Shown here: piece by piece, positions 1-64,000 of the stretch
How the letters are laid out: each line of letters starts with the position of its first letter
How positions within the stretch are numbered: the first letter of the stretch is position 1
Source of the DNA: Bacteroidota bacterium
GTDB lineage: Bacteria; Bacteroidota; Bacteroidia; Bacteroidales; FEN-979
Direction: 5' to 3'
NCBI GenBank assembly: GCA_026391795.1
Contig: JAPLDI010000033.1
Location: forward strand, 1,598 to 65,597
DNA length: 64,000 bases
Program-made: the position numbers and the translations under genes
The notes under the pieces: generated by a model
The model's database searches: none
What the model was told of the DNA's origin: nothing
The model's input: only the letters and a program-made list of their open reading frames with translations

Positions 1-2
1 TG

Positions 3-875
3 GGATTTGCCATGAACAAAATTGATGCGGGTGAAGGTCTTTTCAGTACCAACCGAACGATCAACAATTACCGCTACATGTCGTACCTGTGGGCCAGCAA
101 ACGGTTATTTGACAAACAGCTTTCTCTTACTTTTACGAATATTTTTTCAGCCAATGATAACGGGGAAGATTTGTCAGTGCTTTACGGTCAGAATACGCTG
201 GGCCTGGAAAGCTGGCTGGCACTTGACGACTGGAACTTCGACCTTGCCGGTTATTACCAGTTCGGACATGTTATCGATGGACGGAAGCTGAGTGCCTGGT
301 ACGGTGCAGCCTATGTTAGTTACAGTCCGGCATCCTGGCTGACCCTTATGCCGGCATACGAATACATGAGCGGGGATAATTTCAGGGATTCTGCTGAATG
401 GAACAGGGTGGAACACGGGTTCAGCATCCTTTACGGGCACATGACCCGGTCATTCGGCCACTCGGGTGTCCTGACAAACGGCTTCCGTCCAAACAGTCAT
501 CCCGGCCTCAACAACCTCTATTTCACGATGACCTTCGACATTCTTGACAATCTTTCCATCGAGGCGTCGTATCACTGGTTCAGCCTGGCAGATCCCCATC
601 TCCGTAAATTCGATCCCGACAGCCTGAAGATCACCATCGTCGATGTGCCAAAAAGTTTATTACACCAGGCCGAACTGACATTTACCTATAACCCGGTGCC
701 TGCGGTTACACTGACACTGGATTACCAGCTTCTCTTCCCGGGTACCGGAATGAAGAATTATGGTGGCTGGAATTTCAGTCCCGGTACACCTGTCTCTTCT
801 GCCTATATAGAGGTGGAATGGACTCCTGTTTTTTATCCGCATAAAAAGAGACATGCTGTGACGCACGATGCGTGA
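3..875 (+). CDS. Outer-membrane beta-barrel protein (alginate-export/porin-like), 5' end cut by the window edge
   Basis: The frame is open to nt 3 with no upstream stop. Alternating aromatic/Gly-rich beta-strand pattern. The family guess is from memory only. Confidence 0.45.
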   Translation, partial: GFAMNKIDAGEGLFSTNRTINNYRYMSYLWASKRLFDKQLSLTFTNIFSANDNGEDLSVLYGQNTLGLESWLALDDWNFDLAGYYQFGHVIDGRKLSAWYGAAYVSYSPASWLTLMPAYEYMSGDNFRDSAEWNRVEHGFSILYGHMTRSFGHSGVLTNGFRPNSHPGLNNLYFTMTFDILDNLSIEASYHWFSLADPHLRKFDPDSLKITIVDVPKSLLHQAELTFTYNPVPAVTLTLDYQLLFPGTGMKNYGGWNFSPGTPVSSAYIEVEWTPVFYPHKKRHAVTHDA

Positions 876-937
876 TGGGTGATGTGAGATGGGTGATGCG
901 TGATGCGAACAGCGAAATTCCGCGTCACGCGTCACGA
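864..937. repeat. 7-nt periodic tract (nGTGATG)x6, then (CGCGTCA)x2
   Basis: CACGATG CGTGATG GGTGATG TGAGATG GGTGATG CGTGATG (864-905), overlapping the stop codon at 873-875. CGCGTCA CGCGTCA at 921-934. Confidence 0.8.
893..935. terminator. 15-bp hairpin between convergent genes, built from inverted heptamer tracts
   Basis: 893-907 GTGATGCGTGATGCG pairs with 921-935 CGCGTCACGCGTCAC (13-nt loop). The plus-strand RNA has two G-U pairs; the minus-strand RNA has two A-C mismatches. Confidence 0.5.
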
Positions 938-939
938 TT

Positions 940-3900
940 TTACTCCGTCTTCACCAGTTTGATCATCCTGAATTCATTCCCGATCGTCACCCTGATCATG
1001 TAGACGGCTGCCGGAAGGGCTGAGATATCAACCACTGTTTTCCGCTCCGTAACCGGAACCTTTTTTACTACCTCTCCCTGAACGTCAAATATATCCAGTG
1101 AACTCTTCATCCCGAAGGAATAATCAGGAAATTCAACGGTAAAATTATTGGTAGCCGGGTTCGGGTAGATGATGACGGACAACCCTGAAATGTTCTTTGG
1201 AACTCCCGTTACCGTATTGATGGTAACAGTCAGTTTTTCACCCGACCAGAGGGAGATCCCGCAGGTATTCGAGGATTTGACTTTAATATGCGCACTCCCG
1301 AGGTAAGAGGGGGTCCATGTCACGGTCCCGGTAAGCCCGGATCCGCTGATGCTACCGGCACCTGCAGGGGTAATATCCCAGGTATAGGAATCGGCATTAG
1401 CTGCAGGGGTTGTCAAATAATCCGAATGAGATACATAGTAAAGGTCAACTGTATCCGGTCCCGACGGGGTGGCCGGGATGGCCGGCATCTGGATGACTGT
1501 CACCACGGTTGGAAAGGAGGTTGCAAAACATCCGAACCCGTCTGTTACGGTGACCGTGTAGCTTCCTGAAACTGATACCGTGATGCTTTGGGTGGTCTCG
1601 CTGTTGCTCCATAGATAGGAGGCTCCGGGGCTGGATGTAAGGGTAACCGAATTACCGGTGCAGAAGGTGGTGGGTCCGCCTGGCGTAATCGTTGCAGCGG
1701 GCAGCGAATGGATCGTCACTGCGTGGATGATGGTATCCGAACATCCGGAACTGCTTGCCACGATCAGCTGTACATTGAATATTCCGGAAGCGCTGAAGGT
1801 ATGAGACGGGTTCTCCAGGATTGACGTGTTGTTTGTACCGCTTGCGGGATCCCCGAAATTCCAGTTCCAGCCATTGAGTGAGCCTCCTCCGTTCGTTTGG
1901 GAGTTGTCCATGAACTGAACATTCTGCCCGTCACAGTTATTGGCGGGGAATGAGAAATCGGCAATGGGCTGCGGTGAAACAGTCACATTATAGACTGTGG
2001 GAGTGGGGGCTGAACATCCCCCCGAATTGGTGTAGTTGACACTCACCGTCTGTGCCCCTGCAAGGGTCCAGGTAACGGTGATCTGGGAAGTTCCGGATCC
2101 GGCCGTGATTGTTCCCCCTGAGGATACCGACCAGGTATAGCCTGTCATGCCTGTCTCGGTAGTATAAGTGATGCCTGTTGTTCCCGCACAGACCGAAGAA
2201 GCACCTGTAATAGTCGGAACCGGTGCAGTGCAGTTGATGAAGACGGGGGTCTGCCAGAGTCCCCTGCCGAAAGTGGCAGCCCTTAAGATACTGTTCTGCG
2301 GATTGGCGGCATAATAAATTTCGAGTTCCCCGATCTTCACATTAGGTAACCCGGTGTTGTAAGGGATCCAGTTGTCGGTACCCTTTTTGAAATAAACGCC
2401 CAGTTCGGTTCCCACATAAAGCTGGACTTCGGAGGCGGATTGTTTGTTCTGAACCACTGCATAGGCCGGGAGCTGGGGAAGTCCGGTCGAGATGTTGGTC
2501 CAGTTACTCCCCCCGTCAATGGACTGGTAACAGGTAGTGGTATTGTACCCGCCAAGGGTGACCCAGAGCGTGAGCGGGTCGTCGTTCTTTACAGCTATGT
2601 AGGTAATGCTGCCGGATCCAACTGGCAATGTTCCGGTGATGACTGACCAGGAGGTTCCCCCGTTTGTGGTTTTCCAGATGACGGAGGGATCCGCTACATA
2701 GATATACTGGTTGTTCGACGGGGCAATGGCCATGGAGCGGATCTTGTTCGAGGTGTTCATCGTCGATATTTTCGTCCATCCGTTACCCCTGTTGGTTGTT
2801 TTCCAGACATCGGAGTAGCCGGCATACAATACCTGGGCATTGGTCGGGTCGATGATGTAAGGCGTAACCCAGGCACCGCTTCCGGCACCGCTGGGCTCAA
2901 TGGCTGTGGCACTGGTCCAGTGATTCATGGTCCTGTCTATCTGCCCGTTCACATACGTCCCGTATTGAATATTAACATCTGTAAAATCGATCAGGCATTC
3001 CATGCCGTCACCTCCTTTGACATCCTCCCATACTCCTCCTGATAATAATTTTGTCCCGTTGTCCTGCAGTCCGGTTATCGTTTCTGTGGAAACGGTTACG
3101 GAAACTCCGAGCTTGTACATCTGGCTTACGACAATGCCGTTGGTTTTGTCCGTCCAGCCTGTTCCGTTATTGGTGGAAATATAGACGCCCCCGTCGTTTG
3201 TTTCGAACAGGTCGCCGTTCGAACGGAAGGAGAGGTCGTGTTTGTCGGCATGAACCGCCGGAACACCGTCGCCCCACCAGTGGTTCACGATCGACCATGA
3301 AGTTCCGCCGGTTGTTGAACGCCAGGTGTTCACACCACCTACGAGCAGCGTGCTGGCATTTGAAGGAGAAACGGCAAGACACAGGTCGTACCAGCCCTGT
3401 CCCCCGGCATCAAGACCGTCGGAGTTCCATCCCAGCAGGTTCAAAGTGGTACCGGCAAATACCTGGGAATAACTGGCGCCGCTGTTTGTCGATTTATAGA
3501 TCCCGTAAAGTCCGCTGGCTGAGTTGGCAGCAATTGCATATACCCACGTAGGCTGATTGGGAGAGACTCCAAGCTCGATCCGGTAGGCGGCAGCATCATA
3601 GAAGGCCTGTGCCCAGGAGGTCCCGCCGTTTGTGGAGATATAGATCCTTCCGGAAGTGGTGGAGGCATAGAGCGTATTGAAATCGCCGGGCTTGGCTTCC
3701 ATGTCAATGAAACTCGTAGATGTCAGCTGGGTGTTCCAGGTGGTACCGCCGTTGGTGGTTTTATAGACTCCGCCGGAAGTGGCGGCAAGGATGACCTGGT
3801 TGTTGTTCGGGTCACCCAGGAGACGGTATACCATGGCCCCGGCCTGGATGGTGTAGCTGAGTCCCGTGCTGCTCCATGTGGATCCGCCGTTTGTCGACTT

Positions 3901-4539
3901 CAGCACACCGATGCTCCGGTTATCCCAGTGATCTTTATCGCCGGTGGCGATGTAAATCGTATTTGAAGAAGCATAATCGGTTGGAATAAAAATATCACTT
4001 ACCGCGAGGACCCCGTTGTTGTCGGTCAGGCAGGTCCAAGTTGTGCCGTTGTTTGTCGTTGTCCACAATCCGCCGGCTGCTGCACCCACCCAATAAGTAT
4101 TGGTGTTTGAAGGATGGAACGCAACGCAATTCAATCGGCCGATGCCGGCATACCCGCCCGCGGAGCTGCTTGTTCCCAGGCTTGTCCAGTTGGCTGAACT
4201 GGCAGGGTTCATGCCGGGATTCAATTTCAGGTATTCCTCGTATATTTCCTGTGCCGTCCTCGTCGGGAATGCGCCGGTGGTGGGGTTTACCCTTCCTTCC
4301 ATATCATACTCCCAGCGCTTGAACTGTTTCCAGCCCACCGCTTTTTTCTTCACCCCGTTCTCCAGATAGGTTCCCGCATCGACGTTGTAGGGAGCCCAGT
4401 AATCATTAAAGGCCTTCTGGTAGTCGAAAAGGGTCAGTTCTGATTTCGTTTTTGACTGAGGAAGATTGTTCATCCAGTTCTGGGAGAACAGCATCGTCGT
4501 AACAAATGCCAATGCAAGAAAGAGAAAGGTTTTTTTCAT
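940..4539 (-). CDS. Large secreted BNR/Asp-box beta-propeller protein with Ig/PKD-like modules and a T9SS C-terminal sorting domain
   Basis: 1199-aa ORF with signal peptide MKKTFLFLALAFVTTMLFSQ. Many Asp-box-like motifs (STNGGSTW, TTNGGTTW, STNGGTSW, SIDGGSNW). CTD: IYPNPATNNFTVEF...AAVYMIRV...KLVKTE. Confidence 0.8.
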   Translation of the reverse strand: MKKTFLFLALAFVTTMLFSQNWMNNLPQSKTKSELTLFDYQKAFNDYWAPYNVDAGTYLENGVKKKAVGWKQFKRWEYDMEGRVNPTTGAFPTRTAQEIYEEYLKLNPGMNPASSANWTSLGTSSSAGGYAGIGRLNCVAFHPSNTNTYWVGAAAGGLWTTTNNGTTWTCLTDNNGVLAVSDIFIPTDYASSNTIYIATGDKDHWDNRSIGVLKSTNGGSTWSSTGLSYTIQAGAMVYRLLGDPNNNQVILAATSGGVYKTTNGGTTWNTQLTSTSFIDMEAKPGDFNTLYASTTSGRIYISTNGGTSWAQAFYDAAAYRIELGVSPNQPTWVYAIAANSASGLYGIYKSTNSGASYSQVFAGTTLNLLGWNSDGLDAGGQGWYDLCLAVSPSNASTLLVGGVNTWRSTTGGTSWSIVNHWWGDGVPAVHADKHDLSFRSNGDLFETNDGGVYISTNNGTGWTDKTNGIVVSQMYKLGVSVTVSTETITGLQDNGTKLLSGGVWEDVKGGDGMECLIDFTDVNIQYGTYVNGQIDRTMNHWTSATAIEPSGAGSGAWVTPYIIDPTNAQVLYAGYSDVWKTTNRGNGWTKISTMNTSNKIRSMAIAPSNNQYIYVADPSVIWKTTNGGTSWSVITGTLPVGSGSITYIAVKNDDPLTLWVTLGGYNTTTCYQSIDGGSNWTNISTGLPQLPAYAVVQNKQSASEVQLYVGTELGVYFKKGTDNWIPYNTGLPNVKIGELEIYYAANPQNSILRAATFGRGLWQTPVFINCTAPVPTITGASSVCAGTTGITYTTETGMTGYTWSVSSGGTITAGSGTSQITVTWTLAGAQTVSVNYTNSGGCSAPTPTVYNVTVSPQPIADFSFPANNCDGQNVQFMDNSQTNGGGSLNGWNWNFGDPASGTNNTSILENPSHTFSASGIFNVQLIVASSSGCSDTIIHAVTIHSLPAATITPGGPTTFCTGNSVTLTSSPGASYLWSNSETTQSITVSVSGSYTVTVTDGFGCFATSFPTVVTVIQMPAIPATPSGPDTVDLYYVSHSDYLTTPAANADSYTWDITPAGAGSISGSGLTGTVTWTPSYLGSAHIKVKSSNTCGISLWSGEKLTVTINTVTGVPKNISGLSVIIYPNPATNNFTVEFPDYSFGMKSSLDIFDVQGEVVKKVPVTERKTVVDISALPAAVYMIRVTIGNEFRMIKLVKTE

Positions 4540-4659
4540 GGGATTGAGATTATCGGAGTTTTTTTTGTATTCATGGCGAGGGGCCGGAAGTGCAGTTGAA
4601 TCAGGGTATAAAATTACAAAATTCCCTGTAAACTGTCAAACTATTTCAGTTGATAATTT

Positions 4660-4743
4660 CCTCCATCCTCCATTCTCCATCTTCCATCCTCCGTTTTCTG
4701 ACCTCGGTCCTCCGACCTCCGGCCTCCATCTTCCATCCTCCGT
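4660..4743. repeat. 12 x 7-nt tract (CCTCCAT / CCTCCGA variants); GGAGG-rich on the minus strand
   Basis: Exact 7-nt phase from 4660 to 4743, abutting the stop codon (4744-4746) of the Ycf48-like gene. Confidence 0.85.
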
Positions 4744-5985
4744 CTACTGTTTCACGAATTTTCCGATATCAACAGACAGGTCATCGGTCACTGTGACAAA
4801 ATAAACTCCGGGGGGAAGGGCGGAGATATCCACAAGGGTCCTGCATCCCTGAACCCTGAGGGAAAAAAGCTCCTGTCCGCAGGGGTTCAGAATGGATAAC
4901 CGGCTGTTGTTCCTGCCTGCTGCTGTTTCAATGGTTACCTCATCTTTTGCCGGGTTGGGGCAGATGGACAATGTGTTTGATTTTGAGGAGGGGGAAGGCA
5001 ACCCGACAAAAAAACCTCCGCCATTTGTTGTTTTCAGGATGATCCCGTTATCGCCGGCAATGTAGCCTGTGCTGTCGTTTGTAAAGCGGACCGAATTGAG
5101 TCCCATCGATGTCCCGGAGCTCTGCTTTGCCCAGTAATCACCACCGTTTGTGGTCTTTATCAGGGTTCCGGCGCTGCCTACGGCATACCCGTTATTGGCA
5201 TCTGTAAAATAGACTGAATTTAAAAAATTGGAATCCGGAGATGCCTGGGTCATCCAGCCGGTTCCTCCATTCGTGGTTTTAAGGATGATGGAACCGACAT
5301 CATAATGTCCGGCGCCAAAATAATGGATATAATAACCTACGGCATATCCGGTATCCCTGCTCGTAAAATAGAGGGAGTTGAATCCATCATCGAAATCAGT
5401 ATTTGTCCAGGAATTCGCGTAATTATTGGTTCTCAGGATGGTCCCGTCGGTTGAAGCGTAAGGGTGCACATAGTAATTGCCGGCTGTGTATCCATTGGCT
5501 GCATTGACAAAATAAACCGTATAGAAATTCTTTCCGCTTGCTTCTGTCCAGATTGTCCAGAGAGCCCCCCTGTTTGTTGTTTTTAAAATTGTGCCAAAGT
5601 CCCCGGCGACATAACCCGTGTCGGCATCGATAAAAAAAACGGACCTCAGGGAATTAGCTGTTCCACAGGATAACGAATCCCAGGATGCACCGCCGTCACT
5701 GGTTTTGATGAGGGTCCCGAAATTCCCTGCGGCATAGCCGGTAAGTGAACTGGTGAAGAAAACGGAGTTTAAATCTTCAGTGGTTCCGCTGGATAATGTA
5801 CTCCAGGTCATGCCTTCATCAATTGTTTTTATGATCGTTCCGGAATAGCCCACAGCGTAACCTGTATCGGCACTGGTAAAGAAGACGGACTTCAGGTTGT
5901 TGACTGTCCCGCTTGGTACTATATTCCATTGAGCGAATACCCCAACCTGGAGAAGAGAAAATAACAGGCAGAAAAGATTTTTCAT
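4744..5985 (-). CDS. Ycf48/BNR-repeat beta-propeller protein with T9SS C-terminal sorting domain
   Basis: Repeated KT(T/S)(D/N)GG..W motifs. CTD: CPNPAKDEVTIE...GVYFVTV...KFVKQ. I chose the start at the signal peptide MKNLFCLLFSLLQVGVFAQ. The ORF-track start at 6033 lies inside the heptamer repeat. Confidence 0.75.
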   Translation of the reverse strand: MKNLFCLLFSLLQVGVFAQWNIVPSGTVNNLKSVFFTSADTGYAVGYSGTIIKTIDEGMTWSTLSSGTTEDLNSVFFTSSLTGYAAGNFGTLIKTSDGGASWDSLSCGTANSLRSVFFIDADTGYVAGDFGTILKTTNRGALWTIWTEASGKNFYTVYFVNAANGYTAGNYYVHPYASTDGTILRTNNYANSWTNTDFDDGFNSLYFTSRDTGYAVGYYIHYFGAGHYDVGSIILKTTNGGTGWMTQASPDSNFLNSVYFTDANNGYAVGSAGTLIKTTNGGDYWAKQSSGTSMGLNSVRFTNDSTGYIAGDNGIILKTTNGGGFFVGLPSPSSKSNTLSICPNPAKDEVTIETAAGRNNSRLSILNPCGQELFSLRVQGCRTLVDISALPPGVYFVTVTDDLSVDIGKFVKQ

Positions 5986-6021
5986 AGTTTTTGAATTGTA
6001 AAGTTGATCCACCCCTGACTT

Positions 6022-6077
6022 TTCATTCTTCATTCTTCATTCTTCATTCTTCATTCTTCATTCTTCATTCTTCATTT
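6022..6077. repeat. Perfect microsatellite (TTCATTC)x7 plus one variant
   Basis: 49 nt of perfect heptamer repeat at 6022-6070, then TTCATTT. Lies between the predicted -7 box and the start codon at 5985. Confidence 0.9.
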
Positions 6078-6088
6078 GCAACCTCATC

Positions 6089-6096
6089 CAAATATA
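6089..6096 (-). promoter_or_regulatory. Bacteroidota sigma-A type -7 box (TATATTTG on the minus strand)
   Basis: The complement of 6089-6096 reads TATATTTG. It lies just upstream of the (GAATGAA)n tract and the 5985 start codon, so the tract would fall in the 5' leader. Confidence 0.45.
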
Positions 6097-6432
6097 CAAG
6101 AAATAATTTCACATTACCCCGGTTTTGCAAAGGATCGATTTTTTGGAATTGGAAAGGGGAAAAATATTTCTCCCGGGATATCCTTTTTCTATGGAGGACA
6201 GGTTTGTTATCAAATCGACCAACAGCTGTATAAATTTATAATCCAGATTTTATGATAACAGGTTATACTCCCTGCTAAGGTTGGCAGGGATAAACCATAA
6301 ATATTCTGGAATGAAAAAAATCATGATTTTGATGTTCTGTTGGGCAGGCAGCTTGCCGGTCTTTGCACAGGATGCACAAATTTCCCAGCTCACAGGCAGG
6401 CTCACCTTGCGTTGCGGGAAGTTTTAATGAAC

Positions 6433-6488
6433 CGGCAGTCGGCAGTCGGCAGTCAGCAGTCGGCAGTCGCGTCACGCGTTACGCGTTA
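6433..6488. repeat. 7-nt tract (CGGCAGT)x5 (one variant), then (CGCGTYA)x3
   Basis: In-phase heptamers 6433-6488. The last unit overlaps the aspA stop codon. Confidence 0.85.
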
Positions 6489-7475
6489 CGTTCTCGCCGG
6501 CCCTATCATATTCTCCGGCGCCAGTATGCGGTCAAGTTCTTCCTTTGTCAACAACTTGTGTTTGAGTACAAGGTCATAGACACTCCCATCGGTTTCCTGT
6601 GCTTCCTTTGCGATCATGCTGCTGTTCTCATAACCGATATAGGGATTGAGTGCAGTGACAAGCCCGATGCTGTGTTCCACCATCCTGCGGCAATGCCCGG
6701 CATTGGCTGTGATGCCTTCGATGCAACGCACCCGGAGCGTCTCCATGCCGTTCTTCAGCATCTCGATCGACTCAAACAGGCTCTGCACAATAACAGGTTC
6801 CATCACGTTCAGTTCGAGTTGTCCGGCCTCCGCGGCAAAGCTGATGGTGAGATCGTTCCCGATGACCTTGAAGGCTACCTGGTTCACTACTTCCGGGATC
6901 ACCGGGTTTACCTTGCCCGGCATGATGGTCGATCCGGGCTGCATGGGCGGGAGGTTGATCTCATGCAGTCCGGCACGCGGACCCGAAGAGAGCAGGCGCA
7001 AGTCGTTGCAGATCTTTGACAGTTTGATCGCCAGCCGCTTCACTGCCGATGAATACATGACATAGGCCCCGGCATCCTGGGTGGCTTCAACAAGGTTGGG
7101 GGCAAGTTTGATATCATAGCCTGTCAGTTCGCGCAGGTGAAACACCACCCTGTCGCTGTAGCCCGGTTCGGCATTGAGGCCTGTACCGATGGCCGTTCCG
7201 CCCATGTTCACCTCGAGAAAGAGCGTTACATTCTGGTTCAGCCGCTCCACTTCTTCATCCAGCGTGGTGGCAAAGGCCCCGAAGGTCTGACCCAGGGTCA
7301 TCGGCACTGCATCCTGCAGCTGGGTGCGCCCCATCTTCAGAACCCCCGCAAATTCAGTCTCCTTTTTCCGCATGGCACCCACGAGACCCGAAAGGACCTT
7401 CACCAGCGTCTCATTGCTTTTGATCAGGGCGATCCGGATGGAGGTGGGATAAACGTCGTTGGTCGACTGCGACAT
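6486..7475 (-). CDS. aspA: Aspartate ammonia-lyase, C-terminal two-thirds (downstream segment of an interrupted gene)
   Basis: SQSTNDVYPT, the fumarate-lyase signature GSTIMPGKVNPVIPEVVNQVAFKVIGND, and AAEAGQLELNVMEPVI. Close to my recollection of E. coli AspA. Confidence 0.85.
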   Translation of the reverse strand: MSQSTNDVYPTSIRIALIKSNETLVKVLSGLVGAMRKKETEFAGVLKMGRTQLQDAVPMTLGQTFGAFATTLDEEVERLNQNVTLFLEVNMGGTAIGTGLNAEPGYSDRVVFHLRELTGYDIKLAPNLVEATQDAGAYVMYSSAVKRLAIKLSKICNDLRLLSSGPRAGLHEINLPPMQPGSTIMPGKVNPVIPEVVNQVAFKVIGNDLTISFAAEAGQLELNVMEPVIVQSLFESIEMLKNGMETLRVRCIEGITANAGHCRRMVEHSIGLVTALNPYIGYENSSMIAKEAQETDGSVYDLVLKHKLLTKEELDRILAPENMIGPART

Positions 7476-7477
7476 AT

Positions 7478-8341
7478 TTACATGGTTGTTGGGATGACAG
7501 AACTGGTATTCACCCTTCTGGTGACCCAGGAGATCTCGAGGGCACTGTTGGCGATCACCTCGTTGGCGTTCATATTGGTGGATGTGCCTGCGCCTCCCTG
7601 TATCATGTCAACCACAAAATGGTTGCGGAAGTGATTGTTCAGGATCTCTTCCGAAGCTTTCAGGATGGCGTCGGTCAGGTCGTCGGGGAGCTGGCCGAGG
7701 TCGTGGTTGGCTTTGGCTGCAGCCATCTTCACGAGGGTGATCGCTTCGATGAATACAGGGAATGCGCTGAGCCGGATGCCGCTGATGTTGAAGTTTTCAA
7801 GGGCACGCAGGGTCTGTATTCCGAAATAATGTTCAAAAGGCACCTCCCGGGTACCGAGAAGGTCATGCTCGCTTCGTGTCCGCCCCGATTCGTATTGTGC
7901 CGTTTCAGAAACGTGCTGGTTGTTGGCATACCGGAGCCTGCGGGAGATGATCCTCGAGGTATTCGACATCACCTTGATCCCGATGCCGGCATTTTTAATG
8001 AAAAACCCGGTGCCGGTGCAGAATACCTCCGCAGGAGTCAGTGCCCTCGCCGAGGTTGAATGCGGATAGTCGTCCATCAGGGAGCCTTCACCGAAAAAAT
8101 CCCCTTTTCCGAAGACCGTAAGGAGCGCCTCCCTGCCTTCTGCATCCTTTTTAAAAAGTTCAACCTTCCCGTTCAGAAGGATGAAAATCTCGCGCCGGGG
8201 TTCATTTTCCCTGAATAGCTCGCCCCCGGCAGGGTAGACCTTCGTACTCGACTGGCTGATCACAGTGGCGGTCTCATCCGGTGTGAGTCCTTTGAAAAGG
8301 TCCACCTGTGAAAGAAAACTGATGGTTTCTGTCTGGTTCAT
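7478..8341 (-). CDS. aspA: Cyclic-nucleotide-binding domain fused to the N-terminal part of aspartate ammonia-lyase (upstream segment of an interrupted gene)
   Basis: The N-terminal ~140 aa are cNMP-binding-like (FLSQVDLFKGL...GELFRENEP...FFGEGSL). They are followed by the AspA N-terminus DLLGTREVP...GGAGTSTNMNANEVIAN. The frame breaks at ALEI. Confidence 0.75.
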   Translation of the reverse strand: MNQTETISFLSQVDLFKGLTPDETATVISQSSTKVYPAGGELFRENEPRREIFILLNGKVELFKKDAEGREALLTVFGKGDFFGEGSLMDDYPHSTSARALTPAEVFCTGTGFFIKNAGIGIKVMSNTSRIISRRLRYANNQHVSETAQYESGRTRSEHDLLGTREVPFEHYFGIQTLRALENFNISGIRLSAFPVFIEAITLVKMAAAKANHDLGQLPDDLTDAILKASEEILNNHFRNHFVVDMIQGGAGTSTNMNANEVIANSALEISWVTRRVNTSSVIPTTM

Positions 8342-8391
8342 TTCAGTATGGTTATTAGAATATGATGATTCGAATTTAGTGAAATCCCTTT

Positions 8392-9114
8392 TTATCTTGT
8401 TAACAACGCCTCTGCTTCCTGCAATGCCTGCCGGTAGACGCGAACCGGAAAATCAGGCAGCTTTGACTGACGGCGTTCTGTCGGACTTTGAACGGTCTTT
8501 AATACCTCCCCCGTTTTGTAATCACGGATGTCAAAAATGTAGGAGAAATCATATATTTCTCCTCCGCCGGCGCCAATCCGGGTTGCAACATGTTTTGACG
8601 GGACCGAGATGAGGATGATAAGCCGGGGATCACTGCCCGGTATTGGTTTAAGATGATCAGGCAGAAGGAACATTAAATAGGATTCAAGCTTTATCTCTTC
8701 GTTACATTCTGAAAGAACAAGTATCCCGCCTGCTTTCCCGGCTGAAGGGGACAAAACATTGTTTTCCCGGAAATTACTTTTCAGGTTCCCTGCAATCTTC
8801 TTAACCCTGGCATCATATTGCTTTTGCAGAACAAACTCTTCCCGTCCCCCCAGGTAGGAATAATCGACATGGGAAACAACCTTATAGGAAATAAAAAGCC
8901 AGAGGAACAGAAAGATTATTATTCCCACGCCTCCCATTACTTTTGATGACAGAAAATCTTCGCTGCCGGGAAAATATCTGTAAAGTAACTTATTAAAAAT
9001 ATACTTATCCATGAATAAAAGGAAAGCAACAAGTAAAATCAAAAAAACGATCCCTGTGATGAAGAACACGGCCCAGAACAGACCTGTGTTCGTATAATTA
9101 TAATACAGATTCAT
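8392..9114 (-). CDS. Hypothetical membrane protein (2 TM)
   Basis: 240-aa ORF with two hydrophobic helices near the N-terminus. No recognisable family motif. Confidence 0.5.
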   Translation of the reverse strand: MNLYYNYTNTGLFWAVFFITGIVFLILLVAFLLFMDKYIFNKLLYRYFPGSEDFLSSKVMGGVGIIIFLFLWLFISYKVVSHVDYSYLGGREEFVLQKQYDARVKKIAGNLKSNFRENNVLSPSAGKAGGILVLSECNEEIKLESYLMFLLPDHLKPIPGSDPRLIILISVPSKHVATRIGAGGGEIYDFSYIFDIRDYKTGEVLKTVQSPTERRQSKLPDFPVRVYRQALQEAEALLTR

Positions 9115-9290
9115 CTTTTTATATTTTAATTATTCCTACTGCTGAAAATAAATTTTCCAATAGCATTCCTGATTATTTATGCGGGATGAAATTTATTTTA
9201 AAATTAGAGAGATTATTTATAGGTATTACCCTTTCGTTAAAAAAGTTCAGTAGTGAGATGGTGCCGTGGTGAATTTAAATTCAAAATCTC

Positions 9291-9321
9291 CGTGTCCCGC
9301 GTTACGCTTCACGTGTTACGA
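9291..9321. repeat. Degenerate (ACGCGTN)-family heptamer tract
   Basis: CGTGTCC CGCGTTA CGCTTCA CGTGTTA CGA, about 76 nt downstream of the stop at 9397. Confidence 0.6.
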
Positions 9322-9396
9322 TTTTGTGCATCTCACTTCGAAAAATAGCACGTATTCCCGATGATCACCCCGAAGCTCCGGGCGAATACTCCAGGA

Positions 9397-10443
9397 TTAT
9401 TGTCTTTTTGGTAACCTGTCTGCTATGGGTTCCAGCAGGTCAAAGATATGGGGAATGGCAGAAAGAAATCCCAGATCAGAGGTCTTTTTCGGAAAATCAG
9501 GGGTCCATGAGTGGGAGAGAGGCTTTGATAAGTTTTTGAGTTTTATTGAACAAATAAACTTCTCTCCGTCCATGGTTCCCGTTGTGTAGGATGCATTAAA
9601 GGAGGTCCATTCTGTTTTTATTGAGGTGATCTCCCCGAATTCTTTGACAACAGGAGGATCATTCAAAATTGGCAGAACCGGTGCAATTGCATCCATGAGC
9701 CTTTCCCGGTGAGCAGCAGGTACGTCATCAAACGCATGGATAAACATGCAAACCAGCTGAACTCTTTTATCTTTCTTTTCATCTTCAATTTTCTTACGCA
9801 AAGAGGGCCTGGCCAGCTTATCAACAGCGTATCGGATCAATCCATGCTGGTTATTCTCAAAAACAAAGTCAGTCAGCATTTCAATGTCGTTTAGCCGCGA
9901 GATAGCGTTTCCACGAATTAACGTTTTATCATCCTCATTCCAGACAACTTCCCGGCAGGAATCGATGTGATCCATACATTCTTTTTTCCTGTTGAAGGCA
10001 ACGTTGGCGCCCCTGGCTATTTTCAGAAGCAGGTCGTCATTACTCATATGATAAATAGCCTGCAACCGGTAATTAATATCCTTAATGGTATCGTTCATGG
10101 CAATATTAAAAAGTACATCCTGGTCAGTTATTTTGTTAAATGCCTCTTTGCCCTCCTCGTCATAATCATGTGCTTCCAACGCTACTTTTCCAAGCAATTT
10201 TTGATCTGTCAGCTTTTTTAAAGCTGCTTTCCGGATAGCAAACTCTTTTGCTTCAAGTACAATATTTGCAAGTAAGTCCTGATCATTCACCTGAGAAACT
10301 GCTGCTATGCCTTTTTCAATATCAGCAGTTGTCAGGGCAATCTTATAGGGGTCAGTTGTACATCTAACCATAAAAATAAGAGAAATAAATACCAAGGGAA
10401 GGAAAGCATATTTTCTGCCGTAGCAAAATGAAAAGTTTTTCAT
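9397..10443 (-). CDS. Hypothetical lipoprotein with HEAT-like D(Q/D)xLLxxIA repeats
   Basis: Signal/lipobox-like N-terminus ending in VRC. Reiterated motifs: DQDLLANIVLEA, DQKLLGKVALEA, DQDVLFNIAMND, NDDLLLKIARGA. Confidence 0.5.
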   Translation of the reverse strand: MKNFSFCYGRKYAFLPLVFISLIFMVRCTTDPYKIALTTADIEKGIAAVSQVNDQDLLANIVLEAKEFAIRKAALKKLTDQKLLGKVALEAHDYDEEGKEAFNKITDQDVLFNIAMNDTIKDINYRLQAIYHMSNDDLLLKIARGANVAFNRKKECMDHIDSCREVVWNEDDKTLIRGNAISRLNDIEMLTDFVFENNQHGLIRYAVDKLARPSLRKKIEDEKKDKRVQLVCMFIHAFDDVPAAHRERLMDAIAPVLPILNDPPVVKEFGEITSIKTEWTSFNASYTTGTMDGEKFICSIKLKNLSKPLSHSWTPDFPKKTSDLGFLSAIPHIFDLLEPIADRLPKRQ

Positions 10444-10526
10444 GAGAGATACTTTTGTATAACATTGACTGAAGTGATCATAGTAGCATTAATTCCGTCA
10501 ATACTTCCCTGAATTCTCCTTCTTTT

Positions 10527-10547
10527 CACGCGTCACGTGTCACGATC
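10527..10547. repeat. (ACGCGTN)-family heptamer tract
   Basis: CACGCGT CACGTGT CACGATC, 10 nt downstream of the stop at 10557. Confidence 0.6.
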
Positions 10548-10556
10548 TTCACAGTC

Positions 10557-11978
10557 TCACTTCGGAAAATAGTAAGTATACCCGATAATCAGGGCAATGG
10601 TCTGGGCAAATACCTTTGGGGTTGTATTTTCGACCAGATCTGGGCTGATATGATCCAGGTTCTCGATGTTTTTTGACGGACTCACCGTATAGGTGATGCC
10701 GGCTGTGATCGAGTTCCTTATCTTGTGGTAGGAAAGTCCGAGTGATACGTGGTACAGGTCCCACTGCCCTCCGGTATGAAGATAGGAGTCGGTCTCATCC
10801 GATTTCCGGAAAGAGGAGAAGTCGGTTCTGAACCCGGCCATCAGGCTGAACTGTTTGCCCAGTCTCTGGTTGAACCCCACTGCGAAATTAAGCACCGGTT
10901 TCGATGAATTTATTACATGCAGGAAACTGTTCAGGTAGGGTTTACTGTCTGCGGAATCTTTATAGGCTGGGGGATAAACGAACGGGTCTTCGTTGGGTTC
11001 GAACAGGTGGTACGGCTTGATCCCGAAGAAATATTCGGCACTCAAAGCGATCTGTGTTTTCTCGGTCTTGTACTCTGCGCCTGCTCCGATGGATAAGGGG
11101 TAGCGAAATTTGACCTTCGCCTTGTCTGTCCGGTCAATGATGGCGAATCCCCCCGAACCGGTGAGCGTATCGTCAGTTACGAGTACCATGGATACTTCCC
11201 GCTGGATCTCCCCGCTGCTGTATAGTTTTATAGCAGGCGTCGTGACTGTGAGTCCCAGTCTCCAGCATCCCTTCTCGTAATTGATCCCGAACTTCCCAAG
11301 CATTGAAAAAACTTTGTATTTCAGGTTCTTGTCATTGTTGATACTTCCGAAATCCAGGGTGTTGTTTACCGTGTCGATGATCCGCAGAAAATTCGTCAGC
11401 TGGTAGCTCTGGGCCCGGTAGGTAATAAATCCGGAAACACCGACGCTGAGATTATCGTTGATCTTGTAGCCTAAACCCAGTCCGCCCCATTGTTCGTTCA
11501 GCTGGTTGGTATAATCAAACGCCCCTGTATAAATGTACGAATCGGGATCTTCCGGAGTACTGTTCTTTTCACCATTATACCTCAGGTTCATCAGGACATT
11601 GCTGTATTGCCGGGTAAGAAGAGCATATGAGAGCCTGAGCCTTTCATTCCTGAAAATACTTACGAGTCCTGAGATGATCTGCGGATAGATGCTCAGCTGG
11701 GCGGAATTCAGGTTAAGCCCTGTACCAGCACCGTCCTCAATAAAGATCTTGTCGACCTTGTATACGTTGGCGTCCACCGACAGGGAGGGGATGGTTATAA
11801 AGCCGAGCGCCCCCGGGTTATAAAAGATCGCTGTATTGTCGCGAACACCCCCGATCATAGCGCCGCCCATCAGGGTGCTGATCGCCCCGAACTGCTGAGC
11901 CCAGTAATGGTCATCCTGGGAATACGTATGGAAGGAAATGGAAATGAAGAGAATGAACAGAAATGGCTTGCGTTCCAT
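10557..11978 (-). CDS. FadL/TodX-like outer-membrane beta-barrel protein
   Basis: Signal peptide, then GAISTLMGGAMIGGVRDNTAIFYNPGALGF (FadL-like MGGA...NPA.L pattern). Beta-strand periodicity throughout. Confidence 0.55.
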   Translation of the reverse strand: MERKPFLFILFISISFHTYSQDDHYWAQQFGAISTLMGGAMIGGVRDNTAIFYNPGALGFITIPSLSVDANVYKVDKIFIEDGAGTGLNLNSAQLSIYPQIISGLVSIFRNERLRLSYALLTRQYSNVLMNLRYNGEKNSTPEDPDSYIYTGAFDYTNQLNEQWGGLGLGYKINDNLSVGVSGFITYRAQSYQLTNFLRIIDTVNNTLDFGSINNDKNLKYKVFSMLGKFGINYEKGCWRLGLTVTTPAIKLYSSGEIQREVSMVLVTDDTLTGSGGFAIIDRTDKAKVKFRYPLSIGAGAEYKTEKTQIALSAEYFFGIKPYHLFEPNEDPFVYPPAYKDSADSKPYLNSFLHVINSSKPVLNFAVGFNQRLGKQFSLMAGFRTDFSSFRKSDETDSYLHTGGQWDLYHVSLGLSYHKIRNSITAGITYTVSPSKNIENLDHISPDLVENTTPKVFAQTIALIIGYTYYFPK

Positions 11979-12079
11979 AGCATTCGGTTTTTGAGAAAGG
12001 AAAATTACGAATATTACCGGAAATACACGGAAGGAAATGATTCATCCAGCTAAGAATTTCGAAAATGGCTGGGTGGAAG

Positions 12080-12113
12080 AAAAAAGAGTTGCTCAAAATA
12101 TTTTGAGCAACTC
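12080..12113 (-). terminator. Rho-independent terminator downstream of 12187-12942
   Basis: Perfect inverted repeat GAGTTGCTCAAAA / TTTTGAGCAACTC (12086-12098 / 12101-12113). On the minus strand it is followed by a U6 run (A-run 12080-12085 on plus). Confidence 0.75.
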
Positions 12114-12186
12114 CCTCCTTTATTTTACTATTTCAATTATGCTTTGCCGCTGATGCGGGTACTTCAGGATAATGTATTGCCGGCAA

Positions 12187-12942
12187 TCAATTGTTGATTT
12201 TTATGACCGCCACGTATGCTGCTTCTTTGATAAAATAAAAAGATTTTGAATTGAATTGCTGAATGCTGTATGTCCAAGGGCAAACTTCAAGATACCCTGC
12301 ACCTGTTCCAAGAACTGCTACATCAGATGGGGAAAATGTACTAGTAACTGCATTTCCCGGCAAGCGTTTCATAACTGATTTGCCATTAACTGTGCTGATT
12401 ATTACTACATAGATGGAGTCTGCATTGTTCGTAAAACCGCCTAGAACAACAGCTAAGCCAGCCATTTTCGAGAAGGCTCCGGGCAGATTCGCCTGATTCG
12501 TGAATTCAGGGAAGAATCGGCTGTCGGTGTAGTTGAAAGCAGGAACGTTGACTGATCCGGAGACAGACCAGATTGCCTGGTCATAGGTAACCGGGTTTGC
12601 CAGATCTGTGTAAACATAAGCGTTGTTCGACTGTTTCGCCAGCGGTTTGGTGTTGAATGTCACTGCACCACCATCCTGAAATGATGTTCCTCCTATTGTT
12701 AATGGGAATGCAGCCGTAGGGGTATTAATCTGCACAGGGATTGTATAACCGCCTACAGTTTGTGTCGAAACCGTATTTAATGCAACAAGAACGCCATACG
12801 CATCGCTGAAATTATAGCTGATCTTTGGTACCGTGCTGGTTTGTGTTGTCGTGTCAGGTGTGGTTGCACTCTTTGAACAACCCGATAACATTGCGGAAAT
12901 AAATCCGAAAATAAAAAAGGATGTAAAAATTTGATTTTTCAT
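12187..12942 (-). CDS. Hypothetical lipoprotein
   Basis: MKNQIF...AMLSGC lipobox followed by a T/S-rich linker. An alternative upstream ATG lies at 12969. Confidence 0.55.
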   Translation of the reverse strand: MKNQIFTSFFIFGFISAMLSGCSKSATTPDTTTQTSTVPKISYNFSDAYGVLVALNTVSTQTVGGYTIPVQINTPTAAFPLTIGGTSFQDGGAVTFNTKPLAKQSNNAYVYTDLANPVTYDQAIWSVSGSVNVPAFNYTDSRFFPEFTNQANLPGAFSKMAGLAVVLGGFTNNADSIYVVIISTVNGKSVMKRLPGNAVTSTFSPSDVAVLGTGAGYLEVCPWTYSIQQFNSKSFYFIKEAAYVAVIKINN

Positions 12943-13179
12943 AGTTATTGTTTTTTTATTTTCTTGCAAATATATATTAATTTAGACTTAATACAAATTA
13001 AAATCAAATATAGTTCTGTTGACAGAAGAATAAAGTATCTGTTCTTCGGGGCATTAACGATCACTTTCCGGATATTGGAAATTTACGGCTGCTTAGCCGC
13101 ACCATAAAACCATCAAGGGGTTACGGGTTTTATTTGATGACGAGGCAGGTATGGAAAAACGGGTATAGTGCCTAAATCC

Positions 13180-14460
13180 TCAGAATGATTTTTTTCCTGA
13201 TCTCTTAATGCCTGTTTTTGATCCTGAATAATGATAGACCAGGGCTGAATATTTGGGAACGATGTTGGCAATGTATTTTCCCGATTCGAACATCTTTACG
13301 ATCAGGTCGGCATAACTGCTGATCCCCGTAAAGTCCTTGATCTCAACGGAAGATAACTTCAGCGAATCGGAATTCAATCCCGGGAAATTTGTCACCAGCG
13401 TCGCGGGAAGTTTGGGGAAAACAAATGAAGTGGCGGTAGGGGAACCATATACATTCCATTCATAGCGGTAGGCTCCTGTCGGGTTATACAGCCATGAAGA
13501 TCCCAGGCGGTCGTACGTGCCGGTGGTCTGCACGCGGAAATGATCCGGGAGAGAGTCAAGCACGGTTATAGATCCGTCCAGATGATCGATCCTGGAGGGT
13601 ATGGTCCCGAAATTATACTGGTACCATTCTTTGTGCGGATCGGAGGGGTCGATGGTATTGATGAAAAAATCGTAATCGGCAAACAGGGTTTCGGGGTAAT
13701 GAAGGGTGATCGAATCGGCATAGGAACCGGAATGGTCGCCCGAATCGAGGGTATAGTATCCTTTTGCATGTTCTCCGGAGGGAAGATAGCCCGATAGCTG
13801 CCAGTAGTAAGAAGAGGTAAGCGGAATCGGGATGGTGGTAGTGAGTGCCGCGCTTGTGGATGAGAGATTGACCGGGTAGTTCCCTGAATTTCCGACACCG
13901 GTGAGCCATTTGTACCGGTAACCGTTTGCTGATGTATTCAGAAGGATGTAGATGTTGTCGGGGATACTCCAGAGATTGACAGCGACTGAAGAGGGCAGCA
14001 CCCCGCCATGGATCCACTGCGATTTGCTTGAGACGCTATACCCTGTTTGCGGCGGAATGCCCGAGAAGCTGAGATTAGCCGTGTCGGCGTTGCCGGATTC
14101 GAAGGTTGTCCATATCCAGTCGGCCGCTTTAACCTGCAGGTAGGAATAGAGATAGACAGTCGATTTCCCGCCGGATTCAGGACCTGTGTAAACCAGCGTT
14201 TCAACAAACAGGTCAGGGAAGCTGGTTCCATATGCCGGATAGAGATTAACATGATACTGTCCTTCAATACTGGCCTGCGCAAGAAGGTTCCCCGACAGAT
14301 CGGAGAGGAATATCATGATCCCCGTCTCTCCGGGATTAAAGTAGTTGTCGAATGTTGCACTGAAATGGTTCTGGGTATAATAAGTATTCTGCTTCTTTTT
14401 GACACAGGAGCTTGTTCCCAGGAGAGCGATGACCGGAATTAGCAGGAGAACTCTTTTCAT
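13180..14460 (-). CDS. Hypothetical lipoprotein
   Basis: MKRVLLLIPVIALLGTSSC lipobox. 426 aa with no family motif I recognise. Confidence 0.55.
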   Translation of the reverse strand: MKRVLLLIPVIALLGTSSCVKKKQNTYYTQNHFSATFDNYFNPGETGIMIFLSDLSGNLLAQASIEGQYHVNLYPAYGTSFPDLFVETLVYTGPESGGKSTVYLYSYLQVKAADWIWTTFESGNADTANLSFSGIPPQTGYSVSSKSQWIHGGVLPSSVAVNLWSIPDNIYILLNTSANGYRYKWLTGVGNSGNYPVNLSSTSAALTTTIPIPLTSSYYWQLSGYLPSGEHAKGYYTLDSGDHSGSYADSITLHYPETLFADYDFFINTIDPSDPHKEWYQYNFGTIPSRIDHLDGSITVLDSLPDHFRVQTTGTYDRLGSSWLYNPTGAYRYEWNVYGSPTATSFVFPKLPATLVTNFPGLNSDSLKLSSVEIKDFTGISSYADLIVKMFESGKYIANIVPKYSALVYHYSGSKTGIKRSGKKSF

Positions 14461-14543
14461 CAGATCAGGGTTTGAAGTACAATTTGATTAAAAGTAAAGG
14501 TAAAATAATTTCTCTTTCCATGAAAGCTTGACGGTAGAAAAAG

Positions 14544-14599
14544 GGAAAATGAAAAATGAAAAATGGAAAACAAGTGCGAGGACTCATTTTCCATTTTCC
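14544..14599. repeat. (GAAAAAT)x4 tract with an inverted (ATTTTCC)x2 partner
   Basis: GGAAAAT GAAAAAT GAAAAAT GGAAAAC (14544-14571) and ATTTTCC ATTTTCC (14586-14599). An 11-bp A/U-rich hairpin is possible. Downstream of the FGE-OmpA stop. Confidence 0.7.
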
Positions 14600-14649
14600 G
14601 CGATATCCGGTGACAGGAACAGGTTCAGGACATTCTGCCCATTTCGCCG

Positions 14650-15933
14650 TTACAGTTTCTTAATGGTGACGCGCCGGTTCTGGGTGCGGCCTGCTGTAGT
14701 TTTATTGTCGGCGATCGGCCTGGAAGCGCCATAGCCTTTTGTCTCGAGCCGGCCGGCATCAATTCCCCGTTTCACGATCTCTGCCTTGATGCTTTCGGCA
14801 CGTTTGTCTGACAGTATCAGGTTGGCATCGGCATTCCCGGTGTTGTCGGTATGACCTTCGATTTCAACGCGCAGTTTCGGATGATTATTCAGGTAGGTCA
14901 CCAGCTGATCGATTACCGGATAGCTCTCCGGTTTCACGACCGATTTTCCGATGTCGAAATAGATGCCGTAAATATCCAGCATCCCTTTTGCATCCAGATC
15001 TTTAAACATGTTATTTGAATCGGCAGCTTTTGTTTCCACCGGTTTCACTGCCTCAACAAGAATGGCTCCCGGAATGGCAACCCTGAACCCGTAGTCGAGT
15101 GCACTGTTATAAGGGAATTCATAATTGCGGAAGGTTGTCCGCATCCTGTCTTTGCCGGTGCTCCAACTGCCCCCGCGGACGATGTGATATTTCCCTCTTT
15201 CGGGTCCCCGCGGACTCAGTTCCGGACTCTCCTTGTAGTAGAATTCACCGTACCAGTCGGCACACCATTCGCGGATGTTCCCTGACATATCGTAAATCCC
15301 GAGTTCATTCGCCATTTTCTGGCCGCAGCGATGCAGTTCGGATGAAGAATTGTCAGAGTACCAGGCTACTTCGTCAAGAACATTGCTACCGGCAAACTTG
15401 TACCCCTTGCTTTTCACTCCACCACGCGCTGCGAATTCCCATTCGGCTTCTGTTGGCAGGCTGAAGGTCTGTCCGGTTTGTGAACTGAGCCATTTGCAAT
15501 AAGCCATGGCATCGTTCCAGCTCACATTGCCAACAGGTTTATCATTGTTGGTGTAGGGTACTTTGGCTCCGCTCATGTATTGCTTCCATGTACCGTTATA
15601 ACGTCCGCGCGGTGGAAGGCCTTTATTTTTATTCACCGAATCGGGCTGTTCAGCATCGGTCACATATCCGGTGGCATCCACGAATTTTTTGAATTCCGCG
15701 AAGGTCACTTCATACTTGGCGATCGAAAAATCGCTGAGGGTGACCTTATGCACCGGGCCCTCATCCTTGTATCCGTCCTTGTATCCCATCTGGAAGCTGC
15801 CGCCCTTGACAGAGACCATTTCTGGGAGAGTGACTGTTGTGGTTTGTGCGGACGTCCCGGAGATCATAACAACGGACAGCACAATGATTATTATAGGGTA
15901 AAGTATTTTCATCATGTTTAGTTTTTTTGGCAA
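14650..15933 (-). CDS. FGE-sulfatase (SUMF1/GldJ-like) domain fused to an OmpA C-terminal peptidoglycan-binding domain
   Basis: FGE-type motifs: GGSFQMG, NVSWNDAMAYCKWL, LPTEAEWEFAARGG, YDMSGNIREWCADWY, RGGSW. OmpA-like C-terminus: IYFDIGKS...EGHTDNTGNADANLILSDKRAESI...NRRV. Confidence 0.8.
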   Translation of the reverse strand: MPKKLNMMKILYPIIIIVLSVVMISGTSAQTTTVTLPEMVSVKGGSFQMGYKDGYKDEGPVHKVTLSDFSIAKYEVTFAEFKKFVDATGYVTDAEQPDSVNKNKGLPPRGRYNGTWKQYMSGAKVPYTNNDKPVGNVSWNDAMAYCKWLSSQTGQTFSLPTEAEWEFAARGGVKSKGYKFAGSNVLDEVAWYSDNSSSELHRCGQKMANELGIYDMSGNIREWCADWYGEFYYKESPELSPRGPERGKYHIVRGGSWSTGKDRMRTTFRNYEFPYNSALDYGFRVAIPGAILVEAVKPVETKAADSNNMFKDLDAKGMLDIYGIYFDIGKSVVKPESYPVIDQLVTYLNNHPKLRVEIEGHTDNTGNADANLILSDKRAESIKAEIVKRGIDAGRLETKGYGASRPIADNKTTAGRTQNRRVTIKKL

Positions 15934-16190
15934 ATGTACAAAAGTTTAAAAAAAACCAATTCGCTTTTTTATCTTCTATTACCATCTTCCGTGTTTCCTT
16001 CCCGAATCCACCATTCCAGGTTGCGTCACCGCATCCATAAACGGGTGTAATATCAGGAACGTCAAATGGGGTGAAGGGGGATTGATTGACTCTTACGCTG
16101 TTTAAAACGCATGAGAGCATGGTTACTCCTCGATCATGACCTTCTGTCCGCTTATCAGGTAGATCTAATAGAATCAGGTATAGCAAATTT

Positions 16191-16221
16191 CGCGTCACGC
16201 GTCACGCGTTCCGTGTCACGA
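16191..16221. repeat. (ACGCGTN)-family heptamer tract
   Basis: CGCGTCA CGCGTCA CGCGTTC CGTGTCA CGA, 3 nt from the stop codon at 16224-16226. Confidence 0.8.
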
Positions 16222-16223
16222 AT

Positions 16224-18011
16224 TTACCGTGAAAGCACCAGCTCTTTGGTAATTACTTTATTATCACTTCTGACCTTGACAAAGTAGATTCCGGGAGAAT
16301 ATCCTTCCAGGTTCAGTTGTTTGACAGCAGATCCGGATGAGTTTGCCAGTTCTTCTGAAAACAGGGTTTGCCCTTTCATGTCGGTCACGCTGATGAAAAC
16401 GGATCTCTCCGTAAGGTTGTTGATGGTGATGGTGACAGATTCCTTGGCAGGTTTGGGTTGCAGGATAATATTCTGCTCGTTCCCTGCATTAACCGGAATT
16501 CCGGTACAGGCATCGATGGCGACATGTTTCGTGGAAATGATCTTGCCCTTGCAGGGGCTGTTTGCAAATGCAAGGAGATAGATGTCAACCGAATCAACCT
16601 GGTAATCATGGATTCCGAAATAATAGGTCGTGTTCAGGGCTGAATGATCGGTGAAGGCACCGTTGCCGGAGGTGCCCCAGGAAAACATTTTGTAGTTTGA
16701 CGCTGTACCGTGAAGTTCAATGGATCCTGCCCAGGAACAGACCGTAGTATCGTTCCCGGCGTAGATTTCAGGCGGAGGAAAGGCGGCAACATGGGTTGTG
16801 TCATGATGGGTCAGCGTTCCGTCACTTACCGTAACCACATATACGGTTGAATCAACCGGTGAAACCTTCGGGTTTTTTAATGTCGATGTAAAACCGGCGG
16901 GAATTGAGATCCATGAATAGGTGTAGCTGCCCGATCCGCCATAAGCGACGCATTCAAGCATGGATGAATCGCCGATGCATATTTTATCAGGGTTGGCGGC
17001 GGCATACGATGAATAAATATTGTCAAAGGTGAAGGAGGCAACGCGTGTCTGCCAGCTGTTTGAGGATGGAATCGAATAGTATTCCGTCGTAAACCAGAAG
17101 GTGGTTGGTGAAGCCGGGTCAACCGACATGGCACTGTAATCCCCCCATCGGTGAGTTCCGCTGTACTGGCACCCTCCGCCGTTGATGATCCCCCGTTCGG
17201 CGATGGACAATTCGTTCAGCGGATCTGTCTTGTATCTTCCGGCATAACGGATGCCCGGGTAGATGGTGGGGCTTGAGACGGAATATCCCAGGGCGATGCT
17301 TCCGGCGGTGTCCATGGCAATACTTCCCATCCAGCGGCTGGTATTATCGGCAGGCGCATAGGTGGCCTGCTGGTAGATGGTCCAGTCGGAGGTGGTCTTG
17401 CGAAGTTCATACCATCGCACGCCGGCCACATTTGAACCTGCGTTCACGGAATGGTTGCATACCATTGACCAGTGGTCATTGAATTTACGGAATTGGAGGC
17501 GATACATCAGGCGGTCGCTGAGCGTTGCCAGTTTAACATCGGTTCCCAGCTGCGAAATGCCGGCGCCAAGATTGCTGTTAAAGCTGGTAACCGGCAGCGA
17601 AAGCAGGTTCCCGAAGGTCGAGTTTCCCGGGGCTTCCCAGTCGACATGAAATTCGAGGATGCCGAGATGATAGGGCGAAGACCTGTAAATGTAGGTGAAA
17701 TAATTGGGTGTTCCGATGGGAGGGAATGCCCCGTCACAATCAGAGGGTAACAGGGAACTTGCTTCATTTGAATTCGGGAGGGTGAAATAGACCATCTGTG
17801 CTCCCGGATCTCCGGCAAGCATCTTTGTCCGGTTAAAAGCAGCGGCTCCTGTTCCGGCATACCCACCCGAACCTGCACCAAAACGGTTGCACGACATGTA
17901 ATATCCGTCAGGCCAGACGCCGAATTTGGGATAGTCGGGCATGTCGGCGAAGGTATACTGGTACCGGTACCAGCTTCCGGTCGGGTCGGGAGTCTGCGAT
18001 ATTGCGATCAT
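16224..18011 (-). CDS. Secreted protein with T9SS C-terminal sorting domain (downstream segment of an interrupted gene)
   Basis: RWGDYSAMSVDP motif, Ig-like modules, CTD GIYFVKVRSDNKVITKELVLSR. The same frame stays open upstream to about 18182 (RFGPLASSTVWTGFPNNSNSGDAVVLYDEEANRW). Confidence 0.7.
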   Translation of the reverse strand: MIAISQTPDPTGSWYRYQYTFADMPDYPKFGVWPDGYYMSCNRFGAGSGGYAGTGAAAFNRTKMLAGDPGAQMVYFTLPNSNEASSLLPSDCDGAFPPIGTPNYFTYIYRSSPYHLGILEFHVDWEAPGNSTFGNLLSLPVTSFNSNLGAGISQLGTDVKLATLSDRLMYRLQFRKFNDHWSMVCNHSVNAGSNVAGVRWYELRKTTSDWTIYQQATYAPADNTSRWMGSIAMDTAGSIALGYSVSSPTIYPGIRYAGRYKTDPLNELSIAERGIINGGGCQYSGTHRWGDYSAMSVDPASPTTFWFTTEYYSIPSSNSWQTRVASFTFDNIYSSYAAANPDKICIGDSSMLECVAYGGSGSYTYSWISIPAGFTSTLKNPKVSPVDSTVYVVTVSDGTLTHHDTTHVAAFPPPEIYAGNDTTVCSWAGSIELHGTASNYKMFSWGTSGNGAFTDHSALNTTYYFGIHDYQVDSVDIYLLAFANSPCKGKIISTKHVAIDACTGIPVNAGNEQNIILQPKPAKESVTITINNLTERSVFISVTDMKGQTLFSEELANSSGSAVKQLNLEGYSPGIYFVKVRSDNKVITKELVLSR

Positions 18012-18081
18012 CTGGAAAAAAGGACCGTTGGGGTAATTCGGCAGAGAAAATTGGGAAAAGAGCCAGCGGTTTGCTTCCTCA

Positions 18082-18537
18082 TCATAAAGAACGACGGCAT
18101 CTCCGCTGTTGCTGTTGTTCGGGAATCCGGTCCAGACAGTACTGCTCGCCAGGGGGCCGAACCTGGAAGTAATGATTCGGACCTACATCTCCATGGGTAT
18201 CGGGAGGGATGTAAGCGCCGCTGCCTACACCTTCAAAGTTTGCAATCGTGGTATCGGTCAGGATCTTCCCTGTATAATTCTGAAGCGACGGGTCGGTGTA
18301 ACCCTGGCCGGGCAACGGTTGTGTATCCGGATTTCCGAAGTTGAAATTGTTTCTGACAATACCGTCTTTCCAGGAAGGATCCTCTTTCATCGTTTTCAGG
18401 AATGCCATGTCGCGCAGCGGCGGAGAGATGTCAAAATAAACCGGGCTTTGAACGCTGGAGGGCCGGTAGAGCGGCTGCTGGGCAAATGAACCAAAGGCAA
18501 CAAAAAGAAGTAGGAAAAGGATGTTTCGTGTTTTCAT
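18082..18537 (-). CDS. N-terminal signal-peptide segment of the same interrupted T9SS cargo gene
   Basis: MKTRNILFLLLFVAFGSFAQ ... PPDTHGDVGPNHYFQ. Plausible protein sequence then degenerates into QQQQRRCRRSL before the stop. Confidence 0.6.
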   Translation of the reverse strand: MKTRNILFLLLFVAFGSFAQQPLYRPSSVQSPVYFDISPPLRDMAFLKTMKEDPSWKDGIVRNNFNFGNPDTQPLPGQGYTDPSLQNYTGKILTDTTIANFEGVGSGAYIPPDTHGDVGPNHYFQVRPPGEQYCLDRIPEQQQQRRCRRSL

Positions 18538-18663
18538 GAAGTATGAAGGATAAAATTGTTTTCAGATTCCGGATTCATCTTTTATAAAAAAGAGGCATGG
18601 TTTTTAGAAAAATCCCACGCCTCAGTTTCCGTTAACAAAGGTAGACAATTATAGTTACGAATA

Positions 18664-18693
18664 GCAGGAATTTTCAATTCCGAAAATTCCTGC
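18664..18693 (-). terminator. 12-bp hairpin downstream of rhlE
   Basis: GCAGGAATTTTC (18664-18675) / GAAAATTCCTGC (18682-18693) with a 6-nt loop. The trailing sequence is only moderately U-rich. Confidence 0.45.
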
Positions 18694-18721
18694 CGCGTCA
18701 CGCGTCACGCGTTACGCGTTA
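18694..18721. repeat. (ACGCGTN)-family heptamer tract
   Basis: CGCGTCA CGCGTCA CGCGTTA CGCGTTA, 8 nt from the rhlE stop. Confidence 0.85.
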
Positions 18722-18728
18722 CTAATTT

Positions 18729-19925
18729 TTACCTTCTCCGCCACCTGCTGGTTTTTGCCTTGACAACCGGTTCGGGTGCAGCTCCGTGCTTCATCGGGAA
18801 AGGATGATCCTCCACTACCGGGATTTGCCCGGAAATGAGCTTATGGATATCCTTGAGGTATTCACGTTCTTCCGTATCGCAGAATGAGAGTGCAATACCG
18901 TTAATCCCTGCGCGGCCAGTTCTACCGATACGGTGAACGTACGTTTCGGGGATGTTGGGTATCTCGTAATTGATAACATGCGACAGCTGTTCCACGTCGA
19001 TCCCCCTGGAGGCAATGTCGGTGGCAACCAGCACCCGTGTCTTTTTATTCTTGAAATTGTTCAGTGCATCCTGACGGGCGCCCTGCGATTTGTTGCCATG
19101 GATGGCGGAAGCTTTTATCCCTGCTTTCACCAGATCCCGGCTCACTTTGTCGGCTCCATGTTTAGTACGGGTGAAGATCAGCGCCGAATCAATGGATTTA
19201 TCCTGCAACAGATGGATCAGAAGATGCCTCTTGTCGGGTTTGTCTACGAAATAGAGGGATTGTTTGATCAGGTTCGTGGTAGCCACAACCGGAACGATCT
19301 CAACTTTCACAGGTTTTACAAGGATTGTTGCTGCCAGTTTCTGGATCTCCGGCGGCATGGTGGCGGAAAAGAACAGCGACTGCCGTTTTGCAGGCAGCTT
19401 TGCGATGATCTTTTTCACATCATGGATAAAGCCCATATCGAGCATCCGGTCGGCTTCATCAAGCACAAAGAACTGGATGTTCTGTAGCGTCATCAAATGC
19501 TGGTCGATAAGGTCCAGGAGCCTCCCGGGGGTGGCAACCAGGATGTCGATCCCGTTTTTAAGTGCATTGACCTGACCATGTTGCGACACCCCGCCGAAAA
19601 TGACGGTATGCCTGAGGCCTGTGTGTTTTCCATAGGCGGAAAAACTTTCACCGATCTGGATTGCCAGTTCCCGTGTCGGTGTTACGATGAGCGCCTTGAT
19701 TTGCCTTTTGCCATTGCCATTCGAAAGATTTCCAGACAAAAGCTGCAGGATCGGAATCGCAAAAGCGGCCGTTTTTCCTGTGCCTGTCTGGGCACAGCCC
19801 ATAAGGTCATGCCCTTTGAGCAGGACGGGAATGGCCTGTTCCTGGATCGGAGTAGGCTCTGTGTATCCTTCGGCTTTTACGGCACGGAGGATGGGTTCAA
19901 TAAGATTTAAATTTTCAAAAGTCAT
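18729..19925 (-). CDS. rhlE: DEAD-box ATP-dependent RNA helicase
   Basis: Motifs [18 protein letters not shown] ([13 protein letters not shown]), [13 protein letters not shown]. Basic C-terminal tail. Confidence 0.9.
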
Positions 19926-20201
19926 TAGATAGAATTTAAGAAATGCTGCATAGATATACTCCCGGATGCACCGGCAGCATGACGGTACAATCAGGATTCT
20001 ATTCTTTAAACTGCCATTGAACTCTGAAACGACAGTTCACAAAAACTTGTAAAAGTTATGGGATTATCCGGGGTCGTTTGGGATGGATAATGGGAGGAAT
20101 AAGTTTTGCAAAGGTAATCATTATTTCATTGCTCCGACAAAAACGATACGCCTGATCCCTTTCAACTAAGGTATGTACTTGATATCCATATAAAAATAAG
20201 T

Positions 20202-20209
20202 TATATTTG
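20202..20209 (+). promoter_or_regulatory. Bacteroidota sigma-A type -7 box (TATATTTG)
   Basis: Exact match to the TAnnTTTG consensus, about 70 nt upstream of ATG 20281. Confidence 0.5.
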
Positions 20210-20280
20210 CTTTGGATATGTAACAAGCAGGGGAAATGTCGGAAAACAGAAAATTTTCCTTAAATCAAAAGATCAATCCG

Positions 20281-22764
20281 ATGAAAAAAATCCTTCTTTC
20301 TCTCTTTTGTTCTTTGCTCCTTGCTCCATACACGATGGCGCAGCAGCTCGTTTCCGGGAAACCGCATGCAAACTCCCAGACTTCCGGTTATGTGAAGTCA
20401 GCCACTTCCGATCCGGGCGACATATTCTGGGATGACCAGTTCGGCCCAACTGCGCTTTCAGGCAACGGTGACCTGCCTGTTTATGCCAGTGTTGTGGATG
20501 GAAATAATCTTTATCTCGCAGGGGATTTCCTCTATGCCGGCGGACTTATCGTGAATCACATTGTGAAATGGGACGGAACGCACTGGTCGGCCCTGGGGAT
20601 AGGTATGAATGACAGGATAACCGCTATTGCCATGCATAACGGATTTCTATACGCCGGTGGATGGTTTACCAGGGCAGGCAATGTTGCAGCAAACCATATT
20701 GCCCGGTGGGATGGAACCCAGTGGTCGGCACTGGGAGGTGGAATAACAGGGGCCGACTGGTGGACGACTGTAAATGCCATTGCATTTATCGGGAATGATG
20801 TATATGCCGGGGGCGATTTCAACCATGCCGGCGGGATCGCTGTCAGCAACCTGGCAGAATGGGACGGTTCACAATGGTCAGGAGTAAATGGTGGTGTGGA
20901 GGGTGTCGTCAATACCCTTGCAGTTCTGGGAACCGATTTATATGTGGGCGGTGAGTTTGGATATGCAGGAGCTTATCCCAATGGCACCTATGCAGCTTGT
21001 ATTGCAAGGTTTGATGGTTCACAATGGTATCCACTGGGTAGCGGAATGGACGATTATGTATTAACGATAACCTTTCATGGAACCGATCTTTATGCAGGGG
21101 GATTCTTTACAACTTCCGGCGGAATCGCTACAAATTATATCGCAAAATGGGATGGTTCCCAATGGTCTTCACTCAATAGCACCATGTTCGGACCGGCTGA
21201 TGAGACTTCTGTCCATTCCATTGCTTTTATCGGAAATGACCTTTATGCCGGAGGATCCTATTCAATTTCCGGTCCTCCTTATCCCTACGACCTGCAGAAT
21301 ATTGCCAAATGGAACGGGACGGAATGGTCGGCTGTAGGAATGGGATTTCAGGGATACGACTGGTACACTACGGTATATACGCTGGCTGTTGAAGGAACGA
21401 CAATCTATGCCGGCGGGTATTTCGCCCGCGCAGGGGTTGAATATCTTCATAATATCGGCCGGTTCGACGGAAACCAGTGGGTGCAGTTCGGTAACGGATT
21501 CGGTGAAGGAATGGACAACCAGGTCACTTCGATGTCGGTAGTTGGAAACGATATCTATGCGGGCGGGTCTTTTACAAGGGCTGGCGACACCCCGGCCAAT
21601 TATATTGCAAAATGGGATGGAACCCAATGGAGCCAGCCCGACGGTGGTGCATCGGGGGATGTTTATGCCACCCTGGCTGTCGGTTCCGATCTCTACATTG
21701 CCGGTTCTTTTACCCTGGTGGGCACAAACCCAAACGAGGTGGAGGCACAGGGTGTCGCAAAGTGGAATGGGTCGCAATGGATCTCCCTCAGCCCGTATCC
21801 TGATTTCTGGACCATGCTTTCACTCACGAGTCATGGGGGTGATGTTTATGCAGGCGGCAATATCGGGTATCTTGATAAGTGGGACGGGTCGCAGTGGACC
21901 AGTGTTGGTGGCGGCACGAACGGCTATGAAGGCGTAAAAGCCATGACGTTCATCGGGAATGACCTTTATGCCGGCGGTGATTTTACCCAGGCTGGCGGTA
22001 TCGATGCCAACTATATCGCAAAATGGGATGGCTCCCAATGGTCACCCCTGGGAAGCGGGACAAATGGACAGGTCCGTGCTCTGCTTGCAGTGGGTAGTGA
22101 TCTGATTGTGGGAGGCGACTTCACAACCGCCGGCGGCGGTCCTGCAAATTACATTGCAAAGTGGGATGGGACTGCCTGGAGTGAATTCGGAGGCGGAATG
22201 GATGGATGGGTAAGGTCTTTGGTCCTGATCAATGGTGAGATCGTGGCCGGTGGTAGTTTTACAAAGGCCGGCACTGACAGCATCAACAGGCTTGCCAGGT
22301 GGACCGGTTCGCATTGGGAGAAGTACGGAAGCGGGATGACCCCAAGCCAGTGGGGGAACCCGATTGTTCAGACGATCGTGCCTTTGGGAGATGATATTTA
22401 TTGCGGTGGGACCTTTGAAGTGGCTGGCGGAAAGCCTGCATCGTTCCTGGCAAAATGGAGAAAATGGCCGGTTGGAACTGTTGATCCGGGAAATACCGGT
22501 TCAGCATTGAATCTGCAAAATCAACCCAACCCGTTTAGCCAGTCAACCGTGATCAGCTGGCAGTCGCCCAATGGCGGTCATGTTGTTCTTACCGTGTTTG
22601 ATCCTGTCGGAAAAGAGATCCGAACGCTGGTGGAAGACGATATGCCTCCCGGTGAGCACCGGGTTATCTTTAATGCATCAGGTTTGCCGGCCGGGGTTTA
22701 TTTTTACCGGCTTAAGGTGAATGGGATCATAGAAACACGAAAGATGATTTGTTCAAACCCCTAG
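20281..22764 (+). CDS. Secreted multi-repeat (WDG..WS.LG) beta-propeller-like protein with T9SS C-terminal sorting domain
   Basis: Signal peptide MKKILLSLFCSLLLAPYTMAQ. About 14 repeats of I(A/V)KWDGSQWS.LG.G...DLYAGG.F..AGG. CTD: QPNPFSQSTVISW...GVYFYRLKV. An upstream ATG at 20236 is possible. Confidence 0.75.
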   Translation: MKKILLSLFCSLLLAPYTMAQQLVSGKPHANSQTSGYVKSATSDPGDIFWDDQFGPTALSGNGDLPVYASVVDGNNLYLAGDFLYAGGLIVNHIVKWDGTHWSALGIGMNDRITAIAMHNGFLYAGGWFTRAGNVAANHIARWDGTQWSALGGGITGADWWTTVNAIAFIGNDVYAGGDFNHAGGIAVSNLAEWDGSQWSGVNGGVEGVVNTLAVLGTDLYVGGEFGYAGAYPNGTYAACIARFDGSQWYPLGSGMDDYVLTITFHGTDLYAGGFFTTSGGIATNYIAKWDGSQWSSLNSTMFGPADETSVHSIAFIGNDLYAGGSYSISGPPYPYDLQNIAKWNGTEWSAVGMGFQGYDWYTTVYTLAVEGTTIYAGGYFARAGVEYLHNIGRFDGNQWVQFGNGFGEGMDNQVTSMSVVGNDIYAGGSFTRAGDTPANYIAKWDGTQWSQPDGGASGDVYATLAVGSDLYIAGSFTLVGTNPNEVEAQGVAKWNGSQWISLSPYPDFWTMLSLTSHGGDVYAGGNIGYLDKWDGSQWTSVGGGTNGYEGVKAMTFIGNDLYAGGDFTQAGGIDANYIAKWDGSQWSPLGSGTNGQVRALLAVGSDLIVGGDFTTAGGGPANYIAKWDGTAWSEFGGGMDGWVRSLVLINGEIVAGGSFTKAGTDSINRLARWTGSHWEKYGSGMTPSQWGNPIVQTIVPLGDDIYCGGTFEVAGGKPASFLAKWRKWPVGTVDPGNTGSALNLQNQPNPFSQSTVISWQSPNGGHVVLTVFDPVGKEIRTLVEDDMPPGEHRVIFNASGLPAGVYFYRLKVNGIIETRKMICSNP

Positions 22765-22851
22765 TGCAAAAAAAACTCCGGGAATTAAGTGTGGATTGAC
22801 AGTCCCTAACGGTTAACCCCGTTAAAAGACGTTTCAAAGCTCTGCGAACCG

Positions 22852-22893
22852 TAAAACGTAATGAGTAACGTGTAACGCGTGACGCGTCACGCT
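22852..22893. repeat. (ACGCGTN)-family heptamer tract
   Basis: TAAAACG TAATGAG TAACGTG TAACGCG TGACGCG TCACGCT, downstream of the stop at 22764. Confidence 0.7.
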
Positions 22894-22897
22894 TTTT
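22877..22897 (+). terminator. Palindrome plus T5 at the end of an (ACGCGTN)n tract, downstream of 20281-22764
   Basis: GCGTGACGCGTCACGC is a perfect 16-nt palindrome (22877-22892) followed by TTTTT (22893-22897). Confidence 0.5.
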
Positions 22898-22966
22898 CTT
22901 CCAAATCTTTCCATTGCATTCAGCTTTCCGCTACCTTTGCTCCGCCATTATTTAAACCAATCTCAG

Positions 22967-25921
22967 ATGAATTCAGTAAGAAATCTACTCATTGCTGCCT
23001 CTATCTCCTTATTCCTGGTTCCTTTCACTGTTGCAGCCCAGTGGAGCACCGATCCTGCCGTTAATAACCAGATATGCGGCCTTGCAGGCGAAGATGCGCT
23101 GCCCAAAATAGCCACCTGTACGAGTAATAATGACTCCTATTTTGGCTTTTTTGCGAGTGAAAGTGGTAATTATAATGTCCGTTTGCAGCGCCTTGATGCG
23201 CAGGGGAACCCCCTCTGGTCGACGAATGGAATTCTGATCAGCAATCATCTGCAGAACACATGGCTTACCGATTGGGACATGACCGTAGACAATGCCAACC
23301 ATGCCATCCTTGCTTTTAATGACATCCGAAGCGGAGGGAACATGAACGTGGTGGTTTACCGCATATCGCCAACCGGAACCTTTGCCTGGGGTGCCGACGG
23401 GATCCTTCTTTCGAATACCACGGCCATGAATGCCTCGCCAAAAGTGGTCGCCACTGCAGCCGGAAATGTTGTCGTTGCATGGCAGGCCGACAATGTCATC
23501 ATCATGCAAAAGATCAGCCCTGCGGGAGTGCTTCTCTGGGGCCCCAGCGGAATCACCCTGACATCGGCAAACCGGCTCAGCTGGCCGCAACTCTTACCCG
23601 TTGGCACGGATGATGTGATCATGAAATATTTCGACGACAGCGGACCGGTAAATGCCCCAGTTCGTCATGTATTCGCCCAGCGGTACAATTCATCCGGCGC
23701 TCCGGTATGGTCAGCTGCTGCAGCAATCTCGCTGGCAGGGGGGATCTCTGCCTGGACCCAGATATTTCCTTTTATCAATGACGGCAGCGACGGTTTCTAT
23801 ATCTGCTGGAACGACGATCGTGACAACAACCAGCGCTCGAGTGTCTTTGTACAACATGTCAACTCTTCAGGGGTTACCCAGTTCACTGCCAACGGCGTGG
23901 AAGTCACCAATGCTTCGACCATGAACCACTATTATCCTCAAATGGCCCTCCCCCCCGGTTCGACAGACGTTTATGTTTTCTGGAATGAGATGAACGGCAA
24001 CCAGGATAACTGGGGCATCAACGGGCAGAAAGTGAACGCTTCAGGAGCCAATCAGTGGGGCGCTACCGGCATGGTCTTTATTCCCCTCTCCGCAACCAAT
24101 GTATATCCTTATGAGGCACGCTGCAGTCCTGCAGATGTTGTTCTGTTTTATGAACAATACAGCGGGTCCGTCAGCGGGCTCATCAAGGCCATGCGCATTT
24201 CTCCGACCGGTAGTTACCTCTGGACACCCAACCAGAAGACCATGTGCTCCGTGCTTTCGGAAAAAATCCATCCCGTGATCAATGAATTCGGAAACAACCA
24301 GTGGATCGCCTGCTGGGAAGACGCCCGGAATGCATCAACGGATATCTATGCACAAAACATCCAGCTGAACGGCGACCTGGGCCCCTACTATCCTACCTAT
24401 GGAACGATTGCAGGGACCATTACCCTGAACGGTGGCACAGGTAATGTTACCCAGGTGCTTGTACAGGCCGGTACCTATACAACCAACCCCGATGCCGCCG
24501 GGCATTATTCGATGGTGGTGCTGACCGACACCTACACCGTGACTGCCAGCCTTGGAGGTTATACATCCGCCAGCCAGTCGAATGTGGTGGTGCTGACCAA
24601 CAGTACTACCACCGTAAACCTCACACTGAACCATATACCGGTAGGAACCATCAACGGAATGGTGACACTGACAAACGGATCCGGCAGCATTGTCCTGGTG
24701 CAGGTGCATGCAGGAACCGCGATAACGAATCCTGATGCCACCGGCCATTACTCAATGCAGGTTTCGCCGGGAACCTATAACGTTATTGCTACCCTCACCG
24801 CATACATCCCTGATACGGTTTATAACGTGGTCGTGGCCGACGGACAAACCGTCAACAACATCAATCTTTTCCTTACCCTTGCCCCGACCAATGGTCTCAT
24901 CACAGGCACCGTGACCCTGAACGGGGGAGCAGGGGATGTCACCCAGACGATTGTCAATGCGGCCGGGTATTATACCAACCCCAATTCCAGCGGCTTTTAC
25001 ACACTCGATGTGGTTGCCGGAAACTATGATGTTTATGCGAACCTTACAGGGTACCTTCCCCAGATGATCAGCGGAGTGAGCGTTCTTGTGGGACAGACAA
25101 CCGCAAACATCAACTTCACCCTCGATCCTGCGGGAACCTCAGGCACTATCTACGGGCATGTGACGATCACGGGAGGGAGTGCCGATGTTACCCAGACCAG
25201 TGTCACCGCGGGATCCTATTCCACTCATCCGGATGCGGCAGGAGATTACAGCCTCCTCGTTCCTGCCGGAACCTATTCAGTCACTGCAACTCATCCCTAT
25301 ACTACCTCCGAAACCATCCAGAATGTGGTGGTTACTTCGGGCGGCAGTACCAACGGGGTCAACTTCAACCTGGTTGTCAACCGGGCCGACCTGGTTTGCA
25401 TTGCGAAGGATCAGTCCGGAATATTCCTTAACAACGTAGATCTGAACATCGATGGACCCGAAGGACCCTACACGGGAACAATCCTCAATGACTCCATGAC
25501 GTTCTTCCATGTTCCTTACGGAGTATATCACGGGGTTGCTGTATATTCCGTTTTTGCACCAGCAACGTGCGACACAACGGTGGGCGCCGGCAACCATCAT
25601 ATGGTGTTCTGGATCGTGCTTGAAGGAGTGAATGAGAATAGCAAAGGCAACAGCCTTCAGGTCAATCCGAATCCCGCCGGTTCCGGCAGTGTCATCTCAT
25701 TTTCATTTTCCGCAGCCGGGATCTATTCATTTGAACTTTTCGATAGCAGGGGAATTCGAACCGGTGCGGTTAAAGCTCACTCTTTTTCCTCCGGGAAACA
25801 CCAGGTTTCTTTATCCTCTGTAACAGGAGCTGAAAGTATTGTTCAGGGATTTTATCTGCTGAAGATGCTGGGTGAAGATGGTTCCGTGAGTACCTGTAAG
25901 TTTGTGTACGGGGGGAAATAA
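22967..25921 (+). CDS. Secreted protein with about 5 carboxypeptidase-regulatory-like repeats and a T9SS C-terminal sorting domain
   Basis: Signal peptide MNSVRNLLIAASISLFLVPFTVAAQ. Repeats of G.(I/V)TL.GG.G.VT...V.AG...TNPD..G.YS. CTD: NPNPAGSGSVISF...GFYLLKM. The ORF-track start at 22937 is a TTG. Confidence 0.75.
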   Translation: MNSVRNLLIAASISLFLVPFTVAAQWSTDPAVNNQICGLAGEDALPKIATCTSNNDSYFGFFASESGNYNVRLQRLDAQGNPLWSTNGILISNHLQNTWLTDWDMTVDNANHAILAFNDIRSGGNMNVVVYRISPTGTFAWGADGILLSNTTAMNASPKVVATAAGNVVVAWQADNVIIMQKISPAGVLLWGPSGITLTSANRLSWPQLLPVGTDDVIMKYFDDSGPVNAPVRHVFAQRYNSSGAPVWSAAAAISLAGGISAWTQIFPFINDGSDGFYICWNDDRDNNQRSSVFVQHVNSSGVTQFTANGVEVTNASTMNHYYPQMALPPGSTDVYVFWNEMNGNQDNWGINGQKVNASGANQWGATGMVFIPLSATNVYPYEARCSPADVVLFYEQYSGSVSGLIKAMRISPTGSYLWTPNQKTMCSVLSEKIHPVINEFGNNQWIACWEDARNASTDIYAQNIQLNGDLGPYYPTYGTIAGTITLNGGTGNVTQVLVQAGTYTTNPDAAGHYSMVVLTDTYTVTASLGGYTSASQSNVVVLTNSTTTVNLTLNHIPVGTINGMVTLTNGSGSIVLVQVHAGTAITNPDATGHYSMQVSPGTYNVIATLTAYIPDTVYNVVVADGQTVNNINLFLTLAPTNGLITGTVTLNGGAGDVTQTIVNAAGYYTNPNSSGFYTLDVVAGNYDVYANLTGYLPQMISGVSVLVGQTTANINFTLDPAGTSGTIYGHVTITGGSADVTQTSVTAGSYSTHPDAAGDYSLLVPAGTYSVTATHPYTTSETIQNVVVTSGGSTNGVNFNLVVNRADLVCIAKDQSGIFLNNVDLNIDGPEGPYTGTILNDSMTFFHVPYGVYHGVAVYSVFAPATCDTTVGAGNHHMVFWIVLEGVNENSKGNSLQVNPNPAGSGSVISFSFSAAGIYSFELFDSRGIRTGAVKAHSFSSGKHQVSLSSVTGAESIVQGFYLLKMLGEDGSVSTCKFVYGGK

Positions 25922-25924
25922 TTG

Positions 25925-25957
25925 TTACGCGTCACGCGTAACGCTAACGCGTTACGG
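25925..25957. repeat. (ACGCGTN)-family heptamer tract between convergent genes
   Basis: TTACGCG TCACGCG TAACGC TAACGCG TTACGG. 4 nt after the stop at 25921 and 23 nt from the stop at 25980. Confidence 0.75.
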
Positions 25958-25979
25958 TTGTTCTGGAACTAAGCTTCTA

Positions 25980-27308
25980 TCAGAAAAGTATCATGTATAC
26001 GGCTGCCCCGGCGAAGTATCCCAGCAGGGCAAGCAGTGCGAACCGCTTCAGGAACCAGAAGAAGGTGATTTTTTCCATTCCCATCGCGGCAACACCGGCT
26101 GCTGAACCGATGATCAGTATGCTGCCTCCCGTCCCCGAGGCATACGCCAGAAATTCCCAGAAGTAATGATCGGTAGGGTATACCGTAAGCGGGTACATCT
26201 TCTGTACGGCAGCTACCAGCGGCACATTGTCAACAATGGCTGAAAGGATTCCGATAACCAGGATGGTCACGCTCTGGTTCGGAATATTTTTCATCAGGTA
26301 CTCTGCCCAGGTGATCAGTATGCCGGATGATTGAAGTGCCGAAACACAAAGCAGGATTCCAAGGAAAAAGAGTATTGTGGAGGTGTCGATTTTCCGCAAG
26401 GCATGCACCACCGAGTAAGCCCCCTTATCCTTTTCATTTTTTTTCCGGTGCATGATCTCCGTCAATCCCCACATCATCCCCAGTGCAAGCAGCATCGGCA
26501 TAAAAGGAGGCAGATGGGTGATGGTTTTGAAAACAGGCACAAAAAGCAATAAAAACATTCCTGAGAAGAAGACCAGGCTCTTTTCAGATGGAAATATTTT
26601 GCTCTTCTTTACTTCGGAATCGGCAGGCCGGTCAATCAGTCCCGGTTTAATCATAAATGTGGCAATTGTCAGGGGGACCAATAAACAAACCAGGCTGGGC
26701 AGGATCAGTTTCAGGATAATATTCACAGCGGTGATCTGCTGACCGATCCAGAGCATGGTGGTTGAAACATCACCCATGGGTGACCATGCACCTCCTGCAT
26801 TTGCGGCAATAATGACGGCGCCTGCCATGAACCAGCGGTCGCGCTCCTCATTGAGAAGTTTGCGCGTAAGTGATACCATCACAATGGTAGTGGTGAGGTT
26901 GTCGAGGAGGGCAGATAAGAAGAAGGTGATGATGCAGATGATCCACAGTAGCTTCCGTCTGTTACGGGTCCGGATCCTTTCAGTGATGATGTCAAAGCCG
27001 TCATGGGAATCGATCAGTTCGACGATTGTCATGGCTCCTAAAAGAAAGAAGAGAATTCCGGAGATGTCGGCCATGTGTTCTCCGATGGCTTCCGTTACAG
27101 GCTCTTTTACGGGGCTGAAGAGGATGAAAATGGTCCAGGTCAGTGCACCGGCAATCAGGGCACTGGCAGCTTTGTTAACATGGATCTTATGCTCCGTTAC
27201 GATGGCAGCATACCCTGCAATGAAAGTAATAATGATTAGAATCTGGCTCATTCGAAAAGCAATTTCTTTCCAGGAATCAGGAGTTGTAACCGGCGATCTG
27301 TTAAACAA
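25980..27308 (-). CDS. nhaD: NhaD/ArsB-superfamily Na+/H+ antiporter
   Basis: Polytopic 442-aa membrane protein with paired SALLDNLTT and SAIVDNVPLVAA motifs typical of NhaD/ArsB/CitMHS permeases. Confidence 0.6.
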   Translation of the reverse strand: MFNRSPVTTPDSWKEIAFRMSQILIIITFIAGYAAIVTEHKIHVNKAASALIAGALTWTIFILFSPVKEPVTEAIGEHMADISGILFFLLGAMTIVELIDSHDGFDIITERIRTRNRRKLLWIICIITFFLSALLDNLTTTIVMVSLTRKLLNEERDRWFMAGAVIIAANAGGAWSPMGDVSTTMLWIGQQITAVNIILKLILPSLVCLLVPLTIATFMIKPGLIDRPADSEVKKSKIFPSEKSLVFFSGMFLLLFVPVFKTITHLPPFMPMLLALGMMWGLTEIMHRKKNEKDKGAYSVVHALRKIDTSTILFFLGILLCVSALQSSGILITWAEYLMKNIPNQSVTILVIGILSAIVDNVPLVAAVQKMYPLTVYPTDHYFWEFLAYASGTGGSILIIGSAAGVAAMGMEKITFFWFLKRFALLALLGYFAGAAVYMILF

Positions 27309-27526
27309 AAATAGTATATTTCATGCCTGTCACAAAGATTTTCCGGATAAAGTGTCCTGAGGGTCCGGTTGCATTCAGGCTTCCCGGTTTTCAAATTTCC
27401 GCAATAATGTGCATACACCTTGTTTTTTTTGTATATTGCGGATACCTATTCCTGCTGCGATCCATTTCAACATCTACTCTTGACAGATCAGTATTTTTCT
27501 TATCCAATTAACAAAGGAGGACAACC

Positions 27527-28711
27527 ATGAAAAAAGTTTTCTTATTCCTTGTTCCGGTCCTTTTTTTTCTGAATGAAGGCAAAGCCCAATGGAATATTCT
27601 GAATTCAGGGACTCCAAACAATCTTTATGCAGTTTGTTTGACAACCACAACCACAGCCTATGCCGTCGGGGGAAGCGGTACCGGAGGCTCAGTAACAAAA
27701 ACCATTGACGGTGGCTCAACATGGTCAACCATAACCACCGGTTCACTCGATTGCTATGGTGTATCCTTCCCCGACCTGAATATCGGATATGTTGTTGGAT
27801 TCGGAGGCACCATCCTGAAGACTATCAATGCCGGCGACACCTGGACACCCCTGGTTTCGGGTGTTTACAGCAATTTATGGGCGGTTTCCTTTCCTGAAGT
27901 CAATACGGGTTATGCGGTAGGTGACGGAGGCACCATTATCCAGACCACCGACGGGGTTACCTGGCACACCCAGGTGTCCAATACATCCTGGTCACTGAGT
28001 TCCGTATATTTCCCCAATATCCTGATGGGATATGCAGTAGGCGCGAATGGTACAATTGTGAGGACAACCAACAGCGGTGCCACCTGGTCAGACGTTTATA
28101 CCGGGACAACCGGAAAGCTGAATTTCGTTTCTTTCCCCGACTGGAATAACGGATATGTGGTCGGGAACAGCGGACTGTTCCTGAAGTCCACCAATGCCGG
28201 TGTTACTTGGTCGGTGCAGACCATTTCGGCATACGATCTTTATTCCGTGTATTTCACTGATGTCAATATCGGTTATGTGGTTACACGGGGTGGGCATATC
28301 CTTAAAACGATTGATGCCGGGGCCAGCTGGACACCCCAGCCATCCGGAACGGGAAACGACCTTAATTTTATCGTATTCGAGAATGCCGGCCTTGGTTTTA
28401 CCGTAGGTGACAATGGCACTATACTCAACACAACAAACGGGGGAAATGTATCCGTTGATGAGGTGCAACCAGGCACTTCCGGCTTGCATATTTACCCGTC
28501 ACCGGCTACTTCGGCGGTCACATTGGAAACAGGTCAGGTAAAAGGGGTAAAGATGCTGACGGTTTTTTCTTCTTCAGGAAAAGAAATTCTTGCAAAGGAG
28601 ATGAAAGCAGACCTTGAACAGCTTGACATCTCCGCCTGGCCCTGCGGTTTTTACCTGGTGAAAGTGGAAACCACCCAGTCTGCCCTTTGGGGCAAGATTG
28701 TAAAGTGGTAA
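27527..28711 (+). CDS. Ycf48/BNR-repeat beta-propeller protein with T9SS C-terminal sorting domain (paralog of 4744-5985)
   Basis: Repeats KTIDGGSTW, KTINAGDTW, RTTNSGATW, KSTNAGVTW, KTIDAGASW. CTD: IYPSPATSAVTLE...GFYLVKV...KIVKW. Confidence 0.75.
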   Translation: MKKVFLFLVPVLFFLNEGKAQWNILNSGTPNNLYAVCLTTTTTAYAVGGSGTGGSVTKTIDGGSTWSTITTGSLDCYGVSFPDLNIGYVVGFGGTILKTINAGDTWTPLVSGVYSNLWAVSFPEVNTGYAVGDGGTIIQTTDGVTWHTQVSNTSWSLSSVYFPNILMGYAVGANGTIVRTTNSGATWSDVYTGTTGKLNFVSFPDWNNGYVVGNSGLFLKSTNAGVTWSVQTISAYDLYSVYFTDVNIGYVVTRGGHILKTIDAGASWTPQPSGTGNDLNFIVFENAGLGFTVGDNGTILNTTNGGNVSVDEVQPGTSGLHIYPSPATSAVTLETGQVKGVKMLTVFSSSGKEILAKEMKADLEQLDISAWPCGFYLVKVETTQSALWGKIVKW

Positions 28712-28883
28712 GGCAGGACCGGTTTGACTAGCTCATCTGAATACCGCTTGACACCAGGCTGGTAAATGTATAACTTTGTCTTACTGATTTTAAGTAAGTC
28801 AGCCATCGTCTATCTTAGAGTTTGAAAGATTGACTCAACAGGGGGCATCTGTTGGGTGGGTTAAACATGTAATACTAAACCGA

Positions 28884-29444
28884 TTGAAAATATTCATCAA
28901 ATATATGGTTACCATCCGGTGCAAGATGGTTGTGAAATCGGCACTGGAGAATATTGGCGTTCCCTATACCTTTGTAGATCTCGGTGAGGCAGTAATAAGT
29001 GACGATGTCACCACCCAACAGATTGACAGCCTTCGGGTAGCTTTGAGAAAGACCGGACTCGAGTTGATGGATGACAAAAAAAGCATCCTGGTTGAGAAAA
29101 TCAAGGCGGTTATCATTGAACTGGTTCATTATAATGATGACCAGCTCAAGATCAACATGTCTGATTACCTGAGCGAAAAGCTCAATCACAATTACACCTA
29201 CCTTGCAAATCTTTTTTCGGAGGTTAAAGGAACAACCATTGAACACTTTTACCTGACCCATAAAATTGAAAAAGTAAAAGAGCTCCTCGTCTATGATGAG
29301 CTCAGCCTTACTGAAATTGCTTACCGGCTTAATTACAGCAGCGTGGCCCATCTTTCAAACCAGTTCAAGAAAATGACCGGGCTGACTCCTTCCCATTTCA
29401 AACACCTGAAACACAAGAGACGCCACACGTTGGAAAACATGTGA
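28884..29444 (+). CDS. Small AraC-family regulator with an HMA-like (ferredoxin-fold) N-terminal domain
   Basis: C-terminal AraC HTH (LTEIAYRLNYSSVAHLSNQFKKMTGLTPSHF). The N-terminus LKIFIKYMVTIRCKMVVK aligns with the paralog at 35678, which also starts at TTG. Alternative starts: 28830 or ATG 28905. Confidence 0.75.
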   Translation: MKIFIKYMVTIRCKMVVKSALENIGVPYTFVDLGEAVISDDVTTQQIDSLRVALRKTGLELMDDKKSILVEKIKAVIIELVHYNDDQLKINMSDYLSEKLNHNYTYLANLFSEVKGTTIEHFYLTHKIEKVKELLVYDELSLTEIAYRLNYSSVAHLSNQFKKMTGLTPSHFKHLKHKRRHTLENM

Positions 29445-29504
29445 ATAATGTAACTAATTCACAAAGTTGTGTAACGGTTCTCCCTCCGAAGTGATAGAAC
29501 TTTG
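29437..29504 (+). promoter_or_regulatory. Composite GTAAC-type promoter (a), upstream of the cupin gene
   Basis: Distal box ACATGTGAATAATGTAAC 29437-29454. Proximal GTAAC 29471-29475 (16-nt spacer). TTTG 29501-29504 (25-nt spacer). Confidence 0.7.
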
Positions 29505-29619
29505 CTATCTGAATTGTAATCCCTCTATTCATAGCAGTCATGAGAAAAACGAGAAAAATCATTTTTCGCTGGGCAGTACGCACATTGATAGGGGTGTTAA
29601 TCTCCAATATGATACGGTC

Positions 29620-29958
29620 ATGGATTCAACCGAAATTGATAAAGCAAAGGCGCTGATAATTGTGGAGATCATCGAGTATGTTCCAAATTCGGTGGTCATT
29701 AAAACAGTTATGAAAAAAACAACGGGTAATGTCTGTGCCAAATCTTTTGATGCAGGTGAAGCCCTGACGGAAAAAATTATCCCTTTTGATACCTTCGTCC
29801 AGATCATCGATGGGAAGGCTGAGATTGTAATTGACGGAACCCCGAATTTCCTGGAAACAGGTCAGTCGATCATTATCCCTGCCCACACGGCAAATATTGT
29901 GAGAGCCAACCAGCGCTTCAAAATGATTTCAACCATCATTAAAAGCGGGTATGAATAA
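29620..29958 (+). CDS. Cupin-domain protein
   Basis: About 112 aa with ...FDTFVQIIDGKAEIVIDG..ETGQSIIIPAHTAN..RA, a cupin beta-barrel pattern. ATG chosen downstream of promoter (a). Confidence 0.6.
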   Translation: MDSTEIDKAKALIIVEIIEYVPNSVVIKTVMKKTTGNVCAKSFDAGEALTEKIIPFDTFVQIIDGKAEIVIDGTPNFLETGQSIIIPAHTANIVRANQRFKMISTIIKSGYE

Positions 29959-29980
29959 ACAGGAGTACCTGACTGGCAGA

Positions 29981-30068
29981 ATGTGGGAATGATGTAACTT
30001 AAATAAATTGTTTTGTAACTCAAACCGCCCTGTTGATTCTCACCTTTGTAGCGTGGAAATTCTTTCAC
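29981..30068 (+). promoter_or_regulatory. Composite GTAAC-type promoter (b), upstream of the coiled-coil lipoprotein
   Basis: ATGTGGGAATGATGTAAC 29981-29998. GTAAC 30015-30019. TTTG 30045-30048. Palindrome GTGGA-N6-TTCAC 30053-30068. Confidence 0.75.
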
Positions 30069-30086
30069 AACTTTAACTTGAGACCA

Positions 30087-30536
30087 ATGAGAAAAACAAT
30101 TTTTTCAATTGCTGCAGCAGCGGTTATCGCAGCAACGATTCTGACAGCCTGCCAATCTTCTGAGAAAAAGGTTGAGGAAGCACAGGCCAATGTTCAGGAA
30201 GCAAATGCCAATGTGGCAAAGGCGAACCAGCAACTTGATCAGGCAATTAAAGATTCCATTCAGCAATTCAGAAAAGAATCGGAAGCAAGAATCATCGAAA
30301 ATGAAAAAAGCATTGCTGAATTCAGAGCCAAAATAGCCAGGGAAAATAAGGAAACAAGGGCAAGAAACGAACAGAGACTGGCTGAATTGGAGCAGCACAA
30401 CAGGGATTTGAGAAAGCAGCTGGAAGAATTCAGGGAAGACAGTAAAGACAACTGGGTTGCCTTCAGGGTTAAATTCAAAAACGACATGGACAACCTGGGA
30501 CACGCGTTTAAAAACTTCTGGGTGAAAGGTAAATAA
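30087..30536 (+). CDS. Coiled-coil lipoprotein (LEA/apolipoprotein-like, K/E/Q-rich)
   Basis: MRKTIFSIAAAAVIAATILTAC lipobox, then a low-complexity helical E/K/Q/A-rich sequence. Confidence 0.6.
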   Translation: MRKTIFSIAAAAVIAATILTACQSSEKKVEEAQANVQEANANVAKANQQLDQAIKDSIQQFRKESEARIIENEKSIAEFRAKIARENKETRARNEQRLAELEQHNRDLRKQLEEFREDSKDNWVAFRVKFKNDMDNLGHAFKNFWVKGK

Positions 30537-30629
30537 TAAATAGTATCATCTCCGGAAGGATTTATTCAGAATTATCTCCCCGGAATAATAAAATTCATCA
30601 GTCAAACCTAATCTTAAAAACAATAAATC

Positions 30630-30785
30630 ATGGGCTACCTACTTTATATTTTAGCAGTTATCCTGATCATCGGATGGGCAATCGGATTTATCGGATACGG
30701 TGCCGGAGGCATCATCCATGTACTCCTGGTTATTGCAATCATCGCAATATTATTCAGGGTGATTCAGGGGAGACGGGCCGTTTAA
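30630..30785 (+). CDS. lmo0937-like small membrane protein (51 aa)
   Basis: MGYLLYILAVILIIGWAIGFIGYGAGGIIHVLLVIAIIAILFRVIQGRRAV: two TM helices and a basic tail. Not in the ORF track (below its length cutoff). Read directly from the sequence. Confidence 0.6.
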   Translation: MGYLLYILAVILIIGWAIGFIGYGAGGIIHVLLVIAIIAILFRVIQGRRAV

Positions 30786-30846
30786 GGCCTGTAAAGCCGG
30801 GAGCGTTATTGACTCTCTCCCGACGAAAGGTTCACCGCAAAGTAGT

Positions 30847-30894
30847 CAGGACACGAATTACGTACAGATTAACATGGGAAGCATTCGTGTCCTG
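30847..30894 (+). terminator. 12-bp stem-loop in the 250-nt non-coding gap after the small membrane protein gene
   Basis: CAGGACACGAAT (30847-30858) / ATTCGTGTCCTG (30883-30894), 24-nt loop, followed by GCTTCTT. Confidence 0.35.
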
Positions 30895-31034
30895 GCTTCT
30901 TAGCGCGCTTATCCATCAAGATACCACCTGGCTTTTATTTGTTCGAACTTAATTTCAGGGATCAGCAGAGGGATTCGTAAAGATACAGGCATATATCGTG
31001 ACGGACCATTGTCAGGAAATGAAGATTAGAAGTC

Positions 31035-32144
31035 ATGATAAGTAAAGAAATACAAATTCCGTTTTACGCCAGGGTGACAATTCTGATCTTTGGAATCTCT
31101 GCTTTCATCATGATATTGTATATCGCGCGGGAGATTATTGTTCCCCTTGTCTTTGCGACTCTCCTGGCCATCGTTCTCCACCCGGTCGTTAATTTTTTTA
31201 CCCGGAGAAAAATAAGCAGGGTATTTGCAATCATCATCACTTTATTACTGACCATCCTGGTCATTGTTGCCCTGGGTGCATTCCTGGTGTCACAGGCGAT
31301 CCGGTTCAGTGAAACATGGCCGGTTTTGGTCGACAGGTTTACCGGGATCCTCAATGAGACCATTACCTGGATTTCCGGTTATTTTGATATAAAACCCCAA
31401 AAGATCCATGAATGGATCCTGAATACCAAAAGCGAGCTGATCAGCACCAGCTCTGCTGCGATCGGGCGAACACTTCTTACACTCGGGAACGGACTGGTAA
31501 TCCTGTTTTTAATTCCGGTATACATCTTCATGATCTTGTTTTATCATCCCCTTCTGATTGAGTTCATCCGGAGGCTTTTCAGAGAAGAACATCAAGGTAA
31601 AGTGGGTGAAATGATTTCCAAGACGAAAAGCGTGATCCAGCGTTACCTCGTCGGACTGGCCATAGAAGCTGTTCTTGTGGCAATCATGAATTCGGCCGGA
31701 CTTTTGATACTTGGGATCGACTACGCCATCTTACTGGGTATTCTAGGGGCCTTCCTTAATGTCATTCCCTACATAGGGGGAATTGTGGCTGTGGCGTTGC
31801 CCATGATGATCGCCATTGCAACAAAAGAGTCGGCCTGGTATGCTGTTTATGTCCTGGCTGTCTATTATTTCATTCAGCTCATCGACAATAACTTTATTGT
31901 TCCCAAAATTGTTGCTTCAAAAGTAAAGATCAACGCGCTGTTCTCCATCATCGTTGTCCTTGCCGGAAATGCCTTATGGGGCATCCCCGGCATGTTTCTT
32001 TCCTTGCCCCTTCTGGCCATTGTAAAGCTTATCTGCGACAATATCGAACCGCTAAAACCCTGGGGATTTTTATTGGGCGACACCATGCCATCCCTGTTGA
32101 GTATTGAACCGATCCTTAAGAAAGTAAAAAAGAAAGTGACATGA
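31035..32144 (+). CDS. AI-2E family transporter (PerM/UPF0118)
   Basis: About 8 TM helices. GILGAFLNVIPYIGGIVAVALPMMIAI and FIVPKIV motifs are typical of the family. Confidence 0.7.
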   Translation: MISKEIQIPFYARVTILIFGISAFIMILYIAREIIVPLVFATLLAIVLHPVVNFFTRRKISRVFAIIITLLLTILVIVALGAFLVSQAIRFSETWPVLVDRFTGILNETITWISGYFDIKPQKIHEWILNTKSELISTSSAAIGRTLLTLGNGLVILFLIPVYIFMILFYHPLLIEFIRRLFREEHQGKVGEMISKTKSVIQRYLVGLAIEAVLVAIMNSAGLLILGIDYAILLGILGAFLNVIPYIGGIVAVALPMMIAIATKESAWYAVYVLAVYYFIQLIDNNFIVPKIVASKVKINALFSIIVVLAGNALWGIPGMFLSLPLLAIVKLICDNIEPLKPWGFLLGDTMPSLLSIEPILKKVKKKVT

Positions 32145-33184
32145 TAGAGGTAAAAAAAGAAGGAATTATTCTCAGTAAGACTGACCTGGAATTTGAAAAT
32201 GAAGGGGTGCTTAATCCTGCCATTTTGCGAGAGGGCGACAACGTTCATGTTTTTTACCGTGCGGTGCGGAACGGGAATCATTCAACCATCGGCTATTGCA
32301 GGCTGGATGGTCCGCTTACTGTGGCGGAACGATGGGACCAGCCTTTCATCGTCCCTGAATTTGAATATGAATCACAGGGGGTGGAAGATGCGAGGATTGT
32401 TAAGATCGATGATCTCTTTTACATGACCTACACGGGGTACGACGGAACCAATGCACGCGGGGCCCTGGCGGTTTCAAATGATCTGAAGAGTTTTAAAAAG
32501 CTGGGAGTCATTGTCCCTCCCATCACGTATGCGCAATTTGTTTTCATGGCTGAATCTGCAGCCAAGGTAAATGAAAACTATTACCATAACCATAAGTTTT
32601 ATTACCAGGAATCCGATCCCGAAAAAAAGATCATGCTGTGGGATAAAAATGTAATCTTCTTTCCCCGCAGGATCAACGGAAACCTGGTGTTTCTGCACAG
32701 GATAAGGCCGGGAATACAGATCGTTTCTGTAAACTCGATCAAAGACCTGACCCCGGATTTCTGGGAAAAGTACTTTCTCAACTTGCAGGACCATATCGTC
32801 ATGGATCCCTTGCATGCGCATGAAGCAAACTACATCGGAAGCGGATGCCCTCCGATCGAGACAGAACATGGCTGGGTGTTGATCTATCATGGTGTGAGGG
32901 ATTCAAAAAAAGGGCTTATTTATTCAGCATGCGCTGCCCTTCTGGACCTTGAGGACCCCTCAAAGGAACTGGCACGGCTTCCTTACGCATTGTTTTCGCC
33001 GGAATATGATTGGGAAATAAGGGGAGAGGTGAACAATGTTGTTTTTCCGACCGGAACTGCCCTGTTCGGAAACACGCTCTTCATTTATTACGGAGCGGCG
33101 GATAGTCACATCGCCTGTGCCTCCGTCTCTTTTCAGACGTTAGTGGCAGAATTGCTTACCTATACAAAAAGTGATGCAAAATAG
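32141..33184 (+). CDS. GH130-like glycosidase/phosphorylase (PH1107-related)
   Basis: GVLNPA..REGD..HVFYRAV, GVEDARIVKIDDLFYMTYTGYDG, IYYGAAD: five-bladed propeller GH130-like pattern. 4-nt overlap with the upstream gene. Confidence 0.55.
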   Translation: MIEVKKEGIILSKTDLEFENEGVLNPAILREGDNVHVFYRAVRNGNHSTIGYCRLDGPLTVAERWDQPFIVPEFEYESQGVEDARIVKIDDLFYMTYTGYDGTNARGALAVSNDLKSFKKLGVIVPPITYAQFVFMAESAAKVNENYYHNHKFYYQESDPEKKIMLWDKNVIFFPRRINGNLVFLHRIRPGIQIVSVNSIKDLTPDFWEKYFLNLQDHIVMDPLHAHEANYIGSGCPPIETEHGWVLIYHGVRDSKKGLIYSACAALLDLEDPSKELARLPYALFSPEYDWEIRGEVNNVVFPTGTALFGNTLFIYYGAADSHIACASVSFQTLVAELLTYTKSDAK

Positions 33185-35516
33185 AATAGTTTCAACCCGG
33201 AATGATGAGAAAATCATTCTCTTTATTTCTTCCTATCCGCCGAGGGAATGCGGCATTGCGACCTATTCGCAGGATCTGATCAGGGCACTGAATAATAAAT
33301 TCAGCAGTTCCTTGACACTCCAGGTCTGTGCCCTTGAATCCAATGGTATAACCTATGATTATCCCGAAGAGGTAAGGTATACCCTGAAAACATCGATAGC
33401 CGGGGATTATGAGAAACTGGCGGAAAAGATAAACCAGGACAGGAACATTCAGATCGTTCTTATCCAGCATGAGTTTGGTTTCTTTCATAAGCAGGAGGAA
33501 GCCTTTCAGCAATTCCTGAACCTGCTTTCAAAGCCGGTTGTCATCGTCTTTCACACGGTACTGCCTCATCCTGATGAAAAATTAAAATCAAAAATTACTG
33601 CTATTGCGGCCTCCTGCGAATCGATCATCGTAATGACCCACAACTCGGCCGGGATCCTGACAACCGATTATGGGCTGCCCGGGAAAAAAATAACCATGAT
33701 CGCTCACGGAACTCACCTGGTTCCCCATCTGGGTAAGAAATTCCTGAAACAAAAGTATGGACTGAACGGAAAGAAAGTGCTTTCAACTTTCGGACTTCTC
33801 AGCTCCGGGAAGAGCATAGAGACCACCATTGATGCATTGCCTGCAATTGTCAGCAAGAACCCGGAGACCGTCTTTCTTATCCTGGGTAAAACGCATCCTG
33901 AAGTTGTGAAGTCGGAAGGAGAGCAATACAGGGAAATGCTGGAGCAAAAAGTAAGACAGTATGCACTTCAGGACCATGTACGATTTGTTAACGAGTATCT
34001 TGCCCTGCCCGATCTGCTTGAATACCTGCAGCTCACCGATATTTATCTGTTTACTTCCAGCGATCCGAACCAGGCAGTAAGCGGCACTTTTGTCTATGCA
34101 ATGAGCTGCGCCTGCCCGATCATCTCCACCCCGATTCCACATGCACGGGAACTGTTAACGGATGAGACAGGGATGATTATCGATTTCAGGAATTCCCAGC
34201 AGCTTGCAGCTGGCGTGATCCGATGGCTTAATGATGAACCGTTGCGAAGGAATATCAGCATAAATACCCTGCAAAAGATAGTTTCTTCAGCCTGGGAAAA
34301 CGCTGCCGTTGCGCATGCCATGCTGTTTGAATCAATTGCCGGCGATAATATTGCATTAACCTATAACCCGCCGGCTATCAACCTGGATCACATGAAACAT
34401 ATGACAACGGATGCCGGGATCATCCAGTTCTCAAAAATCAATCAGCCTGATATCTGTTCCGGGTACACGCTTGACGATAATGCCCGCGCACTGGTAGCAA
34501 TGTGCATGAATTATAAACTGACCGGGGATGAAGAAAACCTGGATTATATCCGTAGATATCTTGATTTCATCAGGCGTTGCCTCCAGCCTGACGGAACCTT
34601 TATTAATTATATAAATAAGGACAACGAGATTACTGCCCAGAATCAGACGGTGAACCTGGATGATGCCAACGGAAGGGCTGTATGGGCATTAGGGTACCTC
34701 GTATCCTTGTCCGTTGTTTTACCCGCTGAGATTGTCTCGGATGCGAAGACACTTCTTGACCAGTCCCTCCGCAGCATGAACCTCGTGCATTCCACACGGG
34801 CGATGGCATTTGCGATTAAAGGTCTCTATTACTACCAGAGCGTTGTAAGGTCGGATGAAGATTTCGCCCTTTTTGAAACCTTTGCAAACCGGCTGGTTCA
34901 GATGTACCGGCATGAATCGAACGAAACGTGGGCATGGTTTGAAGGTTATCTGACCTATGCCAACAGCATTCTGCCGGAGGCCATGCTGTACGCCTGGATG
35001 ATGACCGGAAACAAGGTTTATAAAGACATTGCTATATCCTCGCTGAATTTCCTGCTGTCGCAAACTTTTAACGAGAACGGCATCGAAGTGATTTCGAACA
35101 AAAACTGGCTTCAGAAGGGGGCAGTGCCAGGGCATTCCGGAGAACAACCCATCGATGTTGCCTATACGATCATGACATTGAGTAAGTTTTATGAAGTTTT
35201 TATGGATGAAGGCTATCGCGAAAAGATGGAAACCGCGTTTAACTGGTTTATGGGAAACAACCGCCTGCATCACATTATCTACAACCCCTGTACCGGCGGA
35301 TGTTATGACGGTCTGGAGGAGACCCATGTAAACCTCAACCAGGGGGCGGAGTCTACAGTCAGCTACCTGATGGCACGATTAACAATGGAAAAATACCTGG
35401 ACAGAGGCAACCCGGTAAGGACTCACTACAGAAAACGTGTCGCACTAACTGCGTTGCAAAGAAAACCGGTTTTTGCATCCGGAGAGAAACTCCTGACAGA
35501 CAGCCTGCTCTCATGA
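33171..35516 (+). CDS. GT4-type glycosyltransferase fused to a C-terminal alpha/alpha-barrel-like domain
   Basis: N-terminal GT-B pattern (ILFISSYPPRECGIATYSQDL...). The C-terminal ~380 aa are helical-repeat-like. Overlaps the GH130-like gene. Confidence 0.6.
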   Translation: MMQNRIVSTRNDEKIILFISSYPPRECGIATYSQDLIRALNNKFSSSLTLQVCALESNGITYDYPEEVRYTLKTSIAGDYEKLAEKINQDRNIQIVLIQHEFGFFHKQEEAFQQFLNLLSKPVVIVFHTVLPHPDEKLKSKITAIAASCESIIVMTHNSAGILTTDYGLPGKKITMIAHGTHLVPHLGKKFLKQKYGLNGKKVLSTFGLLSSGKSIETTIDALPAIVSKNPETVFLILGKTHPEVVKSEGEQYREMLEQKVRQYALQDHVRFVNEYLALPDLLEYLQLTDIYLFTSSDPNQAVSGTFVYAMSCACPIISTPIPHARELLTDETGMIIDFRNSQQLAAGVIRWLNDEPLRRNISINTLQKIVSSAWENAAVAHAMLFESIAGDNIALTYNPPAINLDHMKHMTTDAGIIQFSKINQPDICSGYTLDDNARALVAMCMNYKLTGDEENLDYIRRYLDFIRRCLQPDGTFINYINKDNEITAQNQTVNLDDANGRAVWALGYLVSLSVVLPAEIVSDAKTLLDQSLRSMNLVHSTRAMAFAIKGLYYYQSVVRSDEDFALFETFANRLVQMYRHESNETWAWFEGYLTYANSILPEAMLYAWMMTGNKVYKDIAISSLNFLLSQTFNENGIEVISNKNWLQKGAVPGHSGEQPIDVAYTIMTLSKFYEVFMDEGYREKMETAFNWFMGNNRLHHIIYNPCTGGCYDGLEETHVNLNQGAESTVSYLMARLTMEKYLDRGNPVRTHYRKRVALTALQRKPVFASGEKLLTDSLLS

Positions 35517-35559
35517 ATCTAAAATGCCGGAAAACAGGGGTTGGCACCGAAGCCGGGAA

Positions 35560-35627
35560 ATGTGTGAATTATGTAAGTTATTCGGGAAATTATGTAACGT
35601 TCAAAATCCCAAAGCCTCTCAATTTTG
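35560..35627 (+). promoter_or_regulatory. Composite GTAAC-type promoter (c), upstream of the AraC-HK-RR-PAS operon
   Basis: ATGTGTGAATTATGTAAG 35560-35577. GTAAC 35594-35598. TTTG 35624-35627. Same 16/25-nt spacers. Confidence 0.7.
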
Positions 35628-35677
35628 CAACATGAATTGACTGCCATTCAAAGGTGGCCTGATAAAGAAGTGACTGT

Positions 35678-36277
35678 TTGAAGCTATACATCAAATACAT
35701 GGTAAGTAACCGCTGTAAAATGGCGGTAAAAGAAGAGCTTAAAAAGCTTGGATTGCATTTCATCATTGTCGATCTGGGTGAGGTTGAGATCATGGAAAAT
35801 ATTTCCGCAGGGCAGCGGGAAAGCTTGTCAGTTGCACTGCACAGTTCAGGACTTGAACTGATGGACGACAAGCGGGCGATCCTGATTGAAAGAATAAAAA
35901 ATGCGGTTATTGAGATGGTTCATCATACGGACGACCTGATCAAGGTGAATTTTTCCGATTTTTTAAGTGAGAAACTAAAATATGATTATACATACCTGGC
36001 TAACTTATTCTCAGAAGTGCAGGGAACGACCATCGAGCATTTCATCATATCCCATAAAATTGAACGGATTAAGGAATTGATCATTTACGATGAATTGAAC
36101 ATAACCGAAATAGCCTGGAAATTAAATTACAGCAGTGTGGCACATTTATCCAATCAGTTTAAAAAGGTAACAGGGCTTTCACCGTCGCATTTTAAACAGT
36201 TGAAAAACAAGAGGAGAAGCCCGATTGAAGAAGTCGGGAATTCTGATCATGGAGATCACGCAATCTCATCAAATTAA
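35678..36277 (+). CDS. Small AraC-family regulator with an HMA-like N-terminal domain (paralog of 28884-29444)
   Basis: TTG start. MKLYIKYMVSNRCKMAVKEELKKLG... then AraC HTH ITEIAWKLNYSSVAHLSNQFKKVTGLSPSHF. Preceded by composite promoter (c). Confidence 0.8.
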   Translation: MKLYIKYMVSNRCKMAVKEELKKLGLHFIIVDLGEVEIMENISAGQRESLSVALHSSGLELMDDKRAILIERIKNAVIEMVHHTDDLIKVNFSDFLSEKLKYDYTYLANLFSEVQGTTIEHFIISHKIERIKELIIYDELNITEIAWKLNYSSVAHLSNQFKKVTGLSPSHFKQLKNKRRSPIEEVGNSDHGDHAISSN

Positions 36278-36288
36278 GAATTCAGAAC

Positions 36289-38616
36289 ATGGCGATTAAG
36301 ATTAACACCGATGAGTTAGACCTTGCACGCCTCGAACTTGCCCGGCGGATGGTTGAGAATGAAAGCCTGGCTGCTGAATTGGCCGTTGTACGAAAAGAAC
36401 TTGCCTTTCAGAAAGAAGAAAAAGGAAAACGGGCCAAAGAGTTAGGTATTGCAAACATTGAACTTGCCTACCAGGATGAAGAGAAAGGAAAACGTGCAGC
36501 AGAGCTGGGCATCGCTAACATTGAACTTGCTTTCCAGGATGAAGAGAAAGGAAAGCGCGCGGCAGAATTGATCATTGCCAACAAGGAACTCGCATTTCAG
36601 AACGATGAAAAAGAGAAACGGGCAGCCGAATTAAGGATTGCCAATTATGCACGGAGTATTATTGAAGCAAGCCGTGATCCTTTATTTACCATCAGCCCTG
36701 CCGGGAAAATTACCGATATGAACGATGCCTCCGTAAACATAACGGGAATTTCACGCAAAAACCTTACGGGAACCGACTTCTTTGATTATTTCACCGACCC
36801 GCAGAAAGCACGTGAGGTTTACAAAGAAGTATTTGCAAAAGGATTTGTGGCCGATTATCCTCTGACGATTAAAGACCATAAACTGACCGATGTACTGTTA
36901 AATGGCTCGGTCTATAAAGATGACAGGGGAGATGTACTGGGTGTGGTTGTGGTGGCAAGGGATATTACCGACCAGAAAAGGATTGAAACGGAATTGACGG
37001 AGGCCATCGTATTTGCCGAGCTGGCAACTTCCATTGCCGAAGATGCAAAAATCAAAGCGGAAGATGCCACCCGGATCGCAGAAAATGCAGTGAAAGCCAA
37101 ACAGCAGTTCCTGTCAAACATGAGTCACGAGATCCGCACGCCGATGAATGCACTCATCGGGTTTACAAAAGTGCTGCTGAAAACCGATGTGACATCAAAG
37201 CAAAAGGAGTACCTCACCGCCATAAAAATGAGCGGGGATGCCCTGATCGTCCTGATCAACGACATCCTCGACCTGGCAAAAGTGGATGCAGGGAAAATGG
37301 TTTTTGAACAGATACCCTTCACCATGGCGCTATCCATATCGGCGATGCTTCATTTATTCGAAACAAAAATCCAGGAAAAGAATTTAAAGCTGGTTATTGA
37401 TTACGACAGCAAGATTCCTAAAGTATTGATTGGTGATCCGGTACGTTTGCACCAGATCATCCTGAATCTTGTGAGCAATGCCGTTAAATTCACCACAAAG
37501 GGAATAATTACGGTCAGAGTCACTTTGATAAATGAAGACGAAGAGAAAGCAACTGTGGAATTTGCAGTGTCTGACACCGGAATCGGTATCCCGGAGAGTA
37601 AAATGGGAACTATTTTTGAAAACTTTCAGCAGGCTACCAGCGGAACTTCACGGTTGTACGGGGGAACCGGTTTGGGACTGGCCATCGTAAAACAACTGGT
37701 CGAGCCGCAAGGAGGAACCATTCACGTGGAAAGTAAAGTTGACGAGGGCTCCACGTTCAGCTTTGTACTGAGTTTCCTTAAAACAAATGAGGAAGCTGAA
37801 CCCGAGGCTGAGATTGTTGAACTGGACAAGAAAATTAAGAACATAAAAGTACTGGTTGTCGAAGACATCCCGCTCAACCAGCTGCTCATGAAAACGTTGC
37901 TGGATGATTTCGGATTTGAACGTGATATTGCTGCAAACGGGAAGATTGCCATCGAAAAGTTAAAATCCAGGTCGTTCGATATCATTTTAATGGACCTGCA
38001 GATGCCTGAAATGAACGGTTTTGAAGCAACCGAATACATCCGCAACACAATGAATTCAAAAATACCCATCATTGCACTGACCGCTGATGTAACCACCGTT
38101 GACCTGGCAAAATGCAAAGCCGTAGGGATGAATGATTACATCGCAAAACCAGTTGATGAGCGGTTGTTATACAGTAAGATCGTTGGCCTGGTTAAGAAGC
38201 CCCTTCCTGAAAAATTCATGGAGCAGCAGAGTGAAGGAACCGTTGATGTAAAGAAGTCAAGGTGCACTGATTTGGATTACCTGGTCCACCGCACAAGATC
38301 CAACCCCGGATTGATGATGGAGATGATTTCGCTCTACCTGGAACAGACCCCGGCACTGATCACCACCATGAAGAAAAGTTTTCAGGAAAAGGATTGGCAT
38401 ACATTGCATACAGCAGTCCATAAGATGATTCCGTCGTTTTCAATAATGGGTATTAATGCCGATTACGAGAATATGGCAAAGAAGGTTCAGGAGTTTGCAA
38501 CTACCCAGCAACAGGCCGATGGAATTTCCGACCTGGTTTTACAGCTTGAGATCATTTGCGGGCAGGCATGCAGTGAACTGGAAGTGGAGTTTAACAGGAT
38601 TAAAAGGGAGAACTGA
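36289..38616 (+). CDS. Hybrid sensor histidine kinase (coiled-coil repeats, PAS, HisKA, HATPase, REC, HPt)
   Basis: H-box SHEIRTPMNALIGF, N-box LVSNAVKFT, DTGIGI, GGTGLGLAIV. REC: VLVVEDIPLNQ...ILMDLQMPEMNG. HPt-like: HKMIPSFSIMG. Confidence 0.9.
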   Translation: MAIKINTDELDLARLELARRMVENESLAAELAVVRKELAFQKEEKGKRAKELGIANIELAYQDEEKGKRAAELGIANIELAFQDEEKGKRAAELIIANKELAFQNDEKEKRAAELRIANYARSIIEASRDPLFTISPAGKITDMNDASVNITGISRKNLTGTDFFDYFTDPQKAREVYKEVFAKGFVADYPLTIKDHKLTDVLLNGSVYKDDRGDVLGVVVVARDITDQKRIETELTEAIVFAELATSIAEDAKIKAEDATRIAENAVKAKQQFLSNMSHEIRTPMNALIGFTKVLLKTDVTSKQKEYLTAIKMSGDALIVLINDILDLAKVDAGKMVFEQIPFTMALSISAMLHLFETKIQEKNLKLVIDYDSKIPKVLIGDPVRLHQIILNLVSNAVKFTTKGIITVRVTLINEDEEKATVEFAVSDTGIGIPESKMGTIFENFQQATSGTSRLYGGTGLGLAIVKQLVEPQGGTIHVESKVDEGSTFSFVLSFLKTNEEAEPEAEIVELDKKIKNIKVLVVEDIPLNQLLMKTLLDDFGFERDIAANGKIAIEKLKSRSFDIILMDLQMPEMNGFEATEYIRNTMNSKIPIIALTADVTTVDLAKCKAVGMNDYIAKPVDERLLYSKIVGLVKKPLPEKFMEQQSEGTVDVKKSRCTDLDYLVHRTRSNPGLMMEMISLYLEQTPALITTMKKSFQEKDWHTLHTAVHKMIPSFSIMGINADYENMAKKVQEFATTQQQADGISDLVLQLEIICGQACSELEVEFNRIKREN
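36397..36648 (+). repeat. Coding tandem repeat, 4 x 63 nt (21 aa: ELAFQ.EEKGKRAAEL.IAN.) in the hybrid HK N-terminus
   Basis: ELAFQKEEKGKRAKELGIANI / ELAYQDEEKGKRAAELGIANI / ELAFQDEEKGKRAAELIIANK / ELAFQNDEKEKRAAELRIANY. Confidence 0.85.
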
Positions 38617-39047
38617 TGAACAACGAAAAAATCAGGCTTTTCCTGGTGGATGATGATGCCTTGTTTTTAAAGTCATTGGAGATTGAGTTTCTTCAGCATG
38701 CTGATTTTACGATTGAAACATTTGCCACCGGAGAGCTTTGTATAGAAAATCTGTCTCACACGCCGGATGTCATCATTCTGGATTACCTTCTTGACGATGT
38801 TGATAAAAATGCCATGAACGGAATAGAAACACTGGATAAAATCAAGGCCTTCAATCCGGATATCCCGGTAGTGATGTTATCCGCACAGGATAAAATTGAC
38901 GTGGCAATCAGCTGCATGCATCACCGTGCTTTCGATTATGTTGTAAAGAGTGAAACCGCATTTTTCAGGTTGCAAAAAATCATCTCAACCATCTTTCTTT
39001 ACCAGAAGATGGAGAAGGAATTAACCTGGTATATGGAGAAGATGTGA
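38616..39047 (+). CDS. Single-domain response regulator (CheY-like receiver)
   Basis: FLVDDDALFLKSLE...VIILDYLLDD...VVMLSAQD. The start overlaps the HK stop (TGATG). No output domain. Confidence 0.85.
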   Translation: MNNEKIRLFLVDDDALFLKSLEIEFLQHADFTIETFATGELCIENLSHTPDVIILDYLLDDVDKNAMNGIETLDKIKAFNPDIPVVMLSAQDKIDVAISCMHHRAFDYVVKSETAFFRLQKIISTIFLYQKMEKELTWYMEKM

Positions 39048-39081
39048 TCAGATATATTATCTTGCAAAAAAAAAACGGACC

Positions 39082-39633
39082 ATGAACGGTGAAGAAACAT
39101 ATCCCACGGAAGCGCAATTGTTGAGGATGAAAGCCGAAGAGGAACTTAAAAACTTCCATCCGGAACCTATGAAGCTGTTAAAGGGTGCAGATGAGAAACG
39201 GCTTTTGCATGAATTGCAGGTCTACCAGGTTGAACTGGAAATGCAGAACGAAGAGTTGCGCCAGTCGAATGCAACAGCAGAAGCAGCACTCCGGAAATAC
39301 ACCATGCTTTACGACTTTTCACCGATGGGTTATATTTCGCTTGAAAGTGATGGAACGATCAGCGACCTGAATTTTACAGCTGCTGAAATGCTTGGGGATA
39401 AGCACTTCAACTTTGCCGGCAGAAACTTTAAAGTTTTCATCTCTGAGAATTCACTGCCTGTCTTTACTGATTTTTTCAGTAAGATTTTTTCCCATGAAGG
39501 TAAAGAATCCTGTGAAGTGATGCTGAGTCATGACGGTCATCCCTTATGCAAGGTTTTTATGGAAGGTGTTGTAATTGGCGATGAACGGAAATGCCTTTTA
39601 TCGGTAATTGATCTCTCTGACTTCAGGAAGTAA
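39082..39633 (+). CDS. PAS-domain protein with an N-terminal coiled-coil leader
   Basis: LHELQVYQVELEMQNEELRQSN followed by the PAS core LYDFSPMGYISLESDGTISDLNFTAAEMLG. Confidence 0.75.
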   Translation: MNGEETYPTEAQLLRMKAEEELKNFHPEPMKLLKGADEKRLLHELQVYQVELEMQNEELRQSNATAEAALRKYTMLYDFSPMGYISLESDGTISDLNFTAAEMLGDKHFNFAGRNFKVFISENSLPVFTDFFSKIFSHEGKESCEVMLSHDGHPLCKVFMEGVVIGDERKCLLSVIDLSDFRK

Positions 39634-39722
39634 ATCACTTCCCGGCCTGCTTCTTTTCCCGCATTTTTCTGATCCGATGCTTTCTTTCCTTCAGCCCATA
39701 TCCAGGTGAACCGTTACTGGAA

Positions 39723-39813
39723 ATGTGGGAATTATATAACTTTTTTTCGAAATTCCGTAACACGGTTCGGGACAGGTTTTCCGATCTTTGGGTTGCTGTG
39801 AAAATTCATTCAT
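39723..39813 (+). promoter_or_regulatory. Composite GTAAC-type promoter (d), upstream of the haem-binding protein
   Basis: ATGTGGGAATTATATAAC 39723-39740. GTAAC 39757-39761. TTTG 39787-39790. GTGAA-N6-TTCAT 39798-39813. Confidence 0.7.
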
Positions 39814-39832
39814 GGCAGTAAAATTGTCATCT

Positions 39833-40228
39833 ATGAAAAAATCCTTGTGGATTACCCTGGGGGTCATCTGTTTCGTCATCCTTGCATCCCTGGTCATTAA
39901 CCGGATAACGGCTCAGCCCGCACCCAAAGAGGGAGAGAAAAGTAAACCGATTCCTGCCAATGTGATGAAAATCGCCGATAAATCATGCGTGAAGTGTCAT
40001 ACCGAACCCGGCGATTTCATGGCCCTCTCTCATCTGAATTTGTCGAACTGGGATAAATATTCACCGGAAAAACAGGCAGCCAAAGCAAAAGACATGTGCT
40101 CAATGGTGACGAAAGACAAGATGCCTCCTAAAAAGTTCAGGACAAATCATCCGGGTGATGTTCCTGACGCTGCGGAGCTGAATACCCTTTGCAACTGGGC
40201 ACAATCGATCCAGGTAAGCAAGAAATAA
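39833..40228 (+). CDS. Haem-binding-domain protein (CxxCH)
   Basis: N-terminal TM/signal sequence, CVKCH motif, ...LNLSNWDKY...KDKMPPKKF, resembling the Haem_bd family. An alternative ATG lies at 39812. Confidence 0.6.
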   Translation: MKKSLWITLGVICFVILASLVINRITAQPAPKEGEKSKPIPANVMKIADKSCVKCHTEPGDFMALSHLNLSNWDKYSPEKQAAKAKDMCSMVTKDKMPPKKFRTNHPGDVPDAAELNTLCNWAQSIQVSKK

Positions 40229-40353
40229 AAGAGCCTCTGAAACAGTGAATATCCTCCTGGTTTTGGTTCATACGATAGAGGATGCGGGGGATATTCAGTT
40301 TGTTGGGGTACTGCCCTGTTTTCATTTCAGGGAAGGTTCCCCTTCTTTCTGTT

Positions 40354-40421
40354 TTGTGTGAATAATGTAAGAATTTACTGAAAATGTGTAACGCTTTCCG
40401 GATTGGGAGGAGTGAACTTTG
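40354..40421 (+). promoter_or_regulatory. Composite GTAAC-type promoter (e), upstream of the FNR-like reductase (possibly a long operon through mgtA)
   Basis: TTGTGTGAATAATGTAAG 40354-40371. GTAAC 40388-40392. TTTG 40418-40421. Confidence 0.7.
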
Positions 40422-40463
40422 TGAACGGGAAAATCATCCCGGATTATACTAAGGAATCGTGCA

Positions 40464-41135
40464 GTGGAGAAACATCTTGTAAAAATAGAATCAATACAGT
40501 TCATCACGCATGACGTGTTGCAGATCGAAACAGAAAAACCCCGGCACTACAGCTTCAACCCCGGGCAGGCTACTGAAATTTCGATCAACAAAGACGGCTG
40601 GCTGAACGAACGGCGGCCTTTTACATTCACATGCCTTCCGTTGAATGATTTTCTTCAGTTTACCATTAAAACCTATCCTGAGCATAAAGGTGTAACGAAT
40701 GAACTTCGGAAACTCAAGAAAAATGACACCTTGATTGTACATGAGGTCTTCGGGGCAATCGCCTACAGGGAGGAGGGGCTTTTCATTGCCGGAGGGGCCG
40801 GAATCACGCCTTTTATCTGCATCTTCAGGGATCTCAGGTTCCGGGATAAGATCGGGCATAACAAACTCATTTTCGCCAACAAGACGAAGGATGATATCAT
40901 TCTGATGGATGAACTCAAACACCTGCTGGGGGAAAATTTTATCAATATTTTATCGGAAGAAAAGAAAACAGGATTTCTGCACGGGTTTATCACCCGGGAA
41001 ATCCTGAAGGCAAATCTGCCCGGCAGGAAGAAAAATATCTATGTGTGCGGCCCTCCGCCGATGATGGATGCCGTTACCGAACTGCTGGCCATCCTGAAAG
41101 TTGATGAAAAATTAATTATCCAGGAAGCTGTTTAA
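40464..41135 (+). CDS. FNR-like flavin reductase (FAD/NAD(P)-binding oxidoreductase)
   Basis: GTG start. RPFTFTC (FAD-binding), GGAGITPF (NAD-binding), YVCGPPPMM. Confidence 0.75.
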   Translation: MEKHLVKIESIQFITHDVLQIETEKPRHYSFNPGQATEISINKDGWLNERRPFTFTCLPLNDFLQFTIKTYPEHKGVTNELRKLKKNDTLIVHEVFGAIAYREEGLFIAGGAGITPFICIFRDLRFRDKIGHNKLIFANKTKDDIILMDELKHLLGENFINILSEEKKTGFLHGFITREILKANLPGRKKNIYVCGPPPMMDAVTELLAILKVDEKLIIQEAV

Positions 41136-41152
41136 CCGCCTTCTCTGCATCA

Positions 41153-41341
41153 ATGCATGTTAAGCTGAATGAACTTGTAGCATCACACGAACCTGCAAAA
41201 AATTCAGTCATCAATGTGGAAGGAAAAACGGAACACGAAATCACGGTGCTGTCGAAAGAATATGAAGAACTGGCGACAATCGCTAAAGAGAAAGAAGAAA
41301 TATTATTGAATACTATTGAGAAGGAGAATGAAAAAACTTGA
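41153..41341 (+). CDS. Small ORF resembling the C-terminal tail of low-affinity iron permease family proteins (possible remnant)
   Basis: HVKLNELVASHEPAKNSVINVEGKTEHEITVLSKEYEEL resembles my recollection of the KLDELI...N.L..IE.L.E.EL tail. Overlaps the next CDS start. Confidence 0.3.
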   Translation: MHVKLNELVASHEPAKNSVINVEGKTEHEITVLSKEYEELATIAKEKEEILLNTIEKENEKT

Positions 41342-42089
41342 AAATAAAACTGTTTTTATAACCGGCGGATTGTCGGGTATTGGCAAAGCCTGTGCATTTG
41401 CAGCTGCAAGAGAGGGAGCGAATGTAGTAATTGCAGACTTAAAATCGGAAATTTCAGCGGATACAATCTCTGAGATAAGGCTGGATAACCCCCGGGCCGT
41501 TTTTATTGAATGTGACGTTTCGGACTTTGCCCAGGTCGGGGAGGCTGTCAGGAAAGTGGTAAGCACTTTTAAAACACTCGATGTTGCATTGAACAATGCA
41601 GGTATCGGGGGAACCGCAAGTAAAGTGGGCGATATGAGTGAAGAAGCCTGGCTGAGCGTGATCGGTGTCAACCTGAATGGCATTTTTTATTGTATGAAAC
41701 ATGAACTGACACAGATGTCGAAACAGAAGAGTGGAGTCATCGTCAACATGTCATCCATCTTAGGTAAAGTAGGATTTGCAACTTCAGCACATTACGTTGC
41801 GTCAAAGCACGGCATCCTCGGTCTTACCCAGACAGCAGCCCTTGAATATGCCGGTGAAGGTATCCGGATTAATGCCCTCTGCCCGGGCTTTATTGAGACT
41901 CCGTTACTAACCCACGCGGGCATTGGAAAAGGTACGGACCTTCAAAACTACATTATAGGCCTGCATCCCTTAAAACGGTTGGGGAAACCGGAAGAAATTG
42001 CATCCGGGTTTATTTTTCTTGCATCGGACGACAGTACATTTATCACGGGAACAGCACTTGAAATGGATGGCGGGTATTTATCCCAATAA
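41328..42089 (+). CDS. SDR-family oxidoreductase
   Basis: TGGLSGIGKA (TGxxxGxG), NNAG, catalytic YVASKHG, PGFIETP. Confidence 0.9.
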   Translation: MKKLENKTVFITGGLSGIGKACAFAAAREGANVVIADLKSEISADTISEIRLDNPRAVFIECDVSDFAQVGEAVRKVVSTFKTLDVALNNAGIGGTASKVGDMSEEAWLSVIGVNLNGIFYCMKHELTQMSKQKSGVIVNMSSILGKVGFATSAHYVASKHGILGLTQTAALEYAGEGIRINALCPGFIETPLLTHAGIGKGTDLQNYIIGLHPLKRLGKPEEIASGFIFLASDDSTFITGTALEMDGGYLSQ

Positions 42090-42176
42090 AAACTTGTTAT
42101 GGTTTAATCATTACAGTAAATAATTAAGATAGGAACCCGGTTAATAGAGCTGGCCCTATCGTTAAATACCTTCAGG

Positions 42177-43052
42177 ATGTTTGTAGACTATTATAAAATA
42201 CTGGGAATAGACAAAAAGGCAACGCCGAAGGATATCAAAGCTGCCTACCGGAAACTTGCAAGGAAACATCATCCGGATTTGCACCCGAATGACAAGGAGG
42301 CGAAGAAAAATTTTCAGCAGATCAATGAAGCCAATGAGGTGCTGAGTGATCCTGAGAAACGGATGAAATATGATCAGTACGGAGAGGACTGGAAGCATGC
42401 CGGGGATTTTGAAAATGCGAAACAGCAGCAACGTTCATCTCCCCGCGGTTCAAGGTATTCATCGGCACAACCGGAAAGTGACTTTTCCGACTTTTTCGAA
42501 TCCATGTTCGGGGGATCTGGCCGGAGCGGCAGGACCAGCCAGGTAAGATACCGGGGCGAAGATTACAACGCCGAACTGAACCTCGACCTCCACGATGCCT
42601 GCAAAACCCATAAGCAAACGTTGACGGTAAACGGAAAAAATATCCGGATCACGATCCCTGCCGGAATTGAAAACGGGCAGACGATCAAAATTCCGGGTCA
42701 TGGAGGCCCGGGAACAAACGGCGGCCCGGATGGCGATTTGTACATCACTTTTTCCGTTGCCAACCTTCCCGGGATCAGGCGCCTGGGAGATAATCTCTAT
42801 GCCACCGTGGATCTGGACCTTTACACCGCTGTCCTGGGTGGTGAGATCACAGTGGACACGCTGAACGGGAAAGTCAAACTGAAAGTCAAACCCGAAACCC
42901 AGAACGGAAGCAAAGTCAAACTGAAAGGAAAGGGTTTCCCGGCATACAAAACTGAAACGTTCGGAGATTTTTACATAACCTATTCTGTGAAAATCCCGAC
43001 AAACCTGACAGAAAAACAAAAGACACTCTTTACCGAGTTATCCCAATCCTGA
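42177..43052 (+). CDS. cbpA: Curved-DNA-binding DnaJ-like co-chaperone CbpA
   Basis: J-domain DYYKILGI...HHPDLHP (HPD). DnaJ C-terminal domains but no Zn-finger CxxCxGxG repeats. Confidence 0.85.
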   Translation: MFVDYYKILGIDKKATPKDIKAAYRKLARKHHPDLHPNDKEAKKNFQQINEANEVLSDPEKRMKYDQYGEDWKHAGDFENAKQQQRSSPRGSRYSSAQPESDFSDFFESMFGGSGRSGRTSQVRYRGEDYNAELNLDLHDACKTHKQTLTVNGKNIRITIPAGIENGQTIKIPGHGGPGTNGGPDGDLYITFSVANLPGIRRLGDNLYATVDLDLYTAVLGGEITVDTLNGKVKLKVKPETQNGSKVKLKGKGFPAYKTETFGDFYITYSVKIPTNLTEKQKTLFTELSQS

Positions 43053-43070
43053 TTTTAAAAATGATGAGCC

Positions 43071-43370
43071 ATGCAAACCGAATATTTAATTGCTGTTGAT
43101 GAGTTCTGCACCCTCAACAACGTTGATGTTTCCTTCATCAGTTCATTGAAGCAAACCGGGTTGATCGAAGTTACCACGATAAAAGAAGCCGGGTTTATCG
43201 ATGCCGGTCAGCTTCAGCAACTGGAGAAATTCATCCGGTTCTATTACGAGCTGGATATCAACCTGGAAGGGATCGAAACCATAACACACCTGCTCCGGAG
43301 GATCAACAACCTGCAGGAAGAAGTCAGGGGGCTGAAGAACAGGCTGCGCCTTTATGAAGTCTATGATTGA
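43071..43370 (+). CDS. cbpM: Chaperone modulator CbpM (MerR-like)
   Basis: 99 aa immediately downstream of cbpA. FISSLKQTGLIEV... and INLEGIETITHLLRRI fit the typical pattern. Confidence 0.7.
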   Translation: MQTEYLIAVDEFCTLNNVDVSFISSLKQTGLIEVTTIKEAGFIDAGQLQQLEKFIRFYYELDINLEGIETITHLLRRINNLQEEVRGLKNRLRLYEVYD

Positions 43371-43454
43371 AGTTTATGATTACGCAAGGTGATCTTTAGA
43401 AATCCCCCGATGTTTGTCCTGTAAAAATTCCTACATTTACGCAAACACCTGACC

Positions 43455-45977
43455 ATGGACCAGATCCCACCGTCTTTTTGGAGTGCCGCTCCTGCGGAAC
43501 TATTTGACAGGCTAAAAGCAACAGCCAGCGGATTGACAGGCAAAGAGGCCAAAAACAGGTTAATCAGCTATGGAGCAAACCGCCTGAAACCTAAAAAAAG
43601 CTCCGGCACATTCACACTTCTTGTTTCCCAGTTTAAAAGCCCGATCATACTGATTCTCTTATTTGCGACGGGCTTGTCGTTGTTTCTGCATAACCTCGTC
43701 GATGCTTCCATCATTCTTGTCATTGTCGTCATCAGCGGACTTCTTGGTTTCTGGCAGGAGCACGGGGCATCCAACGCGGTGGCCAGGTTGCTTGCCATCG
43801 TGCAGATAAAAGCAGCCGTGCTTCGCGACGGGCAGCAAAATGAAATTCCTGTGGAAGAGATTGTCCCCGGCGACATCGTGATCCTGAATGCCGGTGATAT
43901 CATTCCCGGCGATTGCCTGCTGATCGAATCAAAGGATTTATTTGTTGATGAAGCAATGCTCACCGGCGAAACCTTCCCGGTCGAAAAAGCAGTTTCAGTC
44001 TTACCTGCCGATACTCCTCTTGCACAGCGAACAAACACAGTCTGGATGGGCACGCATGTTGTGAGTGGAAATGCAAAGGCATTCGTCGTACTGACAGGTA
44101 AAAACACGGAATTCGGCAAGGTATCAGAACGACTTAAACTGAAACCACCGGAGACTGATTTTGAACGTGGTATCCGTCGATTCGGTTATTTTCTCGGGGA
44201 GGTAACGCTGGTTTTGGTTGTCATCATCTTTGCCATCAATGTTTACCTGCACCGTCCGGTACTGGAATCATTTCTTTTTTCACTGGCGCTTGCAGTCGGT
44301 TTGACCCCGCAGTTATTACCAGCCATCATCAGCATCAACCTTGCACATGGCGCCAAGAAGATGGCTGAAAAGAAGGTGATTGTAAAACGCCTTGCTTCCA
44401 TCGAAAATTTCGGCAGCATGAATGTGATTTGCTCCGATAAAACCGGCACACTTACGGAAGGAACTGTGACCGTGGAATCCGCGCTGGATGTGAGCGGAAA
44501 CTCCAATGAGAAAGTTTTTCTGTTCGCCTATCTCAATGCTTTTTACGAAACCGGCTTTACAAACCCCATCGATGAAGCCATCCTGAACCATCGTAAGTTG
44601 GATTTGGCTGACTACCAGAAACAGGATGAGATCCCCTATGATTTCCTTCGTAAACGGTTAACCATTGCAGTCAAACATGGCGATGCACATTTCATGGTGA
44701 CCAAGGGTGCGCTGAAGAATATACTCGAGGTATGTTCATCGGCAGAAACCAGTGAGGGAAATATCACGGATATCGACTCCTTAAGCGATCAGATCCAGAA
44801 ACACTTTGAGGGATTCAGCAACCAGGGATTCCGGACCCTGGGCATTGCTTATAAAAATATACCCCGGGAAACACTCATTAGCAAAACAGATGAGGCGGGG
44901 ATGACTTTCATTGGATTTCTTACCCTCTTCGACCCCCCGAAGCCGAATATTGTGGAAACGATAGCCAGTTTGAAAAAACTGGGTGTTTCACTAAAGATCA
45001 TTACCGGCGACAATCATCTGGTCGCCGCCAGCCTGAGTAAAAAGATGGGACTGTCGGATAATAAAATCATTGCAGGTCCTGAACTTCGCCAGATGAGCGA
45101 TGGCGCCTTGCTCCGCCAGGTGGGTACGGTGGACGTTTTGGCTGAAATAGAACCCAATCAGAAGGAACGGATCATCATCGCCCTGCGGAAGGCAGGGAAC
45201 GTTGTAGGCTATATGGGCGATGGCATCAATGATGCCTCCGCCCTTCATGCAGCAGATGTTGGGATCTCAGTGGATACAGCTGCAGATGTTGCCAAGGATG
45301 CAGCAGATATCGTACTGCTCGAAAAGGATCTCGGTGTGCTGATCCAGGGTGTTCGTGAAGGCCGAACGACCTTTGCCAACACCCTGAAGTATGTATTTAT
45401 GGCCACAAGTGCAAATTTCGGGAATATGTTCAGCATGGCGGGAATATCCCTGTTCATCCCCTTTCTTCCCTTGTTGCCCAAGCAGATCCTGCTTACGAAC
45501 CTGATGACCGACTTCCCCGAAATGACCATTGCAACGGACAGGGTGGATGAGGAAATGGTTAACTACCCCCGTCGGTGGGACATCAAAGCCATCCGCAAGT
45601 TCATGATCACCTTCGGCCTTGTAAGTTCGGTATTTGATTACCTGACCTTTGGTCTGCTTTTGTTAATCCTTCGTGCTAATGAGAGCCAGTTCAGGACCGG
45701 ATGGTTCCTTGAATCGGTGATCTCAGCATCCCTGATTGTACTTGTGATCCGAAGCAGGAAGCCGTTTTTCAGGAGCAAACCCGGTAAATATCTGTTAATT
45801 GCAACACTTTCAATTGCCATCCTGACACTGATATTTCCGTTCACCCCGCTGGGAACTGTTTTTGGTTTCAGCCCTCTTCGATTTTCCACCTATCTATTTC
45901 TATTGGTGATCGTGGCCCTTTACATATTCGCTGCAGAAATTACCAAACGGATCTTTTACAGGAAGGTCAGATTTTAG
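43455..45977 (+). CDS. mgtA: Mg2+-importing P-type ATPase
   Basis: TGE (MLTGETFPVEK), CSDKTGTLT, MGDGINDA, about 10 TM helices. MgtA-like N-terminus and length. Confidence 0.85.
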   Translation: MDQIPPSFWSAAPAELFDRLKATASGLTGKEAKNRLISYGANRLKPKKSSGTFTLLVSQFKSPIILILLFATGLSLFLHNLVDASIILVIVVISGLLGFWQEHGASNAVARLLAIVQIKAAVLRDGQQNEIPVEEIVPGDIVILNAGDIIPGDCLLIESKDLFVDEAMLTGETFPVEKAVSVLPADTPLAQRTNTVWMGTHVVSGNAKAFVVLTGKNTEFGKVSERLKLKPPETDFERGIRRFGYFLGEVTLVLVVIIFAINVYLHRPVLESFLFSLALAVGLTPQLLPAIISINLAHGAKKMAEKKVIVKRLASIENFGSMNVICSDKTGTLTEGTVTVESALDVSGNSNEKVFLFAYLNAFYETGFTNPIDEAILNHRKLDLADYQKQDEIPYDFLRKRLTIAVKHGDAHFMVTKGALKNILEVCSSAETSEGNITDIDSLSDQIQKHFEGFSNQGFRTLGIAYKNIPRETLISKTDEAGMTFIGFLTLFDPPKPNIVETIASLKKLGVSLKIITGDNHLVAASLSKKMGLSDNKIIAGPELRQMSDGALLRQVGTVDVLAEIEPNQKERIIIALRKAGNVVGYMGDGINDASALHAADVGISVDTAADVAKDAADIVLLEKDLGVLIQGVREGRTTFANTLKYVFMATSANFGNMFSMAGISLFIPFLPLLPKQILLTNLMTDFPEMTIATDRVDEEMVNYPRRWDIKAIRKFMITFGLVSSVFDYLTFGLLLLILRANESQFRTGWFLESVISASLIVLVIRSRKPFFRSKPGKYLLIATLSIAILTLIFPFTPLGTVFGFSPLRFSTYLFLLVIVALYIFAAEITKRIFYRKVRF

Positions 45978-46036
45978 AAACCGGAAGCTCTCATTCACAA
46001 ACCGGAATACAGGTTTCCGGTCTCAACCCACGGTCA

Positions 46037-46071
46037 TCGGACCTCTGACTTCGGACCTCGGACCTCCGGAT
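46037..46071. repeat. 7-nt tract (TCGGACC variants) x5
   Basis: TCGGACC TCTGACT TCGGACC TCGGACC TCCGGAT, downstream of mgtA. Unit related to the middle of the 4660-4743 tract. Confidence 0.75.
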
Positions 46072-46075
46072 CTAA

Positions 46076-46143
46076 ATGTGTGAATGATGTAACTGTTTGC
46101 AATCTTTGTGTAACAATCTTCTTTCCCTCCCGCAATAACTTTA
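46076..46143 (+). promoter_or_regulatory. Composite GTAAC-type promoter (f), upstream of the small membrane protein
   Basis: ATGTGTGAATGATGTAAC 46076-46093. GTAAC 46110-46114. TTTA (variant of TTTG) 46140-46143. Confidence 0.65.
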
Positions 46144-46193
46144 TAGTCTTAAATTCTAAATCGGTTAAGTATTCATTTACTAAAATTAAAGCT

Positions 46194-46355
46194 ATGGCAA
46201 GGTTATTATTGATTATCGGGTTGATTCTCGTAGTTCTTTGGCTGTTGGGGTTATTTGCATTTCATGTGACCACACCGGTTTTTCACGCACTGATCATCAT
46301 CGGTGTCATCCTGATCATTCTCGATCTTGCAAACAGCCGCCGCAACTGGTGGTGA
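46194..46355 (+). CDS. lmo0937-like small membrane protein (53 aa)
   Basis: MARLLLIIGLILVVLWLLGLFAFHVTTPVFHALIIIGVILIILDLANSRRNWW: two TM helices and a basic tail. Start 54 nt downstream of promoter (f). Confidence 0.6.
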   Translation: MARLLLIIGLILVVLWLLGLFAFHVTTPVFHALIIIGVILIILDLANSRRNWW

Positions 46356-46405
46356 TGATGCCGAATCCCCGTTTTTACATTCATGCAGATTAACAACATA
46401 TAACA

Positions 46406-46747
46406 ATGAAAATCGCCATAAACAGCCACAGGAAAATATTTGCCATCCAGGAGGAATTCAGCACGATGTTCCCGGAACTTACCATAGCATTTTATGCAAA
46501 ACCCAGCCACCATGACGGTGCTCCATCCAAAAAACTGGTCATGCACAGCAGCAGGACCTTACAGGATTGCAGGGTCAACGGTAATGAAGGGACCATAGAA
46601 GTACTGCCTACCATGAGCGTTTCCGATCTCAAGGAAAATCTTCAGGATATCTTCGGATTGTCGGCTGAGATATTTCCAAAACCCAAGAATGGCATTGCTG
46701 AAGATCCTGTAAAGGGGAACATGATCCTCGAAGAAATAAACAGGTAA
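46406..46747 (+). CDS. Hypothetical protein
   Basis: 113-aa ORF with coding-like composition and no family motif I recognise. Confidence 0.45.
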   Translation: MKIAINSHRKIFAIQEEFSTMFPELTIAFYAKPSHHDGAPSKKLVMHSSRTLQDCRVNGNEGTIEVLPTMSVSDLKENLQDIFGLSAEIFPKPKNGIAEDPVKGNMILEEINR

Positions 46748-46821
46748 TATTCCCTGACTGCGCTCGTCTGTTTTTTATTTCAGATGACCTTTCCTTTCCT
46801 GATCAGAATCCCTTCTTTTTG

Positions 46822-46912
46822 ATGTGTGAATGATGTAACTTATTCCTAAGTTTATGTAACGCAAAAGCGGTTGAACCCATCGACCTTTGTATTCTTGTGA
46901 AAAGTAATTCAC
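46822..46912 (+). promoter_or_regulatory. Composite GTAAC-type promoter (g), upstream of the ice-binding-like T9SS protein
   Basis: ATGTGTGAATGATGTAAC 46822-46839. GTAAC 46856-46860. TTTG 46886-46889. GTGAA-N6-TTCAC 46897-46912. Confidence 0.75.
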
Positions 46913-46931
46913 AAGCTAATCCAGATCATTT

Positions 46932-48551
46932 ATGAAAACACGAGTACGTAATACAGTAGCTGCATTGATGCTGCTCTTAATACCCGCCCTGACTTTTGCA
47001 CAGGCTCCTCCGTTGGGAACAGCTGCAGGGTTTGTCCTCTTCTCCACAGTTGGCGCAGTCACCAATTCCGGAATTTCCCAGGTTACCGGCAATGTGGGAA
47101 CGAACAGCGGTTCGAGCACGGGTTTCGGAAATGTGAACGGTGTGATGAACGATAACAATGGTGCAAGTGCACAGTGTGCGGCAGACCTCCTGATTGCCTA
47201 CAATCTCCTGAACAGTACCGTCCCGGGATTCTTTCCGGGGAATTTGCTTGGAAACGGGCAGACACTGGTTCCCGGTGTATATTCTGTTGGGGATGCAACG
47301 ACATTGAACCTTGATCTTATCCTGGATGGACAATTCAGCCTGAATTCAGTTTTTATTTTTCAGATCCAGGGAGCCTTCTCCACAAACCCTGGTTCGAGTG
47401 TCACGTTGATAAACGGTGCGCAGGCATGTAACGTGTTCTGGAAGGTGGAAGGCCTGGTAAGCATGGCTGCCGGTACAGCCATGAAAGGAACGGTGATTGC
47501 CAATAATGCCGCCATTAACATGAACACCGGTGATATACTGGAGGGAAGAGCGCTTTCGACTGCCGGTGCTGTTACTGTTGACGGAGTCCTTGCCTTTACG
47601 CCCATCGGGTGCGGAAGTCCCGTACTTACCGGACCCATTGCTCCTGCCCTGGGTACCACTGAATGTTATGCCTTGTTTTCAGGTGACGGTCCGGTTTCAA
47701 ACTCCGGGATAACCACGGTCACCGGAGATGTCGGTACGAACTTAGGTTTGACGACAGGTTTCGATCCGCTTCTTGTAACAGGCACCATACATCCCATTCC
47801 GGATGCTTCAACAGTACAATGTGCTGCCGACCTGGGGGTTGTTTATTCGTACCTGAACACGCTGCCTTACGATATTGAATTGCTTTATCCGGCACAGTTT
47901 GGGAACAACCTCGTTCTGACACCGCATACCTACCTGCTTAACGCAGCCACCGTATTTACCGATACCCTCTATCTCAATGCACTTGGCAACGATAATGCCG
48001 TGTTTGTAATCAAGATGAACGGTGCCCTTTCAACGAGCACTTATTCCAAGGTTATCCTGATTAACGGAACGCAGGCAAAAAATGTTTACTGGAAAATTGA
48101 AGGTGCTGTGGGCATCAACAACTATTCGGTGTTTTGCGGAACAATCATCTGCAATAACGGTGCCCTGGGCGCACTGAATACCGGTGTCGTACTTGACGGC
48201 AGGGCACTTACCACAACAGGTGCACTGACAACTACAGCCATTGCTGCAGCCATACCTTCGGCCTGCGTCCCCGCCGGCATATCCCCATTGAATAATGGAA
48301 AAACGGATGCAACGATTGTCACGCCCAACCCTTTCGGTTCATTTCTAACCATAGCGTTCAATGATGGATACAAGATCGATAATTGCCAGCTCCGGGTCTA
48401 TACCATTACAGGGGCAGAAGTAATGCATACGCCGATTACTGCACAGGTAACCACGCTTGATATGCGTTCACTGAAATCAGGTATCTATCTCTACAAGATC
48501 ATCAATGGCAATGCTGTAATTCAATCCGGCAAACTGGTTTCACAACAATAA
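46932..48551 (+). CDS. Tandem ice-binding-like (DUF3494) protein with T9SS C-terminal sorting domain
   Basis: Two copies of the DUF3494 N-terminal signature: LGTAAGFVLFSTVGAVTNSGISQVTGNVGTN..STGF and LGTTECYALFSGDGPVSNSGITTVTGDVGTNLGLTTGF. Each is followed by ...VFWKVEG / VYWKIEG...GRAL. CTD: TPNPFGSFLTIAF...GIYLYKI. Confidence 0.75.
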   Translation: MKTRVRNTVAALMLLLIPALTFAQAPPLGTAAGFVLFSTVGAVTNSGISQVTGNVGTNSGSSTGFGNVNGVMNDNNGASAQCAADLLIAYNLLNSTVPGFFPGNLLGNGQTLVPGVYSVGDATTLNLDLILDGQFSLNSVFIFQIQGAFSTNPGSSVTLINGAQACNVFWKVEGLVSMAAGTAMKGTVIANNAAINMNTGDILEGRALSTAGAVTVDGVLAFTPIGCGSPVLTGPIAPALGTTECYALFSGDGPVSNSGITTVTGDVGTNLGLTTGFDPLLVTGTIHPIPDASTVQCAADLGVVYSYLNTLPYDIELLYPAQFGNNLVLTPHTYLLNAATVFTDTLYLNALGNDNAVFVIKMNGALSTSTYSKVILINGTQAKNVYWKIEGAVGINNYSVFCGTIICNNGALGALNTGVVLDGRALTTTGALTTTAIAAAIPSACVPAGISPLNNGKTDATIVTPNPFGSFLTIAFNDGYKIDNCQLRVYTITGAEVMHTPITAQVTTLDMRSLKSGIYLYKIINGNAVIQSGKLVSQQ

Positions 48552-48570
48552 TTTCTTCTTTTTCATGGTA

Positions 48571-48612
48571 AGCCCACTATCCTGACTGAGAACAGGGTAG
48601 GGGCTTTTTTTT
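48571..48612 (+). terminator. Rho-independent terminator downstream of the ice-binding-like gene
   Basis: AGCCCACTATCCTG...CAGGGTAGGGGCT imperfect stem followed by T8 (48605-48612). Confidence 0.7.
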
Positions 48613-48632
48613 GGACGACAACACCTTATTGA

Positions 48633-48720
48633 ATGTGGGAATGATGTAACATAATGAAGAAGTTATGTAACACTTTCCGGCGCAAACGGTGGCACCTTTG
48701 TGGTGTGGAAATACATTCAC
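48633..48720 (+). promoter_or_regulatory. Composite GTAAC-type promoter (h), upstream of the CsbD gene
   Basis: ATGTGGGAATGATGTAAC 48633-48650. GTAAC 48667-48671. TTTG 48697-48700. GTGGA-N6-TTCAC 48705-48720. Confidence 0.75.
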
Positions 48721-48738
48721 AAATTAATATCCTGTAAA

Positions 48739-48927
48739 ATGATAAACACTACCGAGTTAAAAGGGAACTGGAACGAGCAGAAAGGCAAACTCAAAAAGAA
48801 ATTTGCCATCCTCACCGACAATGATCTCTTGTTTAAAGACGGCAGAAAAGATGAAATGCTGGGAAAACTCCAGGTAAAACTTGGGAAAACAAAAGAACAG
48901 CTGCATGCCATCATTTCTTCCCTGTAA
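48739..48927 (+). CDS. CsbD-family general stress protein
   Basis: ELKGNWNEQKGKLKKKFAILTDNDLLFKDGRKDEMLGKLQVKLGKTKEQ: classical CsbD pattern. ATG 42 nt downstream of the promoter (h) TTTG. Confidence 0.85.
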   Translation: MINTTELKGNWNEQKGKLKKKFAILTDNDLLFKDGRKDEMLGKLQVKLGKTKEQLHAIISSL

Positions 48928-48945
48928 TCAGCATCGTGATTTAAG

Positions 48946-48985
48946 AATTCATCGCTTACCGGCAATCGTTAGACGATGAATTTTT
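48946..48985 (+). terminator. Candidate terminator downstream of the CsbD gene
   Basis: AATTCATCG (48946-48954) / CGATGAATT (48974-48982) followed by TTT. Long 19-nt loop. Confidence 0.4.
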
Positions 48986-49010
48986 AGGTTACCGCAGAGG
49001 TCTTAACCCA

Positions 49011-49883
49011 TTGACTATGAGAAAAATCACCCCTGTTATTAAAAAGCTCAACCCTGTCAGGGTAATCCCGAAAATTCGCCAGGGAGCAACAAAGCGTGCC
49101 GTCAAACTCACTGAGAAAACCATTGAGAAAACCGCGATCGCGAGCAATTTTCTTGCGGATGTGGCGAATGTCTTTTTGTTTATCACGACGACATTCAAAG
49201 AGATGTTTTCGAAAGAGTTTGAGTTTAAGGAATTTTTCCGCCAATGTTTTCAGATCGGGTATAAATCGTTGCCCCTGATTTCCGTAACCGGGATCATCAT
49301 GGGCCTTGTGCTAACTATTCAGTCGCGACCCGCACTTGCGAGCTTCGGGGCGGTATCGATGCTCCCGGGCATGGTGGCCATTTCGCTCATCCGTGAAATG
49401 GGACCGGTCATTACCGCCTTGATATGCGCAGGTAAGATTGGTTCAGGTATGGGAGCAGAGCTGGGTTCGATGCGGGTAACAGAGCAGATTGATGCAATGG
49501 AAGTATCCTCAACCAACCCTTTCCGGTTTTTAATCGTGACAAGGATCCTGGCAGCAACACTGATGGTCCCTTTGCTGGTTTTGTATGCAGATGGACTTGG
49601 CTTGCTTGGGAGCTGGGCAGGGGCAAATATCAAAGGAGATGTATCCTATGTTCTGTTCTTTGCACAGGCATTCAGCCATGTTCATTTTATGGACTTTTTA
49701 CCGGCAGTCATCAAAACCTTCTTTTTTGGAGGAGTGATCGGTTTTGTGGGGTGCTATCGGGGATACACCGCCGGCAGGGGTACTGAAAGCGTTGGTGTTG
49801 CAGCCAATTCAGCGGTAGTACAGGCTTCACTGCTTGTGATCATCGTCGACCTGATTGCCGTTCAGATCACAGACATGCTATAA
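49011..49883 (+). CDS. mlaE: MlaE-family ABC transporter permease
   Basis: FFRQCFQIGYKSLPLISVTGIIMGLVLTIQ, GAELGSMRVTEQIDAMEV. The start codon is uncertain (N-terminal extension). Confidence 0.8.
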   Translation: MTMRKITPVIKKLNPVRVIPKIRQGATKRAVKLTEKTIEKTAIASNFLADVANVFLFITTTFKEMFSKEFEFKEFFRQCFQIGYKSLPLISVTGIIMGLVLTIQSRPALASFGAVSMLPGMVAISLIREMGPVITALICAGKIGSGMGAELGSMRVTEQIDAMEVSSTNPFRFLIVTRILAATLMVPLLVLYADGLGLLGSWAGANIKGDVSYVLFFAQAFSHVHFMDFLPAVIKTFFFGGVIGFVGCYRGYTAGRGTESVGVAANSAVVQASLLVIIVDLIAVQITDML

Positions 49884-49886
49884 ATC

Positions 49887-49928
49887 AATTACGAATTACG
49901 AATTACGAATTACGAATTACGAATTATG
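49887..49928. repeat. Perfect microsatellite (AATTACG)x5 plus AATTATG, which contains the mlaF start codon
   Basis: In-phase heptamers 49887-49921. The sixth unit, AATTATG, supplies ATG 49926-49928. The tract fills the mlaE-mlaF gap. Confidence 0.9.
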
Positions 49929-50702
49929 ACTGATAACCAAACATCAGGGAAAGCCGGGGATCAAAGTAACACCGGAAAAAAGGTTATAGAGATTAACAAT
50001 CTCCGGAAAGGGTTTGTCAACCAGGACGTATTGCAGGATGTTTCGCTGAAACTGATGGATGGCGAAAACCTGGTGGTACTTGGGAAATCCGGTTCCGGGA
50101 AATCGGTGCTGATTAAATGCATTGTCAGGCTGCTGGATCCCGAAGCAGGTACGATCCGGGTTTTTGGTGATGATGTGATGGCTATGAGCAGTGACGGGTT
50201 GGGAGAGATGAGAAAGAAAATAGGATTCCTTTTTCAGAGCGGGGCCCTTTATGATTCCATGACGGTGAAACAAAACCTGGAATTTCCCTTGCGAAGAATC
50301 AAAAAAGAATTGAGCCAAAAAGAACGAAACGATAAAATAATTGAAGTCCTTGAACAGGTTGGTTTGTCCGACACCATGGATAAAATACCATCACAGTTGT
50401 CGGGCGGGATGCGCAAGCGGATCAGCCTGGCACGAACCATCGTCGTTGATCCCCTGATCATGCTCTATGACGAGCCAACAACAGGGCTCGACCCGGTGAC
50501 ATCCGATGAGATCAGTTCCCTTATCAATTATGTGCAGGAAAAATACAAAACCTCTTCAATCATCATCACGCACGACATCGAATGTGCACGTGCAACTGCC
50601 AACCGGATCATCATGCTCCAGGATGGCGAAGTTTACCAGGAGGGTAAACTTGATGATTTTGAGAAGTCGGAAGACCCTTTAATAAAGTCATTCTTTAAAT
50701 AA
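49926..50702 (+). CDS. mlaF: MlaF-like ABC transporter ATP-binding protein
   Basis: Walker A GKSGSGKS, signature LSGGMRKR, Walker B MLYDEPTTGLD. Confidence 0.85.
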   Translation: MTDNQTSGKAGDQSNTGKKVIEINNLRKGFVNQDVLQDVSLKLMDGENLVVLGKSGSGKSVLIKCIVRLLDPEAGTIRVFGDDVMAMSSDGLGEMRKKIGFLFQSGALYDSMTVKQNLEFPLRRIKKELSQKERNDKIIEVLEQVGLSDTMDKIPSQLSGGMRKRISLARTIVVDPLIMLYDEPTTGLDPVTSDEISSLINYVQEKYKTSSIIITHDIECARATANRIIMLQDGEVYQEGKLDDFEKSEDPLIKSFFK

Positions 50703-50736
50703 CAGTTTATCAAATCAGAAGTTAATACGAACCATC

Positions 50737-51555
50737 ATGGATACGCACTCACAGAAATTTAAAATACGACTTGGACTGTTCATTGCCGGTGGACTGGCGC
50801 TTTTCGTAATCGCCATCTTCGTCATCGGGAAACAGAAAAACCTGTTCAATCCGGTTTTTAAACTTACCACTACATTTTATAATGTGAGCGGTTTGCAGGT
50901 CGGAAATAACGTCCGTTTCTCAGGCATTACGGTGGGTACGGTTGATAACATTAAAATCATCAATGATTCAACGGTTCAGGTCGATATGTATATTAAAAAG
51001 GATGTTCAGCGCTTTATCAGGATTGACTGTGAAGCTGGAATAGGCTCCTCCGGCATTATTGGCGACCGTGTTCTGCTTATTTCACAAAGCGGTACGGAGG
51101 CACCGATTGTAAAGGACGGACAAAAGATATCTTCAAAAGAACCGGTTGAAACGGATGCCATCATGGCAAGCCTGAGAGTCACGGCATACAATGCGGAAAT
51201 TGTCTCCGAAGAACTTGCAAATATCATGCTGAAGGTAAACAGCGGACAGGGGACCATCGGACGGCTGATCCAGGATACGGGTATTGCCGACAATTTGAGC
51301 AAAACCATGGTGAATATCAGGAAAAGCAGCAAAGGTCTCAATGAAAATATGGAAGCAGCCAAGCACAACTTTCTTTTGAAGGGGTATTTTAACAAGAAGG
51401 CAAAAAGAGAACAAGAGGTGAAAGACAGCATCGCAAAAGCAAATGCCAAAGAACAGAAGGCAATTGATAAAAAGGACGCAAAGGAAGCAAAGGAAAAAGA
51501 GAAAAAGGCAGCAGAGGAAGTAAAGGGAAAAGAGAAAAAGGCTGAACTTAACTAG
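50737..51555 (+). CDS. mlaD: MlaD/MCE-domain protein with a K/E-rich tail
   Basis: N-terminal TM helix, MCE core (F.NVSGLQVGNNVRFSGITVGTV), lysine/glutamate-rich C-terminus. Confidence 0.8.
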   Translation: MDTHSQKFKIRLGLFIAGGLALFVIAIFVIGKQKNLFNPVFKLTTTFYNVSGLQVGNNVRFSGITVGTVDNIKIINDSTVQVDMYIKKDVQRFIRIDCEAGIGSSGIIGDRVLLISQSGTEAPIVKDGQKISSKEPVETDAIMASLRVTAYNAEIVSEELANIMLKVNSGQGTIGRLIQDTGIADNLSKTMVNIRKSSKGLNENMEAAKHNFLLKGYFNKKAKREQEVKDSIAKANAKEQKAIDKKDAKEAKEKEKKAAEEVKGKEKKAELN

Positions 51556-51629
51556 CCGGTATCCTTATCCGGTGTGCAAACCTGCATTTTCAATGATGGA
51601 TTCAAAATGATTAGAAATGGTACCTTCAG

Positions 51630-52682
51630 ATGGGATTCAGGAATTTTTTCATCCTTGGTTTTGTGCTGTTTTCCTTAAATGGAAAGATGTTTGCGCAGGA
51701 TACCATCCCCAAAAAGGATTCAACCCATCTCTATGAGAATATTGAGACGTTCTCTAAAAAAAGCAAGTTTACAGCGTTTTTATACAACCAGGTTTTCAGA
51801 CCGATCGAGAAAAAGTCGGTTAAAAAGAAGGGTTATAAAAAGCTGATCAGGAGGTCATACAGGGACTTCGAGGGAAAAATGATCAGGAATATTAAAATTG
51901 AAACCCTTGATCCCTTCAGTAACATCACAGCCGATACCCTTCCGGGGAAACAGAACATTATCTCAAAGACAGGGAATGCACTGCATGTAAAAACCCTTCC
52001 CATCACTATCCGGAACCTGATACTGATCCGCGAAAACCACCCCTTTGATTCATTGCTGGTAAAAGAATCCGAAAGGCTGATCCGCAGCCAGGGATATGTG
52101 GAGGATGTTTTGTTTTTTATTACCCCTGCATCCGCAAAATCCGATTCAGTAGATATCACCATCCGCGAACTGGATAAATGGAGCATCATACCGGTCCTTG
52201 GCATTTCCTCCACCCACCTCTCCCTTCAACTGACTGACAAAAATTTCCTGGGGTTAGGGCATGAGATTAAAGCTTCGTTTGGCTGGAATACCACCAATGG
52301 CGATAACGCTTATGGTGGAAGTTATCAGATTCCCAATATCCTCAATACGTATATAAACACAACGGTGGTCTACTGGACGGATGAACCCCGGAATTTTCTG
52401 AAGAGTTTGTCGGTCGACCGGCCCTTTTTCTCACCCTATGCAAGATGGGCAGGAGGCGTTTATTTTACCTTGCAATTTCACCAGGATTCAATACGGGCAA
52501 GGGATTCATCCATGTTTTTGCAGAATTTCAGGGTCAACACCCAGGATTACTGGGGAGGTTTTTCAACCCCTGTATTCAAAGAGAATACTGAATTTTTTCG
52601 TGCGACCAATTTTATCACCACACTGCGCTTCCTGAGGATGCGCTTTCTGGAAAAGCCGGTTGAGGCGATTGACACGATGTAG
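51630..52682 (+). CDS. BamA/TamA-like outer-membrane protein, N-terminal part (POTRA plus start of barrel), ending at an in-frame TAG
   Basis: Signal peptide, POTRA-like IRNIKIETLDPF...LLVKESERLIRSQGYVEDV. The ORF stops at TAG 52680-52682 and continues in the same frame. Confidence 0.65.
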   Translation: MGFRNFFILGFVLFSLNGKMFAQDTIPKKDSTHLYENIETFSKKSKFTAFLYNQVFRPIEKKSVKKKGYKKLIRRSYRDFEGKMIRNIKIETLDPFSNITADTLPGKQNIISKTGNALHVKTLPITIRNLILIRENHPFDSLLVKESERLIRSQGYVEDVLFFITPASAKSDSVDITIRELDKWSIIPVLGISSTHLSLQLTDKNFLGLGHEIKASFGWNTTNGDNAYGGSYQIPNILNTYINTTVVYWTDEPRNFLKSLSVDRPFFSPYARWAGGVYFTLQFHQDSIRARDSSMFLQNFRVNTQDYWGGFSTPVFKENTEFFRATNFITTLRFLRMRFLEKPVEAIDTM

Positions 52683-52706
52683 ATCTATTCCAATGAAAAC
52701 TTTTAC

Positions 52707-53459
52707 ATGGCCAGCGTCGGGATCTCCATTCGCAGGTATGTTCAGGACAAATACATCTTCAACTTTGGCCAGGTTGAAGATGTCCCCGTTGGCAAGGTCT
52801 TGTTGCTGACTGCCGGTTACCGGGAAAAGAACAATACAGGCCATTTATACCTTGGGGCACGGATCTCGTTTGGAAATTATTTTACCTGGGGATACCTGGG
52901 CGCGAGCGCGGAATACGGAACGTTTTTTCGGAGGCTTCATGCAGAACAGGGTGTGTTCTCGGCCAGCGTAAATTATTTCACGGGTTTACTTGAAATCGGG
53001 AAATGGACATTCCGGCAATTTTTAAAATCGAATATCACGATTGGCATCAACAGGTTATCGTATGAAAATATGACCCTTAACGATGCCTACGGAATCGATG
53101 GGTTTACTAGCCCTTCGTTGACGGGGAACAGCCGCCTTTTAATTACCCTGCAAACGCAGGCCTACACCCCCTGGAATTTACTCGGCTTTCATATCGGCCC
53201 GTTCTTCAATTATTCGATCGGTATGCTCAGTGCGGCTTCCGGTGGGTTTAAAAAAAGCAAATTGTATTCACAAATAGGACTGGGTTTCCTTCTTAAAAAC
53301 TACTATTTGTTTATAAGCACTTTCCAGATCTCTGTTTCCTATTATCCGTCAATGCCGGGATATGGCGACAATGTTTTCAGGTTCAATTCATTGAATACGT
53401 ATGATTATGGATTCAATGACTTTGAGGTTGGGAAGCCGGGTATCGTTAACTACCGTTGA
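52707..53459 (+). CDS. BamA/TamA-like outer-membrane protein, C-terminal barrel part (same frame as 51630-52682)
   Basis: Beta-barrel strand pattern ending in an aromatic residue. Both segments share reading frame 0 (51630 and 52707 are both divisible by 3). Confidence 0.6.
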   Translation: MASVGISIRRYVQDKYIFNFGQVEDVPVGKVLLLTAGYREKNNTGHLYLGARISFGNYFTWGYLGASAEYGTFFRRLHAEQGVFSASVNYFTGLLEIGKWTFRQFLKSNITIGINRLSYENMTLNDAYGIDGFTSPSLTGNSRLLITLQTQAYTPWNLLGFHIGPFFNYSIGMLSAASGGFKKSKLYSQIGLGFLLKNYYLFISTFQISVSYYPSMPGYGDNVFRFNSLNTYDYGFNDFEVGKPGIVNYR

Positions 53460-53500
53460 AAGGAGATGCGATATCCCTGATGCATTTCCGTACTTATTGG

Positions 53501-53568
53501 AAGTGGCAATGATGTAACTCTTTTCATTAATTGTGTAACAGGTTGCGGGAGTTCCCAACCCACCTTTG
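53501..53568 (+). promoter_or_regulatory. Composite GTAAC-type promoter (i), upstream of the DUF3943-like gene
   Basis: AAGTGGCAATGATGTAAC 53501-53518. GTAAC 53535-53539. TTTG 53565-53568. Only a half palindrome (GTGAA 53573-53577). Confidence 0.65.
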
Positions 53569-53682
53569 TAGTGTGAATTATACTCATTCCTTACCAGGTA
53601 TCCCCGGGAGATCACTTACGGAAAAGTTTTGCTGATACTGGAAGAATGCCAAGTGAAATCTAAGAAAGTCAACTAATCAACA

Positions 53683-55254
53683 ATGAAAACAACCTTCATT
53701 ATACTTCTTTCGCTCTTCGTGTCATTGCTACTGAATGGGCAGGATGTGCCCCGACAGGATTCAACGAAGGTGGCACCCAATGACACGCTGACTCCCGGCA
53801 TCGACAGCCCGAAAAAGCAACTTGACAAAATCAAGGAAGTAAAGGTGGAGAAGCTCTCCGATTCAACCGGTAACGAGCCGGTAAAAAGCCCCCTTGTGGA
53901 TACCACGAAACAGAACAAATACGGGGACCTGCTTGAGGATGACACAGCCTACAACAAGAGATATCCATTCTGGATCCCTGCGCTTGAGGTGGTCGGTACT
54001 CTCACGCTTACGGTAGCGCTCGACAGGTATCTTTTGAATGCGGATTATGCGCGTATAGGGCCTGCCACATGGAAATATAATATAGATAAGGGATGGGAAT
54101 GGGATGCTGACCGCTTCGGTGTTAATTTTATCGGTCACCCTTACTCCGGAACACTCTCCTTCAATGCCGGGCGTTCGAACGGGTATAATTTTTACCAGTC
54201 GTTTGGCATGGCATTCGGGGGAAGCCTTCTGTGGGAATATTTCGGCGAAAACACGCGTCCGTCTTACAACGATATTATCTACACACCCATCAACGGTGCC
54301 TTTTTCGGGGAGATCCTCTACCGCTTGAGTTCGAACATTCTCGACGACCGCACAAGGGGTGCCGACCGGGTTTTCCGTGAAATAGCTGCGGGGCTGGTTG
54401 ATCCCATGCGCGGCTTTAACAGGCTGATCCAGGGGAAATCGTTCCGGCATACCAACAAAGAGGTTTATGAGAAGGAGCCGCTTAATATCTCCTTGTATGG
54501 AGGCGTACGCCGGGTCAATGAAATTTCGAACGATATCTTTGGTAGTGGTACCTACAGCGCAATATTCAATGCGCAGTTTGATTATGGAAATCCTTTTGAG
54601 GTACGCAAACGGAAGCCTTATGATTTTTTCAAACTCCGTGTGGATTTAAACTTCGGGGTTGGACGGAAATATCTTGATAACATTCTCGGCTATGGGATTT
54701 TATTCGGGAAGAATTACCAGGTGGGAAAAATGGCACTCCTCCTGGGCGGTTATCAGTATTTTGATTACTGGGACAATAAAAAGTTTGAGCTGGGAACCAT
54801 CGGTTTCGGCGGGGGATTGATTTCAAAATTACCCCTGAGCAAGACAAGTAATATTTATACACGGCTCCACGTTGCTCTCGTACCTTTGGGGGGAAACAGC
54901 ATCAAGGTCCGGTCAGATACATCGCAATTCAGGGATTACAATTTTATCGGGGGACTGGAGACAAAGTTTGAAACGACGATCAACCTTGGTAAATACCTGA
55001 CGGCTACACTCTACTACTATTTTTATGTATTGCGGACTTACATCGGCACAAGCGGCACTAACAATGTCCACATTCTGAAACCCAGAATTACAGTACGGCT
55101 ATACAAACAACTGAGCATAGGATGTGAATATCAGCTATACTACGATAACCTCTACCAGCGAAACCTTCCTGCCTTGCATTCAGTGCAGTCAGAACAGAAA
55201 GTCTTCCTGCTCTTCTTCCTGGAAGATCGTCAGCGGAGAGGATATTACAATTAA
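53683..55254 (+). CDS. DUF3943-like envelope protein
   Basis: Signal peptide. FGVNFIGHPYSGTLSFNAGRSNGYNFYQSF...LWEYFGE resembles my recollection of DUF3943. Beta-rich C-terminal half. Confidence 0.5.
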   Translation: MKTTFIILLSLFVSLLLNGQDVPRQDSTKVAPNDTLTPGIDSPKKQLDKIKEVKVEKLSDSTGNEPVKSPLVDTTKQNKYGDLLEDDTAYNKRYPFWIPALEVVGTLTLTVALDRYLLNADYARIGPATWKYNIDKGWEWDADRFGVNFIGHPYSGTLSFNAGRSNGYNFYQSFGMAFGGSLLWEYFGENTRPSYNDIIYTPINGAFFGEILYRLSSNILDDRTRGADRVFREIAAGLVDPMRGFNRLIQGKSFRHTNKEVYEKEPLNISLYGGVRRVNEISNDIFGSGTYSAIFNAQFDYGNPFEVRKRKPYDFFKLRVDLNFGVGRKYLDNILGYGILFGKNYQVGKMALLLGGYQYFDYWDNKKFELGTIGFGGGLISKLPLSKTSNIYTRLHVALVPLGGNSIKVRSDTSQFRDYNFIGGLETKFETTINLGKYLTATLYYYFYVLRTYIGTSGTNNVHILKPRITVRLYKQLSIGCEYQLYYDNLYQRNLPALHSVQSEQKVFLLFFLEDRQRRGYYN

Positions 55255-55256
55255 TC

Positions 55257-55336
55257 AGGTATTGGGTATTAGGTTTTAGGTATTGGATTTTTAGGTATTG
55301 GGTATCTGGAATTTTCTCTGCGTCTCTGCGTCTCTG
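55257..55336. repeat. 7-nt tract (AGGTATT/GGGTATT) x7, then (TCTCTGCG) x3
   Basis: 55257-55306 heptamers (one 8-nt unit). 55315-55336 octamers. Confidence 0.8.
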
Positions 55337-55453
55337 CATTGAAAAAAATGTAACAAAGTCACAAATTGACAAGGAGTTAGAAATCATACTTTTCAATATA
55401 CCATTCCTTCATTTCATAATTTTCAAAAGGATATCCTGAGATGATTTGATCAT

Positions 55454-55543
55454 GTTTTCTTCAGGTTTCTTCATGTTTGCTTCGGGATTCGTTTCAGCTT
55501 CCTTTCAGCTCCTCTTCAGCTCCTCTTCAGGTCGCTTTCAGGG
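55454..55543. repeat. 10-13-nt periodic tract ending in TTCA (includes GCTCCTCTTCA x2)
   Basis: GTTTTCTTCA GGTTTCTTCA ... GCTCCTCTTCA GCTCCTCTTCA GGTCGCTTTCA. Confidence 0.7.
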
Positions 55544-55632
55544 TGGAATGAAAAAAACAGTCCATTTCTGATGCTATCATGGAGCTATTCTGGAGCTAGC
55601 CTGAAGCTAAGCCGTAGGAAGGCTAACCAGAA

Positions 55633-55712
55633 GCTGGTAAGCTGGTAAGCTGGTGAGCTGATGAGCTGATGAGCTGATGAGCTGATGAGCTGAGGTGATG
55701 GTGAGATGGTGA
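55633..55712. repeat. 8-nt tract: (GCTGGTAA)x2, GCTGGTGA, (GCTGATGA)x4, GCTGAGGT, (GATGGTGA)x2
   Basis: Strict 8-nt phase over 80 nt. Confidence 0.85.
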
Positions 55713-55818
55713 GTCAGAGTAGGGATGGTTATAGATAAGGTACGGGAAGGATCAAAGGAGAATGGATGTGACTTGTCCTGAATTCCGAATTCGGAGTGAG
55801 GTATCATCTAACTACTGT

Positions 55819-55839
55819 TCTCTGATCTCTGACCTCTGT
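55819..55839. repeat. 7-nt tract TCTCTGA TCTCTGA CCTCTGT
   Basis: Read directly from the sequence. 11 nt from the PAP2 stop at 55850. Confidence 0.65.
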
Positions 55840-55849
55840 TAACAGCCTC

Positions 55850-56779
55850 TCAATCCAGCTGGTAAACCAGCATGACGCCTGTTCCGACATGGCTGATGGG
55901 AAGGACCTTTAACTTTTTAATGTGGTTGTTCATGATGGTCCTCCCGATGGCAAAACCAATTGCCGACCCGATAAAAACATCCGAAAACCAGTGGTCATTC
56001 TGATAGACCCGTGAAGCAGCAACGAGCCCGGCGAAGGTATAACAGAGAACCGGCACCCAGACAGTCTTGCTATAGGCAGTGGCAATGACCGTTGCCACTG
56101 CGAATGCATTTGCGGCATGTCCCGATGCAAATGAGCTGTTGCTTGGCATGTTGAACGGGCCTTCCCAGATGTAAGGATTGGGAGGATCATCCTGGTAGGG
56201 GCGGTGACGGTGGGTAAGCTGTTTCAGAACCTGGTCAAAAACGAAAGCCAGGGCGAAGGCTTCAACCCCCTTCAGGGCGGTATACCGTGCTTTATCATTT
56301 TTTACAATTGCCCCGATGCCGTACATGATTCCCAGTGCAGGAATCGTGTAGAGACCGCTGCCCAGTCGCTCCAGCCCGTATTTCGCAATGCTGTTCATGT
56401 ATGGAGTCTGGTTGAGTTGGACTACTTTCTGGATGGTTTTATCCTGGGTATAGAACACAACTCCCAAAGCGATTACTCCTGAAACTGCGATCCACTGGTA
56501 TTTGTTCCAGCGGGCTGGTGAAATGATGATATCCCTCGAATCCGTAAGATAGGATTTGAAATAACCTTTATCGGGAACAATGGACGGGGTTCGCTCATCA
56601 TGGGGAATGCTGCTCAGCGGCTTGGCCGGGATTGAGTCATCCGTGGCTATCGCCTTCAGCTTACTCGCTGGGATTGTATCGACCTGGGCCAGCGCGCTGA
56701 ATTGAGCGATCATCAACATGCAGGCAAGAAACAACGTCCGATTTTTCAGTAAAATCCTCATGAATGCTCCTTCAGTCAA
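55850..56779 (-). CDS. PAP2-family phosphatase
   Basis: KQLTHRHRP (KxxxxxxRP), SFASGHAANAF (PSGH-like), SRVYQNDHWFSDV (SRxxxxxHxxxD). An alternative ATG lies at 56761. Confidence 0.85.
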   Translation of the reverse strand: MTEGAFMRILLKNRTLFLACMLMIAQFSALAQVDTIPASKLKAIATDDSIPAKPLSSIPHDERTPSIVPDKGYFKSYLTDSRDIIISPARWNKYQWIAVSGVIALGVVFYTQDKTIQKVVQLNQTPYMNSIAKYGLERLGSGLYTIPALGIMYGIGAIVKNDKARYTALKGVEAFALAFVFDQVLKQLTHRHRPYQDDPPNPYIWEGPFNMPSNSSFASGHAANAFAVATVIATAYSKTVWVPVLCYTFAGLVAASRVYQNDHWFSDVFIGSAIGFAIGRTIMNNHIKKLKVLPISHVGTGVMLVYQLD

Positions 56780-56797
56780 ATGGAATGGATTTTATTG

Positions 56798-56992
56798 TCA
56801 GGATTCGTCTTTTGTCGTGCGTATCAGTCCAATACCGGCTATAAAAAAGATGATTCCGAGAATGCTGAAAATAAGCAGCGCTTTAATATCGCGTGTGCCT
56901 CCTGAAAGGTTGATGAAAACCACAGCCGCATAGATAAGACCGGCGATCCCAAGAACCGTAAGCAACGCCCCGAAAATTCGTTTAACATTCAT
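56798..56992 (-). CDS. Small 2-TM membrane protein
   Basis: 64 aa with two hydrophobic helices, tightly packed in the minus-strand operon. Confidence 0.5.
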   Translation of the reverse strand: MNVKRIFGALLTVLGIAGLIYAAVVFINLSGGTRDIKALLIFSILGIIFFIAGIGLIRTTKDES

Positions 56993-57095
56993 GATGGAGA
57001 TTTTTAGGATTTGTTTTCATGTTGAAGAAAATAATGACTTTTCTTCCCTTGCTGGAAGGAAAGAAAATCACTTAAATGTTCTCCGTAATGCCTTT

Positions 57096-57281
57096 TCAGA
57101 CATGGAAATTCGTAAGATACGCGATGACGCCGAATACCTTTAGCAACCAGATAATCACAATAACAACCACCACAACATTCAGGATGGTTTTGATTTTGTG
57201 ATCCATGGGGATGTAGGTGTTTACAAGCCAAAGAATGAGGCCTGCAACAACCAGAACGATCAAAATGGTGAGTAGTGGCAT
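57096..57281 (-). CDS. Small membrane protein (Thivi_2564-like)
   Basis: MPLLTILIVLVVAGLILWLVNTYIPMDHKIKTILNVVVVVIVIIWLLKVFG: matches my recollection of this small-protein family. Confidence 0.55.
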   Translation of the reverse strand: MPLLTILIVLVVAGLILWLVNTYIPMDHKIKTILNVVVVVIVIIWLLKVFGVIAYLTNFHV

Positions 57282-57291
57282 GATAGAAGAA

Positions 57292-58758
57292 TTAAAGTGG
57301 TTTTTCTTGTTTTGTTTGATTTTCCTTATCTGCTTTAGGGGCTGGAGTGGATTGTTTTATTGGTTCCCCCGGATGCTGTGGCTGAGCCTTCTGCTGGTCA
57401 GGCTTCTGGGCCTGCTGTTGCTTGGGCGGTTGAGCATGCTGGGGTTCTTGAGGTTGTTTCTGTTGCTGCTGCTGAGGTTGCTGCTTGGGCGGTTGCTGTT
57501 GTTTCTGTTGCTGCTGTTGTGGTTGCTGCTTTGGCGGCTGTGGTTGCTGTTGTTTCTGTTGCTGCTGTTGAGGTTGCTGCTTTGGCGGCTGCTGTTGCTG
57601 TTGTTTCTGTTGCTGCTGCTGAGGTTGCTGCTTTGGCGGCTGCTGTTGCTGTGGCTTCTGTTGCTGTTGTTGAGGTTGCTGCTTTGGCGGCTGCTGTTGC
57701 TGTGGCTTCTGTTGCTGTTGTTGAGGTTGCTGCTTTGGCGGCTGCTGTTTTGCCGGAGGAGCCTGCTGCTGTTTTGCCGGAGGAGCCTGCTGTTGTTTTG
57801 CAGGAGGCATTGTTTTTTGCTGCTGAGGGGGTTGCTGTTTATTGGCTGGCTGCACCTGCTTTTCGTTTGGAGGTTGCTGCTTGGCTGGTGGTTTCTGATC
57901 AGGTTTACCCTGCTGGATATTTTTTTGTGCGGGTGCCGGCGATCGCTGTGCCGGTGGTTTAACGTCTTTCATGTCAGCCACTTTTACCGGAGCAGGTTTT
58001 TGTCCGCTGGAAACATTTTTTACTACGCTGGGTTTGTATATCTGCAGTTGGTTATTATTCAGTTTCTCACCTGGCTTGCTGGTCGCCTGAATCGGAATGG
58101 CTGTTACCTGCCTGCCACTTACTTTGACAACTTCTGCCCTGTCGGGGCCGGCATTGTAGGTAACGTTATGGGACCTGTCAACCCGGGTATTATTTATTAC
58201 CGTTGAATTGTTAATGATCGTAACGTTGGTTGAGTGATCTACATAGTAGTTATTGATGTCCCGTCGTCCGAAGTCCCTGTTCCTGACAAACGTCCAGCGA
58301 TCAAAAGGAACATCGTATCCGTTGCTGTATGCCATGCTTATGCTGACGCCCGGTCCGATGGGTGCCCATCCGTAATAATCACCGGATCTTCTCCAGGTAA
58401 CCCATCCCGGTCCCCATTCATTGTCGGGCACCCAGATAGGGCCATAGTATGGGTCGGTGTACCATCGTCCATAATGAAAAGGAGCCCATCCCCATGAATA
58501 ATTTGATACCCAGGTCCAACCCTGATCGGTGAATACCCAGTATCCGTTCGTTGAGTAAGGCGTAAATCCGGGAGCCACGTCAGGCACCCACACATACCCG
58601 TATTGCGGGTTATCCACCCAGGTTCCATAGGGGCTCAACTGATCATAAAACACCTGGAAATTTACAGATCCGCCCTGTGCGGAAGCTTTTTGCGGGGTCA
58701 TCCCTGCGCCTATACAAAAAATGAGAGCAAGGGTAATAATTTTCATTCGGGTCTTCAT
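57292..58758 (-). CDS. Secreted W/Y/G-rich (YxWGW-type) domain protein with a long Q/P/K low-complexity tandem-repeat tail
   Basis: Signal peptide. N-terminal YGYVWVPDV...SWGWAPFHYGRWY...YYGWAPIGPG. C-terminal about 6 x 17-aa PPKQQPQQQQQK(P/Q)QQQQ repeats. Confidence 0.7.
   Translation of the reverse strand: MKTRMKIITLALIFCIGAGMTPQKASAQGGSVNFQVFYDQLSPYGTWVDNPQYGYVWVPDVAPGFTPYSTNGYWVFTDQGWTWVSNYSWGWAPFHYGRWYTDPYYGPIWVPDNEWGPGWVTWRRSGDYYGWAPIGPGVSISMAYSNGYDVPFDRWTFVRNRDFGRRDINNYYVDHSTNVTIINNSTVINNTRVDRSHNVTYNAGPDRAEVVKVSGRQVTAIPIQATSKPGEKLNNNQLQIYKPSVVKNVSSGQKPAPVKVADMKDVKPPAQRSPAPAQKNIQQGKPDQKPPAKQQPPNEKQVQPANKQQPPQQQKTMPPAKQQQAPPAKQQQAPPAKQQPPKQQPQQQQQKPQQQQPPKQQPQQQQQKPQQQQPPKQQPQQQQQKQQQQQPPKQQPQQQQQKQQQPQPPKQQPQQQQQKQQQPPKQQPQQQQQKQPQEPQHAQPPKQQQAQKPDQQKAQPQHPGEPIKQSTPAPKADKENQTKQEKPL
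57448..57812 (-). repeat. Coding tandem repeats (about 6 x 51 nt, then about 3 x 24 nt) in the Q/P-rich tail
   Basis: Plus-strand unit TTGAGGTTGCTGCTTTGGCGGCTGCTGTTGCTGTGGCTTCTGTTGCTGTTG is duplicated exactly (about 57670-57771). The GCTGTTTTGCCGGAGGAGCCTGCT unit follows. Confidence 0.8.
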
Positions 58759-58773
58759 AAAAATAGTTTTTAT

Positions 58774-58861
58774 GTGATTGAATAATCACCTTACAAAGGT
58801 GCATCCCAACAGAGATTTACGTGTTACATAACAATTGAAATAAGTTACATCATTCACACAT
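58774..58861 (-). promoter_or_regulatory. Composite GTAAC-type promoter (j), upstream of the W/Y/G-rich protein / small membrane proteins / PAP2 operon
   Basis: Minus strand. Distal box = complement of 58844-58861. Proximal GTAAC = complement of 58823-58827. TTTG = complement of 58794-58797. GTGAT-N6-ATCAC 58774-58789. Confidence 0.75.
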
Positions 58862-58898
58862 TTGAAAAATCAGGCTGGATACGGAAAACCGTTGACAC

Positions 58899-61292
58899 CT
58901 ATTTCATTCCCTGAAGTGCAACTTTGTTTTGCTTTCGTTCCTTCTTATACTTTTGTCTCGGACCTTCGTCATTTAATTCATTCATTTTCCGGTATGCCTT
59001 GACCAGGGACTCCGGAAGGTCGCCTTTGTAGGTTATTTTGTAAAATGAGAATCCGTTGTAGGGAACGTCGTTTTTACTGGAATACATATGTACACGATTT
59101 TGCACCCCTTTCAGCTTAAATTGCAGCATAAAAGTGTTTTCCCTTTCCGTATCCAGCAGTTTGAATTTTGCATCAACAACAGCCGGGCCTACCAGCCTGC
59201 TGCATTTATCCTGTAAGGTAAACAGAAGAGTATCGGTCACCATTTTGTTTAAATAGTGCACAAACAGGAGATCCTTGACCGACATTTTGGTAATCCGGAT
59301 GGAATCACTTTCGGTTACTGCAGATAAATTCATCTTTTCAGTGGAAGCGAAATATTTTTTCCTTGCTTCAAAAAACAGGATCTGTTCCTTTTCTTTGTCT
59401 GCATAAATCGCCGGATGTACGGCAATCGAAGCTCCCTGATCCTTTTCGAGGAAATCAACCAGCGTGAGAACAAATTTCTCCTGTTCGGGGGTAAGGGAAC
59501 GCTGCCGCATCTTCCAGGTCAGGGAGAACGATTGCTCGATCTCGGTTTCCATGTCTCTGACCTCCATCCGGTATGGTCCTGTTGCAGGCTTTACGAAGAT
59601 ATTGGTCAGCAAATCCATCAGCACATCATGAAGATGGAATTTCGGATTCTTTAAATCACCGGTAATCGGGATTTCATAATCAATAACATTGCCGCGCTCA
59701 CGCACCAGTGACATAATCAGCGGCAGGGGTATCCATTTTGAATCTTTATTTCTCAACCGTTTGGATACCCGCGGGTCAATGACCAGCAGGTGATTCACGC
59801 TTTGTATGTTTTCATCCCTCACATTCCAGATCCCGTTTACTTCCAACGTTCCCCTGTCTAAAGGGAAAGAAGTATAGGTCGTCAGGTAGGGGTTAAATAG
59901 TGAAACAGGAATTTTCAGGATATGATATTGCATGTCGAAATCCCCTTTGTTTTTTGGGTTTATGCTAAGTGTCACTACCACATTGCCGTAAGGCTTTATC
60001 CCTGATTTGAACACTGCAGTTACACGTTTCTGGTTCCGGTTGATCGAATCAGCCAGGAAATAGACAGGATCAGCCGAAACGGTGAATTTCTCACTTACGG
60101 AGAAGTCGCTGAACCTGAGATGGCCCCGGTAGATTGCCAGACGGTTAATCCGGTAGTCGCTCACAAAAAAGTTCTTAACCAGTCCTTTTATATACCTGGC
60201 AATGGTAACGATGAGGTTAAACCGTTCGGATTCTGCCCCGGCTTCGGAAAGATTGGTCCCGTTTTTCCCGAACATCATCTGCAGGTTATCGAGGGAATCA
60301 TAACGCTCATACTTGAAGTAGGGATGAACCAGTGATAAGGAATCGAAGCTGTATTTGTGATTCTTCGGGTTCAGCTGAATTATTTGAAGGACCAGCTGGT
60401 CGAAAGCAGCGTAATCATCGTCCGGTTTTTTCCCGATGTGAAATTCATTAAACGCAACAAGCCCTTTTGCATTCAGATTCTCCAGGTCTTTAAAACTCCC
60501 TGTTGCTTTGATATCTGCATCCAGGTTGGCACGAAAAGTTCCGTAATTGACCAGGTCATCCAGGTATTGTTCCAGGAACTTCAGATCGAATTTATGAATG
60601 ACAGCGGTGAGACGATAATTCACGTTCTTAAAGTTGATTGAGAAGTTCCCTTTTGCCGTACCTGTTCCGGGTCCCGAAACAAAGGAGTATTTCAGGGCAA
60701 GGGTGTCTGAATTCCAGCGCTTTCCCGTACTTTCAATATTCACTTCCCTGAGGTAGTAATTTATCGGTGTCACCAGGTCGTGGTAATGGAACTCCCCGTT
60801 TTTAAGGGTTATCTTCAGAATGCTGAAATGAACACCGGAAGGGGGTGAATATGTTTTTTTGGGAGCAAATGCGACGATCCAGTCAGAAAAATTTACTCTG
60901 TCTTTATCCTGGATAATGATCCCTTTCGGGTTGGTTACAGTGATCTCCGATATTTCAATGGTTTTCGAAAGCAGTTTAAGTAGCGACAGGTTGGCGCTCA
61001 CACCGTCTGCCGAAAAGAAAATGCTGTCGCCTTTGGGATAGCTAGGCAGTTTTCTGGATTCATAAACCACCAGGTTGCTAATATGAACATAGCCGGTAAA
61101 AGGGTTTACATACACCAACCCCATTTTTATCTGGCGTCCCGTATATTTCTCTCCGTATTTTTTTCCCAGGTATTTCCCGATCGGAGAGGCAAACAGAATG
61201 ACAACAGCAACCAACAGAAGGATGGAACCTATTGTTATCAGTATGGCTTTTTTAAATTTGGTGTCTGCGATTTTCATCTCTGATAAGATCAA
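58899..61292 (-). CDS. DUF748/AsmA-like large envelope protein
   Basis: N-terminal TM anchor, then a long beta-rich periplasmic domain. N-terminus (GRQIKMGLVYVNPFTGYVHISNL) resembles DUF748. Confidence 0.5.
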   Translation of the reverse strand: MILSEMKIADTKFKKAILITIGSILLLVAVVILFASPIGKYLGKKYGEKYTGRQIKMGLVYVNPFTGYVHISNLVVYESRKLPSYPKGDSIFFSADGVSANLSLLKLLSKTIEISEITVTNPKGIIIQDKDRVNFSDWIVAFAPKKTYSPPSGVHFSILKITLKNGEFHYHDLVTPINYYLREVNIESTGKRWNSDTLALKYSFVSGPGTGTAKGNFSINFKNVNYRLTAVIHKFDLKFLEQYLDDLVNYGTFRANLDADIKATGSFKDLENLNAKGLVAFNEFHIGKKPDDDYAAFDQLVLQIIQLNPKNHKYSFDSLSLVHPYFKYERYDSLDNLQMMFGKNGTNLSEAGAESERFNLIVTIARYIKGLVKNFFVSDYRINRLAIYRGHLRFSDFSVSEKFTVSADPVYFLADSINRNQKRVTAVFKSGIKPYGNVVVTLSINPKNKGDFDMQYHILKIPVSLFNPYLTTYTSFPLDRGTLEVNGIWNVRDENIQSVNHLLVIDPRVSKRLRNKDSKWIPLPLIMSLVRERGNVIDYEIPITGDLKNPKFHLHDVLMDLLTNIFVKPATGPYRMEVRDMETEIEQSFSLTWKMRQRSLTPEQEKFVLTLVDFLEKDQGASIAVHPAIYADKEKEQILFFEARKKYFASTEKMNLSAVTESDSIRITKMSVKDLLFVHYLNKMVTDTLLFTLQDKCSRLVGPAVVDAKFKLLDTERENTFMLQFKLKGVQNRVHMYSSKNDVPYNGFSFYKITYKGDLPESLVKAYRKMNELNDEGPRQKYKKERKQNKVALQGMK

Positions 61293-61361
61293 AAGGAAAG
61301 ATCCTGTATCCGGGAGAAATCGCCGGGTGCAGGAAGGAGCTTCCCTGTGTTTAGTAGTTCT

Positions 61362-62291
61362 TTAATTTTTCCGGCCGGGATGGTTCAGGTTTGAAAGGTT
61401 CCAGCAGAGGCTGACACCGACTGCATCGGAGGATGTTGCCAGGTTCAATGCCAGGTATTTGCTGCAGGGAACTTTATGGATGGCAGGGATCACAATCCCG
61501 AGGATTGCCCCGAGTCCAAAACCGACAGCCACGTCGGAAGGAAAATGATCCAGTGACCGGATGCGCGCATATGCGATCGCCAGGGGAGGAACCGAAGCGG
61601 CCAGGTAGAGGAGATATTTTCCGGCTCCCAGTTCTGGATGGTAATCGCAAAATACCTTGACCATGAAAAAAGTACTGTAGGAGCAGGAAGCCACGTGTCC
61701 GCTGTAAAACGAGTTGCGGTTGTTTGGATTTTCCTGGGCTTCTTTGCCCAGAGCAGGATAATATACAGCGGGCCGGTAACGGTTTTGAAAATAGGGACCC
61801 ATCGGGCTGTAGTTGTAGAATGTAAACGTAACCGTATGCCCTTCAACATACATGAAAAGCAGGCGGAGCCAATCCTTCCGGATTTTTTTATCAATCATAA
61901 GCAAACTGGGTAAGAGAAAGATCCCGATCTCGCCATAGTCGGAAACTTTCTTCCATGTAGCACGATCCGATGTCGGTTGTTTCAACGCCCACCGGTCGAC
62001 AGAGTTCAGCAGGTTTTTCTGCTGGTCCGTATTGGCAAATACCAGCTCCTCATCGGATAGGGGAGGTTTGCTTTTTAAGCGGGGAATGGCAATTAAATCT
62101 CCTGCCATCCCTACGGCTATGATAGCCCCTTCCACCCAGTAGTTGATGCGGTATACTTTTACTTTTAATGGTTTTACTGGAATTACCGGTTTTATTACGG
62201 TGTCTTTCAGGGTTACAAGAGAATCCGGGTTGCCGCAGAATGCATTAACCCAGATAAACATGCCAGCCAACAGGCAAATTGTTTTTTTCAT
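61362..62291 (-). CDS. PAP2-family phosphatase
   Basis: FYSGHVASCSYS (SGH) and RIRSLDHFPSDV (SRxxxxxHxxxD-like). Polytopic membrane protein. Confidence 0.75.
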   Translation of the reverse strand: MKKTICLLAGMFIWVNAFCGNPDSLVTLKDTVIKPVIPVKPLKVKVYRINYWVEGAIIAVGMAGDLIAIPRLKSKPPLSDEELVFANTDQQKNLLNSVDRWALKQPTSDRATWKKVSDYGEIGIFLLPSLLMIDKKIRKDWLRLLFMYVEGHTVTFTFYNYSPMGPYFQNRYRPAVYYPALGKEAQENPNNRNSFYSGHVASCSYSTFFMVKVFCDYHPELGAGKYLLYLAASVPPLAIAYARIRSLDHFPSDVAVGFGLGAILGIVIPAIHKVPCSKYLALNLATSSDAVGVSLCWNLSNLNHPGRKN

Positions 62292-62306
62292 GATTTAAAA
62301 TATTAA

Positions 62307-62840
62307 CTATTTCTTCCCTTTTCCTCCTCCGTTTCCATGATCCTCTTTTCCATTCTTGTCATGGCCCTGGGAGTTTCCTTTATCATTACCATGTCCGCTA
62401 TTATGATCACCCTGGTTTCCCTGGTGAGGTTGATTATTACCTGGATTCCCTTTGCCCGGCCGTTCGCCAACGGTTTTCTGCGCTCCGCCATGGTACCCTT
62501 TGCCATATTTCCTTTTATATTCCTTGAAATTGGAATAGGGGGCATTTCCGTGATAGCCGTTCATCACTACCTTATAGCCTCCGTAGAGATCGTAGTTCCT
62601 GTATTGCGACGGAAGATATGCCCGGTGAATCCATGCTCCGCCGCTCGAATAGATGAACATGGCCGTATGAACATCATAATAGGCTTCCACATCCGGCAGG
62701 TAATAATATTGTACTTCTGCATACCCGGCTGGTCCCCAAAGCGGGGGTGAACCAATCGATACATTTACCGAAACCTGCCCCTGCATCGTACCCGCAAAAA
62801 GCAGCACGAATCCGGTAATGAATAATCTTAAAGCCTTCAT
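62307..62840 (-). CDS. Secreted protein with a Gly/His/Asn/Lys-rich tail
   Basis: Start set at MKALRLFITGFVLLFAGTMQGQ. The ORF-track start at 62879 overlaps the -7 box of promoter (k). Tail: HGGAQ...GNQGDHNSGHGNDKGNSQGHDKNGKEDHGNGGGKGKK. Confidence 0.6.
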   Translation of the reverse strand: MKALRLFITGFVLLFAGTMQGQVSVNVSIGSPPLWGPAGYAEVQYYYLPDVEAYYDVHTAMFIYSSGGAWIHRAYLPSQYRNYDLYGGYKVVMNGYHGNAPYSNFKEYKRKYGKGYHGGAQKTVGERPGKGNPGNNQPHQGNQGDHNSGHGNDKGNSQGHDKNGKEDHGNGGGKGKK

Positions 62841-62856
62841 CTCATCTGGTTTACCT

Positions 62857-62943
62857 GTGAATGATTTTCCACGGAACAAAGGTGCGATGGCTGGTGCCCA
62901 AAAGCCTTACACAATTGAAGAAAAGAGTTACATCATTCACACT
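62857..62943 (-). promoter_or_regulatory. Composite GTAAC-type promoter (k), upstream of the G/H-rich protein / PAP2 / DUF748-like operon
   Basis: Minus strand. Distal box = complement of 62927-62943. Proximal GTAAG = complement of 62906-62910. TTTG = complement of 62877-62880. GTGGA-N6-TTCAC = complement of 62857-62872. Confidence 0.75.
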
Positions 62944-62989
62944 TTCAGGATCCCGCAATACCCTTTTCTTCATCTTTCTGGCTGTGTAA

Positions 62990-63057
62990 TTGTGGGAATC
63001 ATGTAAAAGAATCAAAAAGTTGTGTAACATGAACCCCCTTCGATATCCTCAACTTTG
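62990..63057 (+). promoter_or_regulatory. Composite GTAAC-type promoter (l), upstream of the OmpA-like lipoprotein (divergent from k)
   Basis: TTGTGGGAATCATGTAAA 62990-63007. GTAAC 63024-63028. TTTG 63054-63057. Confidence 0.7.
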
Positions 63058-63088
63058 CCGTATAATATTCACTTAAAGAAAAAGTAAA

Positions 63089-63886
63089 ATGAAAAAAACA
63101 CTCTCCTTGCTTGCATCCTCAACACTGATCACTGGCCTGCTGTTGTCTTCATGTGTGTCAAGTAAGAAATTTCAGGCGTCTGAAGCCAATGTCGACAGGC
63201 TGCAAAAGGAAAATACCAGCGCTCTCGGCCGTTTGAACGATTGCAATACGCAGGTTAAAAAGCTGAATGATGAAAAATCAGCCCTTCAGAATGAAAATGC
63301 CGCGGTTCAAAGCGACCTGAATGTCCTGAGCGCAGAAACAAAGATGACCATTGCCGACCAGGCCAAACGGTTAAAGAGTTTACAGGGGATGATCCAGGCA
63401 CAGAAGGACGTGATGAACAAACTTAAAAATTCAATCGCCGATGCGCTGATGAATTATAAAACAGATGAGTTGTCGGTTTACATTAAGGATGGAAACGTTT
63501 ATGTTTCACTTGAGGAAAAACTGCTGTTCAAATCGGGCAGCGATGTTGTTGATCCCAAAGGAAAAGAAGCACTGAAAACGCTTGCAGGAGTGCTTAACAG
63601 CACAAGGGACGTAACCGTGATGATTGAAGGTCATACCGATAATGTTCCCATCAAGACAAAACAATTCAAGGATAACTGGGATCTCAGTACGGCAAGGGCA
63701 ACCTCCATTCTGCGTATCCTGACAACGGACTATGGGTTTGCCCCGAACCGGATAACAGCTTCAGGGAGAGGCGAATTTCATCCCGTGAAATCAAATGACA
63801 CCGCTGAAGGTCGTGCTGCCAACCGCAGAACAGAGATCATCTTGTCACCGGATCTCAGCGAGCTTTATAAGCTTTTAAACCAATAA
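63089..63886 (+). CDS. OmpA/MotB-family lipoprotein with a coiled-coil N-terminal region
   Basis: LLSSC lipobox, coiled coil, then IEGHTDNVP...NWDLSTARATSI...AANRRTEI. Confidence 0.85.
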   Translation: MKKTLSLLASSTLITGLLLSSCVSSKKFQASEANVDRLQKENTSALGRLNDCNTQVKKLNDEKSALQNENAAVQSDLNVLSAETKMTIADQAKRLKSLQGMIQAQKDVMNKLKNSIADALMNYKTDELSVYIKDGNVYVSLEEKLLFKSGSDVVDPKGKEALKTLAGVLNSTRDVTVMIEGHTDNVPIKTKQFKDNWDLSTARATSILRILTTDYGFAPNRITASGRGEFHPVKSNDTAEGRAANRRTEIILSPDLSELYKLLNQ

Positions 63887-63903
63887 GGAAGAAAAAGAAG
63901 TCG

Positions 63904-63931
63904 TGACGCGTAACGCGTAACGCGTGACGCG
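63904..63931. repeat. (ACGCGTN)-family heptamer tract
   Basis: TGACGCG TAACGCG TAACGCG TGACGCG, 18 nt after the OmpA-like stop. Confidence 0.85.
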
Positions 63932-64000
63932 ATATGCCTGAACATTTCGCCTTAGATTCTGCACTGTTAACACCAGCACCCCGTCTGTAAAAATCAGCGG

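Follow-up and report, generated by a model that had tools for sequence, protein, structure and literature searches.

The stretch of Bacteroidota DNA analysed here (64,000 nucleotides; the window) raises the question of why short tandem arrays of the heptamer ACGCGTN recur behind the stop codons of its genes. A preliminary description interpreted them as a lineage-specific family of 3'-end elements, i.e., terminators, mRNA-stabilising hairpins or protein-binding arrays, that are generated or maintained by heptamer slippage. The reading favored here, to which we assign a probability of about 0.5, is that the arrays are slippage-driven heptanucleotide microsatellites tolerated just past stop codons in transcribed non-coding DNA, with a distribution like that of REP elements and with occasional terminator hairpins.

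All nine arrays listed in that description are present at their positions in the window. Matches to ACGCGTNACGCGTNACGCGT with up to three mismatches number 18 (overlapping) and are spread over eight of the nine listed arrays, 10527-10547 having none, compared to 0 matches in 100 dinucleotide-preserving shuffles, and 17 of the 20 ACGCGT hexamers in the window fall within arrays. The repeating unit is an interrupted palindrome, CGT-R-ACG, or, in the other phase, ACGCGT plus one base. Parsing of the units of the ACGCGTN arrays in the window revealed a purine as the variable base of the sense strand for 36 of the 37 units and a pyrimidine for the remaining one, resulting in the sense reading (T[A/G]ACGCG)n, which brings TGA or TAA into every reading frame. 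Most variant units have arisen by decay of CpG to TpG or CpA. The arrays are tandem, in phase and restricted to non-coding DNA of the window; as described before, none is found within a CDS body and their distance to the stop, given as 0–90 nt, ranges from 0 (overlap) to 87 nt. They follow many unrelated genes and themselves supply two stop codons in the window. Pfam domains extend to the protein ends, showing that the arrays did not truncate the genes.

A tenth, decayed array of the ACGCGTN family had been missed (853..907, plus strand; TRF period 7). It is composed of TGATGCG and TGATGGG units, CpG-to-TpG variants of the GATGCGT type, with a purine as variable base in 7/7 units, and overlaps the TGA stop (873-875) of ORF 12..875. 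It forms the left arm of an inverted pair within a 64-nt convergent intergenic region; the right arm is the array 921..937 (minus strand), located 2 nt past the TAA stop of the T9SS-tailed gene 940..4539 and built of (TGACGCG)x2.4, fewer than the three to six units reported per array. The 15-bp hairpin reported at 893-935 is present and pairs array 853..907 with 921-935, and the region folds at -38 kcal/mol (z -4.5). The lyase gene 6486..7475 takes its stop codon from the first TAA of array 6468..6488 (minus strand; TAACGCG TAACGCG TGACGCG); its C-terminus is native, as the Pfam FumaraseC_C domain reaches the protein end. The short array 10527..10547 (minus strand; TGACACG TGACGCG TG) lies 9 nt past the TGA stop of 10557..11978. 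From the 3' end of this same gene a module of ~60-95 nt was copied, containing the decayed four-unit array 9291..9321 (minus strand; TAACACG TGAAGCG TAACGCG GGACACG; flanking inverted repeat CAAAATC...GATTTTG), which explains the outlying distance of 75 nt past the stop of 9397..10443. Apart from this one duplicated module of flank and array, the ACGCGTN arrays of the window share no common flanks. Two further four-unit arrays on the minus strand are 16191..16221 (TGACACG GAACGCG TGACGCG TGACGCG), 2 nt past the TAA stop of the T9SS-tailed gene 16224..18011, and 18694..18721 (TAACGCG x2, TGACGCG x2), 7 nt past the TAA stop of the DEAD-box helicase gene 18729..19925. On the plus strand, the six-unit array 22852..22897 starts 87 nt past the stop of 20236..22764 and its decay lessens distally, and the four-unit array 63904..63931 (TGACGCG TAACGCG TAACGCG TGACGCG) starts 17 nt past the TAA stop of the OmpA-family gene 63089..63886. 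Finally, a mixed-orientation array without assigned strand, 25925..25957, fills the 58-nt convergent intergenic region between 22937..25921 and 25980..27308, 3 nt from the nearest stop and 22 nt from the convergent gene; one of its units has 6 nt and TRF reports 8% indels, and the strict 7-nt phase claimed earlier does not hold for it.

Seven of the ten ACGCGTN arrays are located at most 20 nt after a stop, while random intergenic placement predicts 1.3 (p <= 2e-4), and the same applies to 12 of 18 heptamer arrays of any unit (expected 2.4; p <= 2e-4). This confirms for the window the proposed link to gene 3' ends and rejects random placement relative to them. By intergenic type, heptamer arrays occur in 3/3 convergent regions, in 9/22 co-directional regions of at least 100 nt and in 0/3 divergent regions. 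GC skew is mostly positive across the window, with three 4-kb segments marginally negative; as there is no strand switch in skew, the array orientation follows the gene without a link to replication.

That the arrays are artefacts of assembly or polishing is effectively refuted. Four Logan short-read assemblies from other runs and samples contain the 63904 array in identical form, although all four contigs end inside it, and arrays 9291 and 10527 are spanned without any sequence difference by two further Logan contigs. The window does seem to carry at least one frameshift compared to an Illumina-based contig, in a split cNMP-lyase gene; however, the same arrays recur at hundreds of sites across unrelated genomes in public databases. 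The available assemblies of the window's own species, which all derive from the same strain, showed no length polymorphism.

The ACGCGTN arrays are one family within a general period-7 excess of this genome. Applying one criterion throughout, the window contains nine arrays of period 7, two of period 8 and none of periods 4-6 or 9-12, and all period-7 arrays lie within the non-coding 11.5% of the window. In a TRF survey of 119 pattern-hit loci, 391 period-7 arrays were found compared to at most 111 for any other period. Unrelated heptamers hold the same position behind stops, which speaks against a feature specific to ACGCGT: TGGAGGA x12 (sense; 4659..4741, minus strand) 2 nt past the TAG stop of 4744..6033, AGGTATT x7 (55257..55305, plus strand) 2 nt past the TAA stop of 53683..55254, AGATCAG x3.4 (sense; 55815..55838, minus strand) 11 nt past the TGA stop of 55850..56779, and TCGGACC x4.3 (46037..46066, plus strand) 59 nt past the stop of the P-type ATPase gene 43455..45977. 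A perfect (AATTACG)x5.7 array (49887..49926, plus strand) fills the entire mlaE-mlaF intergenic region from 3 nt past the stop, its last unit, AATTATG, providing the ATG of the next gene. An array of ACTGCCG x5 (sense; 6433..6467, minus strand; TRF, 93% matches) abuts the ACGCGTN array 6468..6488, both together constituting a compound array. About 50 nt past the stop of 14650..15933, inverted tracts of GAAAATG x2 and CATTTTC/ATTTTTC x5 (sense; 14537..14599, minus strand) pair into an 18-bp hairpin followed by a U tract (14558-14599). The only heptamer array of the window adjoining a start codon is a perfect (GAATGAA)x7.9 array (sense; 6022..6076, minus strand) at the 5' end of 4744..6033.

Intact arrays with at least four units fold at -12 to -14 kcal/mol, which bears out the self-complementarity noted before (63904..63931: -14 kcal/mol; 18694..18721: -14 kcal/mol, z -3.0). 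Directly distal to array 18694 lies a separate 13-bp hairpin (18664..18693, minus strand; GCAGGAATTTTCG...GAAAATTCCTGC), placing the array between stop codon and hairpin; together they reach -31.8 kcal/mol (z -6.1). For half of the arrays folding is no stronger than that of shuffled sequences, among them 921, 9291 and 10527 with only -3 to -6 kcal/mol and 16191 with -9.4 kcal/mol. A scan for a hairpin plus T tract on the correct strand was passed only by 22877-22897 and 25925-25957, the latter being flagged as terminator-like on both strands; most arrays are devoid of a T tract, though the genome uses canonical terminators elsewhere, e.g., at 48577-48600. Array 22852..22897 ends in the 16-nt palindrome GCGTGACGCGTCACGC (22877-22892) and then TTTTT, in agreement with the preliminary description, and is the only array that looks like a canonical intrinsic terminator. 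In common with Rho-independent terminators the arrays can place a GC-rich hairpin after the stop, with a stem and T-rich tail at 22877-22897, 25925-25957 and 14558-14599, whereas most arrays of the window have neither a T tract nor a stable stem. From sequence and predicted folding, array-built terminator-like hairpins appear in only about four intergenic regions and the arrays are mostly not terminators; the earlier proposal would thus hold for a few sites and not as a general role.

These data bear on a possible but rather unlikely alternative, namely that the arrays are dedicated REP-like 3'-end RNA elements under selection, whose hairpin terminates transcription or blocks 3'-to-5' exonucleases, with slippage only tuning their length. 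The two short convergent intergenic regions, of 64 and 58 nt, contain no structure other than the array hairpin, the hairpin with T5 at 22877-22897 is of textbook form, heptamers that are not palindromic achieve the same result when arranged as inverted pairs (14558-14599), the orientation bias is strong (36:1) and orthologous arrays are kept between species. However, the fold energy is equal in both array orientations, so that hairpin function does not explain this bias, and unstructured heptamers (AATTACG, AGGTATT, AGATCAG) fill the same niche. Moreover, in the closest relative of the window (helicase 82% identical) no array follows the stop of the orthologous helicase gene, and in other phyla many arrays are found just upstream of start codons instead. 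The distribution is that reported for REP and BIME elements (GTAG- and CGTC-tagged; Di Nocera et al., 2013, PMC3733652): both are high-copy extragenic palindromes that mostly follow the upstream ORF at a distance of at most 20 bp, are found in convergent and unidirectional but rarely in divergent regions, sometimes supply the stop codon, possess a polar end and as inverted pairs can fold into larger hairpins. REPs are single hairpin units of 20-40 bp with a GTAG or CGTC tag, the GTAG type being thought to be mobilised by RAYT transposases (PMC3733652), whereas the window arrays are tandem 7-nt repeats that have no such tag, no RAYT in the window and change by unit slippage.

Concentration of 17 of the 20 ACGCGT sites of the window in arrays could also indicate sites acting at the DNA level, i.e., ACGCGT/CGTNACG clusters spaced 7 bp apart for a nucleoid protein, a regulator or an ACGCGT-specific methyltransferase/restriction system. 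Three units span 21 bp or two helical turns, the variant units are CpG transition products as expected of methylated cytosines, and heptanucleotide arrays of G. metallireducens were annotated as putative global-regulator sites (PMC2700814). Nevertheless, this is very improbable: the three ACGCGT sites outside arrays compare to 1.7 expected from a 4th-order Markov model, and general CGCG depletion explains their scarcity, leaving no site-specific avoidance. The 36:1 strand bias with respect to the gene is not accounted for by a DNA site that is palindromic, unrelated heptamer units behave alike, and neither a methyltransferase, a restriction enzyme nor a candidate binder was found in the window or recurring in the array neighborhoods of the 119 loci.

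More than ten phyla contain the same array, bounded in the same way at its 5' end (T|CGTR), which contradicts the claim of lineage specificity; the array was found in Vulcanimicrobiota, Synergistia, Aminicenantes/Acidobacteriota, Acetothermia, Planctomycetota, Chloroflexota, Nitrospirota, other Bacteroidota and more. Near stops in other phyla the sense strand is the purine one in 33:15 arrays. Outside this genome the stop preference is weak (37 observed, 28.5 expected). These wider data raise the possibility of an active sequence-specific process, such as a mobile element, an HUH/RAYT-like nuclease, a recombinase or a templated polymerase, depositing or extending CGTRACG at gene boundaries in fixed orientation. 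A sharp 5' boundary, (A/T)(A/T)T|CGTR, is common to the arrays of Bacteroidota, Vulcanimicrobiota and Synergistia, and these arrays are made up of a whole number of CGTRACG units; the boundary end faces the nearer gene boundary in a ratio of 79:42 overall and 45:16 in Vulcanimicrobiota, where the arrays are embedded in dispersed repeats of 100-140 nt, and the duplicated module within the window points in the same direction. Still, such a process is improbable, given that the remaining window arrays share no flanks, that no transposase, RAYT or methyltransferase genes are present in the window and no enzyme family recurs beside the arrays among the 119 loci, and that viral contigs rarely contain the pattern (8 stretches among 2.9 million contigs). 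Many other heptamer units exist in the same genomes as the ACGCGTN arrays, which argues for a generic process, and species differ by simple one-unit indels at fixed positions.

Such an indel supports the slippage suggested in the preliminary description: in the genomes ER1 and ER2 of two related species orthologous arrays differ by exactly 7 nt, with flanks 95% identical, while further arrays exist in only one of two related species. The lack of an array behind the orthologous helicase stop in the closest relative fits the same dynamics. According to the microsatellite reading, slipped-strand mispairing would create the arrays and alter their length. Two units looped out in this way could fold into a 5-bp GC hairpin, which would favor the CGT-R-ACG unit and could explain its recurrence in many phyla. 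Arrays would last only where a 7-nt indel is harmless, here mainly the transcribed non-coding stretch from the stop codon to the end of the transcription unit. The orientation surviving after stops would be (T[A/G]ACGCG)n on the sense strand, as with TGA or TAA in all three frames slippage beside a stop could not yield a long C-terminal extension. As a secondary use, arrays with at least four intact units and inverted array pairs may form hairpins, being the sole candidate terminator in a few tight intergenic regions (853-937, 14558-14599, 22877-22897 and 25925-25957). In distribution and probable effect the arrays would thus resemble REP elements, though built by slippage and not by transposition. 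Several observations stand against this reading. A permissive zone does not obviously explain array starts 0-9 nt past the stop, as any other place within an intergenic region of 100-450 nt should serve equally well; the stop preference is weak in other genomes; the shared 5' boundary and the gene-facing polarity in Vulcanimicrobiota are not predicted by undirected slippage from random seeds; one four-unit array is perfectly conserved between two species beside a diverged distal flank, a hint of constraint; and the window's species shows no length polymorphism among the available, same-strain assemblies.

Heptanucleotide repeats are described as the most abundant intergenic simple repeat in prokaryotes, for which polymerase slippage was proposed and strains differ by 7-nt indels (Mrázek, 2007, via PMC4679880; bioRxiv 10.1101/309039), and dispersed families of heptamer arrays were reported before (PMC4679880, PMC2700814). 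The arrays therefore do not form an undescribed repeat family; by their sequence features they belong to this known, still unexplained class of bacterial heptanucleotide repeats, which makes a new lineage-specific element the wrong description. In the literature searched no description of the ACGCGT-plus-purine unit was found, and within those accounts only this unit itself appears to be new, the class having been described as Mrázek's LSSRs, cyanobacterial STRRs and TAACTGA repeats. LSSRs, as far as summarized in PMC4679880 (Mrázek, Guo and Shah, 2007) and in the SPADE survey (bioRxiv 10.1101/309039), share with the window arrays the intergenic head-to-tail 7-nt units, the dominance of period 7, many units per genome, proposed slippage and an unexplained function. 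In contrast, the window has one dominant unit family with a 6-bp palindromic core, post-stop placement, a single orientation and recurrence in many phyla, and for none of these four traits was an LSSR description found in the literature searched.

In cyanobacteria, Mazel et al. reportedly described the STRR heptamers CCCCAGT, TTGGTCA and CAACAGT in 1990. These are likewise dispersed tandem heptamers in non-coding DNA forming compound arrays of abutting different units, and their NNNCAGT form is even shared by the CGGCAGT array of the window. They differ in host phylum and units, which are not palindromic, and we know of no established rule linking STRRs to stop codons.

TAACTGA direct repeats occur in Beggiatoaceae, Cyanobacteria and some Bacteroidetes (MacGregor, 2015, PMC4679880) and share with the window arrays the arrangement in 2-6 or more copies in distant phyla a few nt from gene boundaries, stop triplets in the unit and 7-nt indels between strains. 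They lie mostly just upstream of starts in forward orientation and were proposed as sites for a translational regulator (PMC4679880), whereas the window arrays lie just downstream of stops; the TAACTGA unit is unrelated to ACGCGTN and not palindromic. Geobacter metallireducens carries dispersed families of 4-5 tandem heptamers of likewise unexplained function (GGACCGG x4 in 49 copies; MTYCTGA x5), which were annotated as sites of a putative regulatory RNA or global regulator, are found within genes as well and have no reported association with stop codons (PMC2700814). The TCGGACC and CTGATCT arrays of the window resemble these Geobacter units (PMC2700814).

All nine ACGCGTN arrays of the preliminary description, i.e., tandem 7-nt repeats at 921-937, 6468-6488, 9291-9321, 10527-10547, 16191-16221, 18694-18721, 22852-22893, 25925-25957 and 63904-63931 that are named here by their start coordinate, are present in the window. 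Two details have to be amended: the 3-6 units ascribed to each array do not hold for 921-937, which has only ~2.4 units, and the strict 7-nt phase is interrupted in 25925-25957 by one 6-nt unit. Moreover, a tenth, decayed array of TGATGCG units at 853-907, which overlaps the TGA stop codon of the ORF 12..875, had been missed. Copy numbers in the window range from 2.4 to 7 units per array as judged by TRF and our own period scan. Allowing ≤3 mismatches, ACGCGTNACGCGTNACGCGT yields 18 overlapping matches in eight of the nine listed arrays of the window and none at 10527-10547, while 100 dinucleotide-preserving shuffles yield no match; 17 of the 20 ACGCGT hexamers of the window lie inside arrays. 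It is extremely improbable that the arrays are artefacts of assembly or polishing. Logan contigs, which are short-read assemblies of other sequencing runs, carry three of them with identical sequence (63904 in four assemblies, 9291 and 10527 spanned by two further contigs), so that the arrays recur in independent assemblies and are real. All four contigs with 63904 break within the array, which is to be expected of a sequence that has further copies in the genome. These contigs derive from the same strain as the window, and the array lengths are identical.

On a gene map built from the long ORFs of the window, the nearest stop codon upstream of an array lies at -3 to 87 nt and none of the arrays was found in any coding body, in agreement with the previously described spacing of 0-90 nt and the exclusion from CDS bodies. 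The distance of 75 nt seen for 9291-9321 is explained by a duplicated 3'-end module: this array together with ~60-75 nt on its stop-codon side is a copy of the 3' end of gene 10557..11978 with its array. The non-coding segment 9322-9396, downstream of the unrelated gene 9397..10443, matches the last ~60-75 coding nt of 10557..11978 (10550-10640) with 78% identity over a 59-nt BLAST match, and the adjacent arrays correspond as well. As pieces of larger dispersed repeats or MITEs the arrays of the window were rejected, 9291 and 10527 being the only pair with common flanks.

The arrays are embedded in a Bacteroidota chromosome segment of 47% G+C, 88.5% of which is coding, encoding at least seven genes with type IX secretion (T9SS) C-terminal domains next to OmpA-family proteins, an Mla transporter and a two-component system. 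Exact look-ups of two of its proteins gave no record. The non-coding 11.5% holds all arrays found by the period scan. Applying one scoring rule to all periods resulted in nine arrays of period 7, two of period 8 and none of periods 4-6 and 9-12. At least 10 distinct heptamer units occur in the window, and the ACGCGTN arrays are one family within this general heptamer excess. In sense orientation, TGGAGGA (×12) lies 2 nt past the stop of 4744..6033, a perfect AATTACG (×5.7; 49887-49926) 3 nt past the mlaE stop, AGGTATT (×7) 2 nt past the stop of 53683..55254, AGATCAG (×3.4) 11 nt past the stop of 55850..56779, and ACTGCCG (×5) adjoins the 6468 array. The association with gene 3' ends was borne out by a permutation test placing arrays randomly within the intergenic DNA of the window: seven of ten ACGCGTN arrays are found ≤20 nt past a stop with 1.3 expected, and for heptamer arrays of any unit the numbers are 12 of 18 and 2.4 (p ≤ 2e-4 in both cases). 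The idea of an ACGCGT-specific element had to be abandoned, as unrelated heptamer units hold the same position past the stop. By region type, heptamer arrays occur in all three convergent, in 9 of the 22 co-directional (≥100 nt) and in none of the three divergent intergenic regions of the window. The upstream genes keep complete C-terminal Pfam domains, and therefore the arrays did not truncate these genes. A stop context TAAATC specific to arrays was also discarded, since it follows genes lacking arrays as well.

Repeats involved in phase variation are placed inside an ORF, in a promoter or in a 5' region, where expression switches with the number of units; all ACGCGTN arrays of the window lie 3' of stop codons, and only the unrelated GAATGAA array at 6022-6076 is found at the 5' end of a gene. 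This perfect array of 7.9 sense units extends over the start annotated for the T9SS gene 4744..6033, and each unit contains an ATG and a TGA. The true start of this gene is probably the downstream MKNLF signal peptide, and the array may serve as a phase-variable 5' leader. As a further observation, the (AATTACG)×5.7 array at 49887-49926 takes up all of the DNA between mlaE and mlaF; the last unit, which reads AATTATG after a mutation, is the source of the ATG of the ATPase gene, and a slip by one unit would alter the mlaE-mlaF spacing within the operon.

Next to position, orientation is highly regular. In the sense direction of the upstream gene, all arrays have the form (T[A/G]ACGCG)n, with a purine at the variable base of 36 units and a pyrimidine in one unit of the window. 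Each unit with a purine therefore contains TGA or TAA, three such units place a stop in all three frames, and for the genes 6486..7475 and 12..875 the array itself supplies the stop codon. Array orientation switches with gene orientation at ~20 kb, while the GC skew is mostly positive across the window without a strand switch; hence orientation follows the gene and not replication, and a replication-linked orientation was ruled out. Variant units are mainly products of CpG transitions (TGACACG, TAACGTG, TGATGCG).

Taken as slippage-driven heptanucleotide microsatellites, a reading to which we assign a probability of roughly 0.5 and which we consider the best one, the arrays might have arisen by stabilization of slipped intermediates through the self-complementary unit and might survive right behind stop codons, in DNA that is transcribed but non-coding. 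The surviving orientation would be the one in which no frame is left without stop triplets. Hairpins are predicted for the longer arrays and for inverted pairs, and in a few tight intergenic regions these would act as probable terminators.

A selected, REP-like RNA element at gene 3' ends is the main alternative, which we regard as unlikely although it deserves serious weighing. REP elements are located ≤20 bp from the 3' end of the upstream ORF in convergent and unidirectional regions and sometimes supply the stop codon (PMC3733652), and the arrays of the window resemble them in lying near ORF 3' ends in these two types of regions, including compact convergent ones; this distribution and the compact convergent regions speak for the alternative. 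REP/BIME elements are 20-40-bp imperfect palindromes with a stable hairpin fold. The window arrays differ from REP/BIME elements in that they have neither a GTAG nor a CGTC tag and are bounded by (A/T)(A/T)T|CGTR. Fold energies of -12 to -14 kcal/mol (z-scores -2.4 to -3) are reached by arrays with four intact units, as seen for 18694, 63904 and 25925, and the inverted pair 853-937 also gives a stable REP-like hairpin, whereas the short or decayed arrays 921, 9291, 10527 and 16191 do not and fold no better than shuffles, so that about half of the arrays are weak in folding, which speaks against this alternative. Furthermore, unstructured heptamers of other units occupy the same niche, and sense and antisense transcripts of the arrays have equal fold energy, both of which also speak against it. 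Hairpin stability consequently does not explain the strand rule and was ruled out as its cause.

As a further point against it, T tracts are lacking in most arrays. The terminator role previously proposed is not supported as a general one; candidates are two ACGCGTN arrays, which a simple search for a hairpin plus T tract flagged on the correct strand: at 22877-22892, where the described palindrome GCGTGACGCGTCACGC followed by T5 (22877-22897) was confirmed, and at 25925-25957, flagged on both strands. A stem-loop with a T/U tract is also present at 14558-14599, where the inverted pair GAAAATG/CATTTTC gives an 18-bp stem followed by a U tract; it is absent from the other seven ACGCGTN arrays. 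The 15-bp hairpin described for 893-935 was recovered (893-907 pairing with 921-935), and the inverted pair 853-907/921-937 with this 15-bp stem fills a 64-nt convergent intergenic region. Array 18694 has the stop codon on one side and a separate 13-bp hairpin on the other. Ordinary terminators exist in the genome, e.g., at 48577-48600, and Rfam matched neither the window nor any of 18 array-rich loci.

That the arrays serve as binding or methylation sites for a protein is quite improbable. The window encodes no transposase, RAYT, methyltransferase or restriction enzyme, and thereby no ACGCGT methylation or restriction system, for which a search had been suggested. Outside of arrays, ACGCGT occurs at 3 sites of the window with 1.7 expected under a Markov model; its scarcity there is due to general CGCG depletion, which leaves ACGCGT-specific restriction avoidance unsupported, and no sign of site-specific avoidance was seen in the window.

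Comparison with relatives is consistent with microsatellite behavior. In the closest relative recovered, which is partly syntenic and has a helicase 82% identical, the array after the orthologous helicase stop is absent, and for a more distant ortholog of the same gene in Bacteroidota, another heptamer array (GTTGCAG) follows at ~35 nt. In two related Vulcanimicrobiota genomes, ER1 and ER2, the arrays stay in place in orthologous intergenic regions; one array differs by exactly one 7-nt unit with flanks 95% identical, and another is identical in both species. Comparison with a third species showed some heptamer arrays that one genome has and the other lacks. Judged from these alignments, array dynamics appear to be those of microsatellites with some persistence. 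The heptamer slippage proposed before thus agrees with the one-unit indel between ER1 and ER2, for which slippage itself would be the presumed mechanism.

The assumption of a lineage-specific family does not stand, as the ACGCGTN array recurs in more than ten phyla. An exact-pattern scan with one genome per species found at least 119 stretches, and the matches listed include Vulcanimicrobiota, Synergistia, Aminicenantes/Acidobacteriota, Acetothermia, Planctomycetota, Chloroflexota, Nitrospirota, Bacteroidota and others, several genomes having many matches each. In the 119 loci listed, TRF reports 391 period-7 arrays and at most 111 of any other period, and many of the other heptamer units in these loci have the form NNN+GTGA. 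Viral sequences hardly contain the pattern, 8 stretches having been found in 2.9 million contigs. Several Vulcanimicrobiota loci (L006, L039, L076, L027, L065 and others of the scan) show arrays embedded in dispersed 100-140-nt repeat families with flanking inverted repeats such as GAGAAT...ATTCTC; the ACGCGTN arrays of this phylum are often followed by TCAC+NNN heptamer arrays, and many of the ACGCGTN arrays, in pyrimidine-sense, precede a Shine-Dalgarno sequence and start codon by 20-40 nt.

When oriented purine-up, arrays of three phyla have in common a sharp 5' boundary, (A/T)(A/T)T|CGTR, and an integral number of CGT-R-ACG units. Among the matches listed, this end points toward the nearer gene in 79:42 cases overall and 45:16 in Vulcanimicrobiota. 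With crude ORF calls, arrays near stops in these listed cross-phylum matches are purine-sense in 33:15 cases and arrays near starts pyrimidine-sense in 30:14, and the preference for stops outside the genome of the window is weak (37 observed, 28.5 expected). An active polar mechanism generating the arrays is improbable. That (T|CGT-R-ACG)n is a polar gene-boundary element found across phyla, which is produced or maintained by a dedicated sequence-specific activity and is thus no passive microsatellite, is likewise doubtful, if marginally less so. Candidates for such an activity would be a nuclease or recombinase not recognized so far, a polymerase using a template, or a protein that binds RNA or DNA in a 7-nt register. 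If true, one mechanism would have left its signature in the conserved boundary, in the strand rule of 36:1, in the placement 0-9 nt past stops and in the occurrence in more than ten phyla, and it could also account for the long-noted dominance of 7-nt repeats in prokaryotic intergenic DNA. No enzyme family recurs beside the arrays in the 119 loci listed, where only TPR/HEAT/ankyrin proteins, ABC ATPases and histidine kinases are recurrent neighbors, and no RAYT (Y1/HUH) transposase was found among the 50 window proteins or the ORFs beside arrays in these loci.

Returning to the microsatellite reading, the arrays share the features of LSSR/STRR-like heptanucleotide repeats: head-to-tail arrangement in about three or more copies, period-7 excess, several units and restriction to non-coding DNA. 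They are a new unit family of a known class, the prokaryotic heptanucleotide repeats, with a REP-like distribution. The earlier statement that they belong to no described repeat family therefore applies to the unit, as no description of an ACGCGTN or CGTNACG heptamer family was found in the literature searched, but not to the class. In heterocyst-forming cyanobacteria the STRR units are CCCCAGT, TTGGTCA or CAACAGT; the window differs from these in its units and in its host, a T9SS-bearing Bacteroidota. Heptanucleotide repeats are the most abundant class among the long simple sequence repeats (LSSRs) in most LSSR-rich genomes, and polymerase slippage was proposed as the cause of LSSRs, in both cases according to the summary of Mrázek (2007) in PMC4679880. 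A survey of 7,006 genomes reported tandem heptamers as the top intergenic repeat of many prokaryotes with "no clear clue" to function (10.1101/309039). TAACTGA heptamers of Beggiatoaceae, Cyanobacteria and Bacteroidetes are mostly found just upstream of starts and differ between strains in 7-nt steps (PMC4679880), and GGACCGG and MTYCTGA are dispersed heptamer families of Geobacter metallireducens (PMC2700814).

The ACGCGTN family offers a handle on the period and role of the commonest simple repeat of prokaryotic intergenic DNA: the unit is self-complementary, unit and boundary recur in very distant phyla, the position 0-9 nt past stops and the 36:1 purine-sense bias are unusually regular in this genome, and in several of its intergenic regions the arrays grade into terminator hairpins. 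Should the arrays have a function, they would represent a counterpart of REP elements built by slippage and might show how terminators originate de novo. Should they be neutral, short-read assemblies would still break at them and they would still be markers of DNA that is transcribed but non-coding, which would make them useful for annotation and as strain-typing loci.

Several further features were observed in the window. The 595-nt convergent intergenic region 55255-55849 has no ORF and is dense with tandem repeats of several periods, namely AGGTATT ×7, TCTCTGCG ×3, 11-nt and 22-nt repeats at 55488-55609, AGCTGATG ×7.8 and CTGATCT ×3.4. Another dispersed motif of intergenic DNA, GAATGATGTAACT, often has TGTG in front of it and gives 11 matches with ≤2 mismatches in the window (1.7 expected). 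Eight are on the plus strand (29443, 29987, 35566, 39729, 46082, 46828, 48639, 53507) and two on the minus strand (58843, 62926), and each of these ten precedes the start of an ORF in the same orientation, by ~10-130 nt in nine cases and by ~360 nt for 48639; the eleventh, 20793, is within gene 20236..22764. The motif looks like a candidate promoter or operator element of a regulon. On the minus strand at 6486-8341, the ORFs 7478..8341 (cNMP-binding domain and N-terminal part of Lyase_1) and 6486..7475 (rest of Lyase_1 and FumaraseC_C) belong together as the halves of a split gene. A single 617-aa product is encoded by an independent short-read contig, and the window therefore has either a frameshift pseudogene or an indel error at ~7475-7480. 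Finally, coding tandem repeats are present in two genes: a 51-nt repeat at 57453-57749 (5.9 copies, 93% matches) in gene 57292..58758 on the minus strand, which is rich in GCTGCTGTT and encodes a low-complexity tract of a DUF6600 protein, and a 63-nt repeat at 36397-36644 (3.9 copies) at the N-terminus of the hybrid histidine kinase 36289..38616.

Follow-up and report, generated by a model that had tools for sequence, protein, structure and literature searches.

The window, the whole 64,000-nucleotide stretch of Bacteroidota DNA analysed here, encodes two small AraC-type proteins. AraC2 (35678..36277, plus strand) is the candidate activator, a 199-aa protein with a TTG start and a Pfam HTH_18 domain. 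It is composed of an 86-aa N-terminal domain (KLYIKYMVSNRCKM...GLELMDDK), which has no match to a known family, and an AraC-type double helix-turn-helix. The start is placed by synonymous variation in the seven codons before the ATG and by library proteins that align from residue 1. In a foldseek search, the AF2 model of AraC2 hits the DNA-binding domains of MarA, SoxS, Rob, AraT, and YesN. More than 8000 homologs exist, and the top 120 are 81-90% identical.

Downstream of AraC2 lies a soluble hybrid histidine kinase (36289..38616, plus strand) with coiled-coil repeats, PAS, HisKA, HATPase, and receiver domains, and an HPt-like C-terminus. It is followed by a receiver-only response regulator of 143 aa (38616..39047, plus strand) in which a working receiver's acidic pocket, phospho-acceptor Asp, Ser, and Lys are present. 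AraC1 (28884..29444, plus strand) is a paralog of AraC2 (63% identity) without a kinase of its own. The recognition helices of the two proteins are near-identical, with one conservative substitution each.

Around these genes are 12 composite promoters, all identified by pattern matches and by a profile HMM built from other genomes. On the plus strand, promoter a (29436..29504; distal box AACATGTGAATAATGTAAC, proximal box ending in TGTGTAAC, -7 box GAACTTTG) precedes a cupin gene (Pfam). Promoter b (29980..30048) precedes an sll1863-family coiled-coil lipoprotein, then a DUF5670 (lmo0937-like) peptide, an AI-2E transporter, GH130, and GT1. Promoter c (35559..35627) is the predicted autoregulatory site of the AraC2, hybrid kinase, and receiver operon. 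Promoter d (39722..39790) leads to a Haem_bd protein gene, and promoter e (40353..40421) to an FNR-like reductase, with SDR, CbpA/CbpM, and P-type ATPase genes following on the same strand. Promoter f (46075..46143) serves a DUF5670 peptide that actually starts near 46194; promoter g (46821..46889) an ice-binding-like protein with a T9SS sorting tail; promoter h (48632..48700) CsbD, then MlaE/F/D; and promoter i (53500..53568) a DUF3943 protein. On the minus strand, promoter j (58794..58862) precedes a DUF6600 protein operon, and promoter k (62877..62945) a G/H-rich protein, PAP2, and a DUF748/AsmA-like protein. Back-to-back with k is promoter l (62989..63057, plus strand), which precedes an OmpA-like coiled-coil lipoprotein.

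A composite pattern far beyond chance

The pattern GTAAC-N16-GTAAC-N25-TTTG, with at most one mismatch, matches 12 times in the window; dinucleotide shuffles give 0.02 matches. Extended to 22 fixed bases (TGnGAATnATGTAAC-N16-GTAAC-N25-TTTG), it fits all 12 sites with zero or one mismatch, and no window site has two to five mismatches (block shuffles give 0-0.05 hits per shuffle). A profile HMM made only from sites of other genomes picks exactly the same 12 (E = 5e-16 to 2e-10) and nothing else in the window, where the next hit has E = 6.9. The 12-site observation is real and far beyond chance. The first-pass annotation had listed the 12 sites, proposed a fixed-spacer profile scan, and noted that none occurs in the first 28 kb; both the pattern and the profile scans agree on the sites and on this absence. 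Its gene labels are likewise borne out by Pfam or NCBIfam, and one coordinate changes, the 18-mer of site k starting at 62944 and not 62943.

All 12 sites are intergenic and oriented toward the downstream gene, one overlap aside: the last codons of AraC1 reach into the distal box of site a. The distal pentamer is GTAAG in c and e, ATAAC in d, and GTAAA in l; the proximal pentamer is GTAAG in k, and TTTA replaces TTTG in f. Start codons had been placed about 35-55 nt past TTTG in 10 of the 12 cases. The corrected figure is 11 of 12 at ~31-55 nt, because the regulator gene behind site c begins with the TTG at 35678, ~50 nt past TTTG. The outlier is site i, with a long leader of ~114 nt.

The comparative set holds 350 sites overall, which fit the composite architecture, as do all 12 in the window. 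Positions are counted with the G of TTTG as -5. Additional positions are conserved that were not forced by the search pattern: AA at -73/-72; T at -67, -54, -51, and -50; A at -44; TT at -42/-41; T at -39; and A at -11 (95%). The distal box alone gives 83 hits, of which ~73 then carry, at exactly +16, either GTAAC or a variant differing from it at one or two positions. Of the 83 hits, 41 have CTTTG at +45 and another 6 have it at +44. The nAnnTTTG box follows the proximal GTAAC at a distance of 21 nt. This matches the layout of the Bacteroidota sigma-A consensus with its -33 and -7 elements (as cited in PMC9723704), and supports the earlier suggestion that GTAAC occupies the position of the -33 element. 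The -33 TTTG itself is absent and T(-12) is found in just 30% of sites. The published sigma-A consensus does not include the C(-9) that 70% of sites have.

The two boxes are related to each other. The 8 nt 5' of the proximal GTAAC match the distal matrix in register (-6.6 bits, vs -18.4 when shifted). Two promoters (L131, L143) have two full boxes, and four (L150, L151, L160, L167) have a single full box at the proximal position, then TATCTTTG. These findings uphold the description of the boxes as direct repeats with a 21-bp period.

At least 120 loci carry the exact composite, where chance would give ~0.1-0.3. With one exception they bear Bacteroidota labels sensu lato, a scope that takes in Ignavibacteria, Kapaibacterium, and a single "FCB group" MAG; the odd one out is a Saccharibacteria-labelled locus that looks mis-binned. 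An intergenic and orientation bias, which the first-pass annotation had named as a check, is evident: 7% of the 350 sites fall in long open frames, vs 78% of random positions. The first start codon is mostly 30-50 nt downstream of the site, and leaders from the predicted transcript start are ~25-45 nt.

A hairpin at the predicted transcript 5' end

The analysis adds a new feature, a conserved hairpin where transcripts are predicted to begin. In the window, 7 of the 12 sites have it, starting 5-8 nt after TTTG. At the predicted +1 lie the hairpins of promoters b (GTGGAAATTCTTTCAC, 30053..30068, plus strand), e (CGGGAAAATCATCCCG, 40426..40441, plus strand; -7.9 kcal/mol, z = -2.9), h (GTGGAAATACATTCAC, 48705..48720, plus strand), j (GTGATTATTCAATCAC, 58774..58789, minus strand; z = -3.9), and k (GTGGAAAATCATTCAC, 62857..62872, minus strand). 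The hairpin of promoter d (GTGAAAATTCATTCAT, 39798..39813, plus strand) lies inside a longer stem (-9.7 kcal/mol, z = -3.2), and that of promoter g (GTGAAAAGTAATTCAC) spans 46897..46912 on the plus strand (z = -4.3). In promoter e both stem sides are altered and the loop is unchanged; in j the fifth pair is T:A, not A:T.

In the comparative set, 17% of sites have the hairpin, vs 0.3% in shuffles, and in 50 of 60 cases its first nt is exactly the fifth after TTTG. The fifth base pair can form in 93%, vs 62% expected, with T:A, U.G, and G:C as replacements. Transcripts would start 5 nt after TTTG. In about one-sixth of the promoters, the RNA 5' end would be a 5-bp hairpin with a 6-nt loop, probably stabilising or marking the mRNAs.

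The candidate regulator and competing explanations

Genomic linkage, upstream sites, and gene fusions make the small AraC proteins, which the first-pass annotation had singled out, the best regulator candidates. Across classes, the ~199-aa AraC protein is 62-90% identical and the receiver 75-82%. A kinase lies immediately 3' of the AraC homolog, in the order AraC-kinase-receiver, at 68 of 80 loci. Loci chosen by AraC homology (670 kb) contain 127 sites, vs 0.003 expected. In 57 of 75 loci the AraC gene has a full box upstream, at a distance that hardly varies, which suggests autoregulation; the other 18 lack a clear upstream box. Conversely, AraC homologs occur within 20 of 120 motif-selected loci. 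Fusions are rare. P0230, from one contig, joins AraC to a receiver orthologous to that of the window (55% identity, E = 3e-56), and P0155 joins AraC to a PAS-kinase.

With slightly more confidence than doubt, the pattern can be read as a pair of AraC sites in tandem, repeated at 21 bp, of which the proximal stands in for the -33 element of a sigma-A type -7 promoter. Every site would then belong to a class II type promoter that depends on an activator, and all would serve a single conserved regulon. The main interpretation of the first-pass annotation thereby stands up to the comparison of genomes. The core promoter would be a weakened sigma-A -7 box, (C/T)AnCTTTG, without a -33 TTTG. In place of that element would sit a proximal activator box with a 13-nt core (A.TT.TGTAAC, -46 to -34), and exactly 21 bp upstream an extended distal box of 19 nt (AATGTGkGAATnATGTAAC, -73 to -55). 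Each box would offer two sub-sites ~10 bp apart, in line with the footprint of a single AraC-family double helix-turn-helix domain. AraC2, possibly also AraC1, may bind as two molecules placed head-to-tail on one helix face, and the proximal molecule would contact and recruit RNA polymerase.

The activator would be the output of the cytoplasmic phosphorelay encoded alongside it, from the PAS hybrid kinase (H1-D1-HPt) to the receiver-only protein. The receiver-only protein may switch the AraC protein on through protein-protein contact, and the AraC2 operon would be self-activating. The receiver's way of controlling AraC2 is a guess, because the N-terminal domain has no family match and its separate model is too poor to be of use.

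The main rival, though unlikely, is that the composite serves as promoter for an alternative sigma factor of the ECF type. Here ATGTAACT in the distal box would act as the -35 element, and the proximal TGTAAC that comes 16 nt later would act as the -10. RNA synthesis would begin within the N25 spacer, with the AnCTTTG box and hairpin in the leader or forming a second promoter. The spacing between the distal AAC and the proximal GT, 16 nt, does match ECF geometry, and the -35 element of B. subtilis sigma-X is TGTAAC. Bacteroidota have many ECF sigma factors (PMC7826278), and one site with three mismatches (L072) is ~200 nt upstream of an ECF-like gene. Moreover, experimentally mapped SM6 promoters of Flavobacterium psychrophilum, an ECF-type class, read GTAAC-N16-CGTAT, making GTAAC a genuine ECF -35 element (PMC9723704). 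Even so, an alternative sigma factor, the fallback of the first-pass annotation, comes out weakened. ECF-like genes are linked to sites in only 3 of 201 loci, with none found in the window, whereas AraC genes are among the commonest first genes. The proximal GTAAC is preceded by T in 98% of sites, leaving no CGT, and this reading implies leaders of 60-80 nt. The distal box spans 19 nt and resembles the proximal one over ~13 nt in register, unexpected for elements of sigma regions 4 and 2. A(-11) and TTTG, key sigma-A -7 positions, are conserved at a fixed distance, and the four single-box promoters have no GTAAC at +16 but carry TATCTTTG 21 nt after the box.

It is quite unlikely that another transcription factor encoded elsewhere, e.g., a LytTR- or OmpR-type response regulator, binds the repeats. 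Those regulators use repeats ~21-22 bp apart, and 21-bp direct repeats abutting the -35 are typical also of LytTR and PhoB-type activators. The AraC linkage and autoregulation are circumstantial, and the AraC gene could be a regulon target instead of the master; the AraC-kinase-receiver operon would then be just another member. However, the sites have no other DNA-binding protein gene as a consistent neighbour, and the bipartite 19-nt box suits an AraC double helix-turn-helix. The AraC DNA-binding domain is extremely conserved, as is the motif, and fusions of this AraC protein with the kinase and with the receiver occur in some genomes. Very unlikely is a repressor, AraC or other, that shuts otherwise constitutive sigma-A promoters. 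The proximal box does cover the -35 region, and expression of a look-alike block of genes in F. psychrophilum is weak throughout the 32 published conditions, osmotic, peroxide, and starvation among them, an observation that is new here. Yet the core promoter, with its missing -33 TTTG and infrequent T(-12), seems too weak to need repression, the single-base spacing from box to -7 throughout the phylum is typical of polymerase-touching activators, and AraC-family proteins mostly activate. So many sites in 34 kb might raise the suspicion of a mobile or repetitive element, or of a pattern arisen by chance, but this is next to impossible. It is refuted by the unconserved spacers, the shuffles, the fixed intergenic orientation toward genes, placement 5' of orthologs in distant classes, and the absence of any Rfam match; the earlier exclusion of a mobile repeat thus stands.

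Predicted target genes and the probable regulon

Under the preferred reading of AraC-activated promoters, the genes behind the sites would form the regulon. Recurrent families across genomes are CsbD, YtxH, Usp, ice-binding-like, MlaEFD, OmpA-like, DUF6600, and DUF5670. CsbD is the first gene at 20 sites outside the window; elsewhere, the ice-binding-like family and AraC genes are the commonest first genes. In its gene families the set resembles a general stress regulon, in keeping with the first-pass annotation, and stress would be the trigger. The "general stress" label may be wrong, given the weak expression of the F. psychrophilum look-alike block under the tested stresses.

The first-pass annotation knew of no such regulon in Bacteroidota, and a literature search found no paper on the motif or regulon. 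The architecture is conserved across the phylum before stress-protection genes and is tied to a highly conserved AraC-type regulator with a kinase relay; for these reasons, the composite is probably the signature of a general stress or dormancy regulon that had not been described before.

Composite promoters in the window and in other genomes

The composite promoter is made up of a distal 18-mer ending in GTAAC, a proximal GTAAC after 16 nt, and TTTG after another 25 nt. With at most one mismatch allowed, GTAAC-N16-GTAAC-N25-TTTG matches the window 12 times, compared to 0.02 times in dinucleotide shuffles. When the distal box is included (TGnGAATnATGTAAC-N16-GTAAC-N25-TTTG, 22 fixed bases), all 12 sites have 0 or 1 mismatch and none in the window has 2-5. 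A profile HMM made only from the sites of other genomes finds the same 12 (E = 5e-16 to 2e-10), and its next-best match in the window has an E-value of 6.9. The site set of the window is therefore complete and sharply bounded, and it lies within 29.4-63.1 kb. The first-pass annotation had located the same twelve sites, all recovered by the pattern search, and had reported none in the first 28 kb, where pattern and HMM also find none. Its gene labels are correct. The spacers that it described as unconserved are so at the window sites, and this, the fixed orientation, and the intergenic position uphold its view that the composite is not a mobile repeat. A MITE or chance origin was rejected for the same reasons.

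The G+C content of the regulon island (28000-64000) is 0.43-0.47, lower than that of the preceding 28 kb at 0.48-0.54. Positions 1-28000, free of sites, encode T9SS cargo proteins, a DEAD-box helicase, and a citrate-type transporter. Two adjacent ORFs on the minus strand (6486-8341) together make up a class II fumarase/aspartase-type lyase, the upstream piece having an N-terminal cyclic-nucleotide-binding domain. A frameshift, a pseudogene, or an unusual fusion would each account for this split. Promoters k (G/H-rich protein) and l (OmpA-like lipoprotein) are back-to-back and divergent (62877-63057), with distal boxes 43 bp apart. Divergent pairs with site starts 38-50 bp apart are also found in three loci of other organisms (L001, L076, and L113), and L133 and L149 have close divergent pairs too. 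A degenerate site at 28760-28825, 5' of the AraC-family gene AraC1, was not counted, as its spacings are 19 and 22, not 16 and 25. A generic sigma-70 promoter and terminator scan of the window gave a yield at shuffle level and was uninformative.

One genome per species (596 Gb) was scanned for exact matches, which gave at least 120 loci, where about 0.07-0.3 matches are expected by chance. Among the matches listed, 119 of 120 are labelled Bacteroidota or relatives, i.e., Bacteroidales, Flavobacteriales, Chitinophagales, Saprospiraceae, Sphingobacteriales, and Cytophagales, and further Ignavibacteria, Kapaibacterium, and one "FCB group" MAG. The one exception, L118, is labelled Candidatus Saccharibacteria. 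This contig has the motif as well as regulon genes of Bacteroidota type (ice-binding-like, kinase, receiver), and it is probably mis-binned. By blastn, no genome near-identical to the window is present among the fetched loci. The window and 200 loci of other organisms together contain 350 sites. Long open frames contain 7% of the sites versus 78% of random positions in the same loci. A start codon lies 12-200 nt 3' of 319 of the 350 sites, with a mode of 30-50 nt. The check proposed at first pass, for intergenic and orientation bias, thus came out in favor: the sites avoid long open frames and point at genes.

The families of the first genes recur across classes. An ice-binding-like T9SS cargo protein is first at 34 sites, followed by CsbD (20 sites), MlaE with MlaF and MlaD behind it (19), an OmpA-like lipoprotein (18), an unnamed cluster of small G/H-rich lipoproteins (16), an unnamed cluster of small TM peptides (12), DUF6600 (9), homologs of the window's G/H-rich protein (8), YtxH (7), the sll1863 family (6), lmo0937-like DUF5670 (5), cupin (5), and Usp (3). 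AraC is first at 46 sites, a number inflated because 80 loci were chosen by AraC homology. PAP2/DUF748 and CbpA/CbpM are likewise seen repeatedly close to sites of other loci, either first or further along. Across classes, this one promoter type precedes many protective genes that are not linked to each other, among them CsbD, YtxH, and Usp, as expected from the general-stress-like content suggested at first pass. Judged by annotation, the gene content is that of a general stress or envelope-protection regulon.

Promoter anatomy and the +1 hairpin

Position frequencies were taken from the 350 sites, with the G of TTTG set to -5 after the published flavobacterial sigma-A (housekeeping sigma factor) box, TAnnTTTG at -12 to -5 (PMC9723704). 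The extended distal box, AATGTGkGAATnATGTAAC, spans -73 to -55. It is followed by a partly conserved T/A-patterned linker (-54 to -47), the core proximal box A.A.TT.TGTAAC (-46 to -34), a stretch without conservation or consensus (-33 to -13), and the -7 box (C/T)AnCTTTG (-12 to -5). Several positions are conserved though absent from the search pattern, namely A(-72) in 92% of sites, T(-67) in 93%, TT(-42/-41) in 90%, T(-39) in 98%, and A(-11) in 95%.

The GTAAC boxes are direct repeats with a period of exactly 21 bp at all sites, as the first-pass annotation had stated, and they are alike in register. Against the distal matrix, the 8 nt 5' of the proximal GTAAC score -6.6 bits in register and -18.4 bits when shifted. 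The distal box used alone as a probe gives 83 matches, and nearly all have GTAAC or a 1-2-change variant at exactly +16. Of the 83, 41 have CTTTG at +45 and 6 have it at +44. Two full boxes are present in promoters of L131 and L143. Promoters of L150, L151, L160, and L167 have a single full box at the proximal position and then a perfect TATCTTTG, and the fixed relationship is therefore box-N21-(T)AnnTTTG.

The Bacteroidota sigma-A consensus is TTTG at -33 and TAnnTTTG at -7 (PMC9723704). Like this promoter, the composite conserves A(-11) and TTTG at -8 to -5 (85-100%), with an upstream element 21 nt before the -7 box. It differs in that T(-12) is present in only 30% of the sites and an extra C(-9) is conserved in 70%. 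A -33 TTTG element 19-21 nt 5' of the -7 box is absent. GTAAC occupies its position, a replacement already proposed at first pass, and ends 21 nt before nAnnTTTG, which would match the -35 overlap of class II promoters given the predicted start. Two published sets of motifs were compared and rejected. The "PM2" motif of B. thetaiotaomicron, near-palindromic with -10/-30 elements, does not fit the architecture by its description, and the F. psychrophilum motifs SM1-SM6 are different from the composite.

A 16-nt element not noted at first pass, GTG(A/G)(A/T)AAT-N3-(A/T)TCAC, is found 3' of 60 of the 350 sites (17%) versus 0.3% in shuffles, and in 50 of the 60 cases it begins at exactly the fifth nucleotide after TTTG. 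The element folds as a 5-bp stem with a 6-nt loop and unpaired flanks. The fifth stem pair is formed in 93% of cases versus 62% expected, with replacements of A:T by T:A, U.G, and G:C, and G.U pairs also occur at the fourth position. Because U.G pairs make sense only in sense-strand RNA, the element is read as RNA. A CRP/FNR-type operator was rejected, as its spacing is wrong (GTGA-N8-TCAC) and the U.G pairs and compensatory changes indicate RNA. In the window, the hairpin follows promoters b (sll1863-family lipoprotein), d (Haem_bd), e (FNR-like), g (ice-binding-like), h (CsbD), j (DUF6600), and k; the stem at e, CGGGA...TCCCG, is fully compensated. We infer that the hairpin would lie at the extreme 5' end of the transcript, which fits a transcription start 5 nt after TTTG. 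Structures at the 5' end of mRNAs typically protect from 5'-end-dependent decay. Rfam has no match at the gathering score in the whole window and none at E up to 1 in 29000-64000, so that no known RNA motif is involved.

Several leaders in other genomes (L028, L045, L050, L081, L089, L102, and L109) have another conserved hairpin, CCGCCAGAAGCGG, 3' of the +1 hairpin. These are mostly leaders of CsbD genes, and the CsbD leader of the window does not have it. In its 5' arm and loop (GTGAAAAT), the +1 hairpin is similar to the upstream half of the distal box (GTGTGAAT), as in window promoters b, g, h, and k.

The candidate regulator and competing explanations

AraC2 (35678-36277, plus strand), the first gene of promoter c, and its paralog AraC1 (28884-29444) are small AraC-family proteins (HTH_18/HTH_AraC) with near-identical recognition helices. 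AraC2 begins with the TTG at 35678. Ahead of an internal ATG, 21 nt vary synonymously across loci and keep the peptide KLYIKY, and library proteins align to AraC2 from their own residue 1, in line with this start. Because the extra peptide is conserved and its codons are synonymous, many database entries of these proteins probably lack 7 residues at the N-terminus. In both AraC genes, the start is a TTG that lies 21 nt 5' of the obvious ATG (35678-35698 and 28884-28904), and the codons of the N-terminal peptides, (M)KLYIKY and (M)KIFIKY, differ synonymously from genome to genome.

AraC2 has more than 8000 homologs, the best 120 at 81-90% identity. The closest match among the fetched loci is in MAG GWF2_33_16 (87%). 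Across classes, identity is 62-76% for AraC2 and 75-82% for the receiver encoded in the same operon. On these alignments, such high conservation is unusual for a regulator, and it has a parallel in the invariant motif. Linkage was tested in 80 metagenome loci picked by AraC homology alone. They contain 127 sites in 670 kb versus 0.003 expected, the gene order AraC, hybrid kinase, receiver is present in 68 of the 80, and 57 of 75 AraC genes have a full box at a fixed distance 5'.

The hybrid kinase (36289-38616) has no membrane segment and is composed of coiled-coil repeats, PAS, HisKA, HATPase, a receiver, and an HPt-like end. Its N-terminus (36289-36650) contains four tandem repeats of ~21 aa, ELAFQDEEKGKRAAELxIAN, ahead of the PAS domain. 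The 143-aa receiver (38616-39047) has all catalytic residues. With these domains, the operon has all the parts of an H1-D1-H2-D2 relay, whose last member is an output-less protein. Two fusions among the library proteins support a single pathway with the AraC protein as its putative output. P0230 is an AraC protein with a C-terminal receiver orthologous to that of the window (55% identity, E = 3e-56) and sits 3' of a kinase gene in its own contig (L201); P0155 is an AraC protein fused with a PAS kinase.

The predicted structure of AraC2 contains a standard seven-helix AraC DNA-binding domain, and the model matches MarA, SoxS, Rob, AdpA, and AraT/YesN. The full-length model has no matches beyond AraC DNA-binding domains. 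Modeled alone, the 86-aa N-terminal domain has a pLDDT of 58, too low for use; both models begin after the first 7 residues. Pfam has no family match for this domain, the STAS hit (E = 0.1) not being significant.

We give somewhat better than even chances to a class II mechanism built on this protein. Two AraC molecules would bind in tandem to boxes 21 bp apart, and the proximal one would stand in for the -33 element of a weakened sigma-A promoter. Activity would be gated by the phosphorelay, and the AraC operon would be positively autoregulated. The class II reading goes back to the first-pass annotation, and it agrees with the linked AraC genes, the 21-bp direct repeats, and the lack of a good -35 element before the predicted start. 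An unlinked transcription factor could bind the same repeats, which we consider improbable, and boxes that serve as repressor operators are more doubtful still.

The main rival, an ECF sigma promoter, deserves serious attention but is unlikely as well. B. subtilis sigma-X promoters have the form TGTAAC-N17-CGAC. GTAAC-N16-CGTAT is a mapped ECF class of F. psychrophilum (SM6; PMC9723704), and the composite shares the GTAAC pentamer with both and, with SM6, a 16-nt gap from AAC to the next element, here GT. Unlike ECF promoters, it has no CGT, since T(-39) is present in 98% of the sites and the element 16 nt 3' of the distal AAC is TGTAAC. The second element repeats the first, the distal box is 19 nt long, and nothing is conserved 16-17 nt after the proximal AAC. 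A sigma-A-like -7 box is conserved at a fixed distance, and the hairpin is locked to it. No linked, autoregulated sigma/anti-sigma pair was found, and just 3 of 201 loci have ECF-like genes, by tblastn with RpoE and SigW queries, a search of limited sensitivity. A 3-mismatch site at ~5650-5911 (minus strand) of L072, a Saprospiraceae MAG, lies ~200 nt 5' of an ECF-like sigma gene and is the sole such site among ~350.

Relation to known systems and significance

The class II AraC reading has its closest parallels in well-studied activators. In E. coli araBAD, AraC binds the direct repeats araI1-araI2 with a 21-bp period, the proximal one reaching -35, and is autoregulated. The composite likewise has two direct-repeat half-sites of this period, the proximal at the -35 region, and a double helix-turn-helix AraC-type regulator with putative autoregulation. 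Unlike araBAD, its regulator has an unrelated 86-aa N-terminal domain in place of the sugar-binding cupin and apparently takes its signal from a phosphorelay, not a ligand; the core is a Bacteroidota -7-type promoter, and dozens of promoters are involved, not one operon. As with MarA, SoxS, and Rob, one small AraC-family protein with a similar predicted DNA-binding fold is the candidate for many stress promoters. Marboxes are also asymmetric and bipartite (~19-20 bp), with two recognition elements ~10 bp apart, and overlap -35. They are single sites of unrelated sequence in another phylum, whereas the boxes here are tandem, and a putative kinase relay takes the place of regulator abundance or ligand. 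By sequence, the closest solved relatives of the DNA-binding domain are the YesN/AraT-type response regulators (6swi, 3lsg), which also couple a histidine kinase to an AraC-type output. In contrast to these, receiver and AraC are separate here (the rare fusions have a C-terminal receiver), and the AraC protein has its own N-terminal domain.

Gene content overlaps with the general stress regulons of sigma-B (Bacillus/Listeria), RpoS (Proteobacteria), and PhyR-NepR-EcfG (Alphaproteobacteria), i.e., CsbD, YtxH, Usp, lmo0937-like peptides, the sll1863 family, and envelope/lipid genes. Histidine kinases and a receiver protein would supply the input, a trait shared with the PhyR system. Unlike in these systems, the putative master is an AraC-type activator working with the housekeeping sigma factor, and stress induction is a putative property.

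An expression atlas of F. psychrophilum lists the genes in the lowest expression quartile in all 64 samples and 32 conditions (Table S4; PMC9723704). The list is dominated by one block of ~45-60 kb, THC0290_1141-1210, with a 179-aa AraC regulator, a 144-aa response regulator, UspA, a PH1107-type glycosidase adjoining a 778-aa GT1, an ABC permease/ATPase pair, a peptidoglycan-binding protein, and outer-membrane proteins (PMC9723704). The glycosidase and GT1 match the GH130-GT1 pair of the window, and in gene content the block parallels the window island. The published table of transcription starts for this species has none within the block. Should the block be homologous, standard stresses leave the regulon tightly off, which fits activator dependence and would explain why motif discovery from start sites missed it. 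The weak expression of this look-alike block in all 32 conditions is a hint that "general stress" may not be the right label for the trigger.

In the searched literature outside subscription journals, no description of the motif, regulator, or regulon was found. Each part by itself is of a familiar kind (AraC activator, class II geometry, phosphorelay). Their combination appears undescribed in the searchable literature: a phylum-wide regulon, a near-invariant small AraC protein with a new N-terminal domain, a receiver-only partner, and a +1 hairpin.

Bacteroidota are a dominant group of gut, soil, plant, and marine microbiomes. To our knowledge, no general stress system of the RpoS, sigma-B, or EcfG type is known in them, and we know of little on how their survival functions are coordinated. 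Tentatively, and with somewhat less than even confidence, we propose that the composite and AraC2 would be promoter code and master switch for the general stress or dormancy response so far missing from the phylum, its deep branches Ignavibacteria and Kapaibacterium included. A near-invariant AraC activator would work with the housekeeping sigma factor, and no alternative sigma would be involved. A cytoplasmic PAS hybrid-kinase relay would signal to a receiver-only protein, a "split response regulator" acting by partner binding, and to this the mRNA hairpin at the 5' end would add control after transcription. In ordinary laboratory conditions the regulon would be shut, and transcriptome maps would have missed it for that reason.

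The general stress response of Bacteroidota becomes a directly testable question, as the 69-bp promoter code predicts the regulon in any genome of the phylum and the regulator, kinase, and receiver are named. If THC0290_1141-1210 carries the motif, the regulon would explain the block's weak expression in the published atlas. A tightly off, inducible promoter system for Bacteroidota genetics is a possible tool. DUF6600, DUF3943, DUF5670, DUF748, and the ice-binding-like T9SS cargo proteins would gain a shared physiological context.

Follow-up and report, generated by a model that had tools for sequence, protein, structure and literature searches.

Regulators that join a receiver to an AraC-type DNA-binding domain (YesN, AraT) and the Bacteroides hybrid systems (BT1754) let a kinase signal reach a receiver, which in turn controls an AraC-type two-HTH domain. 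In the phosphorelays of ArcB, BarA, TorS and LuxQ, an H1-D1-H2 hybrid kinase is followed by a separate D2 receiver. Class II activators of the AraC/XylS family (AraC at araI1-araI2, RhaS, MelR, XylS) use two direct-repeat half-sites with a 21-bp period; in the classic arrangement, the pair of repeats ends at about −36. Promoters of Bacteroides have the −7 consensus TAnnTTTG. The general stress systems of Bacillus (sigma-B with RsbV/RsbW; RsbK-RsbY in B. cereus) and of alphaproteobacteria (PhyR-NepR-EcfG) receive input from hybrid or PAS kinases and single-domain receivers, of which SdrG and MrrA act by protein-protein contacts. The locus presented here shares features with all of these systems. 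No description of an AraC-kinase-receiver stress module was found in the literature searched.

The window, i.e. the whole 64,000-nt stretch of DNA analysed, contained four plus-strand open reading frames in a row: an AraC-type gene (AraC1), a hybrid kinase gene, a receiver gene and a PAS gene.

35558..35601, plus strand: AraC operon operator with a distal (TGTGTGAATTATGTAAG) and a proximal (AAATTATGTAAC) repeat in 21-bp phase, PWM score 51.2
35620..35627, plus strand: −7 promoter box CAATTTTG, Bacteroidota type, at a fixed distance from the operator
35678..36277, plus strand: AraC1, AraC-type two-HTH regulator, 199 aa, TTG start
35678-35863, plus strand: HMA-fold N-domain of AraC1, conserved M8, V9, R12 and C13
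35867-35926, plus strand: linker helix of AraC1 (AlphaFold2 model)
35951-36214, plus strand: two-HTH AraC DNA-binding domain of AraC1 (Pfam and model)
36289..38616, plus strand: cytoplasmic hybrid histidine kinase, 775 aa
36376-36627, plus strand: four exact copies of a 21-aa repeat in the kinase (residues 30-113)
36652-36981, plus strand: kinase PAS domain, passes the Pfam threshold
37096-37293, plus strand: kinase HisKA domain with H280, passes the Pfam threshold
37432-37773, plus strand: kinase HATPase domain, passes the Pfam threshold
37849-38181, plus strand: kinase REC domain with D569, passes the Pfam threshold
38317-38613, plus strand: kinase HPt-like domain with H711, sub-threshold match to Pfam Hpt (E=0.0019)
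38616..39047, plus strand: receiver-only response regulator, 143 aa, REC domain only
39082..39633, plus strand: stand-alone coiled-coil and PAS protein, 183 aa

A preliminary description of the window had placed the four genes, their domains, the overlap between kinase and receiver, a paralog of AraC1 and the promoter element where we found them; the composite promoter ahead of the cluster lay at 35558-35627. With moderate confidence, we interpret the segment 35558-39047 as the control centre of a stress regulon that extends across the Bacteroidota: a four-step phosphorelay would deliver its signal to an AraC-type response regulator divided between two proteins.

The kinase had the predicted architecture of four 21-aa repeats, PAS, HisKA, HATPase, REC and HPt. 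Although the HPt domain remained below the Pfam threshold, its assignment was backed by H711 within HKMIPSFSIMG and by an alignment with the ArcB model that extends to residue 753. The best NCBIfam matches were BarA, TorS and ArcB. In contrast to these kinases and LuxQ, it lacked a transmembrane region and carried N-terminal 21-aa coiled-coil repeats, whose copy number varied from 0 to 14 among orthologs, and the terminal receiver had no output domain. The start codon of the receiver gene overlapped the kinase stop codon (TGATG). The receiver had the residues D12, D13, D56, S89 and K111 and a conserved C-terminal tail (...LTWYMEKM). In the proposed relay, the kinase would autophosphorylate on H280, and the phosphoryl group would pass via D569 of the REC domain and H711 of the HPt domain to D56 of the receiver.

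Natural HMA-AraC-REC fusions of 315-344 aa formed 47 protein clusters with many members and contigs. Over its entire length, the receiver of the operon shared 55% identity with the corresponding half of these fusions, to which it is orthologous. A hybrid PAS kinase gene adjoined the fusion gene, and the fusion loci carried a related direct-repeat operator with the boxes AATTATGAAAC and AATTATATAAC. We propose that the operon's receiver acts as the receiver domain of AraC1 in detached form. The preliminary description had suggested partner switching or anti-activator logic, in which the unphosphorylated receiver would sequester AraC or an unknown inhibitor until phosphorylation releases it. A protein consisting only of a REC domain and a conserved tail would suit such a role, as single-domain receivers such as SdrG and MrrA work via protein contacts elsewhere. 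However, domain searches of the operon and the genes conserved around it returned neither a STAS or sigma-like domain nor an anti-sigma factor or PP2C phosphatase, and covalent fusions are hard to square with an exchange of partners. This logic is thus very improbable here, and the 47 fusion clusters suggest instead that the phosphorelay ends in an AraC-type response regulator whose two halves are encoded separately. Since the fusions carry the receiver on the C-terminal side of the DNA-binding domain, unlike YesN and AraT with their N-terminal receiver, the control mechanism may differ.

AraC1 matched Pfam HTH_18 (E=1.3e-16). In its AlphaFold2 model (pLDDT 82.8), residues 2-61 formed a beta-alpha-beta-beta-alpha-beta domain, followed by a long helix (64-83) and a seven-helix DNA-binding domain. 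Foldseek matched the latter to AraT, AdpA, MarA and SoxS; its closest structural neighbours were the AraC domains of two response regulators, AraT and YesN. Unlike YesN, AraT and BT1754, the receiver here is a separate protein, and an additional HMA-fold domain and linker helix precede the DNA-binding domain. The anticipated HMA/ferredoxin-like fold of the N-domain, with a single cysteine and no CxxC, was borne out when this protein was modelled alone: the N-domain resembled the HMA proteins Atx1, TTHA1718 and GolB with TM-scores of 0.61-0.70. It did not match Pfam HMA, and a match to STAS was not significant (E=0.1). Of the GMxCxxC loop of HMA domains (Atx1, CopZ, GolB), its own loop (MVSNRC) retains the conserved Met and the second Cys; the first Cys is replaced by Ser in 82% of the family, and the domain is, unlike in those proteins, fused to a transcription factor. 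The Cys13 loop may serve as a second input (redox or metal) or as a docking surface.

AraC1 might even be governed mainly by this domain, through Cys13 oxidation or a bridging metal that drives dimerisation, with kinase and receiver as co-transcribed cargo or a side branch acting on another target. The HMA fold itself and the conservation of C13 (99%), M8 (99%) and R12 (90%) across 135 representative clusters, 13% of which kept the full CxxC, would fit such control. We nevertheless consider it quite unlikely, as the fusion clusters and the near-universal synteny tie the receiver to AraC; control by the domain and input from the receiver are not mutually exclusive.

Kinase and receiver followed AraC in 62 of the 65 genome loci with enough downstream DNA, spanning Bacteroidia, Flavobacteriia, Chitinophagia, Sphingobacteriia and Saprospiria. 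At locus L064, AraC and the receiver were retained together with a free-standing HPt protein. AraC proteins shared 80-87% amino-acid identity, versus 15-42% identity at four-fold degenerate sites; since synonymous sites are saturated, this indicates strong constraint rather than recent transfer. The expected synteny of all four genes therefore held for AraC, kinase and receiver but not for the PAS gene, which had a homolog close to AraC in just 2 of 80 genome loci. In four of four other genomes (L204-L207) the homolog followed a CheB-CheR-PAS fusion gene. The PAS gene product, which had 2900 homologs, was below the Pfam threshold; its AlphaFold2 model matched PAS domains (TM about 0.8). The gene is probably co-transcribed with the AraC operon here, and its genomic distribution marks it as an accessory rather than a core component.

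The promoter element at 35558-35627 consisted of TGTGTGAATTATGTAAG, 16 nt, GTAAC, 21 nt and CAATTTTG. The pattern GAATNATGTAAS-N15-TGTAAS had 11 matches in the window, versus 0.00 expected from 100 shuffles, and metagenome contigs contained more than 120 exact 21-base matches. At the expected −7 position, TTTG or TTTA was present in 195 of 210 metagenome operator sites. The promoter of the AraC operon had no −33 box; the proximal repeat occupied about −41 to −36. As in class II activators of the AraC/XylS family, the promoter-proximal half-site overlaps the −35/−33 region, and every half-site splits into a pair of sub-boxes separated by one helical turn, the layout expected of a monomer with two HTH motifs. 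In contrast to those activators, the promoter is of the Bacteroidota −7 type, the input appears to be a phosphorelay, and AraC1 has, instead of a cupin/sugar-binding domain, an HMA-like fold of about 62 aa as dimerisation or sensor module.

A distinct operator variant was found 75-90 nt upstream of 65 of 81 AraC genes; the remaining 16 had no recognisable upstream operator. Operator sites in genome loci mostly shared the orientation of AraC (158/170). Because the operator ahead of the operon is conserved, autoregulation is plausible. It belongs to this autoregulatory variant, marked by T at column 13 and a weaker proximal box. Among contigs selected by the motif only, AraC was the most frequent gene family (26/120 loci). 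These associations agree with the earlier view of the AraC paralogs as the likeliest binders, and make this family much the strongest candidate for recognising the 21-bp-phased repeats.

Since this link to the 44-bp element rests on association, something else, for example an alternative sigma factor or a different regulator, might read the element, the nearby AraC genes being mere regulon members. The operator also precedes regulator genes, including a second receiver family and kinases, as this would allow. Yet the −7 box is of the housekeeping type, the 21-bp-spaced repeats ending at about −36 fit the classic AraC/XylS layout, and no other transcription-factor family recurred among the motif-selected loci, which leaves a different reader extremely improbable.

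Besides the operator of the AraC operon, the window contained the AraC1 paralog (AraC2) and further operators.

28884..29444, plus strand: AraC2, 63% identical to AraC1, TTG start
29435..29478, plus strand: operator over the AraC2 stop codon, predicted to drive the cupin-like gene 29620-29958
29979..30022, plus strand: operator upstream of coiled-coil lipoprotein gene 30087-30536
39721..39764, plus strand: operator variant GAATTATATAAC ... CCGTAAC, upstream of a haem-binding-domain gene (Pfam Haem_bd) and taken as the boundary where the AraC operon ends
40352..40395, plus strand: operator upstream of FAD/NAD-binding oxidoreductase gene 40464-41135
46074..46117, plus strand: operator upstream of DUF5670 small membrane protein gene 46194-46355
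46820..46863, plus strand: operator upstream of 46932-48551, ice-binding-like protein with a T9SS sorting tail
48631..48674, plus strand: operator upstream of CsbD gene 48739-48927
53499..53542, plus strand: operator upstream of DUF3943 gene 53683-55254
58820..58863, minus strand: operator upstream of secreted Pro/Gln-rich protein gene 58758-57292
62903..62946, minus strand: operator upstream of secreted protein gene 62840-62307
62988..63031, plus strand: weaker operator (score 29.7), divergent from 62903..62946; the gene product clusters with a TPR-like family

The promoter reported to overlap the AraC2 stop codon was thus present, with the stop inside the operator. AraC2 had its own −7 box (28771-28778), no operator upstream, and recognition helices nearly identical to those of AraC1. 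In general, AraC2-type paralogs had neither an adjacent receiver nor an upstream operator, yet they adjoined the strongest operators and might be the main activators. In such a two-tier cascade, these paralogs, expressed from plain promoters, would activate the GAATGATG-type stress promoters, and AraC1, kinase and receiver would act only on T-variant sites (their own promoter and few others) or modulate AraC2 via heterodimers or site competition. In the window and in at least 14 motif-selected metagenome loci, an operator overlapped or started at the stop codon of an AraC2-type gene, and the AraC genes of motif-selected loci were mostly AraC2-like (60-74% identical to AraC1). Of the 65 sites ahead of AraC1, 61 had T at column 13, versus 35 of 170 elsewhere, and the boxes of the fusion lineage also speak for a cascade. 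Against it, the almost identical recognition helices give no reason to expect different specificities, AraC1 is far more conserved and widespread than AraC2, and many AraC1 loci have GAATGATG sites nearby without an AraC2 within 10 kb. We therefore regard a cascade as unlikely.

In the favoured mechanism of a split response regulator, the receiver would dock on AraC1 and govern either how it dimerises or how it contacts DNA and RNA polymerase. Two AraC protomers would bind, one per 21-bp unit, each unit comprising an A-box (GTGTGAAT or aAaTT) and a B-box (TGTAAC); together the units would span about −73 to −36. Given its nearly identical recognition helices, AraC2 may contribute as well. The proximal protomer would stand in for the missing −33 element in a class II-type activation of housekeeping-sigma promoters that have a −7 box only. 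The operon would feed back on itself via its distinct operator variant. Whereas BT1754-type systems use a periplasmic sugar sensor and act on polysaccharide-utilisation loci, this kinase is a soluble PAS hybrid with an HPt domain, and the predicted targets are stress genes: CsbD (the most frequent target family of the operator), YtxH, DUF5670, ice-binding-like, cupin, oxidoreductase and envelope proteins.

Judged from gene content, the regulon resembles those of sigma-B and PhyR-NepR-EcfG, which likewise include CsbD, YtxH-like, small membrane and hydrophilic proteins and oxidoreductases, and are under autoregulated operons. In contrast to those systems, the locus lacks anti-sigma factor or antagonist proteins, and, in place of an alternative sigma factor, its proposed output is an activator that cooperates with the housekeeping one. 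With its CsbD, YtxH, DUF5670 and ice-binding-like proteins, the regulon looks like a general stress set, and the AraC-kinase-receiver module most likely turns on these stress-protection genes through the 44-bp promoter element.

The four open reading frames of the candidate regulatory operon lie on the plus strand exactly where the preliminary description had placed them. The genes and sites considered here are as follows.

28884-29444: AraC2, a paralog of the AraC-type regulator
31035-35516, directly upstream of the AraC operon: AI-2E-family transporter-like, GH130 and GT4 glycosyltransferase genes
35558-35601, plus strand: the AraC operon's copy of the operator, a 44-bp promoter element with two 21-bp-phased repeats
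35678-36277, plus strand: AraC1, an AraC-type regulator of 199 aa with a TTG start
36289-38616, plus strand: hybrid histidine kinase
38616-39047, plus strand: receiver protein of 143 aa
39082-39633, plus strand: PAS protein of 183 aa
~41316-43600, after an oxidoreductase gene: SDR, DnaJ/DnaJ_C (CbpA-like) and MerR_2 genes

The DNA-binding domain of AraC1 exceeded the gathering score of two Pfam families, HTH_18 (E=1.3e-16) and HTH_AraC (E=1.1e-8). AraC1 shows the hallmark of the AraC/XylS family, two helix-turn-helix motifs within a C-terminal domain of ~100 aa. In the AlphaFold2 model (33 input sequences, pLDDT 82.8), residues 92-179 form a seven-helix bundle, for which Foldseek returned AraT, AdpA, MarA, YesN and SoxS (E 2e-5 to 1e-3 for AraT, AdpA, MarA and SoxS). 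The N-terminal domain had been described as HMA/ferredoxin-like and lacking a CxxC motif, and both statements held. Residues 2-61 were modelled as strand-helix-strand-strand-helix-strand, that is, a beta-alpha-beta-beta-alpha-beta fold, followed by a long helix (64-83). Foldseek matched this domain to the HMA proteins Atx1, TTHA1718 and GolB (PDB entries 4a47, 2roe, 2xmv and 4y2i; TM 0.61-0.70 over ~65 columns), and its loop reads YMVSNRC. The GMxCxxC loop and the profile match that characterize HMA (PF00403) were absent: Pfam gave no HMA match to the N-domain, the sole match being STAS at E=0.1, an identity that was dropped as not significant. As modelled, the N-domain has the HMA fold yet is outside HMA by sequence criteria. 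Among 135 representative clusters of the N-domain family, C13 and M8 were each conserved in 99% and R12 in 90%, and position 10 was Ser in 82% and Cys in 13%.

More than 8000 homologs of AraC1 were scored, the best 120 of which were 79-90% identical to it. The 80 genome loci compared came from Prolixibacteraceae, Paludibacter, Odoribacter, many Flavobacterium, Crocinitomicaceae, Chitinophagaceae, Saprospiraceae and Sphingobacteriaceae. Across classes the protein was 80-87% identical, and four-fold degenerate sites were identical in only 15-42% of cases. Recent horizontal transfer, which might have explained a cross-class identity of about 80%, was rejected on account of this saturation of synonymous sites, a sign that the lineages separated long ago and that purifying selection has been very strong. 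None of the four operon proteins has a specific family in NCBIfam. Both AraC paralogs open with TTG at the same position (35678, MKLYIKYMV; 28884, MKIFIKYMV), and Leu occupies the start position in ~15% of AraC-family representatives, consistent with TTG starts elsewhere. The AraC N-domain also had 10 matching stretches in one library protein, P0124 (1043 aa), whose only Pfam matches were meaningless low-complexity ones; a repetitive or mistranslated origin is probable, and the protein was set aside.

The kinase carries four exact copies of a 21-aa coiled-coil repeat at residues 30-113, as had been claimed, and its PAS, HisKA (H280), HATPase and REC (D569) domains all scored above Pfam thresholds (HisKA 2.3e-19, HATPase_c 2.7e-29, REC 8.6e-27). 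The candidate C-terminal HPt domain matched Pfam Hpt at E=0.0019, with 18.8 bits under a threshold of 24.6 bits. The alignment with the NCBIfam ArcB model reaches residue 753, H711 sits in the motif HKMIPSFSIMG, and in the comparison locus L064 a stand-alone homolog of the kinase's HPt segment is encoded between AraC and the receiver. Among orthologs (L001-L080), the repeat (36376-36627 in the window) occurs in 0 to 14 copies, and some orthologs have extra PAS domains in its place. An exact-sequence search for contigs encoding the window kinase gave no match.

The receiver gene starts with an ATG that overlaps the kinase stop codon (TGATG), and its product proved to be a REC domain alone without an output domain, in agreement with its earlier designation as a receiver-only response regulator (Pfam Response_reg E=8.9e-18, residues 9-113). 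Residues D12, D13, D56, S89 and K111 can be read from its sequence, and its best PDB matches were the receiver domains of NtrC and DctD. A second receiver-only family, 33% identical to the operon receiver and itself operator-driven, often lies directly upstream of AraC (~15 loci, among them L004, L007, L017, L072 and L075). The window has no member of this family, which may be a feedback branch or a phosphate sink.

The gene order AraC-kinase-receiver-PAS, proposed as the unit to look for in other genomes, was conserved in its first three members. In 65 loci with at least 5 kb of sequence downstream of AraC, kinase and receiver followed on the same strand in 62, with the kinase start within 2.5 kb of AraC in 59 of those 62. 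The exceptions were frameshifted kinases, a contig end and L064, which retains AraC and the receiver together with the HPt protein encoded between them. This core does not include the PAS gene: homologs near AraC were found only in L023 and L033 among the 80 genome loci. The description of its product as a stand-alone PAS protein was right, the protein having a coiled coil and a true PAS fold. Sequence comparison gave a Pfam PAS_9 match below threshold (E=0.0044) and none in the PDB; identity was settled by fold search, with residues 83-177 forming a PAS fold, a five-stranded antiparallel sheet flanked by helices, in the AlphaFold2 model and Foldseek matching HIF2a/ARNT PAS-B, FixL and DosP (TM ~0.8, E ~2e-5).

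The window PAS protein belongs to a stand-alone family of 2900 members. In all four other genomes examined (L204-L207), its gene directly follows one for a CheB-CheR-PAS_10 fusion protein (~975 aa), and these pairs sit in a stress-gene neighbourhood of the same kind. CheB-CheR-PAS_10 paralogs also occur inside or beside AraC-kinase-receiver clusters, lying between AraC and the kinase in L024 and L063; further loci with the CheB-CheR-PAS_10 or PAS-protein genes are L006, L007, L056, L069, L071, L072, L078, L033, L057 and L115. The window itself is without a CheB-CheR-PAS fusion gene.

The preliminary description had likened the operon to partner-switching or anti-activator systems. Partner switching did not survive the domain analysis, as none of the four products contains a STAS domain, an anti-sigma factor, a PP2C phosphatase or a sigma-like domain, and the module is not a partner-switching system. 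A different relation between AraC and the receiver emerged from a search seeded with one fusion protein. AraC-REC fusions, at first taken for singleton artefacts, turned out to be a populated family of 47 clusters (315-344 aa), each with an HMA-like domain, an AraC domain and a REC domain. They come from many samples and from contigs of up to 148 kb, and share 58-85% mutual identity. The receiver half of these fusions shares 55% identity with the window receiver over the full length, including the C-terminal tail (...LNWF...M in the fusions, ...LTWYMEKM in the window receiver). Two fusion genes are directly preceded by a hybrid PAS kinase gene and followed by ice-binding genes. At these loci direct repeats AATTATGAAAC-N10-AATTATATAAC, boxes used by the fusion-protein lineage, are found 5' of a -7 box. 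An AraC-kinase fusion (P0155) is a single partial record and was excluded from the reasoning.

By Rosetta-stone logic, the AraC-REC fusion suggests that the receiver is the REC part of an AraC-type response regulator, detached from the rest. AraT and YesN, the nearest structural matches of the AraC1 DNA-binding domain, are themselves REC-AraC regulators. REC-AraC regulators and the hybrid two-component systems of Bacteroides are single polypeptides, whereas the window has three separate genes, which places the module outside the hybrid two-component system and YesN families. The module probably works like a REC-AraC response regulator fed by an ArcB/BarA-type phosphorelay, and would bind DNA in the manner of a class II AraC/XylS activator.

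An operator position weight matrix (PWM) located 12 window sites, the whole set lying between 29.4 and 63 kb, and a degenerate pattern matched 11 times against 0.00 expected. The consensus reads aAAtGTGTGAATgATGTAAC-N15-TGTAAC, followed after ~24 nt by AccTTTG. The -7 box of Bacteroidota promoters has the consensus TAnnTTTG, and the AccTTTG block is this box; it stood at a fixed distance from the operator in 195 of 210 independent metagenome sites. If transcription is assumed to start ~7 nt past AccTTTG, the TGTAAC boxes lie at about -62 to -57 and -41 to -36 and the whole element at about -73 to -36. These promoters have no -33 box. In the classic class II layout of AraC/XylS activators, two direct repeats of one 21-bp period end at -35, and the operator agrees with it in having 21-bp direct repeats that reach the -35 position. 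Each repeat unit has two sub-boxes one helical turn apart, which would fit a monomer with two helix-turn-helix motifs. A promoter and terminator scan of the AraC operon returned chance-level counts; it used the sigma-70 consensus, which is not valid for Bacteroidota.

A second element, the inverted repeat GTGAAAAT-N2-3-ATTCAC(A), begins 5-6 nt past the -7 box, around the expected transcription start. It was present at 59 of 390 motif promoters (15%) as against 0.35% of random windows, at many sites in L001-L200, and at the following positions in the window.

~30045-30065: second element GTGAAAAT
~46895-46915: second element GTGAAAAT
~48700-48720: second element GTGAAAAT
~39792-39812: second element GTGAAAAT
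~62880-62860, minus strand: second element GTGAAAAT

GTGAAT is common to this element and the distal operator half, and in one lineage the repeat is changed symmetrically to GTGAG...CTCAC. The AraC operon's own promoter lacks it. The element could bind a repressor at the transcription start or form a hairpin near the mRNA 5' end.

The AraC paralogs had been put forward as the proteins that bind the direct repeats, with co-occurrence of motif and gene as the check, and this association was borne out. With a strict regular expression (GTAA[CGT] twice), no more than 14 of 80 AraC genes were preceded by an operator, an artefact of its strictness; the PWM placed the element 75-90 nt upstream of 65 of 81 AraC1 genes, the remaining 16 having no upstream operator detectable with it. 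Operators before AraC1 are distinguished by operator position 13 (column 13), which is T in 61 of 65 (35570 in the window; GAATTATG) as against 35 of 170 elsewhere, where G (86), A (28) and C (21) make up the rest, and their proximal box is often ATATAAC. An exact-match metagenome scan by motif alone, in which AraC was not a criterion, yielded at least 120 loci (644 kb). Among the 120 motif matches listed, the HMA-AraC family was the most recurrent gene family (26 loci), and no other transcription-factor family was seen to recur. The 25 most recurrent open reading frame clusters in motif-selected loci were compared with the AraC family by alignment, and the AraC cluster alone aligned.

AraC2 is 63% identical to AraC1 and, as had been noted, its stop codon lies inside an operator. 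In at least 14 motif-selected loci the operator begins exactly at an AraC2-type stop codon, as it does in the window. The last codons and stop of AraC2-type genes lie within the distal half of the operator that serves the next gene (...ENM and stop, GAAAACATGTGAAT; 29435-29444 in the window), and this overlap of coding sequence and operator is kept in many unrelated contigs (L104, L116, L125, L146, L155, L163, L168, L198, L109, L113, L141, L150 and others). AraC1 and AraC2 have nearly the same recognition helices and are therefore expected to recognize the same boxes. The sequence association of the AraC family with the operator is strong and makes it the candidate operator binder.

The genes that the operator precedes were surveyed by clustering the first open reading frames after 329 operators.

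Clusters of first open reading frames after 329 operators in the window and in genome and metagenome loci
CsbD: 47 operators
Ice-binding-like or Big-like secreted proteins: 25 operators
Small secreted Glu/Lys-rich proteins: 20 operators
TPR proteins: 19 operators
DUF5670 small membrane proteins: 19 operators
Receivers and kinases, including the second receiver-only family: 18 operators
YtxH: 9 operators
MlaE-like: 9 operators
Coiled-coil lipoprotein: 8 operators
Small cupin: 8 operators
YXWGXW-type: 7 operators
YceI: 4 operators

Judged by gene content, this putative target set resembles the sigma-B and EcfG regulons. Many host genomes belong to glacier or cold-water Flavobacterium species; this and the ice-binding genes hint that the stress concerned is cold, freezing or desiccation. 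Upstream of the AraC operon, the 781-aa GT4 glycosyltransferase has a C-terminal glycoside-hydrolase-like region, and the GH130-glycosyltransferase pair recurs beside AraC or the CheB-CheR/PAS pair in many loci (55-85% identity); the product of the pair may be a compatible solute or a glycan. The genes at ~41316-43600 correspond to L201 positions 3427-5469, and the DnaJ/DnaJ_C-MerR_2 pair resembles a chaperone with its modulator.

No description of the system was found in the full-text literature, with subscription journals mostly outside reach. No general stress regulator is known to have been described for environmental Bacteroidota (Flavobacteriia, Chitinophagia, Sphingobacteriia, Marinilabiliales), and the literature searches turned up none; these bacteria are not known to have RpoS, sigma-B or EcfG. 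A tentative reading, which we consider possible but rather doubtful, is that the module is their missing general-stress master regulator, with an input through Cys13 and kinases tuned by CheB-CheR. The stress response, possibly to cold, desiccation or stationary phase, would then use the housekeeping sigma factor at promoters without a -33 element. Activation would fall to an AraC-type response regulator split into two proteins, to which the HMA-like domain would add a redox or metal input via the invariant Cys13. CheB-CheR fusion enzymes would tune the kinases that feed it; more speculatively, they may do so by methylating the variable Gln/Glu-rich 21-aa repeats of the kinases (FQNEEKEKRA) together with the ELEMQNEEL helix of the PAS protein.

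If true, this would be a chemotaxis-style adaptation system rewired for the control of transcription. The module offers a testable set of parts, namely one regulator family with ~80% identity across classes, its cognate kinase and receiver, and a 44-bp operator from which regulon membership can be predicted directly from sequence. With the operator, stress regulons could be annotated in thousands of genomes and metagenome-assembled genomes, and it could also be employed as a part for inducible promoters. The occurrence of the response regulator in split and fused forms provides a model for receiver control of AraC-type domains, and the promoter architecture suggests how an activator can stand in for the -33 element of Bacteroidota promoters.
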